This document shows, piece after piece, positions 1 to 64,000 of a stretch of 64,000 bases of DNA (positions within the stretch are counted from its first letter, which is position 1; each line of letters starts with the position of its first letter). The notes under the pieces were generated by a model. The model made no database searches. It was not told the DNA's origin and worked only from the letters and a program-made list of their open reading frames with translations. The DNA is from the human T2T-CHM13v2.0 reference genome, Homo sapiens. Both the position numbers and the translations under genes were made by a program. The stretch lies in NCBI RefSeq assembly GCF_009914755.1, contig NC_060936.1; one strand, 5' to 3'.

Positions 1-499
1 GCTGATGGATCAGATGTGCCGCATGAGGCATGCTCCCCACGGATGCAGACAAGCTGGTCTTTGTGAGATTTAGCTTGAATTCCATCTTCTGGATGTATCT
101 TCCTTCCGTTGCAAGGTACAACGGAAGAACTAGAAGATGAAGAAATGGAGCACTGACTCCTTCGTTCCCACAGCTGCAATCCAGTATCAGAGAAGATGTC
201 CTTTAAACAGGCTGCTACTGAGAACCTCGTTTGCTCAAGACTGAAAAAGGACAATCTTGGCCAGCAAGGGGAGAGCTGTACCCATTCCTCTGGAGGAATA
301 AACAACCTGATACTTAATTGCCTGAATTAGCTGTCTTGCCCATGCCAATCATTCTGTCCTGGTATTTGACCTAAGGAAAGTATAAGATGTCATGAACAAA
401 GAGAACGTACTTACAGAGGCCACCATGATGTCCAAAAGAACCTTTTCCCTATTGTTTTTGGTGTTCCAGCTCCTCAAAGTGACTTTCTGCTCCTTTAAC

Positions 500-680
500 C
501 AAAATCCTACTCTACTTTTAAGAATCAGGTCAAATGCCATCTCCTCAGTGAAGTACTTTTTTTCTGACCATCCCTGTTTTTCTCTAAACTTCTATAGCAA
601 TTATTCTTTGTTCAGTACATTGTGGAATTAGCCAGAGTTCCATGTGTATTCCTTCTATTACTATAGAACTATGTTTAGAT
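500..680 (+). mobile_element. L2 LINE 3' fragment (degraded)
   Basis: tcaggtcaaatgccatctcctcagtgaagtac...ctgaccatccc resembles the L2 3' region; boundaries approximate. Confidence 0.5.
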
Positions 681-1440
681 TACTCATTGCTTCGAGTAAC
701 GCAATACTTTATCAAATCCATAAGCCCATAAATTCAACCAAAAGCAAGTTTGCCCAACTGAGGTCTTATATTAGTTGGACACATTGATTATAATCAAAAT
801 ACTTATGTATATTAACAAAAATGGAAAGTTTGTTTAATTAATTTAAAAAATTAATAAATTAATTCCAGTTTATATGATTGCTTCAGGAAACAAAAGCAAA
901 GGGTTAAACTCTAAAGTATTGGAGAAGGTGGTTTCTTTAATCACAGAGAAGTAGCCTCCTACTGAAAGCATCCCTAAATTAAATTTCTGAATTTAAACAA
1001 ATATCCTATTTCTCAGTGGTAACAGCATGAAAAGATCAGAAGACAAGTAACAAAGGAACTGGAACTATAAAAGGCAAGTAACCTGATAATCATAGAAACA
1101 AAAAGGATCAAGATTCAATGTTACTTCCCATAGTCCATTAGATGCAGAAATAAATAGGAATTGCCCATTTTACAGTACGACGACAAAAAGAATTAAAAGT
1201 TAAAGGCCAGAAAGATTTGAAAGTTAAATATTTAAACTATTACAATTAAAAAAATACACAAAATTCAGAGCAACTGTTTGGACACCTCTTAATTACAGAG
1301 CAATGAGAAACTGGTTAATGAAATTGTGTTACATTCCGTATCGCAGTCTTGATCACATTTTGCATGATTGCTTACTTAATGATCTGGGAACAGAACACTG
1401 AAAGGGCAATAACTTCACCTGTCCTGCTCAACATTTATTC

Positions 1441-1501
1441 CCTATCACACCACCTGGCATTTAAAAGGTGGTATCCTACACACCACCTGGCATTTAAAAG
1501 G
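1441..1501. repeat. Tandem duplication of cacaccacctggcatttaaaagg (period about 33 bp) in an L2 relic
   Basis: Identical 23-mers at 1446-1468 and 1479-1501. Confidence 0.85.
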
Positions 1502-1809
1502 CTCCCATCCAATATATAATTGTTGAATAAAGTACAGTACTTATGTATATTAGGGAGCTGTTCAAATTATACATTAGCATAAAACATGTAATGGTGTGGG
1601 AATATTTTCAATACACATATATGTACAAATGATACTATATTTTAGAAACAAAAATACAGGACCCTATATACTTACGAAAATAAACATGTATGAAAGAACA
1701 AATTATTAACAAAATAGAAAACAGTAATTTAGGCCAAAGATCTAAATAGACATAACAGCCTAAATAAAACTCTTTAAAAATAACGTAGAGTGCAAAAAGG
1801 TAAAAAGCC

Positions 1810-1975
1810 ATAGAAAAAAAGAGCAAATGCTGTAAGCCATCACTTGTATAAACTTCAAAAACTGGCAAAACTAATGGATGGTCAGAATAACAGTAATCTT
1901 TGAAAACAAGGGGTGGTTACTAGAATTGGGTGAGGGGAGGGTATCAAGGATATTCTATCTCTTGACCATGAATAT
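1810..1975 (+). mobile_element. Old L1M (ME/MC-like) 3' UTR fragment
   Basis: gcaaatgctgta...cttgtataaacttcaaaaactggcaaaactaat motif typical of L1M 3' ends. Confidence 0.5.
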
Positions 1976-2880
1976 GTGACTTTGCAACCATTTATCCATG
2001 CCATTGTCCTTATAGACCTATAAAGATCATCTTCCTGAGGCACAAAGCAAGGTGGAGATGGCTGAAGCACGAATGAGGGGCAGCAACAGGATGCTGACCA
2101 CCCCCAGTCCAGCACACCTGCCCACCTCCACTGTCTCCTGTCCTAGGCCACGGAACCTGGGCCATGGATGTCACACACTTTGCTTCCCCCTCCCTCTCCC
2201 TGCACTGAGAATGTACATCCTCATCTCGCCCATCTCCAGATATCCACTCTACAATGGTGTTTTCCTTTCATTTCCATTGTTTCCTTTCTTTTAGGTAATA
2301 GACAATCTCAAAAACAAATTGTATTTATTGCTGTTTCTCTAAAGAGGAACATGCCCTACAAAAGTCTCCTTCTTTATAGATTTCTCATTTATAACAGTGT
2401 GATACTTCTTTTTTATGGTACATAGAACTATTTTCTCTTGATGTTGGTTTCACATAAACAGAAGTAAATATGACTTTACTGGCTATAGAAATACAGCTCG
2501 TGGAGAGAAATGTATTTTGTATCTGAAATATTGCTCTTACCAAGTATTTTTATAAGCACCTTACACATAAAATAAAATGTCAAATAATTCAGAAACAAAT
2601 ATACTATGTTCCAGGGATTGCAAGGAAATTAACATGAAAAGGGACCTGGTAATTCAGGAGTCACTCACTGTTCAGGGAGACAGAAGGTCGGCAGCTGAAC
2701 GTGGAGCTACAAGGCTTCTTGAGGAATTACTACTTTAAAGAAAAACAATGATGTTTTATAGTATTGAAAAAAAAAAACTTTCTAATTTGCCACATATAAA
2801 TTTTAAGAGAAAAATGTTCTAGGAGAGACAAAAATGCTCTTGTTCATTGCCTCCCATAAAAATGAATTTGTACTTCTTAA

Positions 2881-3268
<388 letters not shown>

Positions 3269-3273
3269 ATGAT

Positions 3274-3466
3274 GTGGTTTCTTAACCTAGCACTACTGGC
3301 ATCTTAGACTGGAGAATTCTTTGTTGTGGAGAGCTGTCCTGATGTTGTAGGATGTTTAGCAGCATTCCTGACCTCTACTCACAAATGCCACCAGCCCACC
3401 TTCAGGTGTGATAACCAAAAATGTCTCCAGGCATTGCCAAGTAACAATCTCAGTTGACAACCATTG
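3274..3466 (-). mobile_element. MER20 (hAT-Charlie MITE)
   Basis: ggtttcttaacc...aattctttgttgtgg...gtaggatgtttagcagcat...aaccaaaaatgtctccaggcattgccaa...gttgacaaccattg matches the reverse complement of the recalled MER20 consensus. Confidence 0.8.
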
Positions 3467-4464
3467 ACCTACAAGAAGTATTGTTTGGCCCTCCCAATGC
3501 TTAATCAGGTGGTGTTTTAATGTTTCCTAATTAGTTGACAAGATCGAACACTTGAAATATTTCACACTGAAACCTTAATTTCTTCTCTCTCTTGGGTTAT
3601 CAAAAGATAAGGAATCTCCAGGCTTGCATTCCACTGCTGTATAAATTGGCTAGACACAAATCCTAGCCCCACCTAGAAAGGGCATGCATCCTCTCATTTC
3701 CTACCGTCCACACCATTCCCTATTGTCTCACCACAACTGTGTCCACTGCCACTCACCACTCAGCTGATGTTGTCCTTTTCATTTTGCACCTGCCTGATTC
3801 ACTCATGTACAGACCATCTCTGGCCCCTATAAAATTTGAATTTGCAGCATCACTCTAAAAGCAAAGGACCTAGAAATGTCTGCTATAAACAAAATATAGA
3901 CGTTTTAGCAAATAAAATACAAAGAGCAGTAATGGGAATTATCTAAAGTTAACATTCAAAATACTCATTATGGTCTCACAGAGGCCCAGGATAGCTGCCC
4001 AGGATCTGATTTCTTGGGTGAAAATGAGCACCATGCTTTCACTGATGGTTCAACTCTTTGGTTTGTATCCATTGTGGCAATGCCACAAAGACTCACCTGC
4101 AACCAATACAATTATAATTAAAAATCTGTTGCCATCTGATAATTTATAAGGATCATTCATCATGCAACAAAGTCCACAGCAGTTCTGTAGCCACTAATGC
4201 ACCATATTGATTGGCCATTACTGAACAAGCTAAGGAGATTAAATGACTCCTCCATTCGTTTTTCAAAATCTTATTTTAAATGTCTCAGCTATAATATTCT
4301 ACCAAATACCAGGGTGAAAAAAATCAATGAGATTAGAAATCTTCCTGCTACACTTAAGGGGCCATGTTATTCCTTGCTGCATAATGAATGGAATGAAAAT
4401 AATCACTAGCTGCCTCCACAGTGCACACCTTCCTCCAAATACATAGAGTGGACTCTGTTGCAGG

Positions 4465-4592
4465 AGGGAAAAAAAGGAGACAGAGAAGAAGGACGAAAGA
4501 AACGGAGAAGAAAAAGGGAGGAGAGAGAAAAGGGAGGAAGAAAAAAGAAAAGGAAAAAAGGAAGAAAGGAAGAGGGGGGAAGGAAAACAAAA
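4465..4592. repeat. Purine-rich (GA) low-complexity tract
   Basis: Nearly pure A/G run of about 130 bp; source of spurious K/R/E-rich and F/S/L-rich ORFs. Confidence 0.85.
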
Positions 4593-4853
4593 GAGGCTGG
4601 TTGTGTGAATGCAACAACATACAGCAAGTCTTTGATGTGTAGCCTGAGTAAAGACTGCAGAGATGCAGAAAAGGAGAAAACCCCAACACGCTGTAGCAAG
4701 ACATGAAAACATTCATGTGGCAAGACACACTGTAAAACTTCACTCTCTTTTGGGGGAGGAAATTGGAAATCTATAGATCTCTTCTTGGAGATAGAGCCAG
4801 CTGTCCTGAATGATTCAGTCAGACCCATTTTCTTTCAAACCAAGTCTCAGCGA

Positions 4854-5011
4854 TTTAGGGCCTTTTATAACAAAAGGCGGCCCAGGACAGAAGCAAATAC
4901 TCCTTGAGCACGGTAGCACCAGAGATGTTAATTACCAAAGGAGAAGGGTCAATGCCATCTTAATAGTAGAACCTGCTTTCATTCTGCGAGATAACTTTAT
5001 CTGTAGAAGAC
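4854..5011. repeat. Inverted repeat IR1, left arm
   Basis: Reverse complement aligns without gaps to 5935-6092 at 135/158 by hand count. Confidence 0.93.
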
Positions 5012-5616
5012 AAACAATACGTGTCTTCTACACGTACATTATACCCAGAAGTATAATGATCCAGAAGGAGTATAATGATCCAGAAGGAGTGAGGTGGTGC
5101 CATAACTGGTAGGGAGATTTACTTGGAACAGAAACTCTCACAGTCTTACCCCAAATCATGGGGCCAGAGACTGTTCCATTCCTCTTAAGAAGACGACAAA
5201 AGCTCCATCAGCATCTGCTCCAGCCCAAGGGCAGTGTTTTTGAGCTGGAAAAAGGAACAGGACTGGCCTCTGCCCTAGCCCAGCTCACTCTTAGGCGGTA
5301 TAGTGAGGAGGTGGGTGGGTTATGGATATCGGCTCCCGGGTCCCAGTCCTGCATCCTGCCCTGCTCTGCTTTCAATTCTTGTGCAGCCTTTCAGAACAAG
5401 AATCGCTTCAACACACATCCAACTTCACGCTCAGGGAAACAGGTGTGGGTGGAGTCCAGGTGGGGAAAATTCCCACCGCCTGATGAACTGATGAGCCTCT
5501 AGCCAAGGCAAGGCGAGGGGATGGAGGGAGCTGTGGCCAAAAAGACAGAGGAGACGTCAACTCTTGCCTGTGGATCACCAGGCAAGACAAGAACAGATGG
5601 ATGCACGCTGGCCTAC
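5001..5616 (-). other. Candidate GT-AG intron inside the IR1 spacer (minus strand)
   Basis: Donor GAG|GTAGGC at 5617/5616; acceptor tattgtttgtcttctacAG|at at 5001/5000; motif evidence only. Confidence 0.3.
5050..5090. repeat. Perfect 19-bp tandem duplication agtataatgatccagaagg x2
   Basis: Copies at 5050-5068 and 5069-5087. Confidence 0.9.
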
Positions 5617-5934
5617 CTCAGCTTCTCTTCTGTCTCTCTCTAACAAAACAGAAGAAGAATAACCCTCTTCTGGGGACACAAATGGGATTTCCTGGACTGC
5701 TGGGTCACACCTATAATGGTATCTAATCAAAATTCCTTTATGGCAAGGTATAGTGAGTTGCTGCTTTAGAAAGCTGCACTTGGTAAATGCATCCCAATGA
5801 ATGAGATGGATATTCTGTGCATTCACGTTCATTCCTCAGAGGCCTGGTCCCCATGGACTGCACCAACTGGGCTTCCTCATCCTCTGGCTTCTGGCTGAGT
5901 TCAGGCAGTGGGAGGCGCTGGCAGGAAATATGAG

Positions 5935-6092
5935 GTCTTCTACAGATGAAGTCATCTAGCAAAATGCAAGCAGGTTCTACTATTAAGATGGCATTGACCC
6001 TTCTCCATTGGTAATTAACATCTCTGGCACTACTGTGCTCGAGGAGTACCTACTTTTCTCCTGGGCCTTCTTTCATTCTAAAGAACCCTAAA
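5935..6092. repeat. Inverted repeat IR1, right arm
   Basis: gtcttctacagatgaagtcatctagc...aagcaggttctactattaagatggcattgacccttctcc...ccctaaa; complementary to 4854-5011. Confidence 0.93.
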
Positions 6093-6149
6093 AATAATGA
6101 GCCTTTGTCTTAATGATCATATCTCCTTGTTAGTTGCTGTTGTGGCCGA

Positions 6150-6409
6150 AACCATGTTCTTCAGTGTATGGCTGCAGCTCCCATGGACTGGCCCCTCTCC
6201 TAATGTGGCCTCTCTCTTCTGGCCTCAGTATCCCATTCTCTTTCCCACCTTTTTCAGTCAAATGGTAGTGACTATTGACCACTCCTGCTACCCTGGGGTC
6301 AGGTTCCTTAACACTGACCATATCGTTGTAATCAGCCCCATCATCAAAATCTCTTCAATCACCCCTTGGAAGATGTTGTCCATTTCTTTCTAGGATTTTG
6401 ACTCAAACA
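6150..6409 (+). mobile_element. ERVL LTR 3' part (LTR33-like)
   Basis: gtaatcagccccatcatcaaaatctcttcaatcacccc...ttgactcaaaca resembles the LTR33 3' end. Confidence 0.5.
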
Positions 6410-7419
6410 AAAGTGCAGAATAATTTTGTGACTTTCATGGTTCAAGACTTGAAGATAGTCAGGTCTCTATATCTTAAGAAACCTGTCTAAAATTCATTCA
6501 ACAAACATTCATGCTTTTAGTAGTTATTATGGCCCAGGTACTGTTGCTGGGCCCTATAATGCACCTGTTGCATTATCCATTTAAATGGATAATGCAAGGT
6601 ATTTGCCTGAAGGTGGTCATTGTCTATGCTGCAAATATTATTCTTCTCTCATGATACACATCCATGTCTATCTGACTAGCTGTGGAAATTTTAATCATTC
6701 AGGTGTAAGTATCTTTAATATTCTTGCACAAACTAGTTCTACTGATTGAAACCTAATCATTGATGACTGAAGAAAATATTCCAAGGCTTTCAAGGATGCC
6801 ACATACCCAACATTACAAAGCACAGATTAAAACATGAATAGAACAGTACATTATTTTCTGGTTTGTGCTATACATTCTTTTGGTACCTATTGAAAAAAAA
6901 ATCACTTCAAAACCAATCCAGTTCCTTAAAAATTAGTAGGGTAATTCTATGATAAGATGATATAGAGCTCACACTGATAAAGTAAGTTGATGGTGCAAGA
7001 ATGTATTTATACTTTCCGGCCACTTTCTGTTATCTCAAGGATTTCCTGTACACACTATTCAGGTGATCTCAGGCCTTTGAATTTAATTATGACATTAAAG
7101 ATGTAATTTTAGCATTTTAGGGCCCTGAATTATGTCCAACAGAAGGCTTTATGGAGAGCTTTGGGGAAATTATGATTTGTGTCATTTCAGCCAAAATGCC
7201 ATCTCCTGAGGAATTTCTACATTGACTTTGATGTCAAGTGTTCCCCATGTGGCATGGCACAAATTCTTGAAATTCTGACAGATGTTACTTCATAGCCCAT
7301 GAACAAATACATACAGGGCAAATGTAGCAGGATACCATTTTTGAAACATCAAGAGATCTCTTCTCTTAATGGCCATAAGCCTTTGGCACCTTCAGCCTCA
7401 ATTTTCCAGTGGGAAATAA

Positions 7420-7572
7420 CTTTCCTTGACTTCTCTCTTAGTTTTCTCATCTGTCAACTATGGGTATTAACAGAGACTGCTTCCTAGGATTGTTTCATTG
7501 GACATGTTAATCTATGAAAATTAGTGCCTGACACATTGTTTATTAGTCTTCAATATGTAGAAGCTATTATTA
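7420..7572 (+). mobile_element. MIR SINE
   Basis: Core agttttctcatctgtcaactatggg...gtgcctgacacat...gctattatta. Confidence 0.7.
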
Positions 7573-8327
7573 TAGAACAATAAAGAAAAATGCATTCCTT
7601 AACCACCTGCTACTCATGAGAAAAAGAGGAGTAGCAGGAAAATAACAGGGTCTTGAGAGACTCTGAAAGAATCAATAGTATACTGAAGAATATGAATAAG
7701 TCAGTGCTCAACCACAGCAACTGTGAAGAATGTTCTCTCCCTGGATGGCAAGAAGATAAAAGGGAAGAAGTGACCTCACTGCAAACTCATACGTTCTGCA
7801 AGATGGCATCCCTACAATCAGACCACTGTGGCAATTAGGACTGGGATTTTTGAAAAGGTCACTGAATTGGAAATTGGGAAATAAGACTTTAAGTCCTATC
7901 TGTGCGACTTTAAATGAGTGATGCTAGTCTTGGGGGCTTAAGTAGCTTATTTACAAAATGAGGACAGTCTTCAAGGTGCCATTTTAGCTTTGAATGTCTG
8001 CGATGTTGATACACCAACTAGGGAGTCTTGAAGTTTCATCCTTAAGAGAAAATGGCAAATAATCACTGCTGACCTGAGAGACTTTTTAGGGAAAGCTGAA
8101 TCTAGGTCCATGATTGGGGTCATAACTTATTCCCAAACTAACAACATCTACATCTTTAGCATACCACAAGGTATGCAAAATAATGGCCCCAAGTAAGAGA
8201 ATGTTAAGTGATTTGTTGGTGTGCTCTCCTCACAAAGGTTTAGTGTACTGTGTCAGAGACTTCAGAATGGCTTCCAATGAAACGAGTTTTAAGGTTCAAA
8301 TACTAAACAGTTCTAACATTAGCCATC

Positions 8328-8717
8328 TGTGTTAGTCCATTTTGCACTGCCATAAAGGAATAGCTGAGACTGAGTAATTTATAAAGAAAAGAGGTTTATT
8401 TGGCACACAGTTCTGCCAGCTGTGCAAGTATGGTACCAGCATCTGCTCAGCTTCTGGTGAGGCCTCAGGAAGCTCTTCCTCATGGTGGAAGGTGAAGAGG
8501 GAGCCAACATGTCACATGGTGAGAGAGGGAGCAAGAGAGAGAAGAAGAGGTCCCAGACTCTTTTTGACAGTCAGATCTCATGGTAACTCATTAACAAGCC
8601 AAGCCATTCATGAGGGATCCACCTCCATGATCTAAACGTCTCCCATCAGATCCCACCTCCCACATTGGAGGTCACATTTCAACATGAGATTAAAGTACAC
8701 ACATTCAAACCATATCA
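8328..8717 (-). mobile_element. MaLR solo LTR (MSTB-like)
   Basis: tgtgttagtcc...aaaccatatca with TG...CA ends and a 5-bp TSD ccatc on both sides. Confidence 0.9.
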
Positions 8718-9361
8718 CCATCTGAAAAAAGTAGGTAACACAGAAAACATTTTCCTTCTGGGTCCTTAAACAATTAAGTTTTGCTCCAGGAGTAGCTGCA
8801 GAAAATTTGATACTCACAACACAAACACTGTGTACCATGAGTCTACGTCCCTGGTGTGCCTGTGAGCTTTACCCCTCAGAACTCCTTAAAACAAATTGCT
8901 GTCTGCATGCACCTGAGATAGACCCAGTGTCTTCCAGCTCTGTGGCTCTGTTGATTGGCTCCATCCCTGTGATTAAAACTGATGAAAGTCCAGGTCTTTG
9001 AAGCACTGGAATGCAAGAATTTCATCAATTTCAATTGCCTTCTGGCTTCTAGAATAAGAACCCACTGGGAAGCCAGACCAAGTAATCTGACCTGGTAAAA
9101 TTGAGAAAATGAACACATTGCTTTTGTCTAAATTGACTGAAGATCCACTGGGGGAATCACACTGTGTAAGGGTCTCAGGGAAAGTTTTTAGAAAGCACAT
9201 CCCAATCCACAGGGAAGAATCTGCCCTCATGGCCTGGGCCTTCCATCCCAACCTCCTCTGCCCTCCTGGGTTCAGAAATCTGCTCTCTACATCTTCCAAA
9301 GTCGTCCCATGTCCACACAGCCTCTGTAGTACTGGAAAATTCCCAACTTGTTCCTAATGAT

Positions 9362-10172
9362 TGTGGCAAATGGAATAATACTTCCCTGATATATTTGGCC
9401 GTGTCTCCATCCACTTTTCATCTTGAATTGCAGTTCCCATACTCCCCACGTGCTGTGGGAGGGACCCAATGGGAGATAATTTAATCATAGTGGCAGTTAC
9501 CCCCATGCTGCTGTTCGCACGATAGTAAGTGAGTTCACAGGAGATCTGATGGTTTTATAAGGGGCTTTTCCCCCTTTTACTCAGCACTTCTCCTTCCCGC
9601 CACCATGTGAAGAAGAACGTGTTTGCTTCCCCTTCTGCCATGGTTGTAAGTTTCCTGAGGCCTCCCCAGCCATGCTGAACTGAGTCAATTAAACCTCTTT
9701 CCTTTATAAATTTGCCAGTTTCAGGTAGGTCTTTATTAGCAGCATGAGAATGGACTAATGCATCCCCCTACAACCAAAAAATATGCTCGTGCCCTAATCC
9801 TTGAAACCTGTGAACATGTTAGCTTACATGGTGAGAGGGACTCTGCAGGTATGATTAAGTTAGGGATCTTGAGATGAGAGATTATCCTGAATTATCAGGG
9901 TAGGCTCAAATCACCGAGGCCCCTACAGGAGGGAGACAACATGATGAAAGAGGGGACATCATAATGATGAAGGCAGAGCTTGGAACAGGAGCAGCCTCTA
10001 GAAGCTGAAAACAGCAGGGAAACAGATTTTCCCCTTGAGCTTCCAGAAGACACACAGCTCTGCCTATACTTCCACTTTAGCTCAGTGAGATGTCAGAGAC
10101 AAAAAAGCGTGTGCTGTTTCAAGTCACTCAATTTGTGGCATTTTGTTACAGCAGCAGTAGGGAACCTATACA
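9362..10172 (+). mobile_element. MLT1D-like solo LTR interrupted by a THE1 LTR
   Basis: tgtggcaaatggaataat...[THE1]...ccctaatccttgaaacctgtgaacatgttagcttacatgg...ttgttacagcagcagtagggaacctataca. Confidence 0.8.
9387..9762 (+). mobile_element. THE1 (C/D-like) solo LTR nested in MLT1D
   Basis: tgatatatttggccgtgtc...gatctgatggttttataagggg...gtcaattaaacctctttcc...ggactaatgca; ttccc/tcccc TSD-like flanks. Confidence 0.9.
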
Positions 10173-10234
10173 GCTATCTACAGTGTTGCCTCCCTGCTCA
10201 GGATGGGGACTGGGTGTGGATTCTGTCTGAGATG

Positions 10235-10385
10235 CCCACTAACTGTGTGGATAAGTGACCTCAATTTCCACACCTGTAAAATAGGGTGACAGCAGCTCCT
10301 GTCTCATGCATTATTTTAATGGCTATTATCCTTAAAACAGTATGCAGCTCATTTCAAGAATTACATAAATGTTAGCTATTACTGT
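10235..10385 (+). mobile_element. MIR SINE
   Basis: ctgtgtggataagtgacctcaatttccacacctgtaaaataggg...aaatgttagctatt. Confidence 0.6.
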
Positions 10386-10725
10386 GATATTTAATATCAA
10401 TGTTCAACTGCTTACTATTGCAAATGTTACAATGTTGAGATCGCTCCAAGGATGTACTTTCCTCAACTCTGTACCAAAGGTATTATTGTTATAGTTTCCA
10501 CTCCAGAATCTCATGTGCCCCAAAGATTCCTGTTTAGTTATTAAAAGTGGGTGTGGGAAGGAGATTTCATATTGCCCCAGCTGGAGCAGACAGTCTGAAA
10601 TGGAGCCTTTGACAAACATATGCCTGTAGGTAATTATAAAAAGTAGTGCTGCATACAGATAGTATATATTTTGCAGCCCTGCCAATATCACAGTGTCATC
10701 AAGCTCTCCAGGCTTCTAGCAGATA

Positions 10726-10886
10726 CAGGGCTGGGACTAGGGTGAGACTGAGCTGCTTAGGCCTCTAAATTTAAGGAGCGCACTCTCAGGCACACACCCT
10801 GGACTGAGTAAACTTGAGAGTGAGCACTTCCCTAAATTTTGTGTCCAGGTACCTCACTAGATTAATACACCCTAATCTAGGTCCTG
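10726..10886. mobile_element. hAT MITE (MER96-like), internally palindromic
   Basis: Terminal inverted repeats cagggctgggactagggtg...caccctaatctaggtcctg; degenerate 8-bp TSD agcagata/agcaaacg. Confidence 0.7.
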
Positions 10887-10994
10887 AGCAAACGCAAATG
10901 AGTAGAAAAGGCCTCAACTGGAGATTCATAAAGTCTGCTAGGGGAAAGCATGCAATGACACAAAGGCAAGGAAATTATTAATATATAATCCTAC

Positions 10995-11371
10995 TGATAT
11001 GGTTGGGCTCTGTGTCCCCACCCAAATCTCATCTTGAATTACAATCCCCATAATCCCCACATGTCAAGGGAGAGACCAGGTGGGAGGTGATTGGATCATG
11101 GGGCGGTTTCCCCCATGCTGTTCTCGTGATAGTGAGTGAATTCTCATGAGATCTGATGGTTTTATTGAGTGTTTGACTGTTCCTCCTACACACATGCTCT
11201 CTCGCTGTCCTGCTACCATGTAAGACATGCCTGCTTTCACTTCTGCCATGATGGTAAGTTTCCTGAGGCCTGCCCAGCTGTGTGGAACTGTGAGTCAATT
11301 AAATCTCTTTCCTTTAAAAATTACCCAGTCTTGGATACTTCTTTATATCTATTTGAAAAAGAACTAATACC
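10995..11371 (+). mobile_element. MaLR solo LTR (MSTA/THE1D-like)
   Basis: tgatatggttgggctctgtgtccccacccaaatctcatcttgaatt...gaactaatac; cctac/cctat TSD. Confidence 0.9.
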
Positions 11372-12289
11372 CCTATATAACATCCCTTCAAAACCAATTC
11401 TTAGAGACTGGCTGGAAGTGCTGGGCAGGCAATGTTCTACTTCATAGTATTTGCTCATTTTTAGAATATTTGCTTGTGGCAGTGACTCTTCCAAAGTCAA
11501 CACCCGCAAATGCGGATGTGGTCATTGTTACAAAACCCCAAGTCCATAGATCAGAGATCTGGGGGGTTGATGCCTACCAGGTCATCTGGTTATATCCACC
11601 TTCTCATGACCAGGCCTCCAGACTGCCCTTTCACAACAGCCATCCCCCAAATGTCCTCTAACCTGTGAGTGCACGGATTCAACCCCCCTCTATCTCTTAC
11701 TAATCTCTCCCTCCTTCACTTCTTTCATTTCAAGATGGAACTCATAACGGTATAACCCATTTCACAGGGCCATTAACACTAAACAGTTACCATCTGGGTC
11801 TGATGCTTAGGACTGTCTAGAGTCAGTTACTTGTATCACCATAAAGAATATCACCTGTTGTGTTCCTGCCTGGAGGTAACTCTGGAACAGAGCACCAGGT
11901 ACATTTAACATGATATTTGCTAAATACACAAAACAAAAAGCAAATAAATAAATGGAGGAACCAACTTGCAAAGAGTAAAAATGATGTAAACTCTTCGCCT
12001 GCGTAGAGTGAAGGTCTCTGATTCTGTGTGGATCCCATAAACCAGTCTTCCCCACATGCAAACAGAGCCACCCCAGCCCTTCGGAAGGAGAATCCTGGAG
12101 AAACTCTTTGGTGACTCAGGCACAGGTCTGGGGAGGTCTCTTAGAAGGCTGACATTCATCCAGGGACCTGGACCATGAGAGAGATCCAGAAGGAGGAATG
12201 AGCTTTCCCAAACAACATTGACGAATGAATGATCAAAAGCCAATGAATCCACTTTGCAGGTAGAGAAGCAACACTTACAAAAGCCTTGG

Positions 12290-12650
12290 TGAAACAAAAG
12301 GTTTGAACGATGCAATGAGAGAGAGCCAGTGCAAAGGGAGCACAGTAAGAGAATTGGCAGAGGGTCAAGGTGGGCAGTTCCAGGGTGTACATGACCTGAC
12401 AGGTAAAGAGTCTGTGTCTCATCTTTACTGCAATGAAAAGTTATCCAGGGATGTTAAACTAAAGAGTGATGTGGTTTCATTTGCATTTGAGATGACTCTT
12501 CCTGCTGTGAGAGGAACGGCTTGTAAGGTAGAATTGGGAGGACCAATTAGGAGGCTGATGAGAAAGAAGACAGCATCCTGGACCAGGGTCATGAAATTAG
12601 GAGACGGGAGGATATCATCAGATTTAAAATACATTAAAGGTGAGCTCAGG
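12290..12650 (-). mobile_element. L2 fragment
   Basis: gagtgatgtggtttcatttgcatttgagatgactcttcctgctgtg...ttaggaggctg typical of antisense L2. Confidence 0.6.
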
Positions 12651-12934
12651 ACTTGAAAAGCATTGTCAGGCGTGGGGGTGGCCAGTGGGTTGGAATGCTT
12701 TGTAGCACTGAACAAAGCTTGTTCTATTTTTCTCTCTCTCAGCAAAGAAATGCTATTTTTTATACACATAAGCCATATTTGGTGAGAGCAAAGGGATTTC
12801 ATCATTTATGTAAACCTTTATCGAGGACCTCCCAAGACTCAGGTTTTTGGTGATAAGGGTAAAACCTTTTATGCCCTACAGAAGCGACAGTGTCACGGAA
12901 GAGACACTCCTAAGGAAGGTTTTCTCTGCACTCC

Positions 12935-13545
12935 TGCCGTCTCCCCTCCTGCATCTACCTTTCCCAGCCTCCCCGACTCAGCAGACAGCAACTCTATCCG
13001 TGCAACTTGCTCAGCGACGGTCATTCTCTCTTCTCTTTGTCTCAGGCTCCTCGTCCAATTTATCACCCAATCCTATCGGCTCCACATTCACCACGTCTGC
13101 CCACCTGCCCTGCTACAACTTCTCTGGCCCCGTCTCTCATCTGGGTGCCTTGCTCCTGCCCATTCATCCGACAGTCCCTTCTCTGCACAGCAGCCAGAGT
13201 GAATCGTTAAGAGGTCAATCAGTTCGTGGAGCCCAGGGCGCTCCAGTTCCTTGAGAGTAAAAGCCAAGGTCCTCATAACCGCCCACAAGGTCCTGAGCCC
13301 ATCCGGTTCCCGTCGCTTGTCCAATAGCTCTCCTTCTCCCTCCTCCCGCTCCTTCTCCCTCCTCCCTCTCCTTCTTACTCCTCCTTCCAGCCACCCTGTC
13401 CTCTTCACAGTGACCCGGGCGGGGCAGCTGCCAGCCCAGCTTGGACCTTTCCATCCGCCTCAAGTTGACTTTTCTTTGATGTCCACATAGCTCATTCTAA
13501 AGTCTCCTTCAGGACATTGCCCAATTGGTAGTTTCTCACTTTTAC
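12935..13545 (+). mobile_element. L2a fragment (continues after the CA tract)
   Basis: gcaactctatcc...ttgctcag...tctgcacagcagccagagtgaatc...acaaggtcctg. Confidence 0.65.
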
Positions 13546-13560
13546 ACATTTGAAAGCTCC

Positions 13561-14066
13561 ACACACACACTCAGACACACACACATTCTCACACACACAG
13601 ACACACACACTCTCAGTCACCCTCTCACACACATTCAGACACACACACTCTCAGATACCCTCTCACACACACTCAGACACACACACACTCTCACACATTC
13701 AGACACACACACTCTCAGACACCCTCTCACACACTTTCAGACACACACACACACGCGCTCACATGCACACTTGACATACAGACACACACAACACAGACAC
13801 ACACAGTCAGATACATACACCAGACACAGACACACACATTCAGACACACACAGACATGCACTCAGACACACTCAACACACACTCAGACATACACACAGAC
13901 ACACACACACTTGACACACACACATCCAGACACACACACACTCAACACATTCACACACTCGACACAGACACATTTGATACACACACTTGACACACACTCG
14001 ACACACATTCAGACACACACAGACACACACACACACGACACACACACACATTCAGACACACACACA
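13561..14066. repeat. Complex (CA)n-rich microsatellite, about 500 bp
   Basis: acacac runs punctuated by ctcagac/attcagac/ttgac units. Confidence 0.95.
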
Positions 14067-14069
14067 GCT

Positions 14070-14280
14070 GAACTCATCTCCCTGCTTTGTTCTTCTTTCT
14101 AGCACTCATCACCGCGGACAGGCGACGCGTATTTGCTTATTTATTTGGGCACTGTCTGTTCCCCCTCATTAGGATGCCGTGTCCATGCAGGCAAGACCCT
14201 GTTTTCTGTGCATTTGCAACAGGGCTTGGTGCATGGTACCTGCTTGATAAATATGAGCATTGCTCAGATGCATGGATGAC
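14070..14280 (+). mobile_element. L2a 3' end
   Basis: tagcactcatcacc...tttgcttatttatttg...tccatgcaggcaagacc...ttgataaatatg. Confidence 0.6.
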
Positions 14281-15601
14281 TCTTTAGACAGTGGTAAGCA
14301 CTGCAATGGAGGTTTGCAGAACAACCTTGGCATAGAAGCAACAATGGCCATCTCTGCCTGCTGGAATTAGAGAATGATACAAAAAGGCATTTGAGTCTGA
14401 AGAATGAATTAGGATTTTCCAGGTGCATTGCAGAAAGAAAGATTCTGGGGGAGGAAAAGAGGGAGTCAAAAGCATGAAGATACCGACTGGCTTTGATCGA
14501 CTGTCCTAGCAATTTGGACGGAGAATGAGACTGAGGAGGGAGGTTTTTCATTGTGGTGGTAAACCAAATGGGCTTTGAGGACACACCAGACAGGGAGGAT
14601 GTGAGAGAGGGAGCACTTCATGTTTTTGAGCTTGTCTGGGCACATGTGATGTTCTTAAATATTAACAGGGAGAAAGGGTCCAAGGAAGAGAAGCAGGGCT
14701 CATAGAAAAATACAAGTTCATCTTGAGTTTAAAGTATCTGGGCACTATTTCAACGAGGAGGTTCAATATATAGCTGGAAAGAAAGTTCTGGAACGAAGAG
14801 GAATGGGTGGATCCCGATGGAGGAAAAACAAAGTAAGAAGAGAAGAAAAACTAGGGCTCCCAGAGCAACAAAAACCCACACGTGCTAAGCCAGTGGGCTG
14901 CAGATATGTGTGATTTGACAAGCATCTTCTCCTTCAGGGTTGCTCAAAATTTTGGATGTGAATAGGTGTTTATCCAAGAAAGTAAGAAATAAAAGTGAGT
15001 CCTTCACCACAGAGGGTTTGAGAAACAAGGCTCATGTTCACTGTACTCCTCACCAAACCCCTTACTTTTTGTACCTGCACCTCCAAACACTGAGGACATC
15101 TGCCTGGACCATTCGTTCATTTGTGTTCAGGACCTCTGAGCTAAAGAAACAACTGATGAGAAGAGGCTAATTAAGGAGACAGATGAGGAGTGATCACACA
15201 GGAGAGATCAGCAGAGAAGAAGGGTGGCAAAGGGATGCTGCTGCGCTCCATCCACAGTTCTTAAGTTGCTATGATTGGTTTGTAACTGGTATCATGGTTA
15301 TTGATTGTATTTCTAAGAATGTTCACACTTAGATCGATGCTAATTGACTCTGCATACATGCACACTGACACACTGCATCAGAGTCAAAGTCCAGCTATAA
15401 ATGTAGCCTCAGATAGAACGTGGCAGAGCCAGAGCTCATAGCACAGCTCTAGAGCCTCCGCGCTGAACTACGATTGCCTCTCTGTAGCTGTGGAGGCCAC
15501 ACACACACGTGCACAGAGGCAACCTTCAGAGAAATAAAACTTTCATGAACTGTCATTAATCAGAGGTGTCTCTTCAGGTGAGGCAACAGCTTAATTTTTA
15601 G

Positions 15602-15936
<335 letters not shown>

Positions 15937-16225
15937 TAGAATCTCTCTCTTAATGGGTGAAACTTCCTTCAAGAAAGACACAGAGTATGTAGACCTGGCT
16001 CACGGTACTTGTACATTCTTGAGAATTGTCCATGTACCATTCTGTCATCTGCCAAGAAAGTCAGTTAGTGCATCTTTTCCAGTCTACATGCCTTTTAATC
16101 CTTTTCCCTTCCTGTGGCAGTGGTTAGCAAAGCCAGTGAATGTTGAAGGGAGTGGGAGAAGATGCATCCCATCCCCATTCCCTCTCCTGGATAGAAAGCA
16201 TTCAGTCCGTCTCTACTGACGATGA

Positions 16226-16556
<331 letters not shown>

Positions 16557-16837
16557 AGATGCCCTTTATTATATGGAGAAAGTTATTTTCTAATCCTAGT
16601 GTTCTGAGAATTTTCATCATAAATGGTGTTGGTTCTGCATCTACTTATGGTTTGACCTCTCTATTCCATTAATATGGTGAAAGACTATGATGGACCAACA
16701 TTGCAGAATTACAGTATTTCCAAATAACAGGCCTATTCGTAAGTGGTAAAGAATGGAACTCAGAGGCCACAAGGTCCTGTGTCATGGTTATGGAATTGTC
16801 TTACTGGTTGACTTTTAAAAGCCAAGAGTTTCACTCC

Positions 16838-17146
16838 CTACCAGAGGGTGGGAGGGGAGGAGCAGGGAAAGCTGGGAAGGGGTTGGTCAGCGGGTACAAA
16901 GGTATAGTACTAGAGGAGGCATCAGTTCTGCTGTGCTGCACCATAGTAGGGTGACTAGCACTCACAATAATGTATATTTTGAAGTAGCTAGAAGAGAGGT
17001 TTTTGGATGTTTGCCTCACCAAAAAAAAAATAAATGTTTAAGCCAATGAAAATGATCATCACACAATGTATACATGTATCAAAACATCATGTTGTACCCC
17101 ATAAATATGTACAATTACTATGTGTCAATCATACTTTAACAAAAAA
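16838..17146 (+). mobile_element. L1MA 3' end
   Basis: gggtacaaa...gtagggtgactag...tagctagaagagagg...acatcatgttgtaccccataaatatgtacaatta. Confidence 0.8.
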
Positions 17147-17274
17147 GCCAAAAGTATCACATTTAAAATCTTTGATTTCTGGTTTCTGAAAATTCAGAAG
17201 GTTTGGCAGTGTTGGGCCCACATTTCCTCATTGTGGACATAATTCCTGCTGCCCTCTGGAGATGAGAGTGTTCC

Positions 17275-17656
17275 TGTATTAATCCATTTTCACAATGCTA
17301 TAAAGACATAACTGAGACCTGGTAATTTACAGAGAAAAGAGGTTTAATTGGCTCACAGTTCCTCAGGCTCTACAGGAATCATGACTGGGGGAGCCTCAGG
17401 AAACTTACAATCATGGTGGGAGGCAAAGGAGGAGTAAGCTAGTCTTAACCATGGCAGAGCAGGAGAGAGCGAGCGAGTGGGCACATGACGCACTTTGAAA
17501 CCATCAGTTGTCTGTGAGAACTCACTCGCTATTAAGAGAACAGCAAGGGGTAAATCCACCCTGTGATCTAATCACCTCCCACCATGTCCCTCCCCTGACA
17601 TGGGGGGATTACAATTTGTGATGAGATTTGGGTGGGGACACACAGCCAAACCATCA
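17275..17656 (-). mobile_element. MaLR solo LTR (MSTA-like)
   Basis: tgtattaatccattttcac...gagatttgggtggggacacacagccaaaccatca; gttcc/gtccc flanks. Confidence 0.9.
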
Positions 17657-20600
17657 GTCCCCACAGCATTTCCTGTGTCGCCCCCACCAGCCAGCCTCCA
17701 GCTCCCTGCATCCACCAGAGTCCCAGAAAGCACTGACTCAGGACCCTGCCCTTAAGTTGTTTGTTAAAACATAAAGATAACTTTGGAAGGCATTTGCTTT
17801 GGGGCTCCCCAGCCAAGGTGACAGATGTTTTCATTATCACTCTGTGATAAACTGCAAAGAAGTGCATTTTTTTGGTGCATTAAACATGGATTGTCCAACA
17901 AAGCCATGTCTGCATAACAAACTAGGATTTGCAACTTCGCTACAAACACCAGGATGACTTTGTCTCCTGTTAAAGTGGAATCCTAGGAGAGTTTAAAGGC
18001 ATTTCTAAATAGCGCTTTTGGAAATAAAGCTGATATTAGTACAATCTCACTCCTTGTCCCTGCACTATCCTCCCTTAATACTTTCTCTTCCTTGAGATCT
18101 TAATTAAAACTAATCTCATCAGGGACTCTAATTCATACAACATTAATCTTGTATAATGTGTCATCAAACTTCAACTGTTATTTGCTTAACAAAATCCCAA
18201 TTCTTTAAAATGATAATGAGAGAAATATCAATTTGCCAACACACCATCCCCTCATACTACTGGGAAGATTTTTTATGGATCATAACCCCAGCCATTCAGA
18301 CAGGGAGATAAATCTATATAACTTCAATATTTAATAAAGAAATACCAAAAAGGTGTGAAAATGTTGCTATATTTTAAGTGCAATGTTTACAATTTCACAC
18401 ACACATGCGCACACACACACACCCCCCTCAATGCATGTATAGCATTATCGGAATATAACTGAAAACATACAAATGTAAAAAACTCCAAGAGTGTGAGACT
18501 TAAGTCAAATGTCTCTTTGTGAATACTATTCCTCTCTTTAACTCAGATTAAAGGCCCTGATTTTGTCAACATCTCTATGCAGGAATTTCTAAAGAAAGCC
18601 AGCAAATTAAATGTTCATGCCTCAAAACAGTGTAGAATAAGTCATAAGACCTTTACGTCCACATGAGCTCTGTCAAAGCATCCTTCCATGAGATTTGGAA
18701 ATTTGAAACCTGTCTTATATTTCATCCAGAGGGTTTTACCTGATAATCTATGCTTCGATTAGGACTGTCTAGCCGCATGCAAGAGCAGCAGTGCTGGCCA
18801 AAGCTATGCCATTTAGGGAGGAAGTTTCACCTATGCTATGGACAATGGGCCCTGAAACAAAACTAAACTTGCGGGAAAGGACAGGGCCCTGTGCAGCTTT
18901 GGGGATCCAGGTGTAAGAACCAGGAAGGATCATCTCCAAGATGTCACAGTTGTGATACATAAGCTCTTGTCATGGCTGGTGGTTACATGTCATTCCACTG
19001 GGGACTGGCTCAGATGGGACCACTTACTACTTGGCGAGGAGGAAGGAGGTATCCTAATTGACATTTCCACCAAAACTTCATCCAAAGGAGGAAGGGTGGT
19101 CCCCCCAAAGCAACTTTGGTGAGAAGCTATTAGAAGAAAAGGGAGTGGATGTTGGACAGGCAAAAGACACAGATGTCCTCTGCCCTGTGCATACGGATTT
19201 TAGTACAGTTTCATGCCCTTGTTATATGTGACTTTCAAGACCAAAAGTCATGGCTAACAGGACAAGTAAAGTGAAACATTATCTCTCACAAAGCTGCAGA
19301 TGGATGTTTAAACTTAGGCTTCTCTGTAAACCCGGGTTTACTAGAACCACGTCTGTTGGTGCAGCTATCCTGGGATTTAGGGATGTGCTCAGCATTTATA
19401 TCAGAACCTCCTGGAGTGAAGGCCTCATGGGCGATATTCTTCATCATTGTCCAAAAAGTGTACAAAGGGTTGCAATATTGAAAAATTCACAAATGCAATG
19501 CAATGTGGAGAGGCTTTAAAGCCAACGGCTCTTGCATTATTCAGATCTAAAAGAAATCAGAAAGTATCTTTTTCTTGAAACTTAATCTAATTGATTAAAG
19601 CAAGAATTGTTTTGTACGAGTCTTCCTAACGTTCTCCAAATCACAAAAAGATTCCAGGAAAAACGCTGCAGCCCCAATCCTGGACTTTCACAAATCAGTG
19701 AGCACACTTATTCAAACAATTTAAAATAATTTAAAATGCTTTTCTTATCCCCTAAAAATAAGGGTAGACTGACAACTTAATTGAAAAAAGACATACACAC
19801 TCATACACAATCACACGATATTCAGCAAGTACTGGAAATGAAACACTTAAAATCCGTCAATCTCAACAAAAGGAAATTAAAATGGTACATTTTTTGCGTG
19901 TTTCCTATTATGCAAGACACATTTGCCACCTGATGACTCTACAGGACAGGAATCTCTATGCATGCAGGGCACCCTGCTAACCGTGCTGGGAAAATATTTT
20001 CAAGTATTACTTCATTTTTCCCCCTATAATTCTTTCTCATCTTTGTCATAACCTTTCGCTTCATTCCTTTTCCTGATGTCTTCCCCTATTATTCCTCCAC
20101 TAGAGCCTGATAACCTCCAGCCGTCAAATTCCCCTTTATGTTCTAGCATAGGTGTGAAGAATAAACAGCAACTTTGGCTTTTGAGTTTTAAACACCAAGG
20201 TCCATCCAGCCCTATGCAATAGATTTCAGAGAATACAGGCATTATCCCAAGTCTTAGAGATTAATTCTCTGGTTTGAAGAAGAAGAAGAGATATGAAGAA
20301 AAGAGCGGGAAAAGTAGGTGCTGGCAACAGCTTCTGAGAAGGATTCTTCACCCCGCCTGACCTTAAAGCTCCCTCCAAGGCAAGTTGGACAGAGAAGAAA
20401 CAGAATCCCTATCAGATATCCAGGTCCAAAGCAGAAAGAATATATGCCATAAATTCATATGCAGAATCTTAGGCATCAAAAGTGATCAGAGTTCCCCCAG
20501 TCCAGCATAGCAAGACAATCAGAGAGTTGACATGTCTGGATGCTAAGTCTGGAACTTTGAGAAGCTAAGGCAACAACACTCAGAATCTCATGACCCCAAG

Positions 20601-22199
20601 GAAGAACAGGAGAGCTGTTACCAAAAGAGTTCATGCTCTGAAAGAATCCAGGTTGTGACTGATAGAATGAGGTCTGGACCACACAGCCAGGGACCAGACA
20701 AGAAGATGGGGTTCTTGGATGATGTCAACATGGAAAGGTTAGTCATGGCTGAGATCAGGCGGGACACAGTAGAGGGCAGAGGAGAAGACACCTTCCCTTG
20801 ACCTGAAATTTAGACTCATTTACAGAGAAAAAGGGATGGCCATAAAATTCTAAAGATTAAGTTTAAAACCAAAGTGCTTTTTACTTAAGGAGCCTGAAAA
20901 ATCACATTCATTACATTAAGGCAGTTAAAAGAAAGACCAAAGAGACAGCGATTTTGCCTTTGATACCACACAGTCTAGACAAAGACTCAGAGACTAAAAT
21001 AGAAAAACATTTCAACTTACACTTACATAGGGACTGGAGGCATCTTGTGTTATCTTTAGAAAGTCAAGCAGAAATGGGTTTGGAAAAGGCCACCACGTTT
21101 GTCACCACTACCACACGGTGACATCTAGGCATTTTCCTATAGCAATAATATAAAAAAATTTTCCAAAACTTGGAATCAAAGCAGTTGGTAACTCCTGTCC
21201 TTTCAATGTTATTGTTTCTTAGGCTCCCCCAAGGATTATTTCATTATCTAGGAGAAAGGCACCTGTGTTTGACTTTGCTATTTGCCACTGGATTGGAGTT
21301 CACACACAGTGAAGCCACATGCTAACTTGTAACTATGGCTTTTTGCCCAAATGGACATTAACTAGTGTTGCAGCTAATTTAGCAAGATCAGTATCATATT
21401 CCTTTTCCAAATTGCTTATAAGTATCTACCTCTCCAAAGGTTTTTTGAGCCAGTCTTACCATCTCTCTGGTTCTCTCATTAATGAATAAGGTGCATAAAA
21501 TCTTTAACACATACTGATATTCTATTTTTACGAAAAGTGTGCTATTACACTTTCGAGTAGTATGCTTTGACACTACAAGGGGGATAGGTTGCTGGATTAG
21601 TGCATTATATGGACAGCAGCTGGAATGGCTGCCCTTAGACTATCAGAGGTGATCTGGGTCCTGGGAGTGGGAGCCCCCTGTGACCCGATCGCTCATCAGG
21701 GTCTGGTGGTTTCAGAGGCAAACAAAGCAAATTGGTGCCACCAAAACTCATAGCTGGTCTCTAGGCACTAGTTATCTTTTTATGCCCCTTTTGTCTATTA
21801 TTAGGTGAAGAAAGAAAGTAGACTGTTTCTCTAGCACCCTGTCATTAGTTTATTAATTTGAATCTGGAAAGATAGGGAAGAGAATGGGCTAGACTTTAGA
21901 GAGCATACTCTGTTTCAGAGAAGGTAAAGCAGATGAGGAAATCTCTCTCCACCTCCACCCATTCCTGTCCCAAGCACCGGTAAAACCTACCTTTCACCAA
22001 TGCCCCATCTATCGTCTTAGAGTCGAACTTTCTCACATTCTGGTCATGCCCACCCTATCTCCAACACACGTGGGGAAAATTCCCCAGTGTAGTTGAGCTC
22101 ACATAGAACCCAAAAATGTCCATAATACACAAATCTGAATAAAATCAAGAACAAGTGCCCTGTTTGTCCTGTGACAGGCCTATTTCACCAGGATAATGA

Positions 22200-22455
22200 G
22201 GTGGACAAATGCTGTATGATTCTTTTCATAGGAGGTCTCTAAGCTGGTCAGACTCAGGGAGGCGAAGAGTAGAATAGTGGGAGCCAGGGGATAGAGGTAG
22301 TGGAAATGAGACACTGCTGTTCAACAAGTTTAACGTTTCAGCTATGCAAAATGTGTAGGTTCCGGGGGTCTTCTGCTGGAAGACATTGTGCCTAGAGTTC
22401 ACAATACCATACTGTACACTTAAGAATTTATTAAGTGGGTTAAATGTCCTTACCA
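22200..22455 (+). mobile_element. L1MB 3' end fragment
   Basis: gacaaatgctgtatgattc...gagtagaatagtgg...actgtacacttaagaattt...ccataataaa. Confidence 0.75.
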
Positions 22456-22489
22456 TAATAAAGAAGAGAAAAACAAACTCTGAATCAGG

Positions 22490-22900
22490 CATATCCACAC
22501 CATGGAATATTATTTAACTTTAAAAAGGAAGGAAATTTTGACACACACTATAACATGAATGACCCTTGGGGACACTATGCTAAGTGAAACAAGCCAGTCA
22601 CGAAGGACAAATATTGTATGATTCCACTTATAAGAGATCTTTAATCAAATTTATGCAGACAGAAAGTAGCATGGCAGCTGTCAAGGGCTGGGGAAGTCGT
22701 AAACAGGGAGTTTATGTTTAAGGGGTGCAGAGCTGCAGCTTCGGAGGATGCAAGAGTTCTGGAGATGGATAAGGGTGATGGCTGCACAACGTATGTGAAC
22801 ATGCCAAATGCCACTGAACTGTACACTTAGAATTAGTTAAGGTGGTAAATTATGTGGGATGTATATTTTACCAGAATTAAAATTACAATTTTAAAAAGAA
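22490..22900 (+). mobile_element. L1MB3-like 3' end
   Basis: catggaatattatt...aaaaggaaggaaattttgacac...gttctggagatggat...ccactgaactgtacactta. Confidence 0.85.
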
Positions 22901-23569
22901 AAGCGAACCAATTCTCTAAAGAAGAATTCTATTGAGTTTCAGAATAATTGAAACCTAGCTTGTTCACCACCTGCCTGGCTATGCAGCACAACTGTCCATG
23001 CCGCTCCAGCATTCCGCTTTCTGCAACCCTTGCTTGCTTGCCTTCAGGCTGTGGAAGGTTGCGCCCTGATGTTCCCTTTTCTGGTGGATGTCAGAGTCTC
23101 TCTCCCTCCCCAGGTTTGTCTCCCTCCCTCTTCCTGTTAGCCTTCCCATGCCACCTTTCCAACCAATGCTATTCCTTAATAGATGCTAGGTCCTGTCATG
23201 GCAGATACTTGGGGGTTACAAACAAACAGAAAGGGAACATCATCTTTTGCAATAATTATGAAAAGGAATACAGGCTGAAGTTGGGGTCACAGGAAAAATG
23301 AGAAGAATGCTCTCCAATTTGGTTATTCATCTTTTATAACTATAAAGCAGTCTTAAAGTTTTCATATCAAAAAACAGCTTTAAATGCTGCCCCAGTTTAC
23401 CAGCTCGCAGACCCTGTCATTATTTTAGAAATTACTAATGCTTGTGGGATGATGGAATTCTGCTATTAAAGAATAACCCATTATGAGATGTCTTTTTTTC
23501 CCCTCCTTAATCTCATGTATTTGCAGAGGGGTCATTGCTTAAAGGTTGCCAATTTTGTTTTTCTGACTG

Positions 23570-24785
<1,216 letters not shown>

Positions 24786-25069
24786 CTAACACATATCATA
24801 GGTAGTGCCAATTCCTTTAATAACAGATATGAAATTTGGCAGCTTCTGTACTTGTTTAAAATACTTCCAACCTAAATATTTTCTAAAGGGCTCCAGAATT
24901 AGGAGTATTAAAATTTCAGTACCTTGGAAAATTCTGCTCATAGTTATTGTTTTTGGAAAACATATTTTGGAAGCTCAGAGAAATACTGTATAATGTCCTA
25001 GCCTCAAATCTATTGAGGTGATCTAGTAATTTTATAGAGGTACAAACTGAATCAATTGAAAGGCAATAA

Positions 25070-25411
<342 letters not shown>

Positions 25412-25639
25412 TAAAATTTCTTAGCCACCAAGCTCTGTTACTACATTGTGACTACCAATTTGGACAAAATTAAGAAAAACAATGTGTTAGGGTTTGGCCT
25501 TCAGTCATTTTTACATGCTGTTGATAAGAGCGTAAATTAGGACAACTTTTATGAGAGAAATCGGCTCTAAGATCCAAAGGCCCTTTGAACTAGCAGTTGA
25601 GAACGGAAGGAAGCCTTACTCCCGTGGCACTACAATGCT

Positions 25640-25830
25640 AACGCTAGATCAGGCACTTAGTCACCATGGGAAGATAGGCAGGTTCGTTCACTGCTCAAGC
25701 TTCAGTTTGCTTCTCTGTAAAAGAGAGTTTATTCCAACGCCTTGCTCATTACATGAGAGAGTAGGTAAAAGTCCCAGTGCCAGTGCCAGACATATTCCAT
25801 CATTCAATATATTTTAGCAATTATTTGTAT
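25640..25830 (+). mobile_element. MIR SINE
   Basis: gcttcagtttgcttctctgtaaaag...cagtgccagacata...tcaatatattttagc. Confidence 0.55.
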
Positions 25831-26084
25831 CCATTCTACATCTAGGAATCTATCCTAAATAGATCCTAAAGGAAAAATCAGAGATAGACAAATGTTGATG
25901 TATACAGCTGTGTTACCAACATATTATTAACAATAAACACTAGAAGCAAAGTCATTTTCCTAAACCATGAAACCATAGGTTTTCTAGAGTAGTGGGAGAA
26001 TACAAGATAAGCCATGAAAATCAGATTCTCAAGACATTTAAATATTTGGTGGTGCTGTGGGCCGTGGATGCCTTCTTATTTGCC

Positions 26085-26378
26085 TTTTTTTTTTTGAGAC
26101 AGGGTCTTGCTCTGTTGCCCAGACTGGAGTACAGTGGTGCAATCATAGCTCACTGCAGCCTCTAATTCCTGGATTCAAGCAATCCTCTGCCTCAGCCTCC
26201 TAAGAAGTTGGGGCGACAGGTGTTTGCCATCACACCTGGCTAATTTTTTAAATTTTATTGTAGAGATGGAGTCTCGCTATGCTTTCCAGGCTGGCCTCGA
26301 ACTCCTGGGCTCAAGCAATCCTTCTGCCTTGGCCTCCCAAAGTGCTGAGATTACAGGCATGAGCCACTGTGCCCAGCC
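26085..26378 (-). mobile_element. AluJ
   Basis: gacagggtcttgctctg...atcatagctcactgcagcctc...ctcctgggctcaagcaatcc. Confidence 0.93.
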
Positions 26379-26481
26379 CATCTCCTCTTTTTGAACACAC
26401 GGGAAGTCTGCCTTTCCCAGTATCCCCTGAAACCTGAATGATGTTATATGACTTAAGTCTTAGTGCAACAGACAGAAATGA

Positions 26482-26818
<337 letters not shown>

Positions 26819-27157
26819 CTTTTTTTTTTTTCTTTTTTTAAGTTCTGGGATACATGTGCAGAATGTGCAGGTTTGCTACATAGGTATACATGTGCCATGG
26901 TGGTGTGCTGCACCCATCAACCCCTCCTCTAGGTTTTAAGCCCTGCATGCATTAGGAATTTGTCCTAATGCTCTCCATCCCCTTTCTCTGCAACCCCCAA
27001 CAGGCCCCGTGTGTGATGTTCCCCTCCGTGTGTCCGTGTGTTCTCATTGTTCAACTCCCACTTATGGGTCAGAACATGTGGTGTTTGGTTTTCTGTTCCT
27101 GTGTTAGTTTGCTGAGAATGATGGTTTCCAGCTTCATCCATGTCCCTGCAAAGGACA
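26819..27157 (-). mobile_element. L1PA8-like 3' end (5'-truncated)
   Basis: aagttctgggatacatgtgcagaatgtgcagg...ggttttaagccctgcatgcattagg...catccatgtccctgcaaaggaca. Confidence 0.9.
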
Positions 27158-28029
27158 CAACTGTTTCTTTATAAGTTCTACACATACTGATTTAGTGTTA
27201 GTGGGGAAAAGAAAAAAAAAACAGGCGGGGTTTTCATTCAGCAGCAGACAATGGATGCGGGAGGAACTGGAGAGATCAGAAATGTGGTAAACGCTGGTTT
27301 GGTTGCCTCCCATAAAGGACCTCGTTCCAGTGTCATCCTCCTCATCCCCAGAGTCACTTGGATCTGTAAGCCTTGACTGTTGGTTCAATGTCTCGGTCAC
27401 CATCACCAGCCCCCATCTTAGACCCCAGGATGGACTCTAGGGCTGGACCACCATGATGAAAGACGGTGGGCACGGTTCCTGCACACTTCTGGAGGCGGGT
27501 GCAGCACCACGATGGATCTGACCTCCCACCTGGCTGCCCCCAAAGGGCCACTAAGCGCCTGGAACTGCAGAGAAGTCACTGCCCACAGAGCTATGAACTA
27601 GTGATACTCGGGAGTCAGGAAGGAGTTGGCAGAACGAGCCATTCCCATCCTCCCAGGCCTCTGAGGGCCTCTCAAGACACAAGCACGTGAACAAGGCACT
27701 GCTGTGTTTTCTGGCGAAGGTCAGGCAACTTCGCAGACAACGCTTCCCACTCACTTCCCTGTTCCCTGTCACTCTTCTGCTCTCTCTCGGTTCTCCGCGG
27801 TTGGCCACAGCTCCCCTCCCTTCCACAATAAAGTATAACATGTAAGTATTCCCACGCGGTCTGCTTTCACAGGGGATTTGGGCTACGATAACTCCCAACA
27901 AGCCCTCCAATAAGCCTCTATCCCCTTTTAACTTCCAACTTCTGTTTGAAGCTACAACAGGTTCCTAGGAAGCTGCCTCCACAAATCCCTACCCCAGAAA
28001 TGAGCCTGCAAGATCTCAGCCAAGTCACC

Positions 28030-28420
28030 AGATTGTTTAATTCTCCTGACCAGCAGCAACTGGCACGCAAGTAAGCACATGGCCAAAATGGGTCCTAGGA
28101 GAGTGAATGTCAGGATGTTATATTCAAATACTGGATTAAAGTGCTCACAACACCTCGGGCCTGGAATCAGCACTGCAATTTTTCTGTCATGAGAAACTCC
28201 AGCCTGCAGATAAAGATGAGACATGAAGAAGAAGATTAGGACAATTAGAAAAGGGAACCTGGGGCTCCAACTGCACACTTAAGCCCCTGGATCAATCTGT
28301 TCCTGATGCCAAAAGAGCTCTAAATGTTGCAATTATGTGTGTCCATTTTTTTCTACTGTCTAAACCGATTTGAGCTGCCTATTCTGTTATTTGCAAACAC
28401 AACATCCTAGCTGAGGGAAG
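28030..28420 (+). mobile_element. Old MLT1 (K/L-like) LTR relic
   Basis: agcacatggccaaaatgggtcc...agcccctggatcaatctgttcctgatgcc...tctgttatttgcaaac. Confidence 0.5.
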
Positions 28421-29172
28421 GGATGGATATGTGATTGACTAAAGTATTTCAAAACTAATTTCCTAGTCCCAATGGGAACATGAGCTGCCACTCTCTGCTT
28501 GGTTAAGATGGGCAGATTGAATTTTTTAAAAAAAATCAACTGATACTTTTCCAAAAAGATTTGTTTTTTTAAATCCCAGAACAAGACACTATTACCACAG
28601 CGAGCCCATCCGTGTGCAGACCATCATTCCCATGATGTTTCAAGTCCCTGTTCTGTGCAGGTGTTTTGCTCTGTCTTCTTTTCACCCTTCTGAAGTCTCA
28701 GGCAGGTAGACTCATTTTAAGGGCAGCATTAGTGTTCTGCCTTCATAAGCACGGAGGGGAAACAGACAGTGCTAATGGCTGGAGATGCGTCATCAAAGCT
28801 GCAAACCCTTGGGCTTTCTGTCACACATAACTTCTCCTGACATGGAACCTGGCCCGGTTCACTGGAGCCAGGCAGTCTGTTTCTAGAGCCTTTAAACATA
28901 TATTGTACAAATCAACGGGTTTATCCTTGTTTGGGGAGATGAACTGAAAGCAACTGTTATCACTATAACAGTTCTATGCACGGAGGAGCTGAAAAAGCTG
29001 TCTAATATGTTTTGTACCACCCGTGCAAACTCGCTAGGGTGGGTGGAAAGCAGCTATTGAACTCTGCAGTTGTTGTTCTTCCTACACCCTGCTTGAAATG
29101 TACAAAAAGAAACATGCTATGCAGATGGAATCAACAGCCCACTAGCTCAGCGCTCCACGGCACCTTTTCTAA

Positions 29173-29592
<420 letters not shown>

Positions 29593-29789
29593 TAGATTTC
29601 TGGCTTTTTTTTTTTTTTTCTGAAATAGTAGAATATCAGCAGCTTTAGGTTTGGCACTTGGAACGCCAATAATTGACTGATACTGAGCTATAAGGCCTAC
29701 CTGTCCGCATACCAGCTTGCTTCACTCCATGGGTAACTGGTCCCAGAGGTTATGTGAGTTGATGGCACCTTCTTTGAAAGCATGTTCTG

Positions 29790-30335
29790 TTAGTATTTTT
29801 TTGCTACTGTTTCTGGGTTTTGAGACGTTTGACTGCCCAGAAAAGTTTTCCCAATGACTTTATAACTACAGACTCAGTCCAATGGGGTTCAATGATGAGT
29901 TGCTTTACAGTCACCACGGACCCCCAGGCTGCAGGTCCTGTAAACTGAGTGTGCCCAGATGAAGCAAGTGTGCCCAATTCATGACCTCAGAGCTGGCATG
30001 AATGAAAAAGTCAGCCGCAGGTGGAACGTAAGTGCTCAGGTAAAGGAACAGGAACCAAATTAAGAATCGAGAGGTGCCCTGTTTCGTTGCAGTAGGAATT
30101 TTAGAACCAAGGATATGCAGAGCCTCTTGGCATGATTTAATCAGATCACGCCTCGTTGCATTTTCCTACCTTTCTCATGGTTACCCTCTGCCTAGAGAAC
30201 CTGCCCCCATGCCCCAGCTTTGAGTATTGCCTCATATCTCCTTGCCAGTTAACCTTTCAGTAAAGCCTTTGCTTTTCTCAAAAGCTTGCACCATAATGGC
30301 GTCATCAGGTAGCAAGCCCATCACTTGGTAACAAC
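29790..30335 (+). mobile_element. ERV-type solo LTR, family uncertain
   Basis: LTR-like 3' end agtaaagcctttgcttttctcaaaagc...gcccatcacttggtaaca; 5' boundary uncertain. Confidence 0.5.
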
Positions 30336-30829
30336 ATTGCTGCTTTTAGAAACACAAAGCTGTGGTAATGTCATCATATTAATTTTTCTTTCTCTTGCCT
30401 CATAAGAAGTGTGTGACATATATAATTACAATTTGTGTTGATACCCCTTCAGCATAGGAAAGGAAGAAGGAAAAAGTGAAAATATAGGACGTCTTCCTAG
30501 ACTTCCACCCAAAACTCAAATGACAATATTATAGTAGGGTTAAGAAAGGTGAAAAGCAAAATTACTTCAGCACAACAGGAAAATAATTGTAAAAGAGCTT
30601 CAAAAATTACAGGCTTTTCTTTCTGGTAACCTTTTCATTGGACACAAAAAGGTTATAGAGATTTTAGTAACAACCAGTTTCTGAGACATCAATATCACAT
30701 TCCTTGTTAAAAAAAAATGCTATTACGTGTGTGTGCACGTGCATGTGTATTTGTATGTGTGTTTGTATGTGTGTGTGTGTGTTTATGTGATTAGAAAACT
30801 CTGTTCATTGCCTCCTAATAACCAACCCT

Positions 30830-31127
30830 GCCTGGGCACAGTAGGTTATACCTGTATTCCCAGCACTTTAGGAGGTCGAGGTAGGAGGATTTCTTGAGCC
30901 CAGGAGTTCAAGACCAGCCTGGGAAACAAAGTGAGCTCCTATCTCTACAAACAAATTAAAAAATTAGCTGGTGTGGTGATACAAGCATATAGTCCCAGCT
31001 ACTCAGGAGGTTGAGGTAGGAGGATCGCTTGAGCCTGGGAGGTTGAGGCTGCAGTGAGCCGTGATCACACCATCACACTCCAGCCTGGGGGCCACAGCAA
31101 GACCCTGTCTCAAAAAGAAAAAGAAAA
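30830..31127 (+). mobile_element. AluJ
   Basis: aggaggatttcttgagcccaggagttcaagacc...gaggctgcagtgagccgtgatc, A-tail. Confidence 0.93.
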
Positions 31128-31448
31128 CACCCCACTTATGTCCTGAAGAAAAATGCCCTATTTGTTCAGGCAGTGAGGAAATACAGTCTTTGTCAGGCAG
31201 CAGCTAGCCCTCCAGGAGCCCTAGAATCAAATCATTGCTCTAATCCAATCATGAGGATTGCATCCCTCTTGGCCTGTGATTATCTAAAGGTGGGCTGTAG
31301 GAAAATATTTGTGCTTCAGTGGAAAAGTGTGGATTGTCTAGACTCTAGAGGGCATCCTTCAGTTATCTGATTCTGTGGAGGCAATTCTACAACTCTGAAA
31401 GTTGTAGGTAATTTATAGCAATGCAAATAATTTGTCTACAGAAATTCA

Positions 31449-31798
<350 letters not shown>

Positions 31799-32073
31799 TT
31801 AAACCAAATTCCCTCTTCCCATCTCCTTTTGTGGATACCCTTGTGTGCTTCCTTTTTACATGTGTTTCAATATCACCCATCTATACTTGTACCTGTTCTT
31901 TGGATTCTCTTTTGTCCTGGTTATAACATCTGTTTGGTATCCTCATGAGTTAAATAAACTTTAAACCATGTTCATTTTGATATCCACAGGAGAGTCATGA
32001 TTTTGCCCTTCTTTGAAGATCTTCTTTTAACATGGCCGATGAGCTGTGAAGCGGCACGTGCTAGGAAGGGCTC

Positions 32074-32443
32074 TGCAGTAGGCTGTTCTGCTCACCAGTG
32101 TCTGCTTTCTGTTCCTTCTGGGAACATGGTAGAACTGCACTTCCTGATTTCCTTGTGGATGGGTGGCGCCCTTGGACTTGTTCTGGACAATGAGGTGGAG
32201 GCAGAAGTGCCCTGTGTGATTCTGGGTGGAAAGTTAAACATTTCTGCACAATGCTGCCTTCTTCTATTCCTTCCTACACATTGTCCAGGAAAGTTGAAAT
32301 GGGGTGGCTGCTTCCTGGACCCCTACTGACTGCCAGGAACAGAAGCTCCCTGCTGACCCATGATGGACATGAAGCATGAGCCAAAATTAAGCCTTACTTG
32401 TTTTTAGCTACTACTACTTAGAGGTTATTAGCCCTGACTTATA
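32074..32443 (+). mobile_element. MLT1J/I-like LTR
   Basis: gaactgcacttcctg...acttgttctggacaatgaggtggaggcagaagtg...gacatgaagcatgag...ccctgacttatac. Confidence 0.65.
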
Positions 32444-32619
32444 CTCACTAGAATCCATTCCCTCCCCACAATAAAATGGTAAAGCCTTTTCAGGAGAATT
32501 CTATGTGCGTGTAACTTTTCACTCCTGTGTTCTTTGAAATTTTGAAATGTGTTAAAATACACATACCATAAAATTTACTATCTTCCTCATTTCTTGCATA
32601 GTCTAATAGTGTTAAGTAC

Positions 32620-33569
32620 TGAAGGAAATCAGAATCTATCACCCCAAAATATGCCTCTCTGACACAAATATTTTTGAGCTGAAAGCACTTAAAGAAGCAG
32701 AAGTTATAAAAAGGGCTATTTGAGCTGCCCTTTCTTACCTATAGCAAGCCACAAAAATTCCTGAGGGAGAGCTATCTTCCCTGTATCAACACAGGGAGAT
32801 AACGCTTGTCTCCAGTGGCTGGGAATTGGGTCTGCAATGGGTCTGTATAAATATACTGAATAACCCTTATCCTTTATGAGCTCTTATACCCCCTCTATGC
32901 ACCTCCTAGTGACTCTCCTGAAGGTCACTATCCCTAGCCCAGGCCCCTCTGTGTTGCCTTTGTGAGGTAGGAGGCAGGCAGGACTCCAGACTGAATAAAA
33001 CCTGAAAGAGGTGCAGGAAGCCCGGCTCCATAAGAGACGCCCACCGGTACCATGACAGTTTAGTATTGCCATGGCAACACCCGGAAGTTACCACCCATTT
33101 TCCAGCTAATACAGATTAGCTTGCCCTCTAACTAGCATATCATTAAAAGTGGGTATAAATATGACTGCAGAGCCGCCCCTGGGCTGTTGCTCTCTGTACA
33201 CTGCCCGTGGAGTAGCCCTGCTCTGCAGAAGCAGTCACAGAGCTGTTACCCAGCTGCCACCTCAATGAGGCTGTTTAATCCTACCACCTTGAATTACTTT
33301 CCAGGAGAAGCCAAGAAGCTGCCCTGTATCAATTGCTCCAGAAAATGTATTGTTCTTTTTCTGAAAAGCATAAAAGCTTTCTGCTTTGGCTGTTTCTTTG
33401 GGCCTTCACTCTCTTGTGAGGGTTCCCATGTACCTGTACATCTGTAATTAATAAAACATGCATGCTTTTCTCCAGTTAATCTGTCTCGTGTTAATTTGGC
33501 TCCTAGACCCAGCTGAAGATCCCAGTTAAGAACTAAGATGGGTAGAGGTGATCCACAGCTTTCCCTACA
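32620..33569 (+). mobile_element. ERV1 solo LTR (MER39/MER34-like)
   Basis: tgaaggaaatcagaatctatcaccccaaaatatgcc...aataaaacatgcatgcttttctcc...ttccctaca; 4-bp gtac/gtat TSD. Confidence 0.75.
32963..33331 (+). mobile_element. MER41-family solo LTR nested in the MER39-like LTR
   Basis: tgaggtaggagg...ccataagagacgcccacc...ccatgacagtttagtattgccatggcaacacccggaagttacc...ctgccctgtatca. Confidence 0.75.
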
Positions 33570-33950
33570 GTATATTCATATTGCTGTGTAACCATCACCA
33601 TCACCCACCCCCAGAACTCTTTTCATCTTCGGAAACTGAAACTGTCCTCAGTAAAAAACAAATCCTATTCCCCATGTCCCCTCAGCCCCTGACAACCATC
33701 ACTCTACTTCCATCTCCATGCATTTGATCTCTCCAGGAGTCTCAAATGGCTGAGATCATACAGCATTTGTCTTGTCATGAATGGCTTTTCTCACTTAGCA
33801 TAATGTCCTCCATGATCATCCATATTGTAGCATGTGTCAGAGTTTTTGTTTTTAAGGCTAAATTATATTCCACTATGTGGACAGGCCACACTTTATCCAT
33901 TCACCCATCAATGGATACTTGAGTTGCTCCCACCTCTTGGCTATTGTGAG

Positions 33951-34326
33951 TGTAGTAGTCTGTTTTCACGCTGCTGATAAAGACATAAAGAATTACCAAG
34001 ACTCGGTAATTCACAAGGAAAAAGAGGTTTAATGAACTCACACTTCCATGTGGCTGGGGAGGCCTCACAGTCATGGCAGAAGGCAAGGAGGAGCAAAGGC
34101 ACATCTCACATGGCAGCAGACAAGTGAACAGAACTTGTGCAGAAAAACTTCCCCTTATAAAAGCATCAGATCTTGTAAGACTTATTCACTATCATGAGAA
34201 CAGCATGGGAAAGACCCATCACCATGATTCAATTACCTCCTACCTGGTCCCTCCCATGACATGTCAGAATTGTGGGAGCTATAGTTCATGAAGAGATTTC
34301 TTTGGGAACACAGCCAAACCATATCA
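33951..34326 (-). mobile_element. THE1 (B/C-like) solo LTR
   Basis: tgtagtagtctgttttcacgctgctgataaagac...cagccaaaccatatca; perfect 5-bp TSD gtgag. Confidence 0.92.
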
Positions 34327-34611
34327 GTGAGTAATACTGCTATAAAATAAAGGTGCACAAGTTTCTCTTTGAGATTCTGTTTTCAATTCTTTTGTATATA
34401 TAGCTAGAAGTAGAATTGCTAGATCATATATTGATTCTACTTTTAATTTTTTAAGGAAATGCCATATTGTTTCCATAGCAGCTGTAAATTTTACATTCCC
34501 ATCAACATTATGCAAGGTTTCTGCTGTCATCACATGTTCTCTTTTCTTGACAGTGGCCATCGTAATGGGTGTAAGGTGACAGTTATCTCATTGTGGTGAG
34601 GAGAATGTGGT

Positions 34612-34671
34612 TTTTAATTTTTTAAGGACGGTTCCTTAAATTTTTAAGGAACCGTCCTTAAAAAATTAAAA
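34612..34671. repeat. Perfect palindrome, 29-bp arms with a 2-nt spacer
   Basis: ttttaattttttaaggacggttccttaaa-tt-tttaaggaaccgtccttaaaaaattaaaa. Confidence 0.97.
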
Positions 34672-34740
34672 GTAGAATTAATATATGATTTAGGAGTTCT
34701 ACTTCTAGGTATATGTACAAAAGAATTGAAAACAGAATCA

Positions 34741-35018
34741 CCTCTTCCTCTTTCTTCTGCCTGGAACGGGGCTGAGTTATACATCATCACTTCAAGACCT
34801 CCCAATGACAGGATGAGAAGGAAATTAACATGAAAGATGGTAGAGGCGAAACAGGGACAGTGCTGGGGAGCCTGATGGCCCTGTCAGCAGCTCTGCCGAT
34901 GCTGGCAACAGCCTCCCTCCAGACTTCTTGTTAAGTTAGAAAAATGCACTGCTGTTTACTCAAGCCACAAATAAATTGGGCTTTCTGCTATTTTTAGCCA
35001 AAAGCATTCTTACATACA
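34741..35018 (+). mobile_element. MLT1 (K/J-like) LTR 3' part
   Basis: cttctgcctggaac...aagatggtagagg...cctccagacttcttgtta...agccaaaagcattc. Confidence 0.55.
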
Positions 35019-35347
35019 TCAGGTGATATAGATATATCGTGGATTTTCAACAAACTTTTAGGATACTGTGGGATTGCACCTGATGTTGGCAGTTCAGTTC
35101 TAAAGGTACCAGCTAAGGAGAAAATCACATTTGTTTCCAATTATCCTTGAAAAGCTCCTCGAGCCCACATCAAGTACAGTAGGATTGGTGCATGTAGGCC
35201 AGCCTGTTCAGTTGTGGCCATGGTGGAGAAAATGCTTACAGACTCACAGTTTGAAGAGAAGATTTCATCATTTTATAAGAGCTTCACTGTAGGGAGGGAA
35301 GGGATGTACTCATTAGCCTGAAGTTGGTGCCCCCTCCCCTAGGTCCC

Positions 35348-35708
35348 GGTATTAGTCTGTTCTCAAACTGCTAATAAAGACATACCTGAGACTGGCTAAT
35401 TTATAAAGAAAAAGAGGTTGAACGACTCACAGTTCCACATGGCTGGGGAGGCCTCACAATCATGGCAGAAGGCAAAAGTCATGTCTTACATGGCAGGAGG
35501 CAAGAGAGAATGAGAGCCAAGTGTAAGGCGAAACCCCTTATAAAATCGTCAGATCTCATGAGACTTATTCACCACCACAAGAACAGTATGGGAAAAACCT
35601 GCCCCCATGATTCAATTATCTCCACCTGGTCCCTCTCATGACACGGAGGAATTACGGGAGCTACAATTCAAGATAAGACTTGGGTGGGTACACAGCCAAA
35701 CCGTATCA
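35348..35708 (-). mobile_element. THE1B solo LTR
   Basis: gtattagtctgttctc...gacatacctgagactgg...cagccaaaccgtatca; perfect 5-bp TSD gtccc. Confidence 0.92.
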
Positions 35709-36060
35709 GTCCCTGACATGTCAGAAGGTCAGGCTTTCTTGCATACCTACATGCCTAATACTGCCCTCCAAAGCAGCCTTGTTGAAGAGACGGATAAAAG
35801 CCCCCTGACTCTCAGGAAAAGAGAGTCTTGGGGAAGAATTACCTTGTAAGTTAGCCAATCCTTGGAAGGCTATTAAAAACAAGTGCTGGCAACAGGCATT
35901 TGAAAGAGGTCTTAACTGGTAAGGATTTTTGAATCTATTAAGGGGTGTTTATCCAGGGGGTAAAACATTCAAACTTGTGAAGGACTCACATAGTTGTCCA
36001 GGGAAGCAGAAAACTAAGGATCTGCTTATGAGTTAGGATTGTACATACTCAGACTGGGAT

Positions 36061-36613
<553 letters not shown>

Positions 36614-36739
36614 GGATTCTTTTGAGAAAGTGGGGAAGGTGCTTTTTTTCAGCCATATTTATGCACCACATTGGAGATAGAAATTCTTTCAGCTCATCTA
36701 ACATGGCACTGGAACATATTACTGAGAATCAGGGAAATA

Positions 36740-37105
36740 CAGATGCCACTCGACTTACAATAGGGCTACCTCCTGTTACACCCATGATAGGGGAAAATAT
36801 CAGAAGTCAGAAATGCACTTGATACACCTAACCTACGGAACATCACAGCTCAGCCTAGCTTGCCTTACGCAAGCTCAGAACACTTACATTTTCCTACAGG
36901 TGGGCAAAATCATCCACCATAAAACCTATTTTATAATAAAGTCTTGAATAGCTCATGAAATGTATTGGATACTGTACTTAAAGTGAAAAACAAAATGGTT
37001 GTATGGCTGCTCAAAGTATGGTCTCTACCGAATGTGTACTGCTTTTGCACCATTGTACAGTAAAAGAAACTTTAAGTCAAACCATCGTAAGCCGAGGACT
37101 GTCTG
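36740..37105 (+). mobile_element. MER47A (TcMar-Tigger MITE), full length
   Basis: TIRs cagatgccactcgacttac...gtaagccgaggactgtctg; TA target duplication on both sides; internal match to the recalled MER47A. Confidence 0.9.
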
Positions 37106-37462
37106 TAGTTGTCCTGTGTTTAGTTAAATACTCGTATCTCACTGAGTTCGGAGAGGCACAGGTGAAGGGAGGTCCCTGAGGACATGACCCCTTCTTGCCT
37201 TCCATCTTGCTCCCCTTCCAGGGTTTCATGAGCAGAACAGAGGGTGCAGCCCGCACTCGGGCTCCAGCTGTGTTCCTCTCTCCCCAAACAGCTCATGTCT
37301 GCAGAATGTGTGTACATGAAGCACGCTCACCACTCTAAGACGAGGGTACTCCCCAGGCGGATGATGTACTTCTTGCCTTTGCACGTGTCATTCCTAACAG
37401 GCAGCACAGGGCAGTGGTTCCATTCCTGGCTCTACCGCATACCAACTGTGCAGGTTTGAGGG

Positions 37463-37627
37463 GATTAACCACTCTGTGCCTCAATTTCCTCATCTGTAAA
37501 ATGTGGATAATAACAGTCCCTGCCTCAATGGGCTTCTGTGATGATTCCAGGAGATAACATACATAAGCTGCTTCACCTGTGCTGGGGGCTCAGTAATTGC
37601 CAGGTAAGCATCCGCTACTATCATTAG
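37463..37627 (+). mobile_element. MIR SINE
   Basis: ttaaccactctgtgcctcaatttcctcatctgtaaaatgtggataataacag. Confidence 0.85.
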
Positions 37628-38034
37628 CATGACAAAACACAGCAATGGGTCTTAATTGCTACTTGAATGGATGCAGCTATTCATCTTGCCACTGCCGGTT
37701 GCCTATTTGCAAACTGGGGCCATGTACGTGCTTTGGAGTAATTTTGAGAGTTCATGTTTGCTAAAGGCACCTTGTTCCTTAACACCAAGAATCTAGACTC
37801 TCAAGAGCAAGAAGAGTATCAAAATGGTCCTGTGATCCCAGCGATCCAATGCACTTGGCATCTGACAGCCATTTTTATTGGGTAATCCCGGTTAACAATG
37901 GGACATTTACTACCCTTGCCTTTGAATACAGTGTGGGGTTCTCTGATGACGAGAATTCAGGTAAACCTGTCAATCATATTCACACACATATACATGCATG
38001 AAAGTTTAACAGAACCTCTAGGACTTTACAAATA

Positions 38035-38140
38035 TTAGCTCATCAATTTGCACAAAAGCTCTATGAAGTCAGTACTATTATGCTTATTACACAGACAAAG
38101 AAACTGAGTCACAATAAAGCTTAAATAACCTAAGTTATAT
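38035..38140 (-). mobile_element. MIR fragment
   Basis: ctctatgaagtcagtactattatgc...acagacaaagaaactgagtcac. Confidence 0.65.
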
Positions 38141-39359
38141 AAACAAAGGACGGCAGTGATATCTCCCCCAAGAAAGCAGAGTGCTGCATTTCCCCCAGTG
38201 GCAACCCTAGGGGAGAACTTGCCCAGAGGTATGCCTTTTATCATTCACAAGTGGGATCACACAGTGGAAGAAGCCTTTTTAAAAAAAAAAATTAATGTAT
38301 TGTAAAACTCCCTTTGTGTGATAAACTATTGACCTGTCTCATTTTTTTAACAGGTGCACGCCATTCCAAAGCATAGCTGCAACAGAATTTTCCTTTGAGT
38401 ACTTTCATACACCTATAATTTAAATTGATTAAGATATGCATCAAAAATTCAATAGTATAATTTGAGGGCTTTACAGTAAGAAAGTACAACTCTTGTAAGA
38501 AGACAAACTGTATCTTTTTAATTTAATGATGCGGACTTCATATATAGTAAGAAATTTAAGTCATTTAAATGGGAAAAAGAGTCCAGTATCATATAGGGGG
38601 GAAAAGTTGCATATTTTAAAGAAAGTAAATGTGTATTTCCATTTTAACTACTGAAATCCAGCCCACGACTCCTGGAAAGGGCTTCCTATCAACATAACAT
38701 TTGCATTCCATTTCCCATGAGTCATAAATCCCGTGGCATGGTCTGCAAAGGTCCCCTGAAAACAAGGCTCTCCTGCAGCATACATGTCAGCAAACCCATG
38801 AGCTATTGTCTGTTCCTACTCTTTCATTTCCCCTGATAACAGCATCTAGATGTTTCTAAAAGCAGAACACAAAGTCAAAGGACAAATCAGAGCCTCAAAA
38901 GAGAGCCTCTAAGCCAGCAGAGGCCCAGGGCTGTGTAACTAACTGCTTTGCCTCCATTTTCAAAGCTCATTGAGCCCAGGTCCTGGGGACCTGTGAGGGC
39001 GGAAGCTGCATTGCATTTAGGCAACTCCTGGCTCGGACTTCCTCCCACATCATTTATCTTTTTTAGCATCTTTGAGGAATGGAGAAGACATAGATGCTGA
39101 CAGAGTGCGCAAGATTCATTGCTGTACCACTGAGAAAAGGAAGCAAGAGCAAACAGGACTCTTTTCATCCCTGCAGAGCAGAAAATCATGAGGGAAGAGT
39201 CAGCGGTTTGTTAGAACAAACAAGGGGGAAATACAGGCTGCTTTTCTGGGCAGCAGCCACTCCTGGGTATGCAAGGATCTAGGATACAAATGCCCTGTAG
39301 GCATTCCATTCGTAGGGATTCATGCTGACGAAATAATTTGCTAAATTAAAAAAGATACA

Positions 39360-39780
39360 GTCATTCACTTAATTACGCATTCGACATCGTGCGCCTCCTG
39401 TATGCTATGCAAACTTCAGGTGCGAGGGCGGCGGCAGTGAGCAAGGCAGACACATTGCAATGGAGTGAAATGGAACACAAACAGGTAGACAGCCAACAGC
39501 TTAATTGTGGAGGCTGCCACGTGTCATGAAGACAATAGCATGAGATGACAGATGAGCGGCAGGTAAGGGTGGTGGTGGTGATTTCAGTGGAATCAGCAGA
39601 GCCTTCACTCATTGGAGACACTGGAGGTGAGGGCTGGGAATGAGAAAGGTTGGTCGGTTGAGTGAAGATATGGAAGCAGCAGGATGTTCCAGGCAAAGGA
39701 ACAATTAGTGCAAAAACCCAGAGGGAGAGACAAGCTTCACTTCTCCCGAGAACAGAGAGAGGCTTGCGTGTCTGGAGGGT
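39360..39780 (-). mobile_element. L2 fragments
   Basis: tcattcacttaa...gcgcctcctgtatgc...gttccaggcaaaggaacaattagtgcaaaaacccagagg. Confidence 0.55.
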
Positions 39781-39994
39781 ATATATTGAGAGTATCTTTT
39801 TCCACCGCTAAAGATGCTCAGAGCAGGATTAACTAGACCAAGGCAGCATAGGAGCACCCTAAATGTCTATGAATGGTTAAACAATAAGAGCACGTCACTG
39901 GATGGAATACTTCATATTCACCAGGACATTCTTGGTTGGAAGTAACATAAATCAACTTGGGCTGGCATACAGAACACGGGGCCTCACCAAGTGG

Positions 39995-40180
39995 TATTTA
40001 TTTGAATCCCAGCTCTGCCACTTACTTGCCATGAAGACTTGGGCAAATTTCTTAATGCCTCCATTTTCTCATCCATTAAATGAGAATGCTAAGATATACA
40101 GCTCTGGTTACTAAATGAGACAATGCATATAAACCTGGTCCTTGGTACCAGGAGCATAGGATACACTGAATACATGTTTG
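39995..40180 (+). mobile_element. MIR SINE
   Basis: tttgaatcccagctctgccacttacttgccatgaagacttgggcaaatttcttaa. Confidence 0.8.
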
Positions 40181-40989
40181 CTACTATATTCTAAGATGGT
40201 GGTTGTGGAAACCATGGTGAACCAAAAAGCAGGAGGCTATTACAATAGTCACACACAGAAATGTAAAATTCTATCTGTTTTCAGTTCTGTGGATGAGAAT
40301 TGCAGGACAGGAAGAGGAGTGTTGCCTGACCAGGGGTGTGTCCCAGGCCCCCCCAAAGAAGGGGCAGTTTATTAATGGCCACATGGGAACACATTGTACA
40401 TGGCCATTAGGATACATTTTCTGTCTTTCATCTCTGCCTCTCTGAGGACTTGGATTCATTATTCTTTCTCTTTACGTCCTCATCTCCCTCTACTTCCTGG
40501 GCCCACCCTTCAGATCTCAAGGTGACCTGCCCTGGGTCCAACCTCATGAACAGTGACTGAACCTCTGTCTTGGTTTCAACTCTGTGTTTGCCAGGAAGGG
40601 ATTTTCATGGCTGCTGCCTAGATCGGGTGTAACCTGAAGGTAAGGCCCATCTCCATCAAGCAGGTGGGGGGCCCGTTGCAATCACGTCGGTTGTGGGATG
40701 GGGCAGTAAATACCAGAGATCATTGGTAACAGTGAGGGAGCCAACTGTAACCGGGGTAGAGACTCCAAATATAAGACTGCCACAGTTACACAGTAATTGT
40801 AATAAGAGCAGAAACTAAGACCAAGTCTCTGATGGAATGTGATGTGAACAAAAGCAGAAAGCTCCTGTACACAATGGTCACAGCTATGAGGCAGAATGCA
40901 CAGATGTGGACCAAGACTGCAAAGGATTAGGCAAAAATGAAGACACCATATGGCACCAAAACTGTCCCTGGCTTAGTCTCTACAGTGAG

Positions 40990-41205
40990 TCTGTTGGGAT
41001 TCTAACCAGTCTACCGCTTTCGGCAGCATGACCTTGGACACGCTGAGTAATGGATCTGTGACTCGGTTTCCCCAGCTGCAAAATGGAGATGATGACAGCA
41101 CCAACCTCACAGAAGTGTGAGGATTCAGTAAGTGTGGACAAATCAGGGGCACAGAACCATGTCAGGCCTTCATAAAGCACTGGGGAAATGTTAACCATTA
41201 TTGTT
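40990..41205 (+). mobile_element. MIR SINE
   Basis: gcatgaccttggac...tctgtgactcggtttccccagctgcaaaatggagatgatgacagcaccaacctcac. Confidence 0.75.
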
Positions 41206-41732
41206 ACAGACATTTATTTGAAGTATAGTTTCCTTTCTTCAGGTTTTTCTTAGAACACAAAACAATCTCAATAAATGCCTAGCCTTAATCCACACAAAAG
41301 TGTAATAATCTAAAGAGGAAAAGATGTATTCTTCAGCTGTTCAATCATTAAAAGTGTTGCTATTGATTCTGATTTTTATCGTGTATTTATTCAAGGTATT
41401 CCTTCTCTTTCCTATCCATGCCACTCCTGATTTTCTGCAAGTAAGGCTTTGGATGTCAATGAGGACACCGTGAAATATCAAACATTTGGGCGGAATGCCA
41501 CCCCAGCTGCAGATGACAAGCAGCGACCTTGCCCAGTCTCCTACCAGAGTGAGTTTCCTGCTCTACCAGAACCAGGCATGGGAGAGCCACCAGCACTGTG
41601 CAGAGGCCCCTCTCAAGCTGCCAGAGAAAAGTACAAATCGCCCCTGTTCACTGGTTGAGTGTCGCTGCAGTTTTCGAGGCTGTCACGTTTCTGCATCCGT
41701 TAGCATGTCTGTGACAGAAACTGAGGCCAACT

Positions 41733-41785
41733 AACAAAGGGATGGAAGCAACAAAGGGATGGAAGCATCCCTGCAGAAGGGATGC
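41733..41785. repeat. 17-bp tandem duplication followed by an 8-bp hairpin
   Basis: aacaaagggatggaagc x2 (41733-41766); gcatccct-gcaga-agggatgc (41765-41785). Confidence 0.85.
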
Positions 41786-43695
41786 GAGAAGATAAATAAA
41801 AACAGAAAAATGCAGGAGAAAATCAAAGAGAAAAGGATAAAACTGCCATAAATGGCATCCAGTTGCGATCTGTTAAAAGGGTTCTGACTTTATTCCTGCC
41901 TCCCAGGCCCCTCCTCCTACACTCTGTCCCCACAGATCAGCACCTACAGGCATTAAATTTGTTGCACAAAAATATGCACCTGCCATAATTCCAGAGTCCC
42001 AAATATGGTGAAAATATAATTATCTATTCATTGATCTATTTAACTGTAAAGGACTCTATCAATCGTCTATCAATAAGGAATTTTATATACCAATCTATCT
42101 ATCCATTTGATAATCAGTACCCCAGGCTATCCTGCTTCAATAGTAAGAAAAAAACATTCTCCTCTGTCTCGGTGAAAAAACAAGATTCAGCAACTCATGA
42201 GCCTTCAAATTGAGCTGTAATGAATATTGTGTCGTGCTGGTGATTTCAACCGAATAATTCCAGGAAGGCTGGAAAAGGGGTCGGTCTATCTTCATCCCTT
42301 TTGTCGCCTAAAAGCAAAATCATGAGAAAGAAGTCCAGAATAAAGATGGTAATCCTGGGCTGTAAATGCTGGAACCTCATCCATGATGCCAATTGCTCCA
42401 TAACCACACGGACGTGAACCCCAAAAAGCATGAGATACAAGGTGAGAGTAAACACTGCCCCTGTATGTACAGGTAATCCCTCTGCTAGCTGTGGGTTCTA
42501 AGGCCGACTGCTGAAAAGATTTGACGGAAGTTGCCACTTGGGAAGCTTTTTTTGGAAGTTAAAACAGAAAAACTCAGCGCCTTCCAATGATGCTTTATTT
42601 TATTTGTCAAATATTCATTGTCACCCACCCTTACCCCAATTTCCCAAGGCAACTCTTTTCTGGTTCTTTCTCAGGGACCAGTGGTTGACTACTAGTAAAA
42701 AGGAAAAAGCCGAATATTCACCCCTCATGCTTCATACGAAATCACATCTCTACTTTGCTGCTTGTATTTTGGAAAAATTGCTTAATCCATTTTTTTCAAG
42801 CAGTAATACACTTGGTGATAAACATATTTAAATTGAATACTTCAGCAACGAAAGACTGTGTTCCTTAACCATTTATGCAAGTTCTAGCTTCTTAACTAGG
42901 AAAGAAATAGTGGCAACGACATGTCAGGTCTGTAGCTACATTTTTAAATAATGGGCTTCAAAAAAAAAAAAAAAAAAAGAAAAGGAAAAATCCCTTCCTC
43001 TTAAGGAGGAAAAAAAAGACATCTTTTATCACAAAATCTGTTCCTTCTTTAGCTGTTTTTAATCGATATCTACACCTTTGGGTAGGAAAATAAATCTGTA
43101 TCTTTGAATAGCGTCATTTCCAACAACAGAGCAAGGCTCTGAGATGTGTTCTTTTTTATTAACAAAGGTGTTGTTAAATATCTGCACCATATATGTTTGA
43201 TTTAGTCACTTTAGAAAACCCTAGAGAATGGCTGAGGGTTGTTAGCAGCTGGGTCTATAAATTGTAAACCTTCCCCAGGGCAAAGTGCCACTTGTGATGT
43301 TTGTTACTGTTATTTCATACGACATTTATTTAACCAGGAATAGGAAGAGTGGTGATTCAGCGGTGGTCTGATACCACAAAGGTGAAAAGCGAGTCAGGCA
43401 GGAGGTGCCGAGAATTAGGGCACACACCCTGTCTCAGAGGAAAGTTGGGGCTCAGCCCTACTCGTTGTCAAGAAGCCAGACACCCATTTTTTTCTATGTG
43501 ATATCACCTAGAATTTTTAAATTAGCGATTAATCCAAACTTTAAAACAGACTCTGCGTGGGAAGAACAGAATCCACTTGCGAGCTAGATTCAGGCTGCAA
43601 GCTCCTACCTTCCCAACCTCTGGTTAACAGCTTCCTTGTTGTACCAGAACGGCCACCCAGCCTACTTCATCCTGGCTCCTAGCGTCCAAGCAGCA

Positions 43696-43791
43696 ACTTC
43701 AGCAAGCTACTGCAACTACTGCAGAAATAATAACAGACACATACAAGAAGAACCCAGCTCTGGAAATATGATCAGGGGTTTACTGTAAACA
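43696..43791. repeat. Third copy of the IR2 unit (complementary to 49113-49205)
   Basis: acttcagcaagctactgcaactactgcagaaataataacagacacatacaagaagaacccagctctggaaatatgatcaggggtttac; about 84% to the reverse complement of 49113-49205. Confidence 0.88.
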
Positions 43792-43991
43792 GAAAGAGGA
43801 CAACCACTTACCATGTATATATGGTAATCTGTGTGGACTTTATAGTACAACTCAGAGGAATTTCCTCTTTTCTTATCATATACCAACTTTTTACCACCCC
43901 TTTACAAAACACAAGCATTATCAATTACTGCCAAGAGCACCTCACATATAAAACAAAAAAAATCAAACACAAATAAATTTCATTTAATTCA

Positions 43992-44307
<316 letters not shown>

Positions 44308-45464
44308 TCACTCTTTACCCTTATATAATTTTTAACAATCTAAGAAAAGAAGGAATCAGAAAAAAAAAACACAAATATTTTTTATTTCTCCCATTCTTTA
44401 AAAAAAATTACCAGAAATTGCCCCCTTTAAATTTCAAAATTTTCCTAATTTTACTGTGCCAGCCCGACTCTCATACCTCACTGATTATATCATTCCCACA
44501 CCTGATGCTCCAACAACCCAGGGTATACTTTTAGCTCAGTCCTATAAAAGGCTTCATAACCTGCACTGATCTGGATTCAACGCAGCTGCCGATGGACAAG
44601 AAAAACACATCTGGAGACTCTGCAGCCGTTCTTTCCAGCTGTTTGTGACTCCCGAAAGACACGTGAGCACTTGGCACCATCAGGCACACATCAGTTCGGC
44701 TCTCTTCCACCCCCAGGCACAGTCATCCTGAGCATTGAAGACACTTTAGAAAATGGTTGGCAAGTTGCTCTTGCACTGGGATAATTTTAGACAATCTGAT
44801 ACTTTGACGCTAAAAACATGTTTGGAATTGGTGACTGTAAACAATAATCGTAGCTTGAACTCTGACCCCGGCATGGTTGTATTTTGACTTACCTGGGTAG
44901 GATGCACTATGGAGGGAGCTGCTATAATCCTAATACTGTGGTGCTTAAACTTTTCGACATTATTTTGCTTTCTGTCTTGGGAGGGAGGTATTCTTCTATG
45001 TCTCTATTAGCCACTTCTGGACTTTTCCATCATCATTATATAGCTGCTTACCTCGCCTGTGGCAACAGACACTGGGTTTGTGAATAACAGGACAATGATA
45101 AAGGCTATGTGAGCAAAACGGAACAGCAGCTTAAAAAAGATAAAAGTTTCTTTCTCTCTCACGTAAATACTATCTAGTGCTAAGCACTCCTGGGCTAGAA
45201 TTGTGCCTCCATGGCTGAGAGGGAGCCTGACCCCTTGCCTCTTTTTCCGTCAATGTCCTTACCATTCTCATACAACGAGGCGACTGCAACAGCTCCAGGC
45301 ATCACATTCCAAATCCACCCAGCAGGAAGGATACAAGGCCTTAGGAAGGATCCATCTGGAAAGCCCCATTTGATGCTTTAACATGCAGAGTAGAACGGCT
45401 ACACCCAGCTACAAGCAGTACCAGGAAATGAAGCTTTTATTCCAGCTGGCCATGTGCTCAGTGA

Positions 45465-45753
45465 TTTTTGTTTGTTTGAGACAGGGTCTCACTTTGTCGC
45501 CCAGGCTGGAGAGCAGTGGTGTTATCTCTGCTCACTACAACCTCCACTTCCTGGGTTCAGGTGATCCTCCCACCTCAGCCTCCCAAGTAGCAGGAACTGC
45601 AGGTGTCCACCCACCATGCCCAGCTAATATTTTGTAGAGATGAGGTCTCATCATATTGTCCCAGGCTGGTCTCAAACTCATGGACTCAAACCACCTGCCT
45701 GCCTCAGCCTCCCAAAGTGTTGGGATTACAGGTGTGAGCCACCACACCCGGCC
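45465..45753 (-). mobile_element. AluJb-like
   Basis: gagacagggtctcactttg...gatcctcccacctcagcc...cccaaagtgttgggattacaggtgtgagccacc. Confidence 0.92.
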
Positions 45754-46064
45754 CAGGTTTTTGTTATTGTTTTGGGTTTTTTTGTTTGTTTCTTTTGTTT
45801 CTTGAAAGGAAGAAGAGCAGGTATTGGAAGAGACCATCAGAAGGCCCCTCCACAGTCAGGCCCCACCCATTTTTAGACACAGCTCTTGTTCTGGCGAGTC
45901 TCATTACTTATGGTTTATTCTGGGAACAGGATTTAAGGGGTCGCCTCCCCACTCAAACTCATGACGGCCTTAAGGTCTCTATGCCACTTGGGGAAGACAG
46001 AGAGAAATGAACTGAGCTGCGAGGACAATAATTAAAAGAATCTGCAGGTGAAGCACATTACTAT

Positions 46065-46250
46065 TTTTACCAACGTGCTTTTACGCATTGACTCCAGAAA
46101 TCCTTACAACCATCCTCCGAGAAAGCACTGTCAGCCCCATTTCATCCATGAGGAATCAGGAGCCCAGAAGACTAACTGCCCCAGGTTTCACAGTTAGGAG
46201 TGTGAAGAGCCGACTCCACACCCTGAAGCTAAGAGCAGACTTCTTAGCTT
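46065..46250 (-). mobile_element. MIR SINE
   Basis: tccttacaaccatcc...cccattttcatccatgaggaatcaggagcccagaag...ctgccccaggtttcacag. Confidence 0.65.
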
Positions 46251-48256
46251 CAACTAAGACGCTTCTCCCACACCCACCCGCAAAGGGGCATTCAGATGTG
46301 TCTCGCCCAAACCATCCAAGCCCGAGCACCGGTCGCTTTTCTGCCTTTGAGGTTTCTCACTTGAAAGACATAGTTTGATCTCCCCGTCCCGCTGTGTGCT
46401 GGGCACTGTGGACAGCGTTGACCCTCCCCCTCCGAGCATGAACAGGTGAGTAATGTCTGAAAGAGGACACTCAGGGCTTTGGCTTAGCTTGTAGAATTTG
46501 TTGGTGGGGAGGGGGGGGCCGAGGGGGCACAAAATGTTTTTAAATCTTTTGTGGAAATTATTTACCTTTTAAAATGGGAGATTTTTGCATAGAAATCTCG
46601 ACATCTACCTGTCCTCAGGAGAGAGGAAGATCCAGGAACCCAGAGCCCTCATTCCTGGATAGCGACCTTTGTGGTAGCTGAGGGGCAGCTGTCACTTCCA
46701 GCCAGGAGGCATCTCTGTGGAGACCCTGCTGCCATCTGGCTGCTTCCCCAAACTTTGCTTTACTTGCCTGGCTTTGAGGGCACTTGAGTTTATGACCCAT
46801 GGGAAGGCGGGGCAAAGACACAGATAGTTATGCTACAGGAAATGTCCGTAATTGGTGAATTTCAGGCTACCACAAGCCCCCTGTACCTGCTGCATAGATA
46901 AATACCTGAAAAGGACCTCAGGGCCATTCATCCGGTACCTTTTTACCATCATTAAATTGAAGAGAAAATTGAAACAGTGGCTGGGATCTCTCTTTGATCT
47001 ACAGCAAAGGGATGTTAATAACCATGTTTCTGGGGAGACAGCTGATTAACACGGAACTTAGCAGTATTCCAGTAACAGCCATAGTCAGGAACATTCGTAG
47101 TGAATTAATTTCTAACCAGCTCCTGAATCCATAAATGAGAGGATGATTTGAGTTGTCTGGCCACTCCCTGCTGGGGGGTGACAGCAGCTTGAGCTCTGTG
47201 GGCTCAAAGGCATCTTTTGGGGGCACAAAGTGAATGACAAGGAGTTATGCCATCAAAAGCTTTGTTGCAAAATATATATTTTAAATCTATAAACTCCTAA
47301 GAGCAGAGTTTGGTTTTAAGTCTCTTAATGATTGTACAGATGCTAACAGTACAGAAACCGCCACATGTCTTCTTCTTGGCTCTTTATGCATAAATGTTTA
47401 GGTGGTTCATCTGTCTTAATCTATGGTTGCGTCATAAGATTTCTGACTTGTGTTTCATAGAAATAGTTCTAAACACCCAATCAGACAGGCACTGCAAAGC
47501 AGGCTGAGAAAACTCTGATGATGGTCAGGTATGAGACATGTTTCTCAGTACGTTAATCGGGGTACCATAAACAAGTGATTGTAACATATTTCAAAGACGT
47601 TGTATATTATAAATGTATACAATGATTATTTGTCAATTTAAAATGATAATAAGGTCATCCAAAAACACAATAGCTTACATAAGACACAGGTTTACTGTTC
47701 TTTTTTCCCCCTCATGTAGAGAGTCCTGGCCTAGTAGGGTAGTTCTGAAACTCTCAACATATGGCTTCTACCTCTGGAACCAAAGTGGCTGCTTTGGTTA
47801 CCACTATCACATCTGCATCCCAGCCTGTAGGAAGCAAAGAACCAGAGAACACACATTTTGTCTTTTTAAAGGAAAGGCCTAAGTAGTACATGAGTTGCTT
47901 CTCACATCACATTGGCAACAGCTTCATTGCAGCGTGGCTTCACTGAGATCCAACAGAGGCTGGGAAATGTCATCTTTAGCTGGGCATCCATGGGCCCAGC
48001 TAAAATCCGGGAGTTAACTTATTCAAGAAAATATGAGAAAAGATCCTGTTTGGCAATTAGCAGTCACATTTACACTGGAGACAGGAGACCTTGAATTTTT
48101 TTAAGAAGTTCAAGATGCTACCCTTTCTGCACACAACCTCGTATGTAATGCAATATTAACTCTTGGAAAAGAGGATGGAGGAGCATTCATGACGAGGTTA
48201 ATGTCTCATATGATCCCCAATGTAAGAATAGACATGTGAAAACATATAGCATAGTA

Positions 48257-48487
48257 CAGGCTGAGTATCCCTTACCCGAAATGCCTGGAACCAGAAGTGT
48301 TTTCGATTTTGTTCAGATTATGGAATATTTGCATCACACTTACTGGTTCAGCATCCCTAATCCGAAAAATCCAAAATCTGAAAGCCTCCAGTGAAAATTT
48401 CCTTTGAGCACCACGTCGGCACTCAAGAAGTTTCCAGTTTTGGAGCATGACGGATTTCAGTTTTTCGGATCGGGAGATGTTCAACTG
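48257..48487 (+). mobile_element. Tigger4a (MER46A/Zombi) MITE inserted in a MIR
   Basis: caggctgagtatcccttacccgaaatgcctggaaccagaagtgtt...tttcctttgagcaccacgtcggcactc...gatgttcaac. Confidence 0.85.
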
Positions 48488-48718
48488 TGTTTCAGACCAT
48501 GGGCTCTGGAATTGGAAACCTTGGTTTGGAATACTGCTTCTACTAGTACCTTGTGGCAGTTTGATCTTAGACAAGTTGATTTACCTTTCTGTGCCTTTGT
48601 TGTTTGTACAAATGTGGTGGGGTGCCCGTGGGGGTGGCGGCTGATTGTACCTGGCTTATGGGATATCATGAGAATTAAGTAGCACAATGCTTACAAAGGC
48701 CCTAAAATTGCGCCTGGC
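48488..48718 (+). mobile_element. MIR SINE
   Basis: catgggctctggaatt...gatcttagacaagttgatttacctttctgtgcct...gagaattaagt. Confidence 0.65.
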
Positions 48719-48778
48719 CTCAGCCCCATTCCTGCCTGTGCCCCAGCCACTGGGAAAAGGGGAAGGGAAAAGGAAGCT

Positions 48779-48999
48779 CAGGTGTATTCCTGATAAATCC
48801 ATGTAAGTCACACAGGTGTATTCCTGATAAAGCCAGGTAAGTCACACAGGTGTATTTCTGATAAATCCAGGTAAGTCTGATAAATCCATGTAAGTCACAC
48901 AGGTGTATTCCTGATAAATCCAGGTGAGTCACACAGGTGTATTTCTGATAAATCCAGGTAAGTCACACAGGTGTATTCCTGATAAAGCCAGGTAAGTCA
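48779..48999 (+). repeat. 34-bp minisatellite, about 6.5 copies (caggtgtattyctgataaakccakgtragtcaca)
   Basis: Units begin at 48779, 48813, 48847, 48900, 48934 and 48968, plus a partial unit at about 48877. Confidence 0.95.
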
Positions 49000-49161
49000 G
49001 TCCCACGGCCTCCCCTCGAGGCGTAGGAGGCAGAGAAGTGGCACCTTAACACTTTTTTTCCTTCTCAATATTCTGAGGAGGAGACAGGCTCTCTGTGATA
49101 TGGCTCAATTCATGTTCATGATAAACCCCTAATCATATTTTCAGAGCTGGATTCTTCTTGT

Positions 49162-49309
49162 TTGTGTCTGTTATTTCTGTAGTAGTCGCAGTAGGTTGGT
49201 GAAGTCTTTGCTAGTAAACGTCGCCCTAAACTTAAAAATCATAACATCATTCTGCTTCTCTGAAACAATAGCTGCAATTTCTCAGGCTCTTGAAGCACTA
49301 GGATTTCAA
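49162..49309. repeat. Inverted repeat IR2, left arm
   Basis: Reverse complement aligns to 50174-50321 at about 131/149 with two 1-bp gaps. Confidence 0.93.
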
Positions 49310-49436
49310 CATTAATGCAAGTGCTTTAGAGGAAGAATTGCCACCACATTTACATGCACAGATCTCTTTCCAAAGCTCTTCAAATGTACAACCCTGAGAG
49401 CCCCAGAATCAGTTTAAATCAATTCGGAATGTGCAG

Positions 49437-49670
49437 GTAAGTTAACAGTGTTGAGCATCCATCTACCTTCAGAGGGTCAGAGGGTTGGAAACACACTAGA
49501 AAAAGTCTCATGTTCAGAGACACGAATGGTCAATAATATGGTTATAAATATCATCTTAATTCTGCAAATAATTTTACTATTAATAAATTCCTTTGCCACA
49601 TACACATCCTCCTACAGTATTCTTAGAACACTCCCATCTGATGGTGTTGGACTTGCCTCTTTCCTCACAG
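49437..49670 (+). other. Candidate GT-AG intron (234 nt) inside the IR2 spacer
   Basis: Perfect donor CAG|GTAAGT at 49436/49437; strong acceptor cttgcctctttcctcacAG|G at 49670; ctgat branch-like motif about 30 nt upstream. Confidence 0.4.
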
Positions 49671-50173
49671 GATCTATGTGTGAACAAACGAGAATTATAT
49701 TCCAGGCGTACTTGTTTTCATTGTAGGGCCCTGATGTGCAGAGGGAGTGCTGAAGAGACAAATGCCGCTGGGAAAAGTGGCCTCATTTATTCAAGATCTG
49801 ATAGGTGTTTCCATTGGAACCAAATGTTCAGAACGTCTGCACATTAGAATATTTTGGTTTGAGCCCAAATATTTCTATTTGAGATTTATGGAAAATGAAG
49901 ACAGTGGATGGCACTAGACCAGCGTGTAAGCAGGAGTAACATCTGTGATATTTAGCGACTGGCTAAATGCTTGCTCGCTGTAAGTTGTGTCCCCACATAC
50001 GAGCAAAGATCACTTCTGCCTGTGTGGCAGAAAGGGTCACAAATTCTATCTGAAAGTCTCTGAGCAAGCCACACCATTCTAAACGATCATCACATCTTTG
50101 AGTAATTTGAACAGAATTTGATCTTTTATGGTGTTTTTTCCCCATCCCGTTCCCTCTTCCAGCATTGAAGCCC

Positions 50174-50321
50174 TTGAAATCCTAGATGATTCAAGAGCCC
50201 TGGAAATTGGAGCTATTATTTCAGAGAAGCAGAATGATGTTATGATTTTCAAGTTTAGGGTGACATTAACTAGCAAAGGCTTCACCCACCTACTGCAACA
50301 ACTGAAAAATAACAGACACAA
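50174..50321. repeat. Inverted repeat IR2, right arm
   Basis: ttgaaatcctag...tttcagagaagcagaatgatgttatgattttcaagtttaggg...aataacagacacaa. Confidence 0.93.
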
Positions 50322-51489
50322 GCTTTGGAAGACCTGGTAACTGAGGCCATCCCCCCGTGAGACCACGAGCTGGCATTTAGGGCTCACTCTGTGGGAAAAA
50401 CTCATCTTGAAATCCTGAAACTACTCTCTGAGTGGAGGAAGCTCATTCCAGGAATGTTAAGTGCAAACTTAATAATCAACACAGAAAAAAGCAAAACATG
50501 TGTCCCACCTCACGTTCAGTCTGGGCCACAAATAGACGCTAGTGGAGGTCACCGACTTATTTTTAAAATATTTTTTTTTCAATTTTTAAAGTAACTTTTA
50601 AAAATCCATTTTATTTTTAATGTTTTTCAGACTTATTTATTCTCATAAATCCAGAGATAAAAGGCGGAGCACAAGATTCTTTGCATGCCTTAGGTCTAAG
50701 GTAAGCCCATTTTCGGCATCTGTGCTGGCCATATGTATAAAGCCTATATAATTTCCATCTCTTTTTCTCTTTCTCTCATCTTTGTTTTGTCTCTCCCCTT
50801 CCTTGGAAAGCACATTATTTGAAGTCTGTTCGGTTGAAAAGTGTATCATTCCATTCCCTCCTATTAGCAGGAAGCATCCCCTGGGTGAATTGAAGATCCA
50901 TCCTTTTCTGACCTTCCCAGTCTTCTGGGAGGCTCGCCCTGAAGTGGGGAGTGTTGAGGTGTAGAGCAGAGGAATGTAATTTTCATGCCACTGTCCATAC
51001 ATGGTGAGGAAGCCATTCTATATAAAATGTCACGCTGAATGCACACAGGCAATTTTCTGAGGGATGGACCACAGCTTTCTGTCTAACCTCAACATCATCT
51101 ATGGCACCAGCAATGGCAAACAAAGGCTAAAAACCAGCAGTGTGAATTTCATGAGGCCTGAGGGTGTTTCTTTAGGCCCACTCAGTGGCACGTTTATTTT
51201 CGTTGCCATCGACATATCATGAACTTCCACAATCATGAGCTTTCATATTAAAATTCAACTTTCTTAATTCCCTTGCACCAGCTGGGATCAGTGGGCTCCT
51301 AGGGTGAAGACCACTGAGTGCTGCTGTGTGTAGGCGCCGTCCTAGGGGCCAGGATTGCAGCAATGAGCCAAGCAGACGGCGCCCTGGCCTTCAGGGAGCT
51401 CCCAGCCAGGTTGGTCATCCTCAGCCTGATGTACTCCTCGCTCTACTTAGTATCAGACTCTAAGAACCACTGCTGCTACCGAGTTCCCA

Positions 51490-51660
51490 TCTCAACTCTG
51501 CCACTAACTGGGTTTGATGTTTGCATTTGTATAGCTTTAGGACTTGAGCTTTCTCATAGGTAGAATGGAAATAACAAAATCTACCTCTGTGGGATTTGTA
51601 AGGATTAAGATACCCTGAGGATCACGTAGCGCACAGTACATGCTAAATCAACGTTATTTC
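51490..51660 (+). mobile_element. MIR SINE
   Basis: ctctgccactaactgg...gctttctcataggtagaatggaaataacaaaatctacctc...aggattaaga. Confidence 0.6.
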
Positions 51661-51799
51661 TTGACTCCAATCACCATCATTCCCTCACTTCACAAATTTG
51701 TCAATGAACATTGTATGCACTAAACCAAGTAACTTTTAGAAACCACAGAGTCTGTTTAGATTTACAGCTTTCTTCATGTGGTGTTTGTGTGAGGGCCTT

Positions 51800-51959
51800 T
51801 GAAACGCAGGCCAGAAAGACAGCCCCAGCCAGGAACCAACCCTTCTGGTGCCTAGATCTCCAACTTCCAGTCTCTAGAACTGTGAGGAAATGAATTTCTG
51901 TTGTTTAAGCCACTCAGTCTATCGTATTTTTGTTTCAGCAGCCTGAGCTATCTTATACA
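51800..51959 (+). mobile_element. MLT1A/C-like LTR 3' part
   Basis: acttccagtctctagaactgtgaggaaatgaatttctgttgtttaagccactcagtcta. Confidence 0.75.
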
Positions 51960-52639
51960 ACACCTTATATGGAATGTGTGTTAGCAAAAGGGACCACCTG
52001 ACTCTTTCTTGTGGTCAGTATTTAAGCCAACTCTTTAAACCAAGTGCCACCATGAACATCAGATAAAACAATTTTATCACTCGAAATAGCAGTTTATGAT
52101 TGGCGCAGTTTTTTGTTTTCTAAATTTTAACCAGCCCTCTTCCCTGTCTTTATAAATCAGAATTCCTAAGAAATAGTTGATCAAGGTGATAGCAAAATAT
52201 GGCTACTCAAATGACTGTGTGTCAAATGCATGGTGCCAGGCCCAGTTTGTGCCCCTCTCAGCTCAGCATCCTTCCACCCCCCAGGCCTGGGCTATGTCCA
52301 CCACTCCCTCTTCCTCTGAGGCTCATGCTGCCCTGCCTCCTCCAGGTGGAGGGCTGGATGCCCACCAGCTTCCCTTGCTCCCGTTATGGGAGCTGCAGCA
52401 CCCCTGGGGCCCACATCCGACCTGCCTAGACCTGCAGAAGCTCTGGTTCCTCTGTCTAAATCTAGGCTCCAACGAGACCCTGTACTGTGGGTGTGGAGTT
52501 GAGCTTCCACAGCAGTGACCCCATAAGGCCCAGTAGCAATACAAATGCACAAGGGAGGTAACACCTCGTGGCGAAAATGGGGCCTGCTTTTGTCACAAGG
52601 GAAAAAAAACCATACAGAAAAGGGAACTGTAATTAATCA

Positions 52640-53336
<697 letters not shown>

Positions 53337-54829
53337 CTACTCTGAAATTCCTTCATTTATTCTGTTTTGACCCTTAATTTATAGATATTAACATTTTGGC
53401 TTCTTATAGTTGATCAAAGTCAGGAGGAAAGAGAGACTAAAGGGAAGTAAGTAGAAGATAGGAAGGAGAGAAGGAAAAAGAATGTTTTTCTTTGAAAGGA
53501 ACTTGCCATGTCACCGAGGGCATTAGAGCATCTCTGAATTCTAGCACCAGCTCAGCAGACAAGCTTTGTGACCCTGAGGATATTTTATCTCCTTTCTGAG
53601 CCTCTGTTTCCCCTTAGTTAATGGAAACATTGCACTTAGATCATCCTAAACTTCTGTCTCTTAATCTACAGAAAGAGCGAAGTTTTATTTGCCCGAATTA
53701 AATGGAAAGTAGAAATAATAGTTAATTCTCTTTCCCAAAACCTCAGTCCTATCCATTTCAAGAAGGGCCACTTTCCTCCAGAGAAATGAGTTACAAACCA
53801 TCCCAGAGGTGTCTGGCAAACCGGGAGAGAATCCCTGAGTTCATATCAGCTCCCTCCCAAAATTTCATCAACAGGACAAAGCATAACAGAGCTGAACGAA
53901 GTAGAGGCCACCAGGGCAAAGAGTGGGCATGAGGACCACACCAGATGCCTCATCACACTTGGGGGAAGAGAAATGCTAATGAGGCAGGGGCAACTGGGTT
54001 TGCGGAGCAATACACAGCAGCTGGATCCTGCAGGGAAGGAGGCTGCTGCAGGACAGAGGAGGGGCCCGTTGAAGGCCCAGCCAAAAAACCTTCAGATGAG
54101 AGGGCAGGCTGGACAAGGCAGGACTCTGAAAACAGAAGAGACGGTTAAACCTCCACACTCAACCAACCAGACCCCTCGGACAAGGCCCCCACCCAGGCAT
54201 CCTGGCCCAACCACTCGGGGCACAGGGATGTACACAAGCTTGAATATGCGGGAAACCAAGGCACTGAAATGGTGTAATCTCTGAATTCATCAACATCTGG
54301 AGATACAAAGCTGTGGCAAAGAGTAGGAATGTGGGTGAAAAGGAGTATTGTTGTTTTCTCTTTTACTTGCACGGACTCCTGGAATTGGACTTTCCTGAAA
54401 GGTAGCCTATGAGAGCTCTAGCATTCTCCATTTAACCTACTATTGCCTGTGATCTCACAAACTCCCCTGGGATCAATTCCAAATATCAGATTAGAAGCTT
54501 TGTGAGGGTAGGGATTTTGTCTTTTATATATTTACATCTTCAAATGCATATTGTTTAGTTGCTTGCGCAGAATTGTAAGAAACATAAAGAATAAACCCAT
54601 GACCCTCTGATCTCCACTTAACTATTTTTCAAAGGAAATAATCATGATTTTTCAGCAGAAGAGATATAGAGATATAGCTATAAATACAGATCATCAAACT
54701 GAAAGTAGAAGAAAAATCAACGTGGATGTCTCAAGTATTCAAAAAGACTTTGGCACACAAAATATTTAAGCAAAGTATGACTAAGCTTATTTCAGGGAGG
54801 GAGAAATGTGAACTACAGGATGAATTGAT

Positions 54830-55219
54830 TGACTCATGCAGTGAACAAGCATTTTGAGCATAAATTCGTGCCAGACACTATACCAGGGTATGATGACTTA
54901 CCAAGGAACAAGACACTGGTCTCTGCTCTCGGGGAGTCAAGACTCTTTCTGAGGAGTTGGCAATTGACATAAATGACAGGTAGCCAAGATAGGGAGGGAC
55001 CTAGGAGAAGAGCCTCCCAGTTAGATGGAAGAGCCCTGGGCAGAAGGGAGTCTGGCATGTGTGGGGAACAGGGGAGGGCAATGAGGCAGGGATGCCGTGA
55101 GTGATGGGGAACCACAGGAGATGTCAGAGAGAGGAACAGCAGCACATGTGCTGAGCAACACGGAGGATTTGGGGTTTTGCTCTAAACCCCGTGGTTGCAA
55201 ATCACGGATGGTTTTAATC
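54830..55219 (-). mobile_element. L2 3' region (host of the L1PB insertion; resumes at about 55740-55900)
   Basis: aacaagcattttgagc...gtgccagacact...aacaagacactggtctctgctctc. Confidence 0.6.
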
Positions 55220-55234
55220 AGGAATCAACAATTT

Positions 55235-55724
55235 TATTTTTATTTCAATAGTTTTCAGGGTGAACAGGTGGTTTTGGTTACATGGATAAGTTCTTTAGCG
55301 GTGATTTCTGAGATTTGGGTGCACCCATCACCCGAGCAGTGTTCACTCTACCCAACGTGTAGTCTTTTATCCCTCACCCTCGTCCCACCCATCCCCCCGA
55401 GTCCCCAAAATCCATGACATCATTCTTATGCCCCTTTAAGTCCTCACAGCTTAGCTCCTACTTATAAGGGAGAACAAACAATATTTGATTTCCCATTCAT
55501 GAGTTACTTCACTTAGAATAATGGTCTTCAACCCCACCCAGGTTGCTACCCATAGGAAAAGAAGCCATTATGTGAAAAAGATACTTACACACGCACGTTT
55601 ATAGCAGCACAATTTGCAATTGCAAAAATATGGAACCAACCCAAATGACCATCAACCAAAGAGTGGATAAGTCAAATGCAGTATATGCAATATACACCGT
55701 GGAATACTACTCAGCTATAAATGA
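55235..55724 (-). mobile_element. L1PB1-like 3' end with a 5' inversion (twin priming)
   Basis: Antisense 3' UTR 55235-55547, then a sense-oriented upstream segment to 55724; 15-bp TSD aggaa(t/c)caacaattt at 55220-55234 and 55725-55739. Confidence 0.88.
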
Positions 55725-56135
55725 AGGAACCAACAATTTCGATTTGTATGCTTTGAAAGATTTTCATTGCTGATCAGAGAAGACTGTAGAGGGCATAGGT
55801 TGAAGAAAGGAGACCACTTAGAAGTCTCTGACATGTGTCAAGCAAGAATATGATGGATTAGGTCAGAGTCCAGATGGGACCAAGGGCAGCAGGCAGCAGA
55901 CAGGGATTGGGACACATTGAGAAGAAACATGATGTTGCCTACATTTTCACCCTTTAGCGACACCATAGGGAGCCACACAATCTTTTATCCATGAAAATTG
56001 CTCTGTAACCTTTCTAAATCTAACAAACAATTTAATCTTTCTAACATAGGGTCATCTATTAGGACATCACTTGTGTCTGAAATCCATAAATTAGCACAGA
56101 GATTATTTTTTGCACTATTTATGGTATTATGATCA

Positions 56136-56964
56136 TGAAGCAGGAAACTTCTCCGACCCCTTTGCGGAAGGGAACTGGAGTGCGCAGGTGCTAGAACTAG
56201 CGGGCTGCTTCGACGCCAGCAGGGATGGACTCCACTCGCTCAGTCCCACTGTGTTCCACCCTTTGCAGGAGGGGGAGCGCAGGTGAGCAGATGCAGGAGC
56301 TGGGGCGAGTGCTTTTTGGTACCAGCAGGAGCAAAACTCTGTGTGGCCCCGCGGCAGCATCTAGGGGGATGCCCACGACCCCTGAAGCCCCAGTAGGAGT
56401 GTTACAGCTCTTTTAGCTTTGCCGTCGGTGGATGGCTTAAGTGTTAACAGCTCAGTGAAGGGTCAAGTGTGGCAGTCTTTTGCACTCGCACCTGAATTTT
56501 TGTCTGGCCTCTAGGAGGAATGAGGTGACATGAACAAATTGGAGATGGTAAATGTGGGGGATTTTATTGCCAATGAAAGCGGCTCTCAGCAGGAAGGGGA
56601 GCTGAAAAGGGCTTGGAGTGGGAATCTAATCTTTCCCCGGAGTAGGGCTGTCCCCGGCTGGACTCCTCTCCAAAGCAACACCATCAAGCCGTCCCTCTGA
56701 AGTCAAGCTGCTTATCTCCGATGTCCAGCTGCTTCTCCTCTTCTCCTCTGCTCTCCATAGGTGGAGCCTGGGGTTTTTACGGCACAGGATGGGGGGGCAG
56801 GGCAGGCCATGGGTAGTTTTGGAAAAGGCAACATTTGAGCAGGAAAACAGGAATGCATGTTCCCACTTTGGGCCATGGTATAAGGCTTTTTGGCTTGAGG
56901 GTCGGGCCCTCACCAGGGATCCACCCTCCTCTGCCCAGAATTTCCCTGCCTCCTGTCCTTATCA
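56136..56964 (-). mobile_element. ERV1 solo LTR (LTR1/LTR28 group)
   Basis: Reverse complement begins tgataaggacaggaggcagggaaattctgggcagagg...ccctcaagcc; TG...CA ends; atca/gtca flanks. Confidence 0.8.
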
Positions 56965-58399
56965 GTCATAATTCTGTTTTCCCTGCAAATAAACATCTTG
57001 TATCCTCCATAGCATGCACAGTGTCTAAACCAGAAATATGTTTAATAGATGTTCTTTAAAATGCCTTTTAACAACTCTACAAATATTCAGGCTATCTGCA
57101 TCTATAAATTGCTGCATTTGTTTTCAATGGAAAGAAATTGAAAGCTGGCAATTGTCAGAGAGTCAAAAGTACTAAGACCTTTAATATTTCATTTCTGATA
57201 TCTATATTCTAGTGACATATCTTTATTTCATTCTCCACTGGAAGTGTTGTAAGTTTAATGTCAATTGCATACATTTATTTAATTTCAATAGCTTGCATAA
57301 TGCTGCCCAGCAAGGCACAATCAAATTAGGAGTGTCTGGTCAGAGGCAGGGCAGACAAGAGGAGGAAATCAGCAGGTCCTATCTCATTAGAATCACAAAA
57401 GCCTACATTTTTATGTGAGTTGTGTCAGGAAGCATGGCCTGAAAATATATTGGTCAAAAATTAAAAAGTGGGAATAAAACTATGGAAATATACCTGCAGC
57501 CTGACAACAAAAGAGAAATGGACCTCTAACAATTTTGTAGACTATTAATAGATGCCTATTAAATATAGCACATCAAATTACATGTTTCATCTTTTTAAGA
57601 TAAATATTGGTTTTAGAGCAAAACAGTAGAGAATAATACAGCTATTCATTCTGACTCACTGTCAAGCAACAGAGGTGGTGAAAAAATTTTAAATGCCTTA
57701 AAAAGCTGTCATCGCCTTGAATTCTGACCACTTTAAAATATGCAAGAGACATATTTTAATTTAGATTCGCTTCGCCCTCCAATCACAAACATCCTACTGC
57801 TTGGAAGGAAGACACTGAATTAACCCCCCCAGTCACCAATCCGCGCTTCTCCACACATTTCCAAGAACCAAGGTTATGATTTTTCAAAATCCAATTACTA
57901 AATGAATGTCTCCATTTCAGCCCAGCTTTGAGTTTGTTAGCTACTGATTCTTTGAATGTTGGCTGCAAAAAATCAATTTGAAAAGCAAATAGTCAAACAG
58001 CCGTCAGCAGACTTAGACAATCCACAGACCTATTTTCCAGGAGGCTGTTTAACACACACACACTCCTGTATTTCCTAAACATTAGGGCAAAGACCAAAAG
58101 AAGTTATGGAGCCTCCTCAGCTGATGCTGCCCCCGACAGAGGAAAAGTAACCCATCTTTTATTTCTCAAGGGTGACGTTGTGAGGGGGCAAAGCTTTGGG
58201 GGATACGTGGATTGACATCTCAGGGGGCCATTCACGTTCCAAAGCAAATGTTTGAATTGCTCTGAGTGAAAAGCAAGAGAGATACATGACTGATTCCGGG
58301 AGGGACTGAACATCCCACTGTCAACGATGCTCTTGCCGGGGCCAGCCCTGCTTAGCATGCATAGGTTGCTCTGTTGCTTTCCTTTTTATTGCACTGGAG

Positions 58400-58630
58400 A
58401 CAGTAGGGGATAGTGGTTAAAAGCCCCCACTCTGGAGTTCATGTCAAACACCAACTACACCTCTCACCATTGATATCATCCTGAATAGGCTATTTCATCT
58501 CTACGGGCCTTAGCTCTCTCCCCTGTAAAACGGGATCAATGTGTATGTACCCGGTTATTGCTGGAATGAGACAGAAAGTATTAAATAAGCATGGGAGAGT
58601 AACTCAATCAATGTTAGCTATTTTTATAAT
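58400..58630 (+). mobile_element. MIR SINE
   Basis: tagtggttaaaagc...ctctggag...cctgtaaaacgggatc...actcaatcaatgttagcta. Confidence 0.7.
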
Positions 58631-58654
58631 CACTGAGTATTTATTCCATGGATT

Positions 58655-58975
58655 GTCTCATTCATCGTCCGGTACATATTTACCGAAAACCTGTGAGGCA
58701 CCAGGCGCTGTGCTGAGCATGGGAAACAAATGAGACACAGTGCCTCCTACAACGGGGCGTTGACGGTCAGGCAATACATACATCAATCCACCAGTAAATA
58801 CACAAATAATATCTCCGATACATGCTGAGACAATAAAAAAGTGGTTCTTTCCTTGAGAGCTTTGTAAGAGGACTCTAACTTGGATGCGGGGTTCCAAAAA
58901 AAGTTCTTTAAGAAGTAAGTTTAAGGTGAAGACTAAAAATTGAACAGACATTATCGAAGGGAAGAGCTGGGGAGA
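58655..58975 (-). mobile_element. L2 3' end
   Basis: tcattcatc...catatttaccgaaaacctgtgaggcaccaggcgctgtgctgagc. Confidence 0.65.
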
Positions 58976-59240
58976 GCTTACATTTGGCATTTTTTTCTGA
59001 CTACACCTATAACTATTGAATTTCCATTTAGGTGGTACGGAAAACACAGAATAAAAAGAAGAAAATTAATGCCACCCATAATCCTACTACCAGGAGGGAA
59101 ACTGGTGTTCATTCTACCCAATATTTCTTTCTGGGATGATACAGATTAGACGATATTATGTGCACACACATACATGCTGATGACTATACATGAGTATGTG
59201 TGTATTAAATACATCATTTTTACATTAATGCTTTATATTC

Positions 59241-59379
59241 TTTTTTTTTTTTTTTAAAGAAATAGAGACAGGGTCTCACTGTGTTGTCCAAGCTGGTTTC
59301 AAACTCCAAGGCTAAAGTGATTTCCCACCTCAGCCTCCCAGACTGCCAGGATTACAGGCATGACCCAACTCACCCAGCC
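59241..59379 (-). mobile_element. FLAM/Alu monomer
   Basis: poly-T, then agagacagggtctcactgtgttgtccaagctgg...ccacctcagcctccca...ggattacaggcatga. Confidence 0.85.
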
Positions 59380-59535
59380 TGATCTTCGTATTATATCTTG
59401 AACAATTCCCCATGCCCTTAAGGATTCTCTAGTAATATAGAGAATATATCTGCAATTGGATCTTAGCATATCTTCTTGAGTTTTTTTTCCCCATGAGATA
59501 AATTCTCCAGCTGGAGTTGGGAAATGAAAGGCTAG

Positions 59536-59832
<297 letters not shown>

Positions 59833-60243
59833 AGGATAGGAATATTTTTAAATCTCTGATAAACACAGCCAAACTGCCTTTTAAAATTTTTGTACCATTT
59901 TCCAGTTTCCGCTTATCTGAAATTTAGGAGTACCCTTCTCACCCTTCTCCAAAACATGCCTTAAACTTGTCACAAAAACGGCACCTAGTTGGCCCACATT
60001 ATGTATTGTCGGTGTTCTAAAAATGCCACAGGCCTGAAACTTACTTTTCATTTTGCCTATGGTGTTGTAGACACATAGGAACTTAATTTTTGTTTGTAAG
60101 TATTAAGAACTACCAAGATGTTTAAAAGGTGTTATTTTATACACACACAAATACATACACACACATACTGGATTTTTTAACTTATTCCATGGAGATCCTT
60201 ATTCTTGAGTTTATACTGCAGTATTTTTTTTTAAGTGTATGGG

Positions 60244-60566
60244 TTTTTTTTTTTCTTTTTTTAAATTTTTTTTGAGATGGAATCTTGCTCTGTCACCCAG
60301 GCTGGAGTGCGGTGGTGCAACCTCGGCTCACAGCAACCTCCACCTCCCAGGTTAAAGCAATTCTCCTGCCTCAGTCTCTGGAGTAGCTGAGATCACAGGC
60401 GTGCACCACCATGCCCAGCATTTTTTTTTTTTTTTTTTGTATTTTTGGTAGAGAAAGGGTTTTGCCATGTTGGCCAGGTTGGTCTCAAACTCCTGATCTC
60501 AGGTGATCAACCCACCTCGGCCTCCCAGAATGCTGGAATGACAGGAGTGAGCCACCACACCCAGCC
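60244..60566 (-). mobile_element. Alu (AluSx/Sz-like)
   Basis: Full antisense dimer with an expanded middle T-run. Confidence 0.94.
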
Positions 60567-60589
60567 TTTAGTGTGTTTTAATATCTTAC

Positions 60590-61040
60590 AGTGCAGGTAT
60601 ACAACGCTCTTCTTCTTTTAAATATTTGCCTGGTTATACTTATTCATTTATATTTCTAGATAAACTTTAGAATCATTTTGTTAAGTTAACCTTAAAGAAA
60701 ACACTTCTATTTTGATTAAAAAGGTAACATTATAGATTAATTCCAGAAAATGATACTGTATGATATTGAGCCTTCCATAATTTGTGTTATTTTTGCCCAT
60801 TACGTTTTACAGATTTTAGCATTATTGGTCAGTTCCTTCAGTTTTGGGCATTTTATTACATTATTTGTGGATCATTTATATTTTTACTATCTGTGAGTGC
60901 GATCTTTTTTCCACATTATTTGCAAAATAATTTTTGCTGTTAATGGGAAAATGATTATTGTGGCTCTGCTGATGTTTGATTTTTTTAAATTCTCTATAAA
61001 GAGAATCATATCACTGCTAAGTAACGATTTCCTCCTGCGT
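60590..61040 (-). mobile_element. Old L1ME ORF2-region relic
   Basis: ataaactttagaatcattttg...atgatattgagccttcc...aatcatatcactgc. Confidence 0.6.
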
Positions 61041-62217
61041 AAATAGGAAAGCAGACATGCACATATATGCATTTCCGGGGAAATTTAAATCATACTAAAA
61101 GTGTGCCACACGAGTAGGCAGGCGGAGGGAACGTGGCTATCAGCTTCTCCTTTGGCACCAGCCTACCCAGGTTTGTTTGAATATTCTAAATTGTGTGTGT
61201 ATTGCTTTAATACTTTTTAATATTGAGGAGGTTGATTGACTATTTCATAGTGTTCTTCTTTACACTAAAAACCTCCTTACATTAAACACATTATTAACCA
61301 CTTAACATGATACTCCATTTGAATTACAGTTTCTTTCATCCCTTCCAGGAGCTGGTCATCATTCTTTTCTTACATCACTGCATTGGCTATAATGAAGTGC
61401 CTTGGTTGTTTTTAACCTCGGCACCAATGCTATGGGATGCCGGCTCACGGAAGCCCTCCCAGCGTGCACTGGGCCTGGCTATGGCTAAAAGCAGCGTTTC
61501 CCAAGCAAAAGCTGCATCTTCTCACCTGGGTGGGAATGACAAGGTCAGACAGATTCCGCTGGATCCCCTAAAGTCAGTCATCTACAGACATTGATAAATA
61601 TTTAAAAAATTTAATGTTGACCAAACTTACAATGGACTCTGACAAAACAGTATTTCGTGGTGCCAAGGCTGCTGGCCCCACCTACAAACATCCTGCTAAA
61701 TCCTGGGGCCAACGATAGGCCTCATGCATTCTGTTGTCACTTATATTTTGCTGTAACATATAATGCCAGCTGCTGGACGGAGACAGACACCGTGTGTAAT
61801 GTGGGGAAAGTGTCAGTCTACTCCTATCTTACAGTTTTTCTCTCTTTACATCAAAAATGTATGTTGGGTTTTATCGAAATTGTAGTTGACATACATCTAG
61901 AGGTCTCCTTTACTAACACGTTTCTTAATATGACATCATTCTTACATGTTTGTCAAAACCATTTGGTGTCATTAATGTGTTATATTATCCCACCTGACTT
62001 ATTATTTTATTGGAGGCTTTATGGATGAGTTTAATTATTTTTATGAATGAGACTTTTCTTTATGATTTTTCTTACTATCATTTTTAGATTTCAGTGCCTG
62101 GATTACGTTGGCTTCCTAAAATTCATTAAAATATTTTTTCCTTTTTTCCCATGTTCCATTTCTATTACTTTCTAATTACATCAAATGGAAATAAATATCC
62201 CTTTAAAAATTAAAGAG

Positions 62218-62354
62218 GGCCAGGTGCGGTGGCTCACACCTTTAATCCCAGCACTTTGGGAGGCTGAGGAGGGTGGGTTGCTTGAGCCCAGGAGTTTGAG
62301 ACCAGCCTGGGCAACATACTGAGACCCTGTCTCTAAATAAATAAATAAATAAAA
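62218..62354 (+). mobile_element. FLAM_C / Alu left monomer
   Basis: ggccaggtgcggtggctcac...cttgagcccaggagtttgagaccagcctgggcaacat, then a (TAAA)n tail. Confidence 0.88.
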
Positions 62355-62586
62355 ATTAATGAATACTAAAATTAAAGGAAAACATCATATAAAACTCTTT
62401 GGGCTAAATCTTTTTTGGGGGGATGATGAATGTAACAATATTTTTATTCAGTTTGAATCTTTCCCACCTACTCATTTGTTCCAATTTTTGTTTTTATTTT
62501 TTAAAAAAGTTAACCTACGGATACCATTTACTGCTTCTGTTGTTTTCATTTCTAGAAATACTTTTCTAATCTAATCCTGCTCTTTT

Positions 62587-62688
62587 TTCTTAATTTATGT
62601 GTGTTTAAACATTTAGGTTCAGGGGTACATGTGAAGGTTTGTTACATAGGCAAACTCCTGTCACACAGGTTTGTTGCACGGATTAATT
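62587..62688 (-). mobile_element. L1PA13-like extreme 3' end
   Basis: ttaggttcaggggtacatgtgaaggtttgttacataggcaaactcctgtcac...tttgttgcacggatta. Confidence 0.75.
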
Positions 62689-62690
62689 AA

Positions 62691-63058
62691 TCCATGGAAT
62701 ACTAGGCAGCCACAAAAAAAAGAAAGAGTTCATGTCCTTTGCAGGGACATGGATGAAGTTGGAAACCATCATTCTCAGCAAACTAACACAGGAACAGAAA
62801 ACCAAACATCGTGCATTCTCACTCATAAGGGGGAGTTCAACAATGAGAACACATGGACACAGGGAGGGGAACATCACACACCAGGGCCTGTTGGAGGGTG
62901 GGGAGTAAGGGGAGGGGTAGCATTAGGAGAAATACCTGATGTAGATGACGAGTTGATGGGTGCAGCAAACCACCATGGCACGTGTATACCTATGTAACCA
63001 ACCTGCACGTTCCGCACATGTACCCCAGAACTTAAAGTCTAAGATAATAAATAAATAA
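62691..63058 (+). mobile_element. L1PA7-like 3' end
   Basis: ccatggaatact...catgtcctttgcagggacatggatgaag...ggagaaatacctgatgtagatgac...agaacttaaa plus A-rich tail. Confidence 0.9.
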
Positions 63059-64000
63059 GTAGATCCAGCTCTTTTAATCTTGCCTTCATCTTATTCCACT
63101 ACCTCGTCTCAATGACCATCTCTTGCTTTAGAAGGCCTCTCTCAAATATTAGCTAGGCATCTTTTAACACCGGCTTGTTTTCTACAGGGACACTTTCTTT
63201 CCAAACTGTACCTCTTCTCAACGCTATGCTCTTCATCTTTCATGTGACCAACTCACTTCATATTTCAAAGTTCTGTTTGTTTCTCTTTCTTCAAAGGTGA
63301 GTAGAATTTCCCCACAGCCCAGGCATCGCGGGAGGGTGGCAATGGCTTCTGAGGACACTGTCTTGCTGTCCCCTCTTTACTTTCAGGGTCTTTCACTTGC
63401 CTGTCTCCCGGGAGGGCTACCCACAGCTGAATGTTTTCAGTTACCTGTTTCCTGTGAATTCACTGCCCTTTGGAATAATTTCCCTCGTTCCACTGTATAG
63501 CAGTTTTTCCTTGAAGCATGGAGTTTTAGTTGCAAACGATACAACATATGCCATGTAACGTTCATATTCCCTGCACAGGAACACCCAGAGCATGCAGTTT
63601 GCAGGGACCTGCCGGGCTCAGCCTTCCCACAGAGGTCACTGTGCGCATCCACCTGCAGGATGCTTCACTGCACAGCTGATCAGACCCAGAGTGGTGCTCG
63701 TGGAGGGGCTCTGGGTTGGGAGGCAGGTAAGGTTCTGAAAGTCCTGGCTGTGACTTACATGAGAGACCCTGTGTGTGTCGTTACACATGGTTCTGAGTTA
63801 TGGAAATCCACAGTCTTCCTGTGTGTTGTTCCCCAACCCAGGTGGAAGCCATTGTGCCTGGGGGCTTCATCACAGCTTTGCCAACAGACATGTCCCTGGA
63901 TAACCTGGAAGAGGGCAGGCATTCTGAATTCTGGGCTGCACACCTAGATGGCTAAGAATATCCAGTGAACACTTAGTGTGTAAATGAAGCTGGAGACAGG

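What the first reader, a model, noticed from the sequence alone, without database searches (positions are those of the whole stretch)
4854..6092. IR1: ungapped 158-bp inverted repeat with a near-perfect 60-bp core
Seen: the reverse complement of 4854-5011 matches 5935-6092 at 135/158 with no gaps. The core aagcaggttctactattaagatggcattgacccttctcc(t/a)ttggtaattaacatctctgg is 59/60, while the outer flank decays to about 60-70%. Of 17 transitions, 11 give G:U pairs on the minus strand and 6 on the plus strand, a weak bias. Inference: an uneven identity profile like this suggests selection on pairing or arm-to-arm gene conversion rather than uniform decay. It may also be an inversion-prone site.
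Basis: partly seen in the sequence, partly recalled or inferred. Interest (0 to 1): 0.72.

Follow-up and report, generated by a model that had tools for sequence, protein, structure and literature searches.

The report
Inverted DNA-repair patch in TMEM132D intron
A stretch of about 160-180 bases in an intron of the human gene TMEM132D occurs twice, back to front and 923 bases apart, with the second copy interrupting an old dispersed repeat; it is likely an ordinary scar of DNA-break repair whose middle was probably evened out later by copying between the two copies.

Summary
The arms were found nowhere else in the genome. The right arm interrupts an old dispersed repeat: 30 of 33 copies match the window up to 5912-5936, none matches an arm, and matches resume after it. 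This is the anatomy of a repair-mediated duplication (Pace et al. 2009, PMC2671141: single donor under 5 kb away, mean 162 bp). This locus is not in their table, but a listed inverted one lies about 140 kb away, and similar pairs recur in the region. The core exceeds uniform decay (P=0.002), less so after trimming or with blockwise rate variation (P up to 0.04 and 0.4), and other local duplications are patchy too. Later arm-to-arm conversion is the best reading; chance is a close rival. The G:U bias is not significant (p=0.33). The arms are shorter and more diverged than those of the NAHR inversions studied in PMC6748972. Ordinary: a new member of a known kind.

The parts
4831..5011 (+). Left arm, the inferred donor. 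Ungapped part 4854-5011; no other copy found in the genome except the right arm
   Evidence: donor role inferred from the right arm lying inside a repeat
4919..4978 (+). Core of the left arm, 59/60 identical to the right core, no CpG
5002..5032 (.). Perfect 11-bp hairpin (5002-5012 / 5022-5032) at the inner end of the left arm; 5023-5032 is a third copy of the 10 bases that open the right arm
   Evidence: 3 copies in the window, 0.2 expected
5012..5934 (.). 923-nt spacer; holds a perfect 19-bp tandem duplication (5050-5090) and the first part of the interrupted repeat
5806..5934 (+). First part of an old dispersed repeat (LTR33-like ERVL solo LTR; the name is recalled, no call gave it), ending at the right arm
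   Evidence: 31 of 33 genomic copies match here, 30 of them ending at 5912-5936
5935..6116 (-). Right arm, the inferred acceptor: inverted copy of 4831-5011 inside the repeat. Outer end uncertain between 6092 and 6116
5968..6027 (-). Core of the right arm (59/60)
6110..6411 (+). Second part of the same dispersed repeat, same orientation as the first part; start poorly resolved (6104-6125)
   Evidence: 12 of 33 copies have a BLAST match here; 14 of 33 resume above shuffle level, net offset +86 to +248, median about 155

Best explanation
The right arm is an inverted copy of a nearby single-copy stretch that interrupts an old dispersed repeat, likely pasted in when a germline double-strand break was repaired by copying from DNA about 1 kb away, and its near-perfect core was probably evened out later by one arm being copied onto the other, likely with no function. 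Steps. (1) Shown: two inverted arms, single-copy in the genome at the sensitivity of the searches; the right one splits a repeat whose two halves keep one orientation. (2) Inferred: a break inside the repeat; a 3' end invaded the sequence at 5011, copied about 160-180 nt leftwards and rejoined, with roughly 20-35 nt of the repeat lost (synthesis-dependent strand annealing or a template switch). (3) Inferred from divergence at 2.2e-9 per site per year: this happened about 40-60 million years ago (limits 22-95). (4) Inferred: a conversion tract of at least 60 bp reset the core within about the last 20 million years (point value 4). I put the origin (steps 1-2) at about 0.9 and step 4 at about 0.55.
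For: Arms unique: only the two arms returned by DNA searches and by 32-mer and 24-mer core patterns with up to 3 mismatches. Insertion into a repeat: of 33 copies, 30 stop at 5912-5936, none covers 5940-6139 or the left arm, 12 match again at 6154-6411; median net offset about 155 nt in the 14 of 33 that resume above shuffle level. Size, spacing and single donor fit the class in PMC2671141 (mean 162 bp, distance peak about 1.2 kb). A catalogued member in the same gene is inverted too (446 bp, 95.7%, spacer 451). Core: P=0.0024 under uniform decay, unchanged without CpG columns; second-longest run among 150 repeat pairs in the window. Ages. Arm homogenisation by template switching is described for short yeast repeats (PMC13100816, passages).
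Against: No outgroup genome was available, so neither the empty site nor shared derived bases in the core were seen. Core significance falls to P=0.013 and 0.040 when the alignment is cut at column 133 or 113, and to 0.007-0.40 with gamma rates in blocks of 10-30 nt. The permutation null is too strict: 7 of 150 repeat pairs in the window reach P<0.01. Only 14 of 33 copies resume clearly after the arm and the offsets scatter widely. Junction microhomology is at most 1 nt. The yeast precedent has spacers of 70 bp or less, not 923. The genome search is word-seeded and can miss old repeat families (tool note).
Confidence: 0.5

Rival explanations
1. Same origin (repair-mediated duplication), but the core is only the tail of uneven neutral decay: clustered mutations and local rate differences, with no later exchange between arms.
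For: Blockwise gamma rates give P=0.007-0.40, trimming gives 0.013-0.04. Repeat pairs in the window are overdispersed (22 of 150 at P<0.05), and one pair 35 kb apart has a longer run (76). Nine other local duplications, direct and inverted, are jointly patchy (Fisher p=0.007). 8 of the 23 mismatches lie at CpG-type columns, all outside the core. The finding was picked for this pattern.
Against: P stays 0.0024 without CpG columns. The patchiness of the other pairs may itself come from conversion or from BLAST end extension.
Confidence: 0.3
2. Relic of inversion: the arms arose at staggered breaks of a small inversion, or later recombined with each other, and the spacer was flipped an even number of times; the core is the exchange tract.
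For: Same end product as the best explanation; PMC2671141 suggests such duplications may promote inversion of the spacer. The 11-bp hairpin at the left arm's inner end shows some strand switching at that very base.
Against: The two halves of the split repeat have one orientation, so two flips are needed. NAHR inversions studied in humans use repeats over 90% identical and 654 bp to 24 kb long. A full-text search for TMEM132D + inversion + inverted repeat gave 3 papers, none about this by title or abstract start.
Confidence: 0.08
3. The duplication was kept by selection because the arms pair in the TMEM132D pre-mRNA (minus strand) as a long stem that affects splicing, editing or looping.
For: The minus strand is predicted to fold the two arms into one long stem. 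G:U leans to the transcribed strand: 11:6 here, 10:1 in the catalogued pair 140 kb away.
Against: Any inverted repeat folds so. 11:6 has p=0.33; the five other local inverted pairs give 30:19, p=0.15; 14 inverted pairs within 5 kb in the window give 244:247. Transcription-linked mutation asymmetry predicts the same direction (recalled knowledge). No Rfam match. The annotation supplied lists no exon in the window and no functional element at this place. One arm sits in a decayed repeat.
Confidence: 0.07
4. Two independent insertions of a rare dispersed repeat, or the terminal inverted repeats of one 1.3-kb DNA transposon.
For: Word-seeded searches can miss old families; 12% of the window is masked and the list of masked stretches is incomplete.
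Against: No third copy in five searches. A 1.3-kb element cannot hold the first half of a repeat inside and the second half just outside.
Confidence: 0.03

Closest known systems
Repair-mediated duplications (RDs), Pace, Sen, Batzer and Feschotte 2009, PMC2671141
   Same: Insertion of 50 bp or more that splits a transposable element; one donor, under 5 kb away (923 nt here; peak about 1.2 kb); size 158-182 nt (mean 162); no polyA tail; intronic. A listed member in TMEM132D proved to be inverted.
   Different: Not in their Table S1 (37 proximal chr12 rows read). More diverged (15-18%) than most listed chr12 rows (0-17%). Has a near-perfect core; the main text has 0 hits for 'conversion' and 'invert'.
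Doublets (short paired duplications), Thomas et al. 2004, PMC478600 (not held; known here only from the passage and reference in PMC2671141)
   Same: Short, locally paired duplication thought to come from imperfect break repair.
   Different: PMC2671141 describes the earlier surveys as covering identical or near-identical pairs under 100 bp; this pair is longer and 82-85% identical.
Human polymorphic inversions by NAHR between inverted repeats (PMC6748972, PMC3961182; passages only)
   Same: Inverted repeats flank a spacer; exchange falls in the most identical stretch.
   Different: Those repeats are over 90% identical and 654 bp to 24.2 kb; here 158-182 nt at 82-85%, longest perfect run 39 nt. 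No sign that the spacer is flipped.
Arm homogenisation of inverted repeats by template switching (yeast, PMC13100816; passages only)
   Same: One arm overwrites the other, leaving a perfect tract. Fits the 11-bp hairpin at 5002-5032 well.
   Different: Described for arms of 10-48 bp and spacers up to 70 bp; the main pair here has a 923-nt spacer.

Membership tests
Repair-mediated duplication (Pace 2009) | Insertion of 50 bp or more that interrupts a transposable element, same family and orientation on both sides | tested here: met
   Pairwise comparison with 33 genomic copies; no RepeatMasker available, family name LTR33 recalled
Repair-mediated duplication (Pace 2009) | The two element halves join within 30 bp in consensus coordinates | tested here: inconclusive
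   Loss of roughly 20-35 nt estimated from three copies (L033, L014, L017; the last not above shuffle level); offsets scatter +86 to +248
Repair-mediated duplication (Pace 2009) | Insert found at only one other place in the genome | tested here: met
   only the two arms; the DNA search is word-seeded
Repair-mediated duplication (Pace 2009) | Donor more than 50 bp and less than 5 kb away; insert up to about 620 bp | tested here: met
   Spacer 923 nt, arms 158-182 nt
Repair-mediated duplication (Pace 2009) | No polyA/T tail (not a retroposed copy) | tested here: met
   Junctions read; the only A run (5 nt, about 6090) lies inside the part that aligns with the donor
Repair-mediated duplication (Pace 2009) | Breakpoint marks: microhomology of 2-9 nt, deletion or filler | tested here: inconclusive
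   Deletion likely; microhomology at most 1 nt at the sharp junction; the other junction is decayed
Repair-mediated duplication (Pace 2009) | Empty site in an outgroup species | not testable with these tools
   No relatives held for this genome
NAHR inversion-mediating inverted repeats (PMC6748972) | Over 90% identity and 654 bp or longer | tested here: not met
   158-182 nt, 82-85%
NAHR inversion-mediating inverted repeats (PMC6748972) | Both spacer orientations seen among haplotypes or apes | not testable with these tools
   One human assembly only
Pair of dispersed repeat copies | Further copies elsewhere in the genome | tested here: not met
   no repeat library to scan
DNA transposon with long terminal inverted repeats | Arms bound one element, with unrelated sequence outside | tested here: not met
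   One older repeat runs from inside the spacer to outside the right arm
Conserved structured RNA | Match to an Rfam family | tested here: not met
   One chance-level match outside the arms, E=3.2
Conserved structured RNA | Cross-species conservation with compensatory changes | not testable with these tools
   No other vertebrate genome held

The most novel reading that the evidence does not exclude
A DNA-repair patch created a long-range stem in the TMEM132D pre-mRNA that selection now keeps: the 60-bp core is conserved across primates, and the lean to G:U on the transcribed strand, seen in several such inverted patches of this gene (43:26 over six pairs, p=0.053), marks repair-made duplications as a source of selected double-stranded RNA.
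Probability: 0.07. Interest if true: 0.6.

Novelty: new member of a known kind. Interest (0 to 1): 0.13.

Why it matters
As it most likely stands it matters little: one more of at least 824 catalogued repair-mediated duplications. It has two modest uses. It is a clean case, with donor and acceptor known, for asking whether 150-bp inverted copies 1 kb apart still exchange sequence after tens of millions of years; PMC2671141 does not treat orientation or conversion as a topic. And the count of such pairs in this gene (7 in 124 kb examined) hints that the catalogue, a stated minimum, is far short. If the core were under selection for RNA pairing it would show break repair as a source of functional RNA structure, but nothing here supports that beyond a non-significant lean.

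Tried and rejected
Dispersed-repeat origin: five genome searches found no third copy. Rfam: nothing on the arms. Coding remnant: 34 stop-to-stop frames of 40 aa or more in 4500-6500 were listed and none stood out by eye; no protein or Pfam search was run. A cheap-gap aligner gave fragmented, uninformative alignments and was replaced by BLAST and anchored alignments. G:U bias: a hand-picked subset of three pairs gave 29:11 (p=0.006), but all five pairs known at that point gave 35:20 (p=0.058), and the five pairs other than IR1 give 30:19 (p=0.15); I do not count it as evidence. The RNA fold has no shuffle control at that length and is expected for any inverted repeat. A survey of several hundred kb for background density was not obtained, so the density figure rests on 124 kb of one gene. 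Literature: searches; none listed a paper on this locus by title or abstract start; Thomas et al. 2004 is not held.

Full report
1. Observation. The repeat finder gives arms 4854-5011 and 5935-6092, 158 nt, 85% complementary, 923 nt apart. By segment, from the inner end: 28/33, 59/60, 48/65; past one 1-nt gap the match goes on at 17/26 to 4831/6116. The inner end is sharp: identity on the same antidiagonal falls to background at once inside 5011/5935.

2. Is the core more than chance? Shuffling the 23 mismatches over 158 columns gives a run of 60 with at most one mismatch in 0.24% of trials. Removing the 12 CpG-type columns, which hold 8 mismatches, leaves P=0.0024; merging adjacent mismatches as well gives 0.013. 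Against this: cutting the alignment at column 133 or 113 gives 0.013 and 0.040, and gamma-distributed rates in blocks of 10-30 nt give 0.007 to 0.40. As an empirical check, among all 150 repeat pairs of 140 columns or more in the window, this run ranks second (longest 76, a pair 35 kb apart), and the uniform null is too strict there: 7 of 150 reach P<0.01, 22 of 150 P<0.05. The core is in the tail, not off the scale. The G:U split has p=0.33.

3. The arms are single-copy. A genome search with the left arm returned only the two arms. Searches with 5935-6450 and 4590-5934 returned outside matches only for 5840-5933 and 6355-6409. A 32-mer and a 24-mer of the core, up to 3 mismatches, each occur once per strand, at the two arms. 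The DNA search is word-seeded, so a very old family cannot be fully excluded; two independent copies of such a family would not be expected at 85% identity (inference).

4. The right arm is an insertion. I collected 33 other copies of the repeat that matched next to the right arm: 5 from window queries and 28 from a query with one of those copies that spans the junction (6 further matches were given no locus). Against window 4591-6700, 31 of 33 match within 5806-5936; 30 of them end at 5912-5936, one at 5876, none beyond 5936. No copy covers 5940-6139 or the left arm; 12 of 33 match again within 6154-6411. Aligned from the junction, 14 of 33 resume above shuffle level, the earliest at 6104 and 6114, with net extra length in the window of +86 to +248 nt, median about 155. 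So about 160-180 nt were put into the repeat and probably 20-35 nt of it were lost. Both halves keep one orientation. I recognise the repeat as an LTR33-like ERVL solo LTR from memory; no call names it. This fixes the polarity (left donor, right acceptor; inferred), rules out one 1.3-kb element with terminal repeats, and shows the spacer is not now inverted against the right flank.

5. A small extra. An 11-bp perfect hairpin, 5002-5012 / 5022-5032, sits at the inner end of the donor, so the ten bases that open the right arm occur three times in the window (0.2 expected). Such hairpins occur at about ten sites in the 64 kb, so one at this base is unlikely by chance. It may be a snap-back from the same repair event, or the structure that set the end point. 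I cannot tell which.

6. Known class. Pace et al. 2009 (PMC2671141; read: parts 1-5 of 8 of the text, the methods section on identification, passages, and all 102 chr12 places of Table S1) found 824 human repair-mediated duplications as insertions in transposable elements with a single donor within 5 kb, mean 162 bp, distance peak about 1.2 kb, and breakpoints with microhomology, deletion or filler, ascribed to synthesis-dependent strand annealing. Table S1 has 37 proximal chr12 rows, two in TMEM132D. I found both by their geometry: a 446-bp pair, 95.7%, spacer 451, which is inverted, and an 84-bp direct pair, spacer 2040. The first gives an hg18-to-T2T offset of about 981.5 kb, placing IR1 near hg18 128.79 Mb, where the table has no row. 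Their filter (element halves within 30 bp) and score cut-off may explain the absence (inference). The text has no hit for 'invert' or 'conversion'. The other three supplementary files were not read.

7. How ordinary. The window has two more locally duplicated pairs: 49162-49309 / 50174-50321 (88%, inverted, evenly decayed, P=0.22) and 43689-43791 as an inverted copy of 49113-49212. Six further 10-kb tiles of the gene gave 20 local pairs, 4 of them with no other match in the pooled sequence. I tested 2 of the 4 against the genome and both are single pairs. One is a near twin of IR1: 189 bp, inverted, 89%, spacer 649, with its own 60-column run (P=0.05). Nine other local pairs are jointly patchy (p=0.007), partly perhaps from BLAST end extension.

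8. Age and mechanism. At 2.2e-9 substitutions per site per year (the rate used in PMC2671141) the non-core columns give 61 Myr (37-95), or 42 Myr (22-72) without CpG columns; the core gives 4 Myr (0.1-22). Best reading: a break in the repeat was patched by copying the nearby stretch on the opposite strand, and one later non-crossover exchange between arms reset the core. Shown: anatomy, uniqueness, interrupted repeat. Inferred: break, pathway, dates, conversion. Odds: conversion 0.5, uneven neutral decay 0.3, inversion relic 0.08, selected RNA stem 0.07, dispersed copies 0.03.

9. Against function. No Rfam match; no exon in the window and no listed functional element here (annotation supplied with the finding). 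The minus strand is predicted to pair the arms, as any inverted repeat would. G:U on the transcribed strand leads 13:7 over the extended arms, 10:1 in the catalogued pair, 6:3, 6:5, 0:4 and 8:6 in four others: 30:19 without IR1 (p=0.15), 43:26 with it (p=0.053). The 14 inverted pairs within 5 kb in the window give 244:247. Human NAHR inversions use repeats over 90% identical and at least 654 bp (PMC6748972, passages; PMC3961182, passages).

10. Verdict. Real, correctly described, and a new member of a known kind. The cross-species test that would separate conversion, chance and selection could not be run. Interest 0.13.

Noticed in passing
window 49162-49309 / 50174-50321: Second single-copy inverted duplication of the same build (149 columns, 88%, spacer 864), evenly decayed; part of its left arm and flank (49113-49212) has a further inverted copy at 43689-43791.
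   Followed up: partly
window 34373-34457 / 34655-34739 and about 34612-34671: 85-bp inverted pair at 93%, 197 nt apart, in repeat-derived (L1-like, recalled) sequence, with a near-perfect palindrome beside the right arm; looks like a fold-back scar.
   Followed up: partly
window 6568-6597: Perfect 30-bp palindrome about 450 nt right of the right arm.
   Followed up: no
window 5002-5032: 11-bp perfect hairpin exactly at the inner end of the donor arm; origin unexplained.
   Followed up: partly
L055 3149-3337 / 3987-4174 (chr12 about 129.749 Mb): Near twin of IR1 about 21 kb away: single-copy inverted pair, 189 bp, 89%, spacer 649, 60-column run with one mismatch.
   Followed up: partly
L052 2895-3263 / 5798-6166; L056 6527-6712 / 7221-7393; L056 257-391 / 1209-1343: Three direct local duplications (369 bp 97%; 186 bp 82%, single pair in the genome; 135 bp 81%, may be two repeat copies). 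With the window's three and L055 that is 7 pairs in 124 kb of TMEM132D, against a published minimum of 0.62 per Mb of repeat DNA under stricter rules; 33 loci of 3 kb elsewhere gave 1. Whether this gene is enriched is open.
   Followed up: partly
L049 1664-2109 / 2561-3002: The MER2 row of Table S1 in PMC2671141 is an inverted pair; its transitions give G:U on the transcribed strand 10:1 (p=0.012, one of several pairs looked at).
   Followed up: partly
window 48779-48999: Young nested minisatellite (34/53/87/121-nt periods, 93-97% matches) just left of the second inverted pair.
   Followed up: no
window 5511-5549: Weak reverse-orientation match to 2 of the 33 repeat copies (E=0.008 each); perhaps a second decayed element in the spacer.
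   Followed up: no
window 26820-27170 / 62719-63055: Inverted pair 35.5 kb apart, 82% over 355 columns, with a 76-column run of at most one mismatch, the longest in the window.
   Followed up: no

What the first reader, a model, noticed from the sequence alone, without database searches (positions are those of the whole stretch)
4854..50321. Two independent 'intron-in-the-loop' long-hairpin cassettes on opposite strands: possible natural spliced hairpin-RNA (dsRNA) locus
Seen: two unrelated inverted repeats, neither recognisable as a TE, with very similar geometry: arms of 158 and about 148 bp at 85-88% identity, spacers of 923 and 864 bp. Each spacer holds a well-formed candidate intron. For IR1 it is on the minus strand (GAG|GTAGGC 5617/5616 to ttgtcttctacAG 5001), followed by a strong donor CAG|GTGAGT at 4097/4096 and an acceptor gtcctttttcAG at 241. 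For IR2 it is on the plus strand (CAG|GTAAGT 49436/7 to ctctttcctcacAG 49670). Splicing would keep both arms essentially exonic and shorten the loops to about 320 and 630 nt. Established: intron-spliced hairpins are efficient dsRNA/siRNA precursors, long duplexes are ADAR/Dicer substrates, and inverted duplications occur in mammalian germline small-RNA clusters. Inference: divergent lncRNAs making long non-Alu duplexes (endo-siRNA/piRNA precursors or editing substrates). Splice motifs alone can arise by chance.
Basis: partly seen in the sequence, partly recalled or inferred. Interest (0 to 1): 0.8.

Follow-up and report, generated by a model that had tools for sequence, protein, structure and literature searches.

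The report
Two old intronic inverted duplications
Two unrelated stretches of about 150-180 bases were each copied backwards about 0.9 kb away inside a huge intron of the human gene TMEM132D; they look like ordinary old replication errors, not a dedicated hairpin-RNA gene.

Summary
Both inverted repeats are real. IR1 is 4854-5011/5935-6092, 158 nt at 85%, and extends to 4831-5011/5935-6116. IR2 is 49162-49309/50174-50321, 133 of 150 columns identical. They are unrelated to each other. In the whole T2T genome each arm matches only its partner, so they are not transposon pairs or MITEs.

IR1 has a junction signature: an 11-bp perfect mini-hairpin at the inner end of the left arm, and a 10-mer present three times. 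A third local inverted duplication at 34373-34739 has the same architecture. This fits paired orientation-reversing template switches during replication.

The arms pair in predicted folds on either strand without splicing. The host gene runs on the minus strand, so both hairpins would already sit in its pre-mRNA.

The "intron in the loop" claim holds unevenly. IR1's splice pair is chance-level: 32% of 908 random intervals do as well. IR2's pair is unusually strong: 0 of 908.

I found no CpG island, RefSeq model, Rfam match or second genomic site with extended complementarity. Transcription, small RNAs, editing and conservation could not be tested.

Verdict: ordinary neutral long inverted repeats of a known kind. 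IR2's intron is a minor open lead.

The parts
4831..5011 (.). IR1 left arm (ungapped core 4854-5011)
   Evidence: Its only genome-wide match is the right arm.
4915..4978 (.). IR1 high-identity core of the left arm. It pairs with about 5968-6031 and shows 3 differences in 64 columns, against 25 in the outer 86 columns.
   Evidence: (Fisher p = 1e-4).
5002..5032 (.). Perfect 11-bp mini-hairpin with a 9-nt loop at the inner end of the left arm. Its second half, 5023-5032, is a direct copy of the first 10 nt of the right arm.
   Evidence: I2, D4; the 10-mer occurs in the window only at 5023 and 5935 (+) and 5002 (-).
5012..5934 (.). IR1 spacer, 923 nt. It includes a 19-nt tandem duplication at 5050-5090.
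5839..5933 (.). Fragment of an old interspersed repeat that ends at the inner edge of the right arm.
   Evidence: 35 other genomic matches at 72-94% to a related copy.
5935..6116 (.). IR1 right arm (ungapped core 5935-6092)
5001..5616 (-). Motif strength is at chance level.
   Evidence: donor 8.3 bits, acceptor 10.5 bits. 32% of 908 random intervals hold an equal or better pair.
49162..49309 (.). IR2 left arm
49310..50173 (.). IR2 spacer, 864 nt
49437..49670 (+). Candidate 234-nt intron in the IR2 loop, with consensus donor CAG|GTAAGT and a strong acceptor. This is motif evidence only.
   Evidence: The donor is among the 9 best and the acceptor among the 3 best in the window. 0 of 908 random intervals match the pair.
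50174..50321 (.). IR2 right arm

Best explanation
IR1 and IR2 are two independent, single-locus inverted duplications of ordinary intronic DNA. In each, a stretch of about 150-180 nt was copied in reverse complement about 0.9 kb from its source. [quoted passage not shown] This happened tens of millions of years ago, and the copies have since drifted. In IR1, part of the arm was later homogenised between the copies. They lie in a large intron of TMEM132D, which is transcribed from the minus strand. Any RNA hairpin they form is therefore first of all part of the host pre-mRNA, where a 130-160 bp imperfect duplex is a plausible passive substrate for ADAR editing. Shown: the repeats, their uniqueness in the genome, the junction motifs, and the folding potential. 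Inferred: the replication mechanism, the age, neutrality, and any editing.
For: The arms match only each other in the 3.1-Gb genome. The same search finds an interspersed repeat easily: 2862 first-look candidates, with the 40 scored lying at 73-100% identity. It also found 61-90-nt matches at 77-82%.

IR1 junction: a perfect 11-bp hairpin at 5002-5012/5022-5032, and a 10-mer present three times, twice direct and once inverted. A preprint describes this pattern for paired orientation-reversing events, in which a segment ends up triplicated (10.1101/2020.03.06.980458, section 6).

A third local inverted duplication, 34373-34457/34655-34739 at 93%, has the same architecture. It carries a 29-nt perfect palindrome beside one arm and a 17-nt triplicated piece. 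Its ancestral state can be read from other family copies, which span the left arm and spacer without a break (query 1-200, 4-225, 5-223 of 228). The right block is therefore the derived one.

Short perfect hairpins (stem >=11, loop <=12) are common everywhere: 5 in the 64-kb window and 10 in 250 kb of control, against 0-1 in shuffles.

There is no strand signal of RNA-level selection. G:U-compatible against A:C mismatches are 11:6 for IR1 and 4:3 for IR2 on the minus strand.

The uneven identity in IR1 fits homogenisation between arms. I saw that process described only in the abstract of PMC8604942 (search listing).

Long inverted repeats of this size are a known class. In the 330 of 656 rows I read of Lirex Table S1 (positions up to 4.24 Mb of a 7.08-Mb human contig), 9 had arms >=100 nt. 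That is about 2 per Mb.
Against: Catalogued short template switches are mostly tens of bases long and act within tens of bases. These arms and distances are several-fold larger.

The polarity of IR1 is unresolved. The hairpin analogy with the 34-kb element makes the left block the derived one. Against that, two blocks of an old repeat (5839-5933 and 6154-6201) are colinear with one other genomic copy at 57-nt spacing there and 220 nt here, which hints that the right arm is the insert.

IR2 shows no clear junction signature. It has only a 10-nt inverted match (49368-49377/50321-50330) touching the outer end of the right arm.

The window holds 2 low-copy repeats with arms >=100 nt, against 0 in 250 kb of control. 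Some local excess cannot be excluded.

IR2's loop intron is much stronger than chance. The 98%-identical 64-nt core of IR1 could also reflect constraint rather than conversion.
Confidence: 0.7

Rival explanations
1. Cis-acting intronic dsRNA elements of TMEM132D. The hairpins form in the minus-strand pre-mRNA and are kept by selection, for example as ADAR-editing platforms or as structures that shape processing of the very long intron.
For: Both repeats lie inside the TMEM132D transcription unit on the minus strand (hub table). The minus-strand duplexes are slightly more stable: -245.6 against -227.9 and -210.2 against -201.7 kcal/mol. IR1 keeps a 64-nt core with 3 differences while the outer 86 columns have 25.
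Against: The G:U excess on the minus strand is not significant (15:9 pooled). It is also expected from transcription-associated A>G bias, which I cite from memory. TMEM132D is listed among long genes without any ultraconserved element (PMC13513235, Table 4, one passage). There are no exons in the window for the structures to act on (hub table). Homogenisation between arms explains the core without selection.
Confidence: 0.12
2. One reading: unannotated spliced lncRNAs whose loop intron is removed to give a compact long hairpin. The hairpin would then be processed into endo-siRNAs or piRNAs, or be heavily edited. This is most plausible for IR2 on the plus strand.
For: IR2 has a consensus donor and a top-3 acceptor 234 nt apart, and 0 of 908 random intervals match this. 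I read a CTGAT branch-point-like motif about 30 nt upstream of the AG. After in-silico splicing, 132 of 148 arm positions still pair. Outside a minisatellite, the window has 4 perfect CAGGTRAGT sites against 1.3 expected.
Against: IR1's pair is at chance level. There is no RefSeq model in the window (hub table) and no CpG island. No AATAAA follows either repeat on the proposed strand. Rfam gives no match at gathering scores and only chance-level hits otherwise. No other genomic site matches the arms, so there is no parent gene or extended target of the kind typical of hairpin-RNA loci. From memory, long-hairpin endo-siRNA production is well shown in flies and mouse oocytes, not in human tissues.
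Confidence: 0.07
3. Relics of two low-copy DNA transposons of about 1.2 kb with long terminal inverted repeats.
For: The geometry fits: terminal inverted arms around an internal region of about 0.9 kb. IR2 has an 8-nt flanking direct match with 1 mismatch at 49143-49150/50330-50337.
Against: There are no other copies of arms or interiors anywhere in the genome. At this arm divergence, sister copies would be about 85-88% identical and easy to find. IR1 has no flanking duplication. 52 of 300 random boundary pairs give a direct match of >=7 nt under the same slop. I recognise no terminal motif of a known superfamily, judging from memory.
Confidence: 0.04

Closest known systems
Long inverted repeats / inverted duplicates of the human genome (Lirex and earlier Wang & Leung surveys; Chen et al. 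2017, PMC5398296)
   Same: Closely spaced arms of >=30 nt at >=85% identity with spacers under 2 kb, often in long introns of nervous-system genes. I saw that last statement only as cited in the Lirex introduction. Non-repetitive inverted duplicates are abundant: 4.3 million in human by a loose definition.
   Different: These two are at the long end of the range, where about 2 per Mb have arms >=100 nt. No published list that I could read names these loci.
Template-switch mutations and paired orientation-reversing replication events (Loytynoja & Goldman 2017, PMC5453318; Tremblay-Belzile et al., preprint 10.1101/2020.03.06.980458)
   Same: A nearby sequence is copied in reverse complement, creating an inverted repeat. 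A second reversal restores direction and leaves a short segment triplicated. IR1 and the 34-kb element show this.
   Different: Published events are mostly tens of nucleotides long and act within under 50-400 nt. Here the arms are 148-182 nt and lie 0.9 kb apart. Proving the event needs an outgroup sequence, which I did not have.
Hairpin-RNA (hpRNA) endo-siRNA loci of Drosophila and mouse oocytes, and engineered intron-spliced hairpin constructs (all cited from memory; the LIRBase introduction, PMC8728187, summarises the fly cases)
   Same: A long inverted repeat that could fold into an extended duplex. For IR2, there is also a plausible intron in the loop.
   Different: No evidence of dedicated transcription or small RNAs. 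No second genomic site with extended similarity to act on. The arms are shorter than the >=400 nt used by LIRBase to define such loci.
Inverted Alu pairs in introns (the main ADAR substrates; cited from memory)
   Same: Intronic inverted repeats with 1-2 kb spacing that form dsRNA in pre-mRNA. The window and controls hold such pairs, and their arms give 70-108 matches in the 264-kb sample.
   Different: The IR1 and IR2 arms are single-locus sequence, not SINEs.

Membership tests
DNA transposon / MITE with terminal inverted repeats | Multiple dispersed copies in the genome | tested here: not met
   Arms and interiors match only their own locus. The positive control returned 2862 candidates.
DNA transposon / MITE with terminal inverted repeats | Target-site duplication flanking the terminal repeats | tested here: not met
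   IR1 has none at its extended ends. IR2 has only an 8-mer with 1 mismatch at shifted ends. 52 of 300 random boundary pairs do as well.
Inverted pair of interspersed repeats (Alu-Alu type) | Each arm belongs to a high-copy family | tested here: not met
   2-3 matches per arm in a 264-kb sample, against 70-108 for arms that belong to repeat families. The whole-genome searches agree.
Template-switch / U-turn inverted duplication | Reverse-complement copy of nearby unique sequence | tested here: met
Template-switch / U-turn inverted duplication | Junction signature (snap-back hairpin, triplicated short segment, microhomology) | tested here: inconclusive
   Present at IR1 and at the 34-kb element. 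IR2 has only a 10-nt inverted match at one outer end, which could be chance.
Template-switch / U-turn inverted duplication | An outgroup shows the ancestral state without the derived arm | not testable with these tools
   No other mammalian genome is held. For the 34-kb element, other family copies stand in as an ancestral proxy.
hpRNA / endo-siRNA hairpin locus | Extended duplex on a single transcript | tested here: met
   This is folding potential only: 133-157 arm-arm pairs in minimum-energy folds on both strands. Transcription of the minus strand is inferred from the host gene annotation.
hpRNA / endo-siRNA hairpin locus | Dicer-dependent 21-23-nt small RNAs from the arms | not testable with these tools
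   No small-RNA data are held.
hpRNA / endo-siRNA hairpin locus | A parent or target gene with extended complementarity | tested here: not met
   No other genomic match to either arm at E <= 10.
Intron-spliced hairpin | A used intron inside the loop | tested here: inconclusive
   At motif level, IR1 is at chance (32% of 908) and IR2 is exceptional (0 of 908). Junction usage cannot be tested here.
Known RNA families (Rfam 15, including miRNA precursors) | Match at the family's gathering score | tested here: not met
   0 matches in the window. The best sub-threshold hits are 13 and 23 bits, against gathering scores of 70 and 51.

The most novel reading that the evidence does not exclude
IR2 is a natural intron-spliced hairpin. 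An unannotated plus-strand transcript, antisense to TMEM132D, removes the 234-nt intron 49437-49670. The resulting RNA pairs its 148-nt arms into a long non-Alu duplex that is edited or diced. A wider form of the idea: long late-replicating neuronal genes are hot spots where 150-180-nt U-turn copying errors seed new structured RNAs. The link between arm length and Okazaki-fragment size is my speculation, and the fragment size is cited from memory.
Probability: 0.06. Interest if true: 0.7.

Novelty: new member of a known kind. Interest (0 to 1): 0.2.

Why it matters
As it stands, it matters little. These are two more examples of a catalogued class, non-transposon long inverted repeats in a long neuronal intron. 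The useful by-product is mechanistic. IR1 and a neighbouring element preserve junction motifs: a perfect snap-back hairpin and a triplicated 10-17-mer. These tie repeats with 85-180-nt arms and spacers of 0.2-0.9 kb to the same paired U-turn process described so far for much shorter events. If IR2's loop intron were really used, it would be a rare natural human counterpart of the intron-spliced hairpin design, and worth a look in existing RNA-seq data.

Tried and rejected

Transposon reading: rejected for lack of any other copy and of flanking duplications.

Relation between IR1 and IR2: none.

Strand-specific RNA selection from G:U against A:C mismatches: no signal.

Polarity of IR1 from the old repeat next to the right arm: one related genomic copy suggests an extra 163 nt in the window. 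However, 35 other family matches stop before the second block, and no further copy in my 314-kb sample carries both blocks. Searches of the flanks gave nothing informative. This is left unresolved.

Recursive splice sites of the host gene at the two minus-strand consensus donors (4091-4099, 44887-44895): by eye, no convincing pyrimidine tract upstream.

Coding potential around IR2: only short stop-to-stop frames, and I did not search them further.

Literature on TMEM132D antisense RNAs, editing or hairpins: searches listed nothing about this region.

A larger control sample was not possible. For arms >=60 nt, the window has 3 and the 250-kb control has 1.
Full report
THE OBSERVATION

Both inverted repeats exist at the stated places. 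IR1 has arms 4854-5011 and 5935-6092: 158 nt, 85% complementary, 923 nt apart. A gapped alignment extends it to 4831-5011/5935-6116. IR2 has an ungapped core of 117 nt at 88%. With small gaps it spans 49162-49309/50174-50321, with 133 of 150 columns identical and an 864-nt spacer. The two elements share no similarity: local score 13-14, against a shuffle mean of 13.5 and maximum of 17. Arm-arm duplex energies are -202 to -246 kcal/mol, against -43 to -65 for shuffled arms. The repeats are far beyond chance.

ARE THEY TRANSPOSONS?

The window is chr12:129,766,001-129,830,000 of T2T-CHM13, and the whole genome could be searched. With either whole element or single arms as query, each arm matched only its partner (E up to 10).

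The search is sensitive enough for this conclusion. It found 61-90-nt matches at 77-82% to an old repeat fragment in the IR1 spacer. A 228-nt piece of an interspersed repeat elsewhere in the window gave 2862 first-look candidates, with the 40 scored lying at 73-100% identity.

There is no convincing target-site duplication. Rfam gives nothing at gathering scores and only chance-level hits otherwise. The arms are therefore local inverted duplications of unique sequence, not inverted transposon pairs or MITEs.

HOW THEY PROBABLY AROSE

IR1 carries a junction signature. Its left arm ends in a perfect 11-bp hairpin with a 9-nt loop (5002-5012/5022-5032). The second half of that hairpin is a direct copy of the first 10 nt of the right arm. 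This 10-mer occurs in the window only at 5023 and 5935 on the plus strand and at 5002 on the minus strand, so it is triplicated.

A third, smaller element in the window has the same design. Its arms are 34373-34457/34655-34739 at 93%. A 29-nt perfect palindrome lies next to the right arm, and its first 17 nt repeat the inner end of the left arm. That element is made of an interspersed repeat. Other genomic copies run through the left arm and spacer without a break (query 1-200, 4-225 and 5-223 of 228). The right block is therefore the derived copy.

A long-range reversal followed by a very short-range snap-back that restores direction and triplicates a short segment is what a preprint on orientation-reversing template switches describes (10.1101/2020.03.06.980458, abstract and section 6 read). 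It also fits the broader four-point template-switch model (PMC5453318, passages read). Those published events are much shorter and closer, so this is an extension by analogy, not membership shown.

Which IR1 arm is derived stays open. The hairpin analogy points to the left block. Against that, two blocks of an old repeat flanking the right arm (5839-5933 and 6154-6201) are colinear with one other genomic copy, at 57-nt spacing there and 220 nt here. That points to the right arm as the insert. More copies could not be fetched, and none in my sample carries both blocks.

IR2 shows no clear junction signature. It has only a 10-nt inverted match touching the outer end of its right arm.

AGE AND DRIFT

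Kimura distances between arms are 0.17-0.19 for IR1 and 0.095 for IR2. With mutation rates of 1-2.2e-9 per site per year, which I recalled rather than measured, this gives roughly 40-95 and 20-50 million years.

IR1 is uneven. There are 25 differences in the outer 86 columns, 3 in the next 64, and 5 in the last 33 (Fisher p = 1e-4). The simplest reading is later homogenisation of part of the arms. I saw that process described only in the abstract of PMC8604942 (search listing). Constraint on a 64-nt core cannot be excluded. One paper lists TMEM132D among long genes with no ultraconserved element (PMC13513235, one passage).

Mismatches give no sign of selection for RNA pairing on one strand. 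G:U against A:C on the minus strand is 11:6 for IR1 and 4:3 for IR2.

THE SPLICING CLAIM

They are approximate and were used only for ranking.

- IR1's donor is equalled or beaten by 96 of 6626 GT sites, and its acceptor by 40 of 9088 AG sites. 32% of 908 random 930-nt intervals contain an equal or better pair on one strand or the other. This is chance level.
- IR2's donor is among the 9 best, and 5 of those are copies in a 34-bp minisatellite at 48779-48999. Its acceptor is among the 3 best. None of the 908 random intervals matched the pair.

So only IR2 has an unusually well-formed loop intron. Outside the minisatellite, the window has 4 perfect CAGGTRAGT sites against 1.3 expected. Y8NCAGR acceptor-like sites number 11 against 11.8 expected.

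Other points weigh against a dedicated gene:
- The window has no CpG island.
- No AATAAA follows either repeat on the proposed strand within about 2 kb.
- The RefSeq table supplied with the finding has no model here.
- Splicing is not needed. The arms pair in minimum-energy folds of the unspliced elements on both strands, with 133-157 pairs.
- TMEM132D is on the minus strand, so both hairpins would already be present in its pre-mRNA.

HOW UNUSUAL IS THIS?

I ran the same BLAST-based scan on the window and on 250 kb of arbitrary control sequence from five chromosomes.

| Low-copy inverted repeats (>=80% identity, spacer <=2.5 kb) | Window (64 kb) | Control (250 kb) |
|---|---|---|
| Arms >=100 nt | 2 | 0 |
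| Arms >=60 nt | 3 | 1 |

In the 330 of 656 rows I read of a published list for a 7.08-Mb human contig, 9 repeats had arms >=100 nt. That is about 2 per Mb, transposon-derived ones included (PMC5414712, Table S1 parts 1-2). It implies several thousand such repeats genome-wide, and a few hundred 64-kb windows holding two by chance. The spacers of those 9 range from 95 to 1894 nt, so two spacers near 0.9 kb are no signal.

Short perfect hairpins are also common everywhere: 5 in the window and 10 in the control, against 0-1 in shuffles. Chen et al. counted 4.3 million inverted duplicates in human under a loose definition and argued that a minority are expressed (PMC5398296, abstract and sections 6 and 12).

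VERDICT

These are real, non-transposon, old local inverted duplications of a known kind, best explained as products of replication template switching. They sit passively in a giant intron, where they could form dsRNA in the host pre-mRNA.

The spliced hairpin-RNA locus is not supported for IR1. For IR2 it is a low-probability lead resting on motif strength alone. Transcription, editing, small RNAs and conservation could not be tested here.

Noticed in passing
window 34373-34739: A third local inverted duplication, made from a piece of an interspersed repeat that looks L1-like by my recollection. Arms are 34373-34457/34655-34739 at 93%, closer to each other than to any other genomic copy (all <=85%). 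A 29-nt perfect palindrome lies at 34612-34640/34643-34671.
   Followed up: yes
window 48779-48999: A minisatellite with a 34-bp unit. It holds five exact plus-strand copies of the consensus 5' splice-site 9-mer CAGGTRAGT, about 440 nt upstream of the IR2 loop donor on the same strand. It accounts for 5 of the 9 such motifs in the window.
   Followed up: partly
window 6568-6597: A perfect 30-nt palindrome with no loop, about 450 nt to the right of IR1. It appeared as a 100% self-reverse match in the genome search and is far beyond chance for 64 kb.
   Followed up: partly
window 49368-49377 and 50321-50330: A 10-nt perfect inverted match. One copy touches the outer end of the IR2 right arm and the other lies in the spacer, 59 nt from the left arm. 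It may be a second templated piece of the same event, or chance.
   Followed up: no
window 5839-5933 and 6154-6201: Two blocks of an old interspersed repeat flank the IR1 right arm. They are colinear with one other genomic copy (locus L005) at 57-nt spacing there and 220 nt here.
   Followed up: partly
window 46224-46252 and 47975-48004: Two more perfect 11-bp hairpins with 7-8-nt loops. The density of such hairpins in the window is 5 per 64 kb, against 10 per 250 kb in controls.
   Followed up: no
window 4091-4099 (-) and 44887-44895 (-): Consensus 5' splice-site 9-mers on the TMEM132D sense strand. By eye, neither has a convincing pyrimidine tract upstream, so they are weak candidates for recursive splice sites.
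   Followed up: partly
window 13560-14066: A long imperfect CA-rich microsatellite with a 102-nt higher-order period.
   Followed up: no

What the first reader, a model, noticed from the sequence alone, without database searches (positions are those of the whole stretch)
49162..50321. IR2: about 148-bp inverted repeat bracketing a candidate intron
Seen: the reverse complement of 49162-49309 matches 50174-50321 at about 131/149, including the perfect run tttcagagaagcagaatgatgttatgatttt. The left arm keeps CpGs that are TG/CA in the right arm. I see no similarity to IR1 or to any repeat I recognise. The left arm lies between a possible acceptor (catattttcAG 49144) and the perfect donor at 49436, i.e. 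in an exon-like unit of about 292 nt.
Basis: partly seen in the sequence, partly recalled or inferred. Interest (0 to 1): 0.72.

Follow-up and report, generated by a model that had tools for sequence, protein, structure and literature searches.

The report
Single-locus inverted duplication in TMEM132D intron
Two diverged copies of a roughly 150-base segment face each other across 864 bases inside an intron of TMEM132D; it looks like an old local inverted duplication that could fold the pre-mRNA into a long hairpin, with no sign of a transposon family, a known RNA gene or a real exon-intron unit.

Summary
Window 49162-49309 matches the reverse complement of 50174-50321 at 131 of 149 columns (16 mismatches, 2 gaps, E 2e-47).

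- **Copies.** Searches of the whole T2T genome find only these two arms and a third partial inverted copy at 43696-43782. The 864-nt spacer is single copy.
- **Controls.** True interspersed repeats in the same window give 2,075-3,299 first-look candidates with the same tool. A MIR-like segment is missed, so a very old family cannot be excluded.
- **Transposon reading.** It fails on three features: no target-site duplication, homology running past the repeat edge, and no transposase trace.
- **Other negatives.** There is no Rfam, Pfam or paralogue hit.
- **Splice signals.** The plus-strand signals are present but no better than background. RefSeq lists no exon here.

Best reading: an old, apparently neutrally drifting local inverted duplication. 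The TMEM132D pre-mRNA spans both arms, so they could form a duplex of about 150 bp (about -220 kcal/mol). That places it among catalogued "non-repetitive" intronic dsRNAs (PMC11838218). Interest is low.

The parts
49162..49309 (.). Left arm of the inverted repeat. It keeps 3 CpGs. It is the most complete copy of the duplicated unit, which runs from about 49110 to about 49320.
   Evidence: (cmsearch 144.1 bits)
50174..50321 (.). Right arm, the reverse complement of the left arm at 131/149 columns. It has no CpG.
   Evidence: (144.3 bits)
49310..50173 (.). 864-nt spacer, which would be the loop of the hairpin. It is single copy in the genome.
   Evidence: 1 candidate, itself; no Pfam family above cut-off on its ORFs
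49110..49161 (.). Outward continuation of the left unit. It is shared with the third copy but lost or strongly diverged in the right arm, so the edge of the inverted repeat is not the edge of the duplicated unit.
43687..43795 (.). Third, partial copy. Its core 43696-43782 is the reverse complement of 49122-49205 at 87%, and it matches the right arm at 80% over 45 nt. It is inverted relative to the left arm and direct relative to the right arm, and lies 5,339 nt upstream of the left unit.
   Evidence: 23.2 bits, E 3e-6
49434..49442 (+). Perfect 9/9 donor-like site CAG|GTAAGT, in the spacer 125 nt inside the left arm and antisense to TMEM132D.
   Evidence: 6 in the window against 0.49 expected; 4 of the 6 lie in the adjacent minisatellite
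50143..50162 (+). Pyrimidine tract plus CAG: an acceptor-like site just inside the right arm.
   Evidence: 16/18 pyrimidines; 16 such sites on the plus strand of the window

Best explanation
IR2 is an old inverted duplication confined to this one locus. It is not a transposon and not an exon-intron unit.

**What is shown.** A unit of about 150-210 bp, best preserved at about 49110-49320, is present three times within 6.6 kb and nowhere else detectable in the genome:
- the left arm;
- an inverted copy 864 nt downstream (the right arm);
- an inverted partial copy 5.3 kb upstream.

All three differ pairwise by about 12-20%. At the left/right differences they show no clear nesting, so they are of roughly one age.

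**Origin (inferred).** One complex event, or a few, of DNA-level templated inverted duplication: a replication template switch or break-induced repair that copied the opposite strand nearby. This happened tens of millions of years ago. K2P 0.118 gives roughly 25-55 My at assumed (recalled) neutral rates of 1.1-2.2e-9 per site per year. Neutral decay followed.

**What it does now (inferred).** The minus-strand TMEM132D primary transcript runs through both arms. The intron RNA can therefore fold them into an imperfect duplex of about 150 bp, with a longest perfect stretch of 31 bp and an 864-nt loop. That is the type of structure ADAR enzymes edit. I expect no sequence-specific function beyond that.
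For: **Real and far beyond chance.**

**Confined to this locus.**
- Genome searches with the whole element, the left unit, the spacer and the third-copy region returned 2, 3, 1 and 2 first-look candidates, all local.
- The 31-mer with up to 3 mismatches has 2 hits, both arms, and 0 for the reversed control.
- A sequence-only model of the arms finds just 3 places in the window.

**Same tool on known-type repeats in the same window.**
- 2,075 and 2,525 candidates at 75-89% identity for the flanks.
- 3,299 candidates for the short palindromic element at 34373-34739.

**Not a terminal inverted repeat.** Homology between the left unit and the third copy continues about 40-50 nt outside the repeat edge. 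The 10 nt on either side of the repeat are not a direct repeat.

**No coding or RNA-family signal.**
- Pfam finds nothing above cut-off on 9 ORFs.
- The 72-aa ORF over the right arm has no paralogue in the genome. Its left-arm counterpart carries 1 TGA and 1 TAA.
- None of the 6 Rfam matches at E<=1 in 43000-51500 touches the arms.

**Neutral pattern.**
- 9 transitions and 7 transversions, with 3 of the transitions at CpG sites.
- The transitions leave 4 G:U pairs in plus-strand RNA and 5 in minus-strand RNA, so neither strand is favoured (my count).

**Hairpin capacity.**
- Duplex energy is -222.4 kcal/mol (plus RNA) and -220.0 (minus RNA), against -59 +/- 6 and -56 +/- 7 for 100 shuffles each.
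- The full 1,301-nt fold keeps the long stem.

**Matches a catalogued kind.**
- Under the dsRNAscan scoring quoted in PMC11838218 (+3/-4/-12, threshold 75), IR2 scores 305 by my arithmetic.
- Its 148 bp, 31 contiguous bp, 88% pairing and about -220 kcal/mol sit beside that paper's medians for edited non-repetitive dsRNAs: 144 bp, 30 bp, 87.5%, -184.8 kcal/mol.
Against: - **Limited sensitivity of the genome search.** A 155-nt segment at 48496-48650 that I recognise from memory as MIR-like returned only itself. The unit could therefore belong to a very old, highly diverged family that RepeatMasker/Dfam would name. That would not remove the need for a local duplication, because the local copies are only 12-13% apart.
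- **No outgroup genome was available.** The age, the direction of copying, the mechanism and the claim of neutrality are all inferences.
- **Second similar repeat nearby.** IR1 at 4831-5011 / 5935-6116 is also confined to its locus and has nearly the same geometry, with a 923-nt spacer and 85% identity. This coincidence is left unexplained by 'random local duplication'.
- **CpG asymmetry.** The left arm retains all 3 CpGs and the right arm none. This could hint at unequal constraint or methylation, although the numbers are small.
- **Plus-strand splice signals.** They are good individually.
- **No expression, editing or small-RNA data could be consulted.**
Confidence: 0.7

Rival explanations
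1. Relic of a non-autonomous DNA transposon about 1.16 kb long with long (about 150-bp) terminal inverted repeats. It would belong to a family that is either extremely low-copy or too old for the search used here. The third copy would be a solo terminus left by local hopping.
For: - The geometry is transposon-like: arms of about 150 bp around a spacer of about 0.9 kb.
- IR1, 44 kb away, has the same geometry.
- A third fragment of similar divergence lies nearby.
- The genome search cannot see MIR-age repeats.
Against: - No other copy exists at 75% identity or above in 3.1 Gb. Real transposon-type repeats in the window give thousands of candidates.
- Arms only 12% apart imply an age at which sister copies would still be easy to find.
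- Left-unit homology with the third copy runs about 40-50 nt past the outer edge of the repeat.
- There is no flanking direct repeat.
- There is no transposase-like ORF.
- IR1 and IR2 share no sequence, so each would need its own single-copy family.
Confidence: 0.1
2. An unannotated plus-strand transcript, antisense to TMEM132D, has exon-like units 49145-49436 and 50163-50336. These base-pair with each other across a 726-nt intron (49437-50162), so that the inverted repeat modulates its splicing.
For: - Perfect donor at 49434-49442.
- Acceptor with 16/18 pyrimidines at 50162/50163, and a 7/9 donor at 50336.
- A frame stays open through 50122-50340 (72 aa).
- The third copy keeps the AG that corresponds to 49143-49144.
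Against: - RefSeq lists no exon of any gene in the window (hub table).
- Such donor-acceptor pairs are the rule here: 10 of 14 on the plus strand and 4 of 6 on the minus strand.
- The 49144 acceptor has a poor pyrimidine tract, below 12/18.
- No frame is open across 49145-49436.
- The 72-aa ORF has no Pfam family and no paralogue, and its sister copy is broken by stops.
- There is no CpG-island or promoter-like composition nearby.
Confidence: 0.06
3. A selected RNA hairpin in the TMEM132D intron. Possible roles: an ADAR-edited regulatory dsRNA, a source of endogenous small RNAs, or a structure that shapes processing of the very long intron.
For: - The duplex is very stable on the sense (minus) strand, at -220 kcal/mol.
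- It has a 31-bp perfect stretch.
- Its parameters sit next to the medians of edited non-repetitive dsRNAs (PMC11838218).
- That paper reports conserved dsRNAs enriched in cortex-expressed neuronal genes (passage seen). TMEM132D as a brain-expressed gene is my recollection only.
Against: - The arms have accumulated 16 mismatches and 2 indels.
- G:U wobble shows no bias toward either strand, 4 against 5.
- The perfect run is within chance (p = 0.21).
- No Rfam family matches.
- In PMC11838218 only 4,597 of about 497,000 non-repetitive predicted dsRNAs were edited.
- Conservation, editing and small-RNA data were not available to me.
Confidence: 0.12

Closest known systems
Non-repetitive intramolecular dsRNAs predicted genome-wide by dsRNAscan (Andrews & Bass, preprint PMC11838218; I read passages, section 9 and the text of Table 1)
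   Same: - Two complementary arms lie within 10 kb in one primary transcript, in an intron.
- The score of 305 is far above their threshold of 75.
- Length, contiguous pairing, percentage paired and free energy are close to their medians for the edited non-repetitive class.
- The locus lies 3.51 Mb from the end of the chromosome (contig length). The paper reports enrichment of this class near chromosome tips, with the density peak within 3 Mb in 19 of 24 chromosomes.
   Different: - I could not check whether this locus is in their catalogue. The one supplementary file held does not mention TMEM132D.
- I could not check whether RepeatMasker labels the arms.
- The loop is 864 nt, against their median of 509 for edited and 1,407 for unedited.
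- Editing is untested.
Inverted Alu pairs in introns, the classical ADAR substrates (general knowledge; several such pairs are in this window)
   Same: Inverted copies a few hundred to a few thousand nt apart in a pre-mRNA, forming long imperfect dsRNA.
   Different: Alu pairs arise from two independent insertions of a million-copy family. IR2's arms are copies of each other and exist only here.
Short DNA transposons with terminal inverted repeats, such as the palindromic element at window 34373-34739 and the Tigger/MER2-like one at about 48245-48500 (the family name is recalled, not tested)
   Same: Two inverted arms around a short interior.
   Different: Those have thousands of dispersed copies. 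IR2 has none, has no target-site duplication, and its unit overruns the repeat edge.
Reverse-complement copies made by replication template switching (Loytynoja & Goldman 2017, PMC5453318; Monttinen & Loytynoja, 10.1101/2021.04.15.439925 and PMC10710096; search listing and starts of abstracts only) and microinversions flanked by inverted repeats (Potapova et al. 2022, PMC8755829; abstract read)
   Same: A local mutational process that writes the reverse complement of a nearby sequence and so creates hairpin-forming DNA from nothing.
   Different: The microinversions in the one abstract read in full are 17-33 nt, and template-switch copies are, as I recall, also short. IR2 copies about 150 nt or more over a 0.9-kb jump, and a second copy lies 5.3 kb away. 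Junction microhomology can no longer be read after 12% divergence.

Membership tests
DNA transposon with terminal inverted repeats (MITE or non-autonomous element) | Multiple dispersed copies of the same element in the genome | tested here: not met
   Only local copies are found. Positive controls give 2,075-3,299 candidates. Caveat: MIR-age divergence is invisible to the tool.
DNA transposon with terminal inverted repeats (MITE or non-autonomous element) | Target-site duplication directly flanking the two termini | tested here: not met
   The 10 nt outside 49162 and the 10 nt outside 50321 are not a direct repeat, and there is no TA or TTAA pair at the edges.
DNA transposon with terminal inverted repeats (MITE or non-autonomous element) | Outer ends of the inverted repeat are the ends of the mobile unit | tested here: not met
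   The left unit and the third copy stay homologous from 49161 out to about 49110-49122.
DNA transposon with terminal inverted repeats (MITE or non-autonomous element) | Transposase remnant (autonomous members only) | tested here: not met
   No Pfam family above cut-off on 9 ORFs from the arms and spacer.
Non-repetitive intramolecular dsRNA (dsRNAscan class, PMC11838218) | Complementary arms within 10 kb scoring at least 75 with +3 match, -4 mismatch, -12 gap | tested here: met
   131*3 - 16*4 - 2*12 = 305, from the counts and the scoring quoted. Duplex energy -220 to -222 kcal/mol.
Non-repetitive intramolecular dsRNA (dsRNAscan class, PMC11838218) | Arms do not intersect annotated repeats | tested here: inconclusive
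   No family is detectable in the genome. No RepeatMasker/Dfam was available, and old families are missed.
Non-repetitive intramolecular dsRNA (dsRNAscan class, PMC11838218) | Both arms lie in one transcript; A-to-I editing on both arms for the 'edited' subclass | not testable with these tools
   The hub annotation places the window wholly inside the TMEM132D primary transcript (minus strand). No RNA-seq or editing database was available.
Spliced exon-intron unit on the plus strand | Consensus donor and acceptor in the right order | tested here: met
   Donor 9/9 at 49436 and acceptor 16/18 pyrimidines at 50163. This is not discriminating: 10 of 14 strong plus-strand donors have such an acceptor downstream.
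Spliced exon-intron unit on the plus strand | An observed or annotated transcript with that junction | not testable with these tools
   RefSeq (hub table) lists no exon in the window. RNA-seq was not available.
Known structured RNA family (miRNA precursor and others) | Match to an Rfam covariance model | tested here: not met
   The 6 matches at E<=1 in 43000-51500 all lie outside the arms. They are Alu-derived, plus a sub-threshold mir-1290 hit at 48406-48482.
Templated local inverted duplication (template switch or break-induced replication) | Reverse-complement copy close to its source, absent elsewhere | tested here: met
Templated local inverted duplication (template switch or break-induced replication) | Ancestral state without the copy, and microhomology at the junctions | not testable with these tools
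   This needs outgroup primate and mammal genomes. The junctions are blurred by 12% divergence and indels.

The most novel reading that the evidence does not exclude
IR2 and IR1 may record one specific mutational process rather than two accidents.

- Both exist at a single locus each.
- Both have arms of about 150-180 nt and a spacer of about 0.9 kb (864 and 923 nt).
- Their arm divergences are statistically indistinguishable: 11% and 15% mismatch, standard error about 3% each.
- They lie 44 kb apart in the same intron, 3.5 Mb from the chromosome end.

Such a process would be a templated inverted duplication with a characteristic jump of about 1 kb, active in distal chromosome regions. It would explain the so far unexplained enrichment of non-repetitive dsRNA-forming repeats near chromosome tips. 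It would also seed live ADAR or Dicer substrates in the pre-mRNAs of long genes.
Probability: 0.1. Interest if true: 0.5.

Novelty: new member of a known kind. Interest (0 to 1): 0.22.

Why it matters
On its own, very little. It is one more intronic inverted repeat that can make dsRNA, in a genome for which about half a million non-repetitive ones have been predicted (PMC11838218).

It has modest value as a clean example:
- The arms are copies of each other rather than two insertions of a repeat family.
- It therefore documents DNA-level creation of a hairpin of about 150 bp.
- A second example with the same geometry sits 44 kb away.

If brain RNA-seq showed clustered A-to-I editing on it, it would be a well-defined non-Alu ADAR substrate in TMEM132D.

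Tried and rejected
- **High-copy repeat.** Rejected (against controls 18, 19, 51).
- **Coding origin of the arms.**
  - The right arm lies in a 72-aa stop-to-stop frame, and a 113-aa frame is open on the other strand.
  - Pfam finds nothing above cut-off: best E 0.049, all below the curated scores.
  - The six-frame genome search scored 5 candidates. Only the two arms matched, and the left one carries 2 stops.
  - By my reading, most arm differences change the amino acid.
  - I therefore did not spend search for homologous proteins, the search of protein representatives, the ESM Atlas or structure prediction on it.
- **Known RNA family.** None.
- **Relation to IR1.** None.
- **Relation to the adjacent 34-bp minisatellite.** No similarity appeared in the self-comparisons.
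- **Strand bias of G:U wobble as a sign of RNA-level selection.** 4 against 5, so none.
- **The perfect 31-nt run as a sign of constraint.** Within chance (p = 0.21).
- **CpG island or promoter near the plus-strand 'exon'.** None: CpG observed/expected is 0.12-0.56 across 47-52 kb.
- **More sensitive genome-wide searches.** A DNA alignment and a sequence-only covariance model were not accepted for this genome. The model could be run only on the window.
- **Earlier findings of this scan.** Closed to the session.
- **Literature.**
  - 'TMEM132D' with 'inverted repeat' gave 3 papers. Judged from the listing alone, each holds both terms once and none is about this locus.
  - 'TMEM132D-AS1' gave 45 papers. 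The 10 listed are cancer lncRNA papers with no positional information, and none was read.
  - The one supplementary file held for PMC11838218 does not mention TMEM132D. Its large tables of predicted dsRNAs were not available to me and may well list this locus.

Full report
**1. The observation**

The sequence at 49162-49309 and the reverse complement of 50174-50321 align over 149 columns. There are 131 identities, 16 mismatches (9 transitions, 7 transversions) and two single-base gaps. That is 87.9% identity and a K2P distance of 0.118.

- BLAST E-values are 2e-47 within the window and 1.3e-42 against the 3.1-Gb genome.
- An ungapped core of 117 nt at 88% was found independently.
- The left arm has three CpGs that read TG, TG and CA in the right arm, and the right arm has none.
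- The AG at 49143-49144 and the 9/9 donor CAG|GTAAGT at 49434-49442 are also there.

**2.

A third, partial copy lies at 43696-43782.

- It is the reverse complement of 49122-49205 at 87% over 87 nt. It matches the outer part of the right arm at 80% over 45 nt.
- A sequence-only model built from the two arms finds exactly these three places in the 64-kb window.
- This copy continues about 40-50 nt beyond the outer edge of the left arm. The duplicated unit is therefore larger than the inverted repeat, at about 49110-49320, and the left copy is the most complete.
- In the roughly 44 nt shared by all three, the third copy agrees with the left arm at 4 of the 6 left/right differences and with the right arm at 2 (my reading). 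The three copies are close to a star and so of similar age.

**3. Is it a repeat family?**

The window's own genome (T2T-CHM13) was searched with five queries:

| Query | First-look candidates |
|---|---|
| Whole element, 49100-50400 | 2 |
| Left unit | 3 |
| 864-nt spacer | 1 |
| Region of the third copy | 2 |
| 31-mer, up to 3 mismatches | 2 hits, 0 for the reversed control |

Every match is one of the three local copies.

The tool warns that it is not exhaustive, so I calibrated it on the same window.

- The flanks 45800-49100 and 50330-52750 gave 2,075 and 2,525 candidates. Dispersed hits had 75-89% identity to elements at about 48245-48500 and about 51806-51965.
- The short palindromic element at 34373-34739 gave 3,299 candidates. 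This is what a true transposon-type inverted repeat looks like with this tool.
- A segment at 48496-48650 that I recognise from memory as MIR-like returned only itself. Families of that age are invisible here.

The conclusion is that no family is detectable down to about 75% identity. The arms are only 12% apart, so sister copies of the same age would have been found. Even if the unit descends from a very old family, the three local copies must be products of local duplication.

**4. Transposon anatomy**

Three further features of a terminal-inverted-repeat element fail.

- The sequences flanking the repeat are not a direct repeat.
- The unit overruns the repeat edge.
- No ORF in the arms or spacer matches a Pfam family above its cut-off.

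**5. Coding or RNA-gene origin**

- The right arm sits in a 72-aa stop-to-stop frame. That peptide has no Pfam family.
- The peptide has no paralogue in a six-frame search of the genome. Five candidates were scored and only the two arms matched. The left arm matched at 69% with one TGA and one TAA.
- Rfam at E<=1 gives six matches in 43000-51500. None is in the arms or spacer.

**6. The plus-strand 'intron'**

On the plus strand the signals are:
- an AG at 49144;
- a perfect donor at 49436;
- a very pyrimidine-rich acceptor at 50162/50163 (16 of 18);
- a 7/9 donor at 50336.

These would delimit units of 292 and 174 nt around a 726-nt intron. As a control I counted the same signals over the whole window.

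- 14 plus-strand and 6 minus-strand donors reach at least 8/9.
- 10 of the 14 and 4 of the 6 have an acceptor with at least 15/18 pyrimidines 200-2000 nt downstream.
- The 49144 acceptor does not reach even 12/18.

No frame is open across 49145-49436. Composition shows no CpG island. RefSeq lists no exon of any gene in the window (hub table).

The excess of perfect donors in the window, 6 against 0.49 expected, comes mostly from the neighbouring minisatellite. Four of the six lie in it.

The exon-intron reading is therefore unsupported. Only RNA-seq can exclude it.

**7. What it can do**

By the hub annotation the whole window lies inside the minus-strand TMEM132D gene, with no exon. Both arms are therefore in one intron of one primary transcript.

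- The arms form a duplex of -220.0 kcal/mol as minus-strand RNA and -222.4 as plus-strand RNA. For 100 shuffles each, the values are -56 +/- 7 and -59 +/- 6.
- The 1,301-nt fold keeps the stem from about 49141 to about 50340.
- The nine transitions leave 4 G:U pairs on the plus strand and 5 on the minus strand. There is no strand-specific preservation of pairing.
- The 31-bp perfect stretch is expected by chance in 21% of simulations.

I read this as a structure that forms because of its history, not one maintained by selection.

**8. Comparison with what is known**

Andrews & Bass (preprint PMC11838218; passages, section 9 and the text of Table 1 read) scanned the human genome for such arms.

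- They predict about 5 million dsRNAs, of which about 497,000 are 'non-repetitive' and 4,597 of those are edited.
- Their medians for the edited non-repetitive class are 144 bp, 30 contiguous bp, 87.5% paired, -184.8 kcal/mol and a 509-nt loop.
- IR2 has 148 bp, 31 bp, 88%, about -220 kcal/mol and an 864-nt loop. It scores 305 on their scale, where the threshold is 75.
- They also report, without explanation, enrichment of this class near chromosome tips. IR2 lies 3.51 Mb from the end of its 133,324,548-base chromosome.

IR2 is thus a member of a catalogued kind. I could not check whether this locus is in their tables.

Replication template switching is the described mechanism that writes reverse-complement copies nearby (search listing only; abstract of PMC8755829). 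IR2 is far longer than the 17-33 nt events in the one abstract I read and than the template-switch copies as I recall them.

**9. Origin and age (inference)**

The three copies have similar divergence and are confined to 6.6 kb. Both derived copies are inverted relative to the most complete one. This suggests one complex event, or a few closely spaced ones, of templated inverted duplication.

With assumed (recalled) neutral rates of 1.1-2.2e-9 per site per year, K = 0.118 corresponds to roughly 25-55 My. No outgroup genome was available, so the age, direction and mechanism remain untested.

**10. An unexplained coincidence**

A second inverted repeat lies 44 kb away in the same intron, at 4831-5011 / 5935-6116.

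- It is 158 nt at 85% by BLAST, with a 923-nt spacer.
- Its arms match nowhere else in the genome: the only non-local hits of that search are four weak ones (77-82%, E 2e-6 to 9e-5) to the spacer just inside the right arm, about window 5840-5933.
- It shares no sequence with IR2.
- Its geometry is almost the same, and its divergence is statistically indistinguishable.

This is the basis of the 'novel case'. I give it about 10%.

**11. Verdict**

IR2 is real and is not a detectable repeat family. It is best explained as an old local inverted duplication that can form an intronic dsRNA hairpin. It is a new member of a known kind, and interest is low (0.22).

Noticed in passing
It is 158 nt at 85% by BLAST and about 181 nt with indels, with a 923-nt spacer. 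The only other genome hits are 4 weak ones to the spacer just inside the right arm (about 5840-5933), not to the arms. It shares no sequence with IR2, although the geometry and divergence are nearly the same.
   Followed up: partly
window 48779-48999 (+): A 34-bp minisatellite of about 6.5 units. Each unit carries a 5' splice-site consensus: 4 are perfect CAGGTAAGT and the others are one base off. On the TMEM132D-sense strand each unit reads as the complement of that donor motif. The array is unique in the genome and ends about 110 nt before the left unit of IR2.
   Followed up: partly
window 34373-34457 and 34655-34739: A short palindromic element: 85-nt arms at 93% identity with a 197-nt spacer. 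It belongs to a high-copy interspersed family, with 3,299 first-look candidates and hits at 72-86%. It is presumably a DNA-transposon-derived MITE. It served as the positive control.
   Followed up: partly
window about 48245-48500: An interspersed repeat with more than 2,000 genomic candidates at 75-81% identity. Its ends look like a Tigger/MER2-type MITE, but that name is from memory only. A sub-threshold Rfam mir-1290 match (40.3 bits against a gathering score of 82) lies inside it at 48406-48482.
   Followed up: no
window 48496-48650: A segment that looks MIR-like to me (recall only). The genome search returns nothing but itself. This shows the tool's blindness to very old repeats.
   Followed up: partly
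window about 51806-51965: Another old interspersed repeat. There are 2,525 first-look candidates for the 50330-52750 query, and all listed hits, at 76-89% identity, fall on this segment.
   Followed up: no
window 26837-27170 and 62719-63036: A low-copy-in-window inverted pair, 336 nt at 83% identity and 35.5 kb apart. It is probably two copies of an interspersed family. This was not checked against the genome.
   Followed up: no
window 44887-44895 (-): The only perfect CAGGTAAGT on the TMEM132D-sense strand in the window.
   Followed up: no
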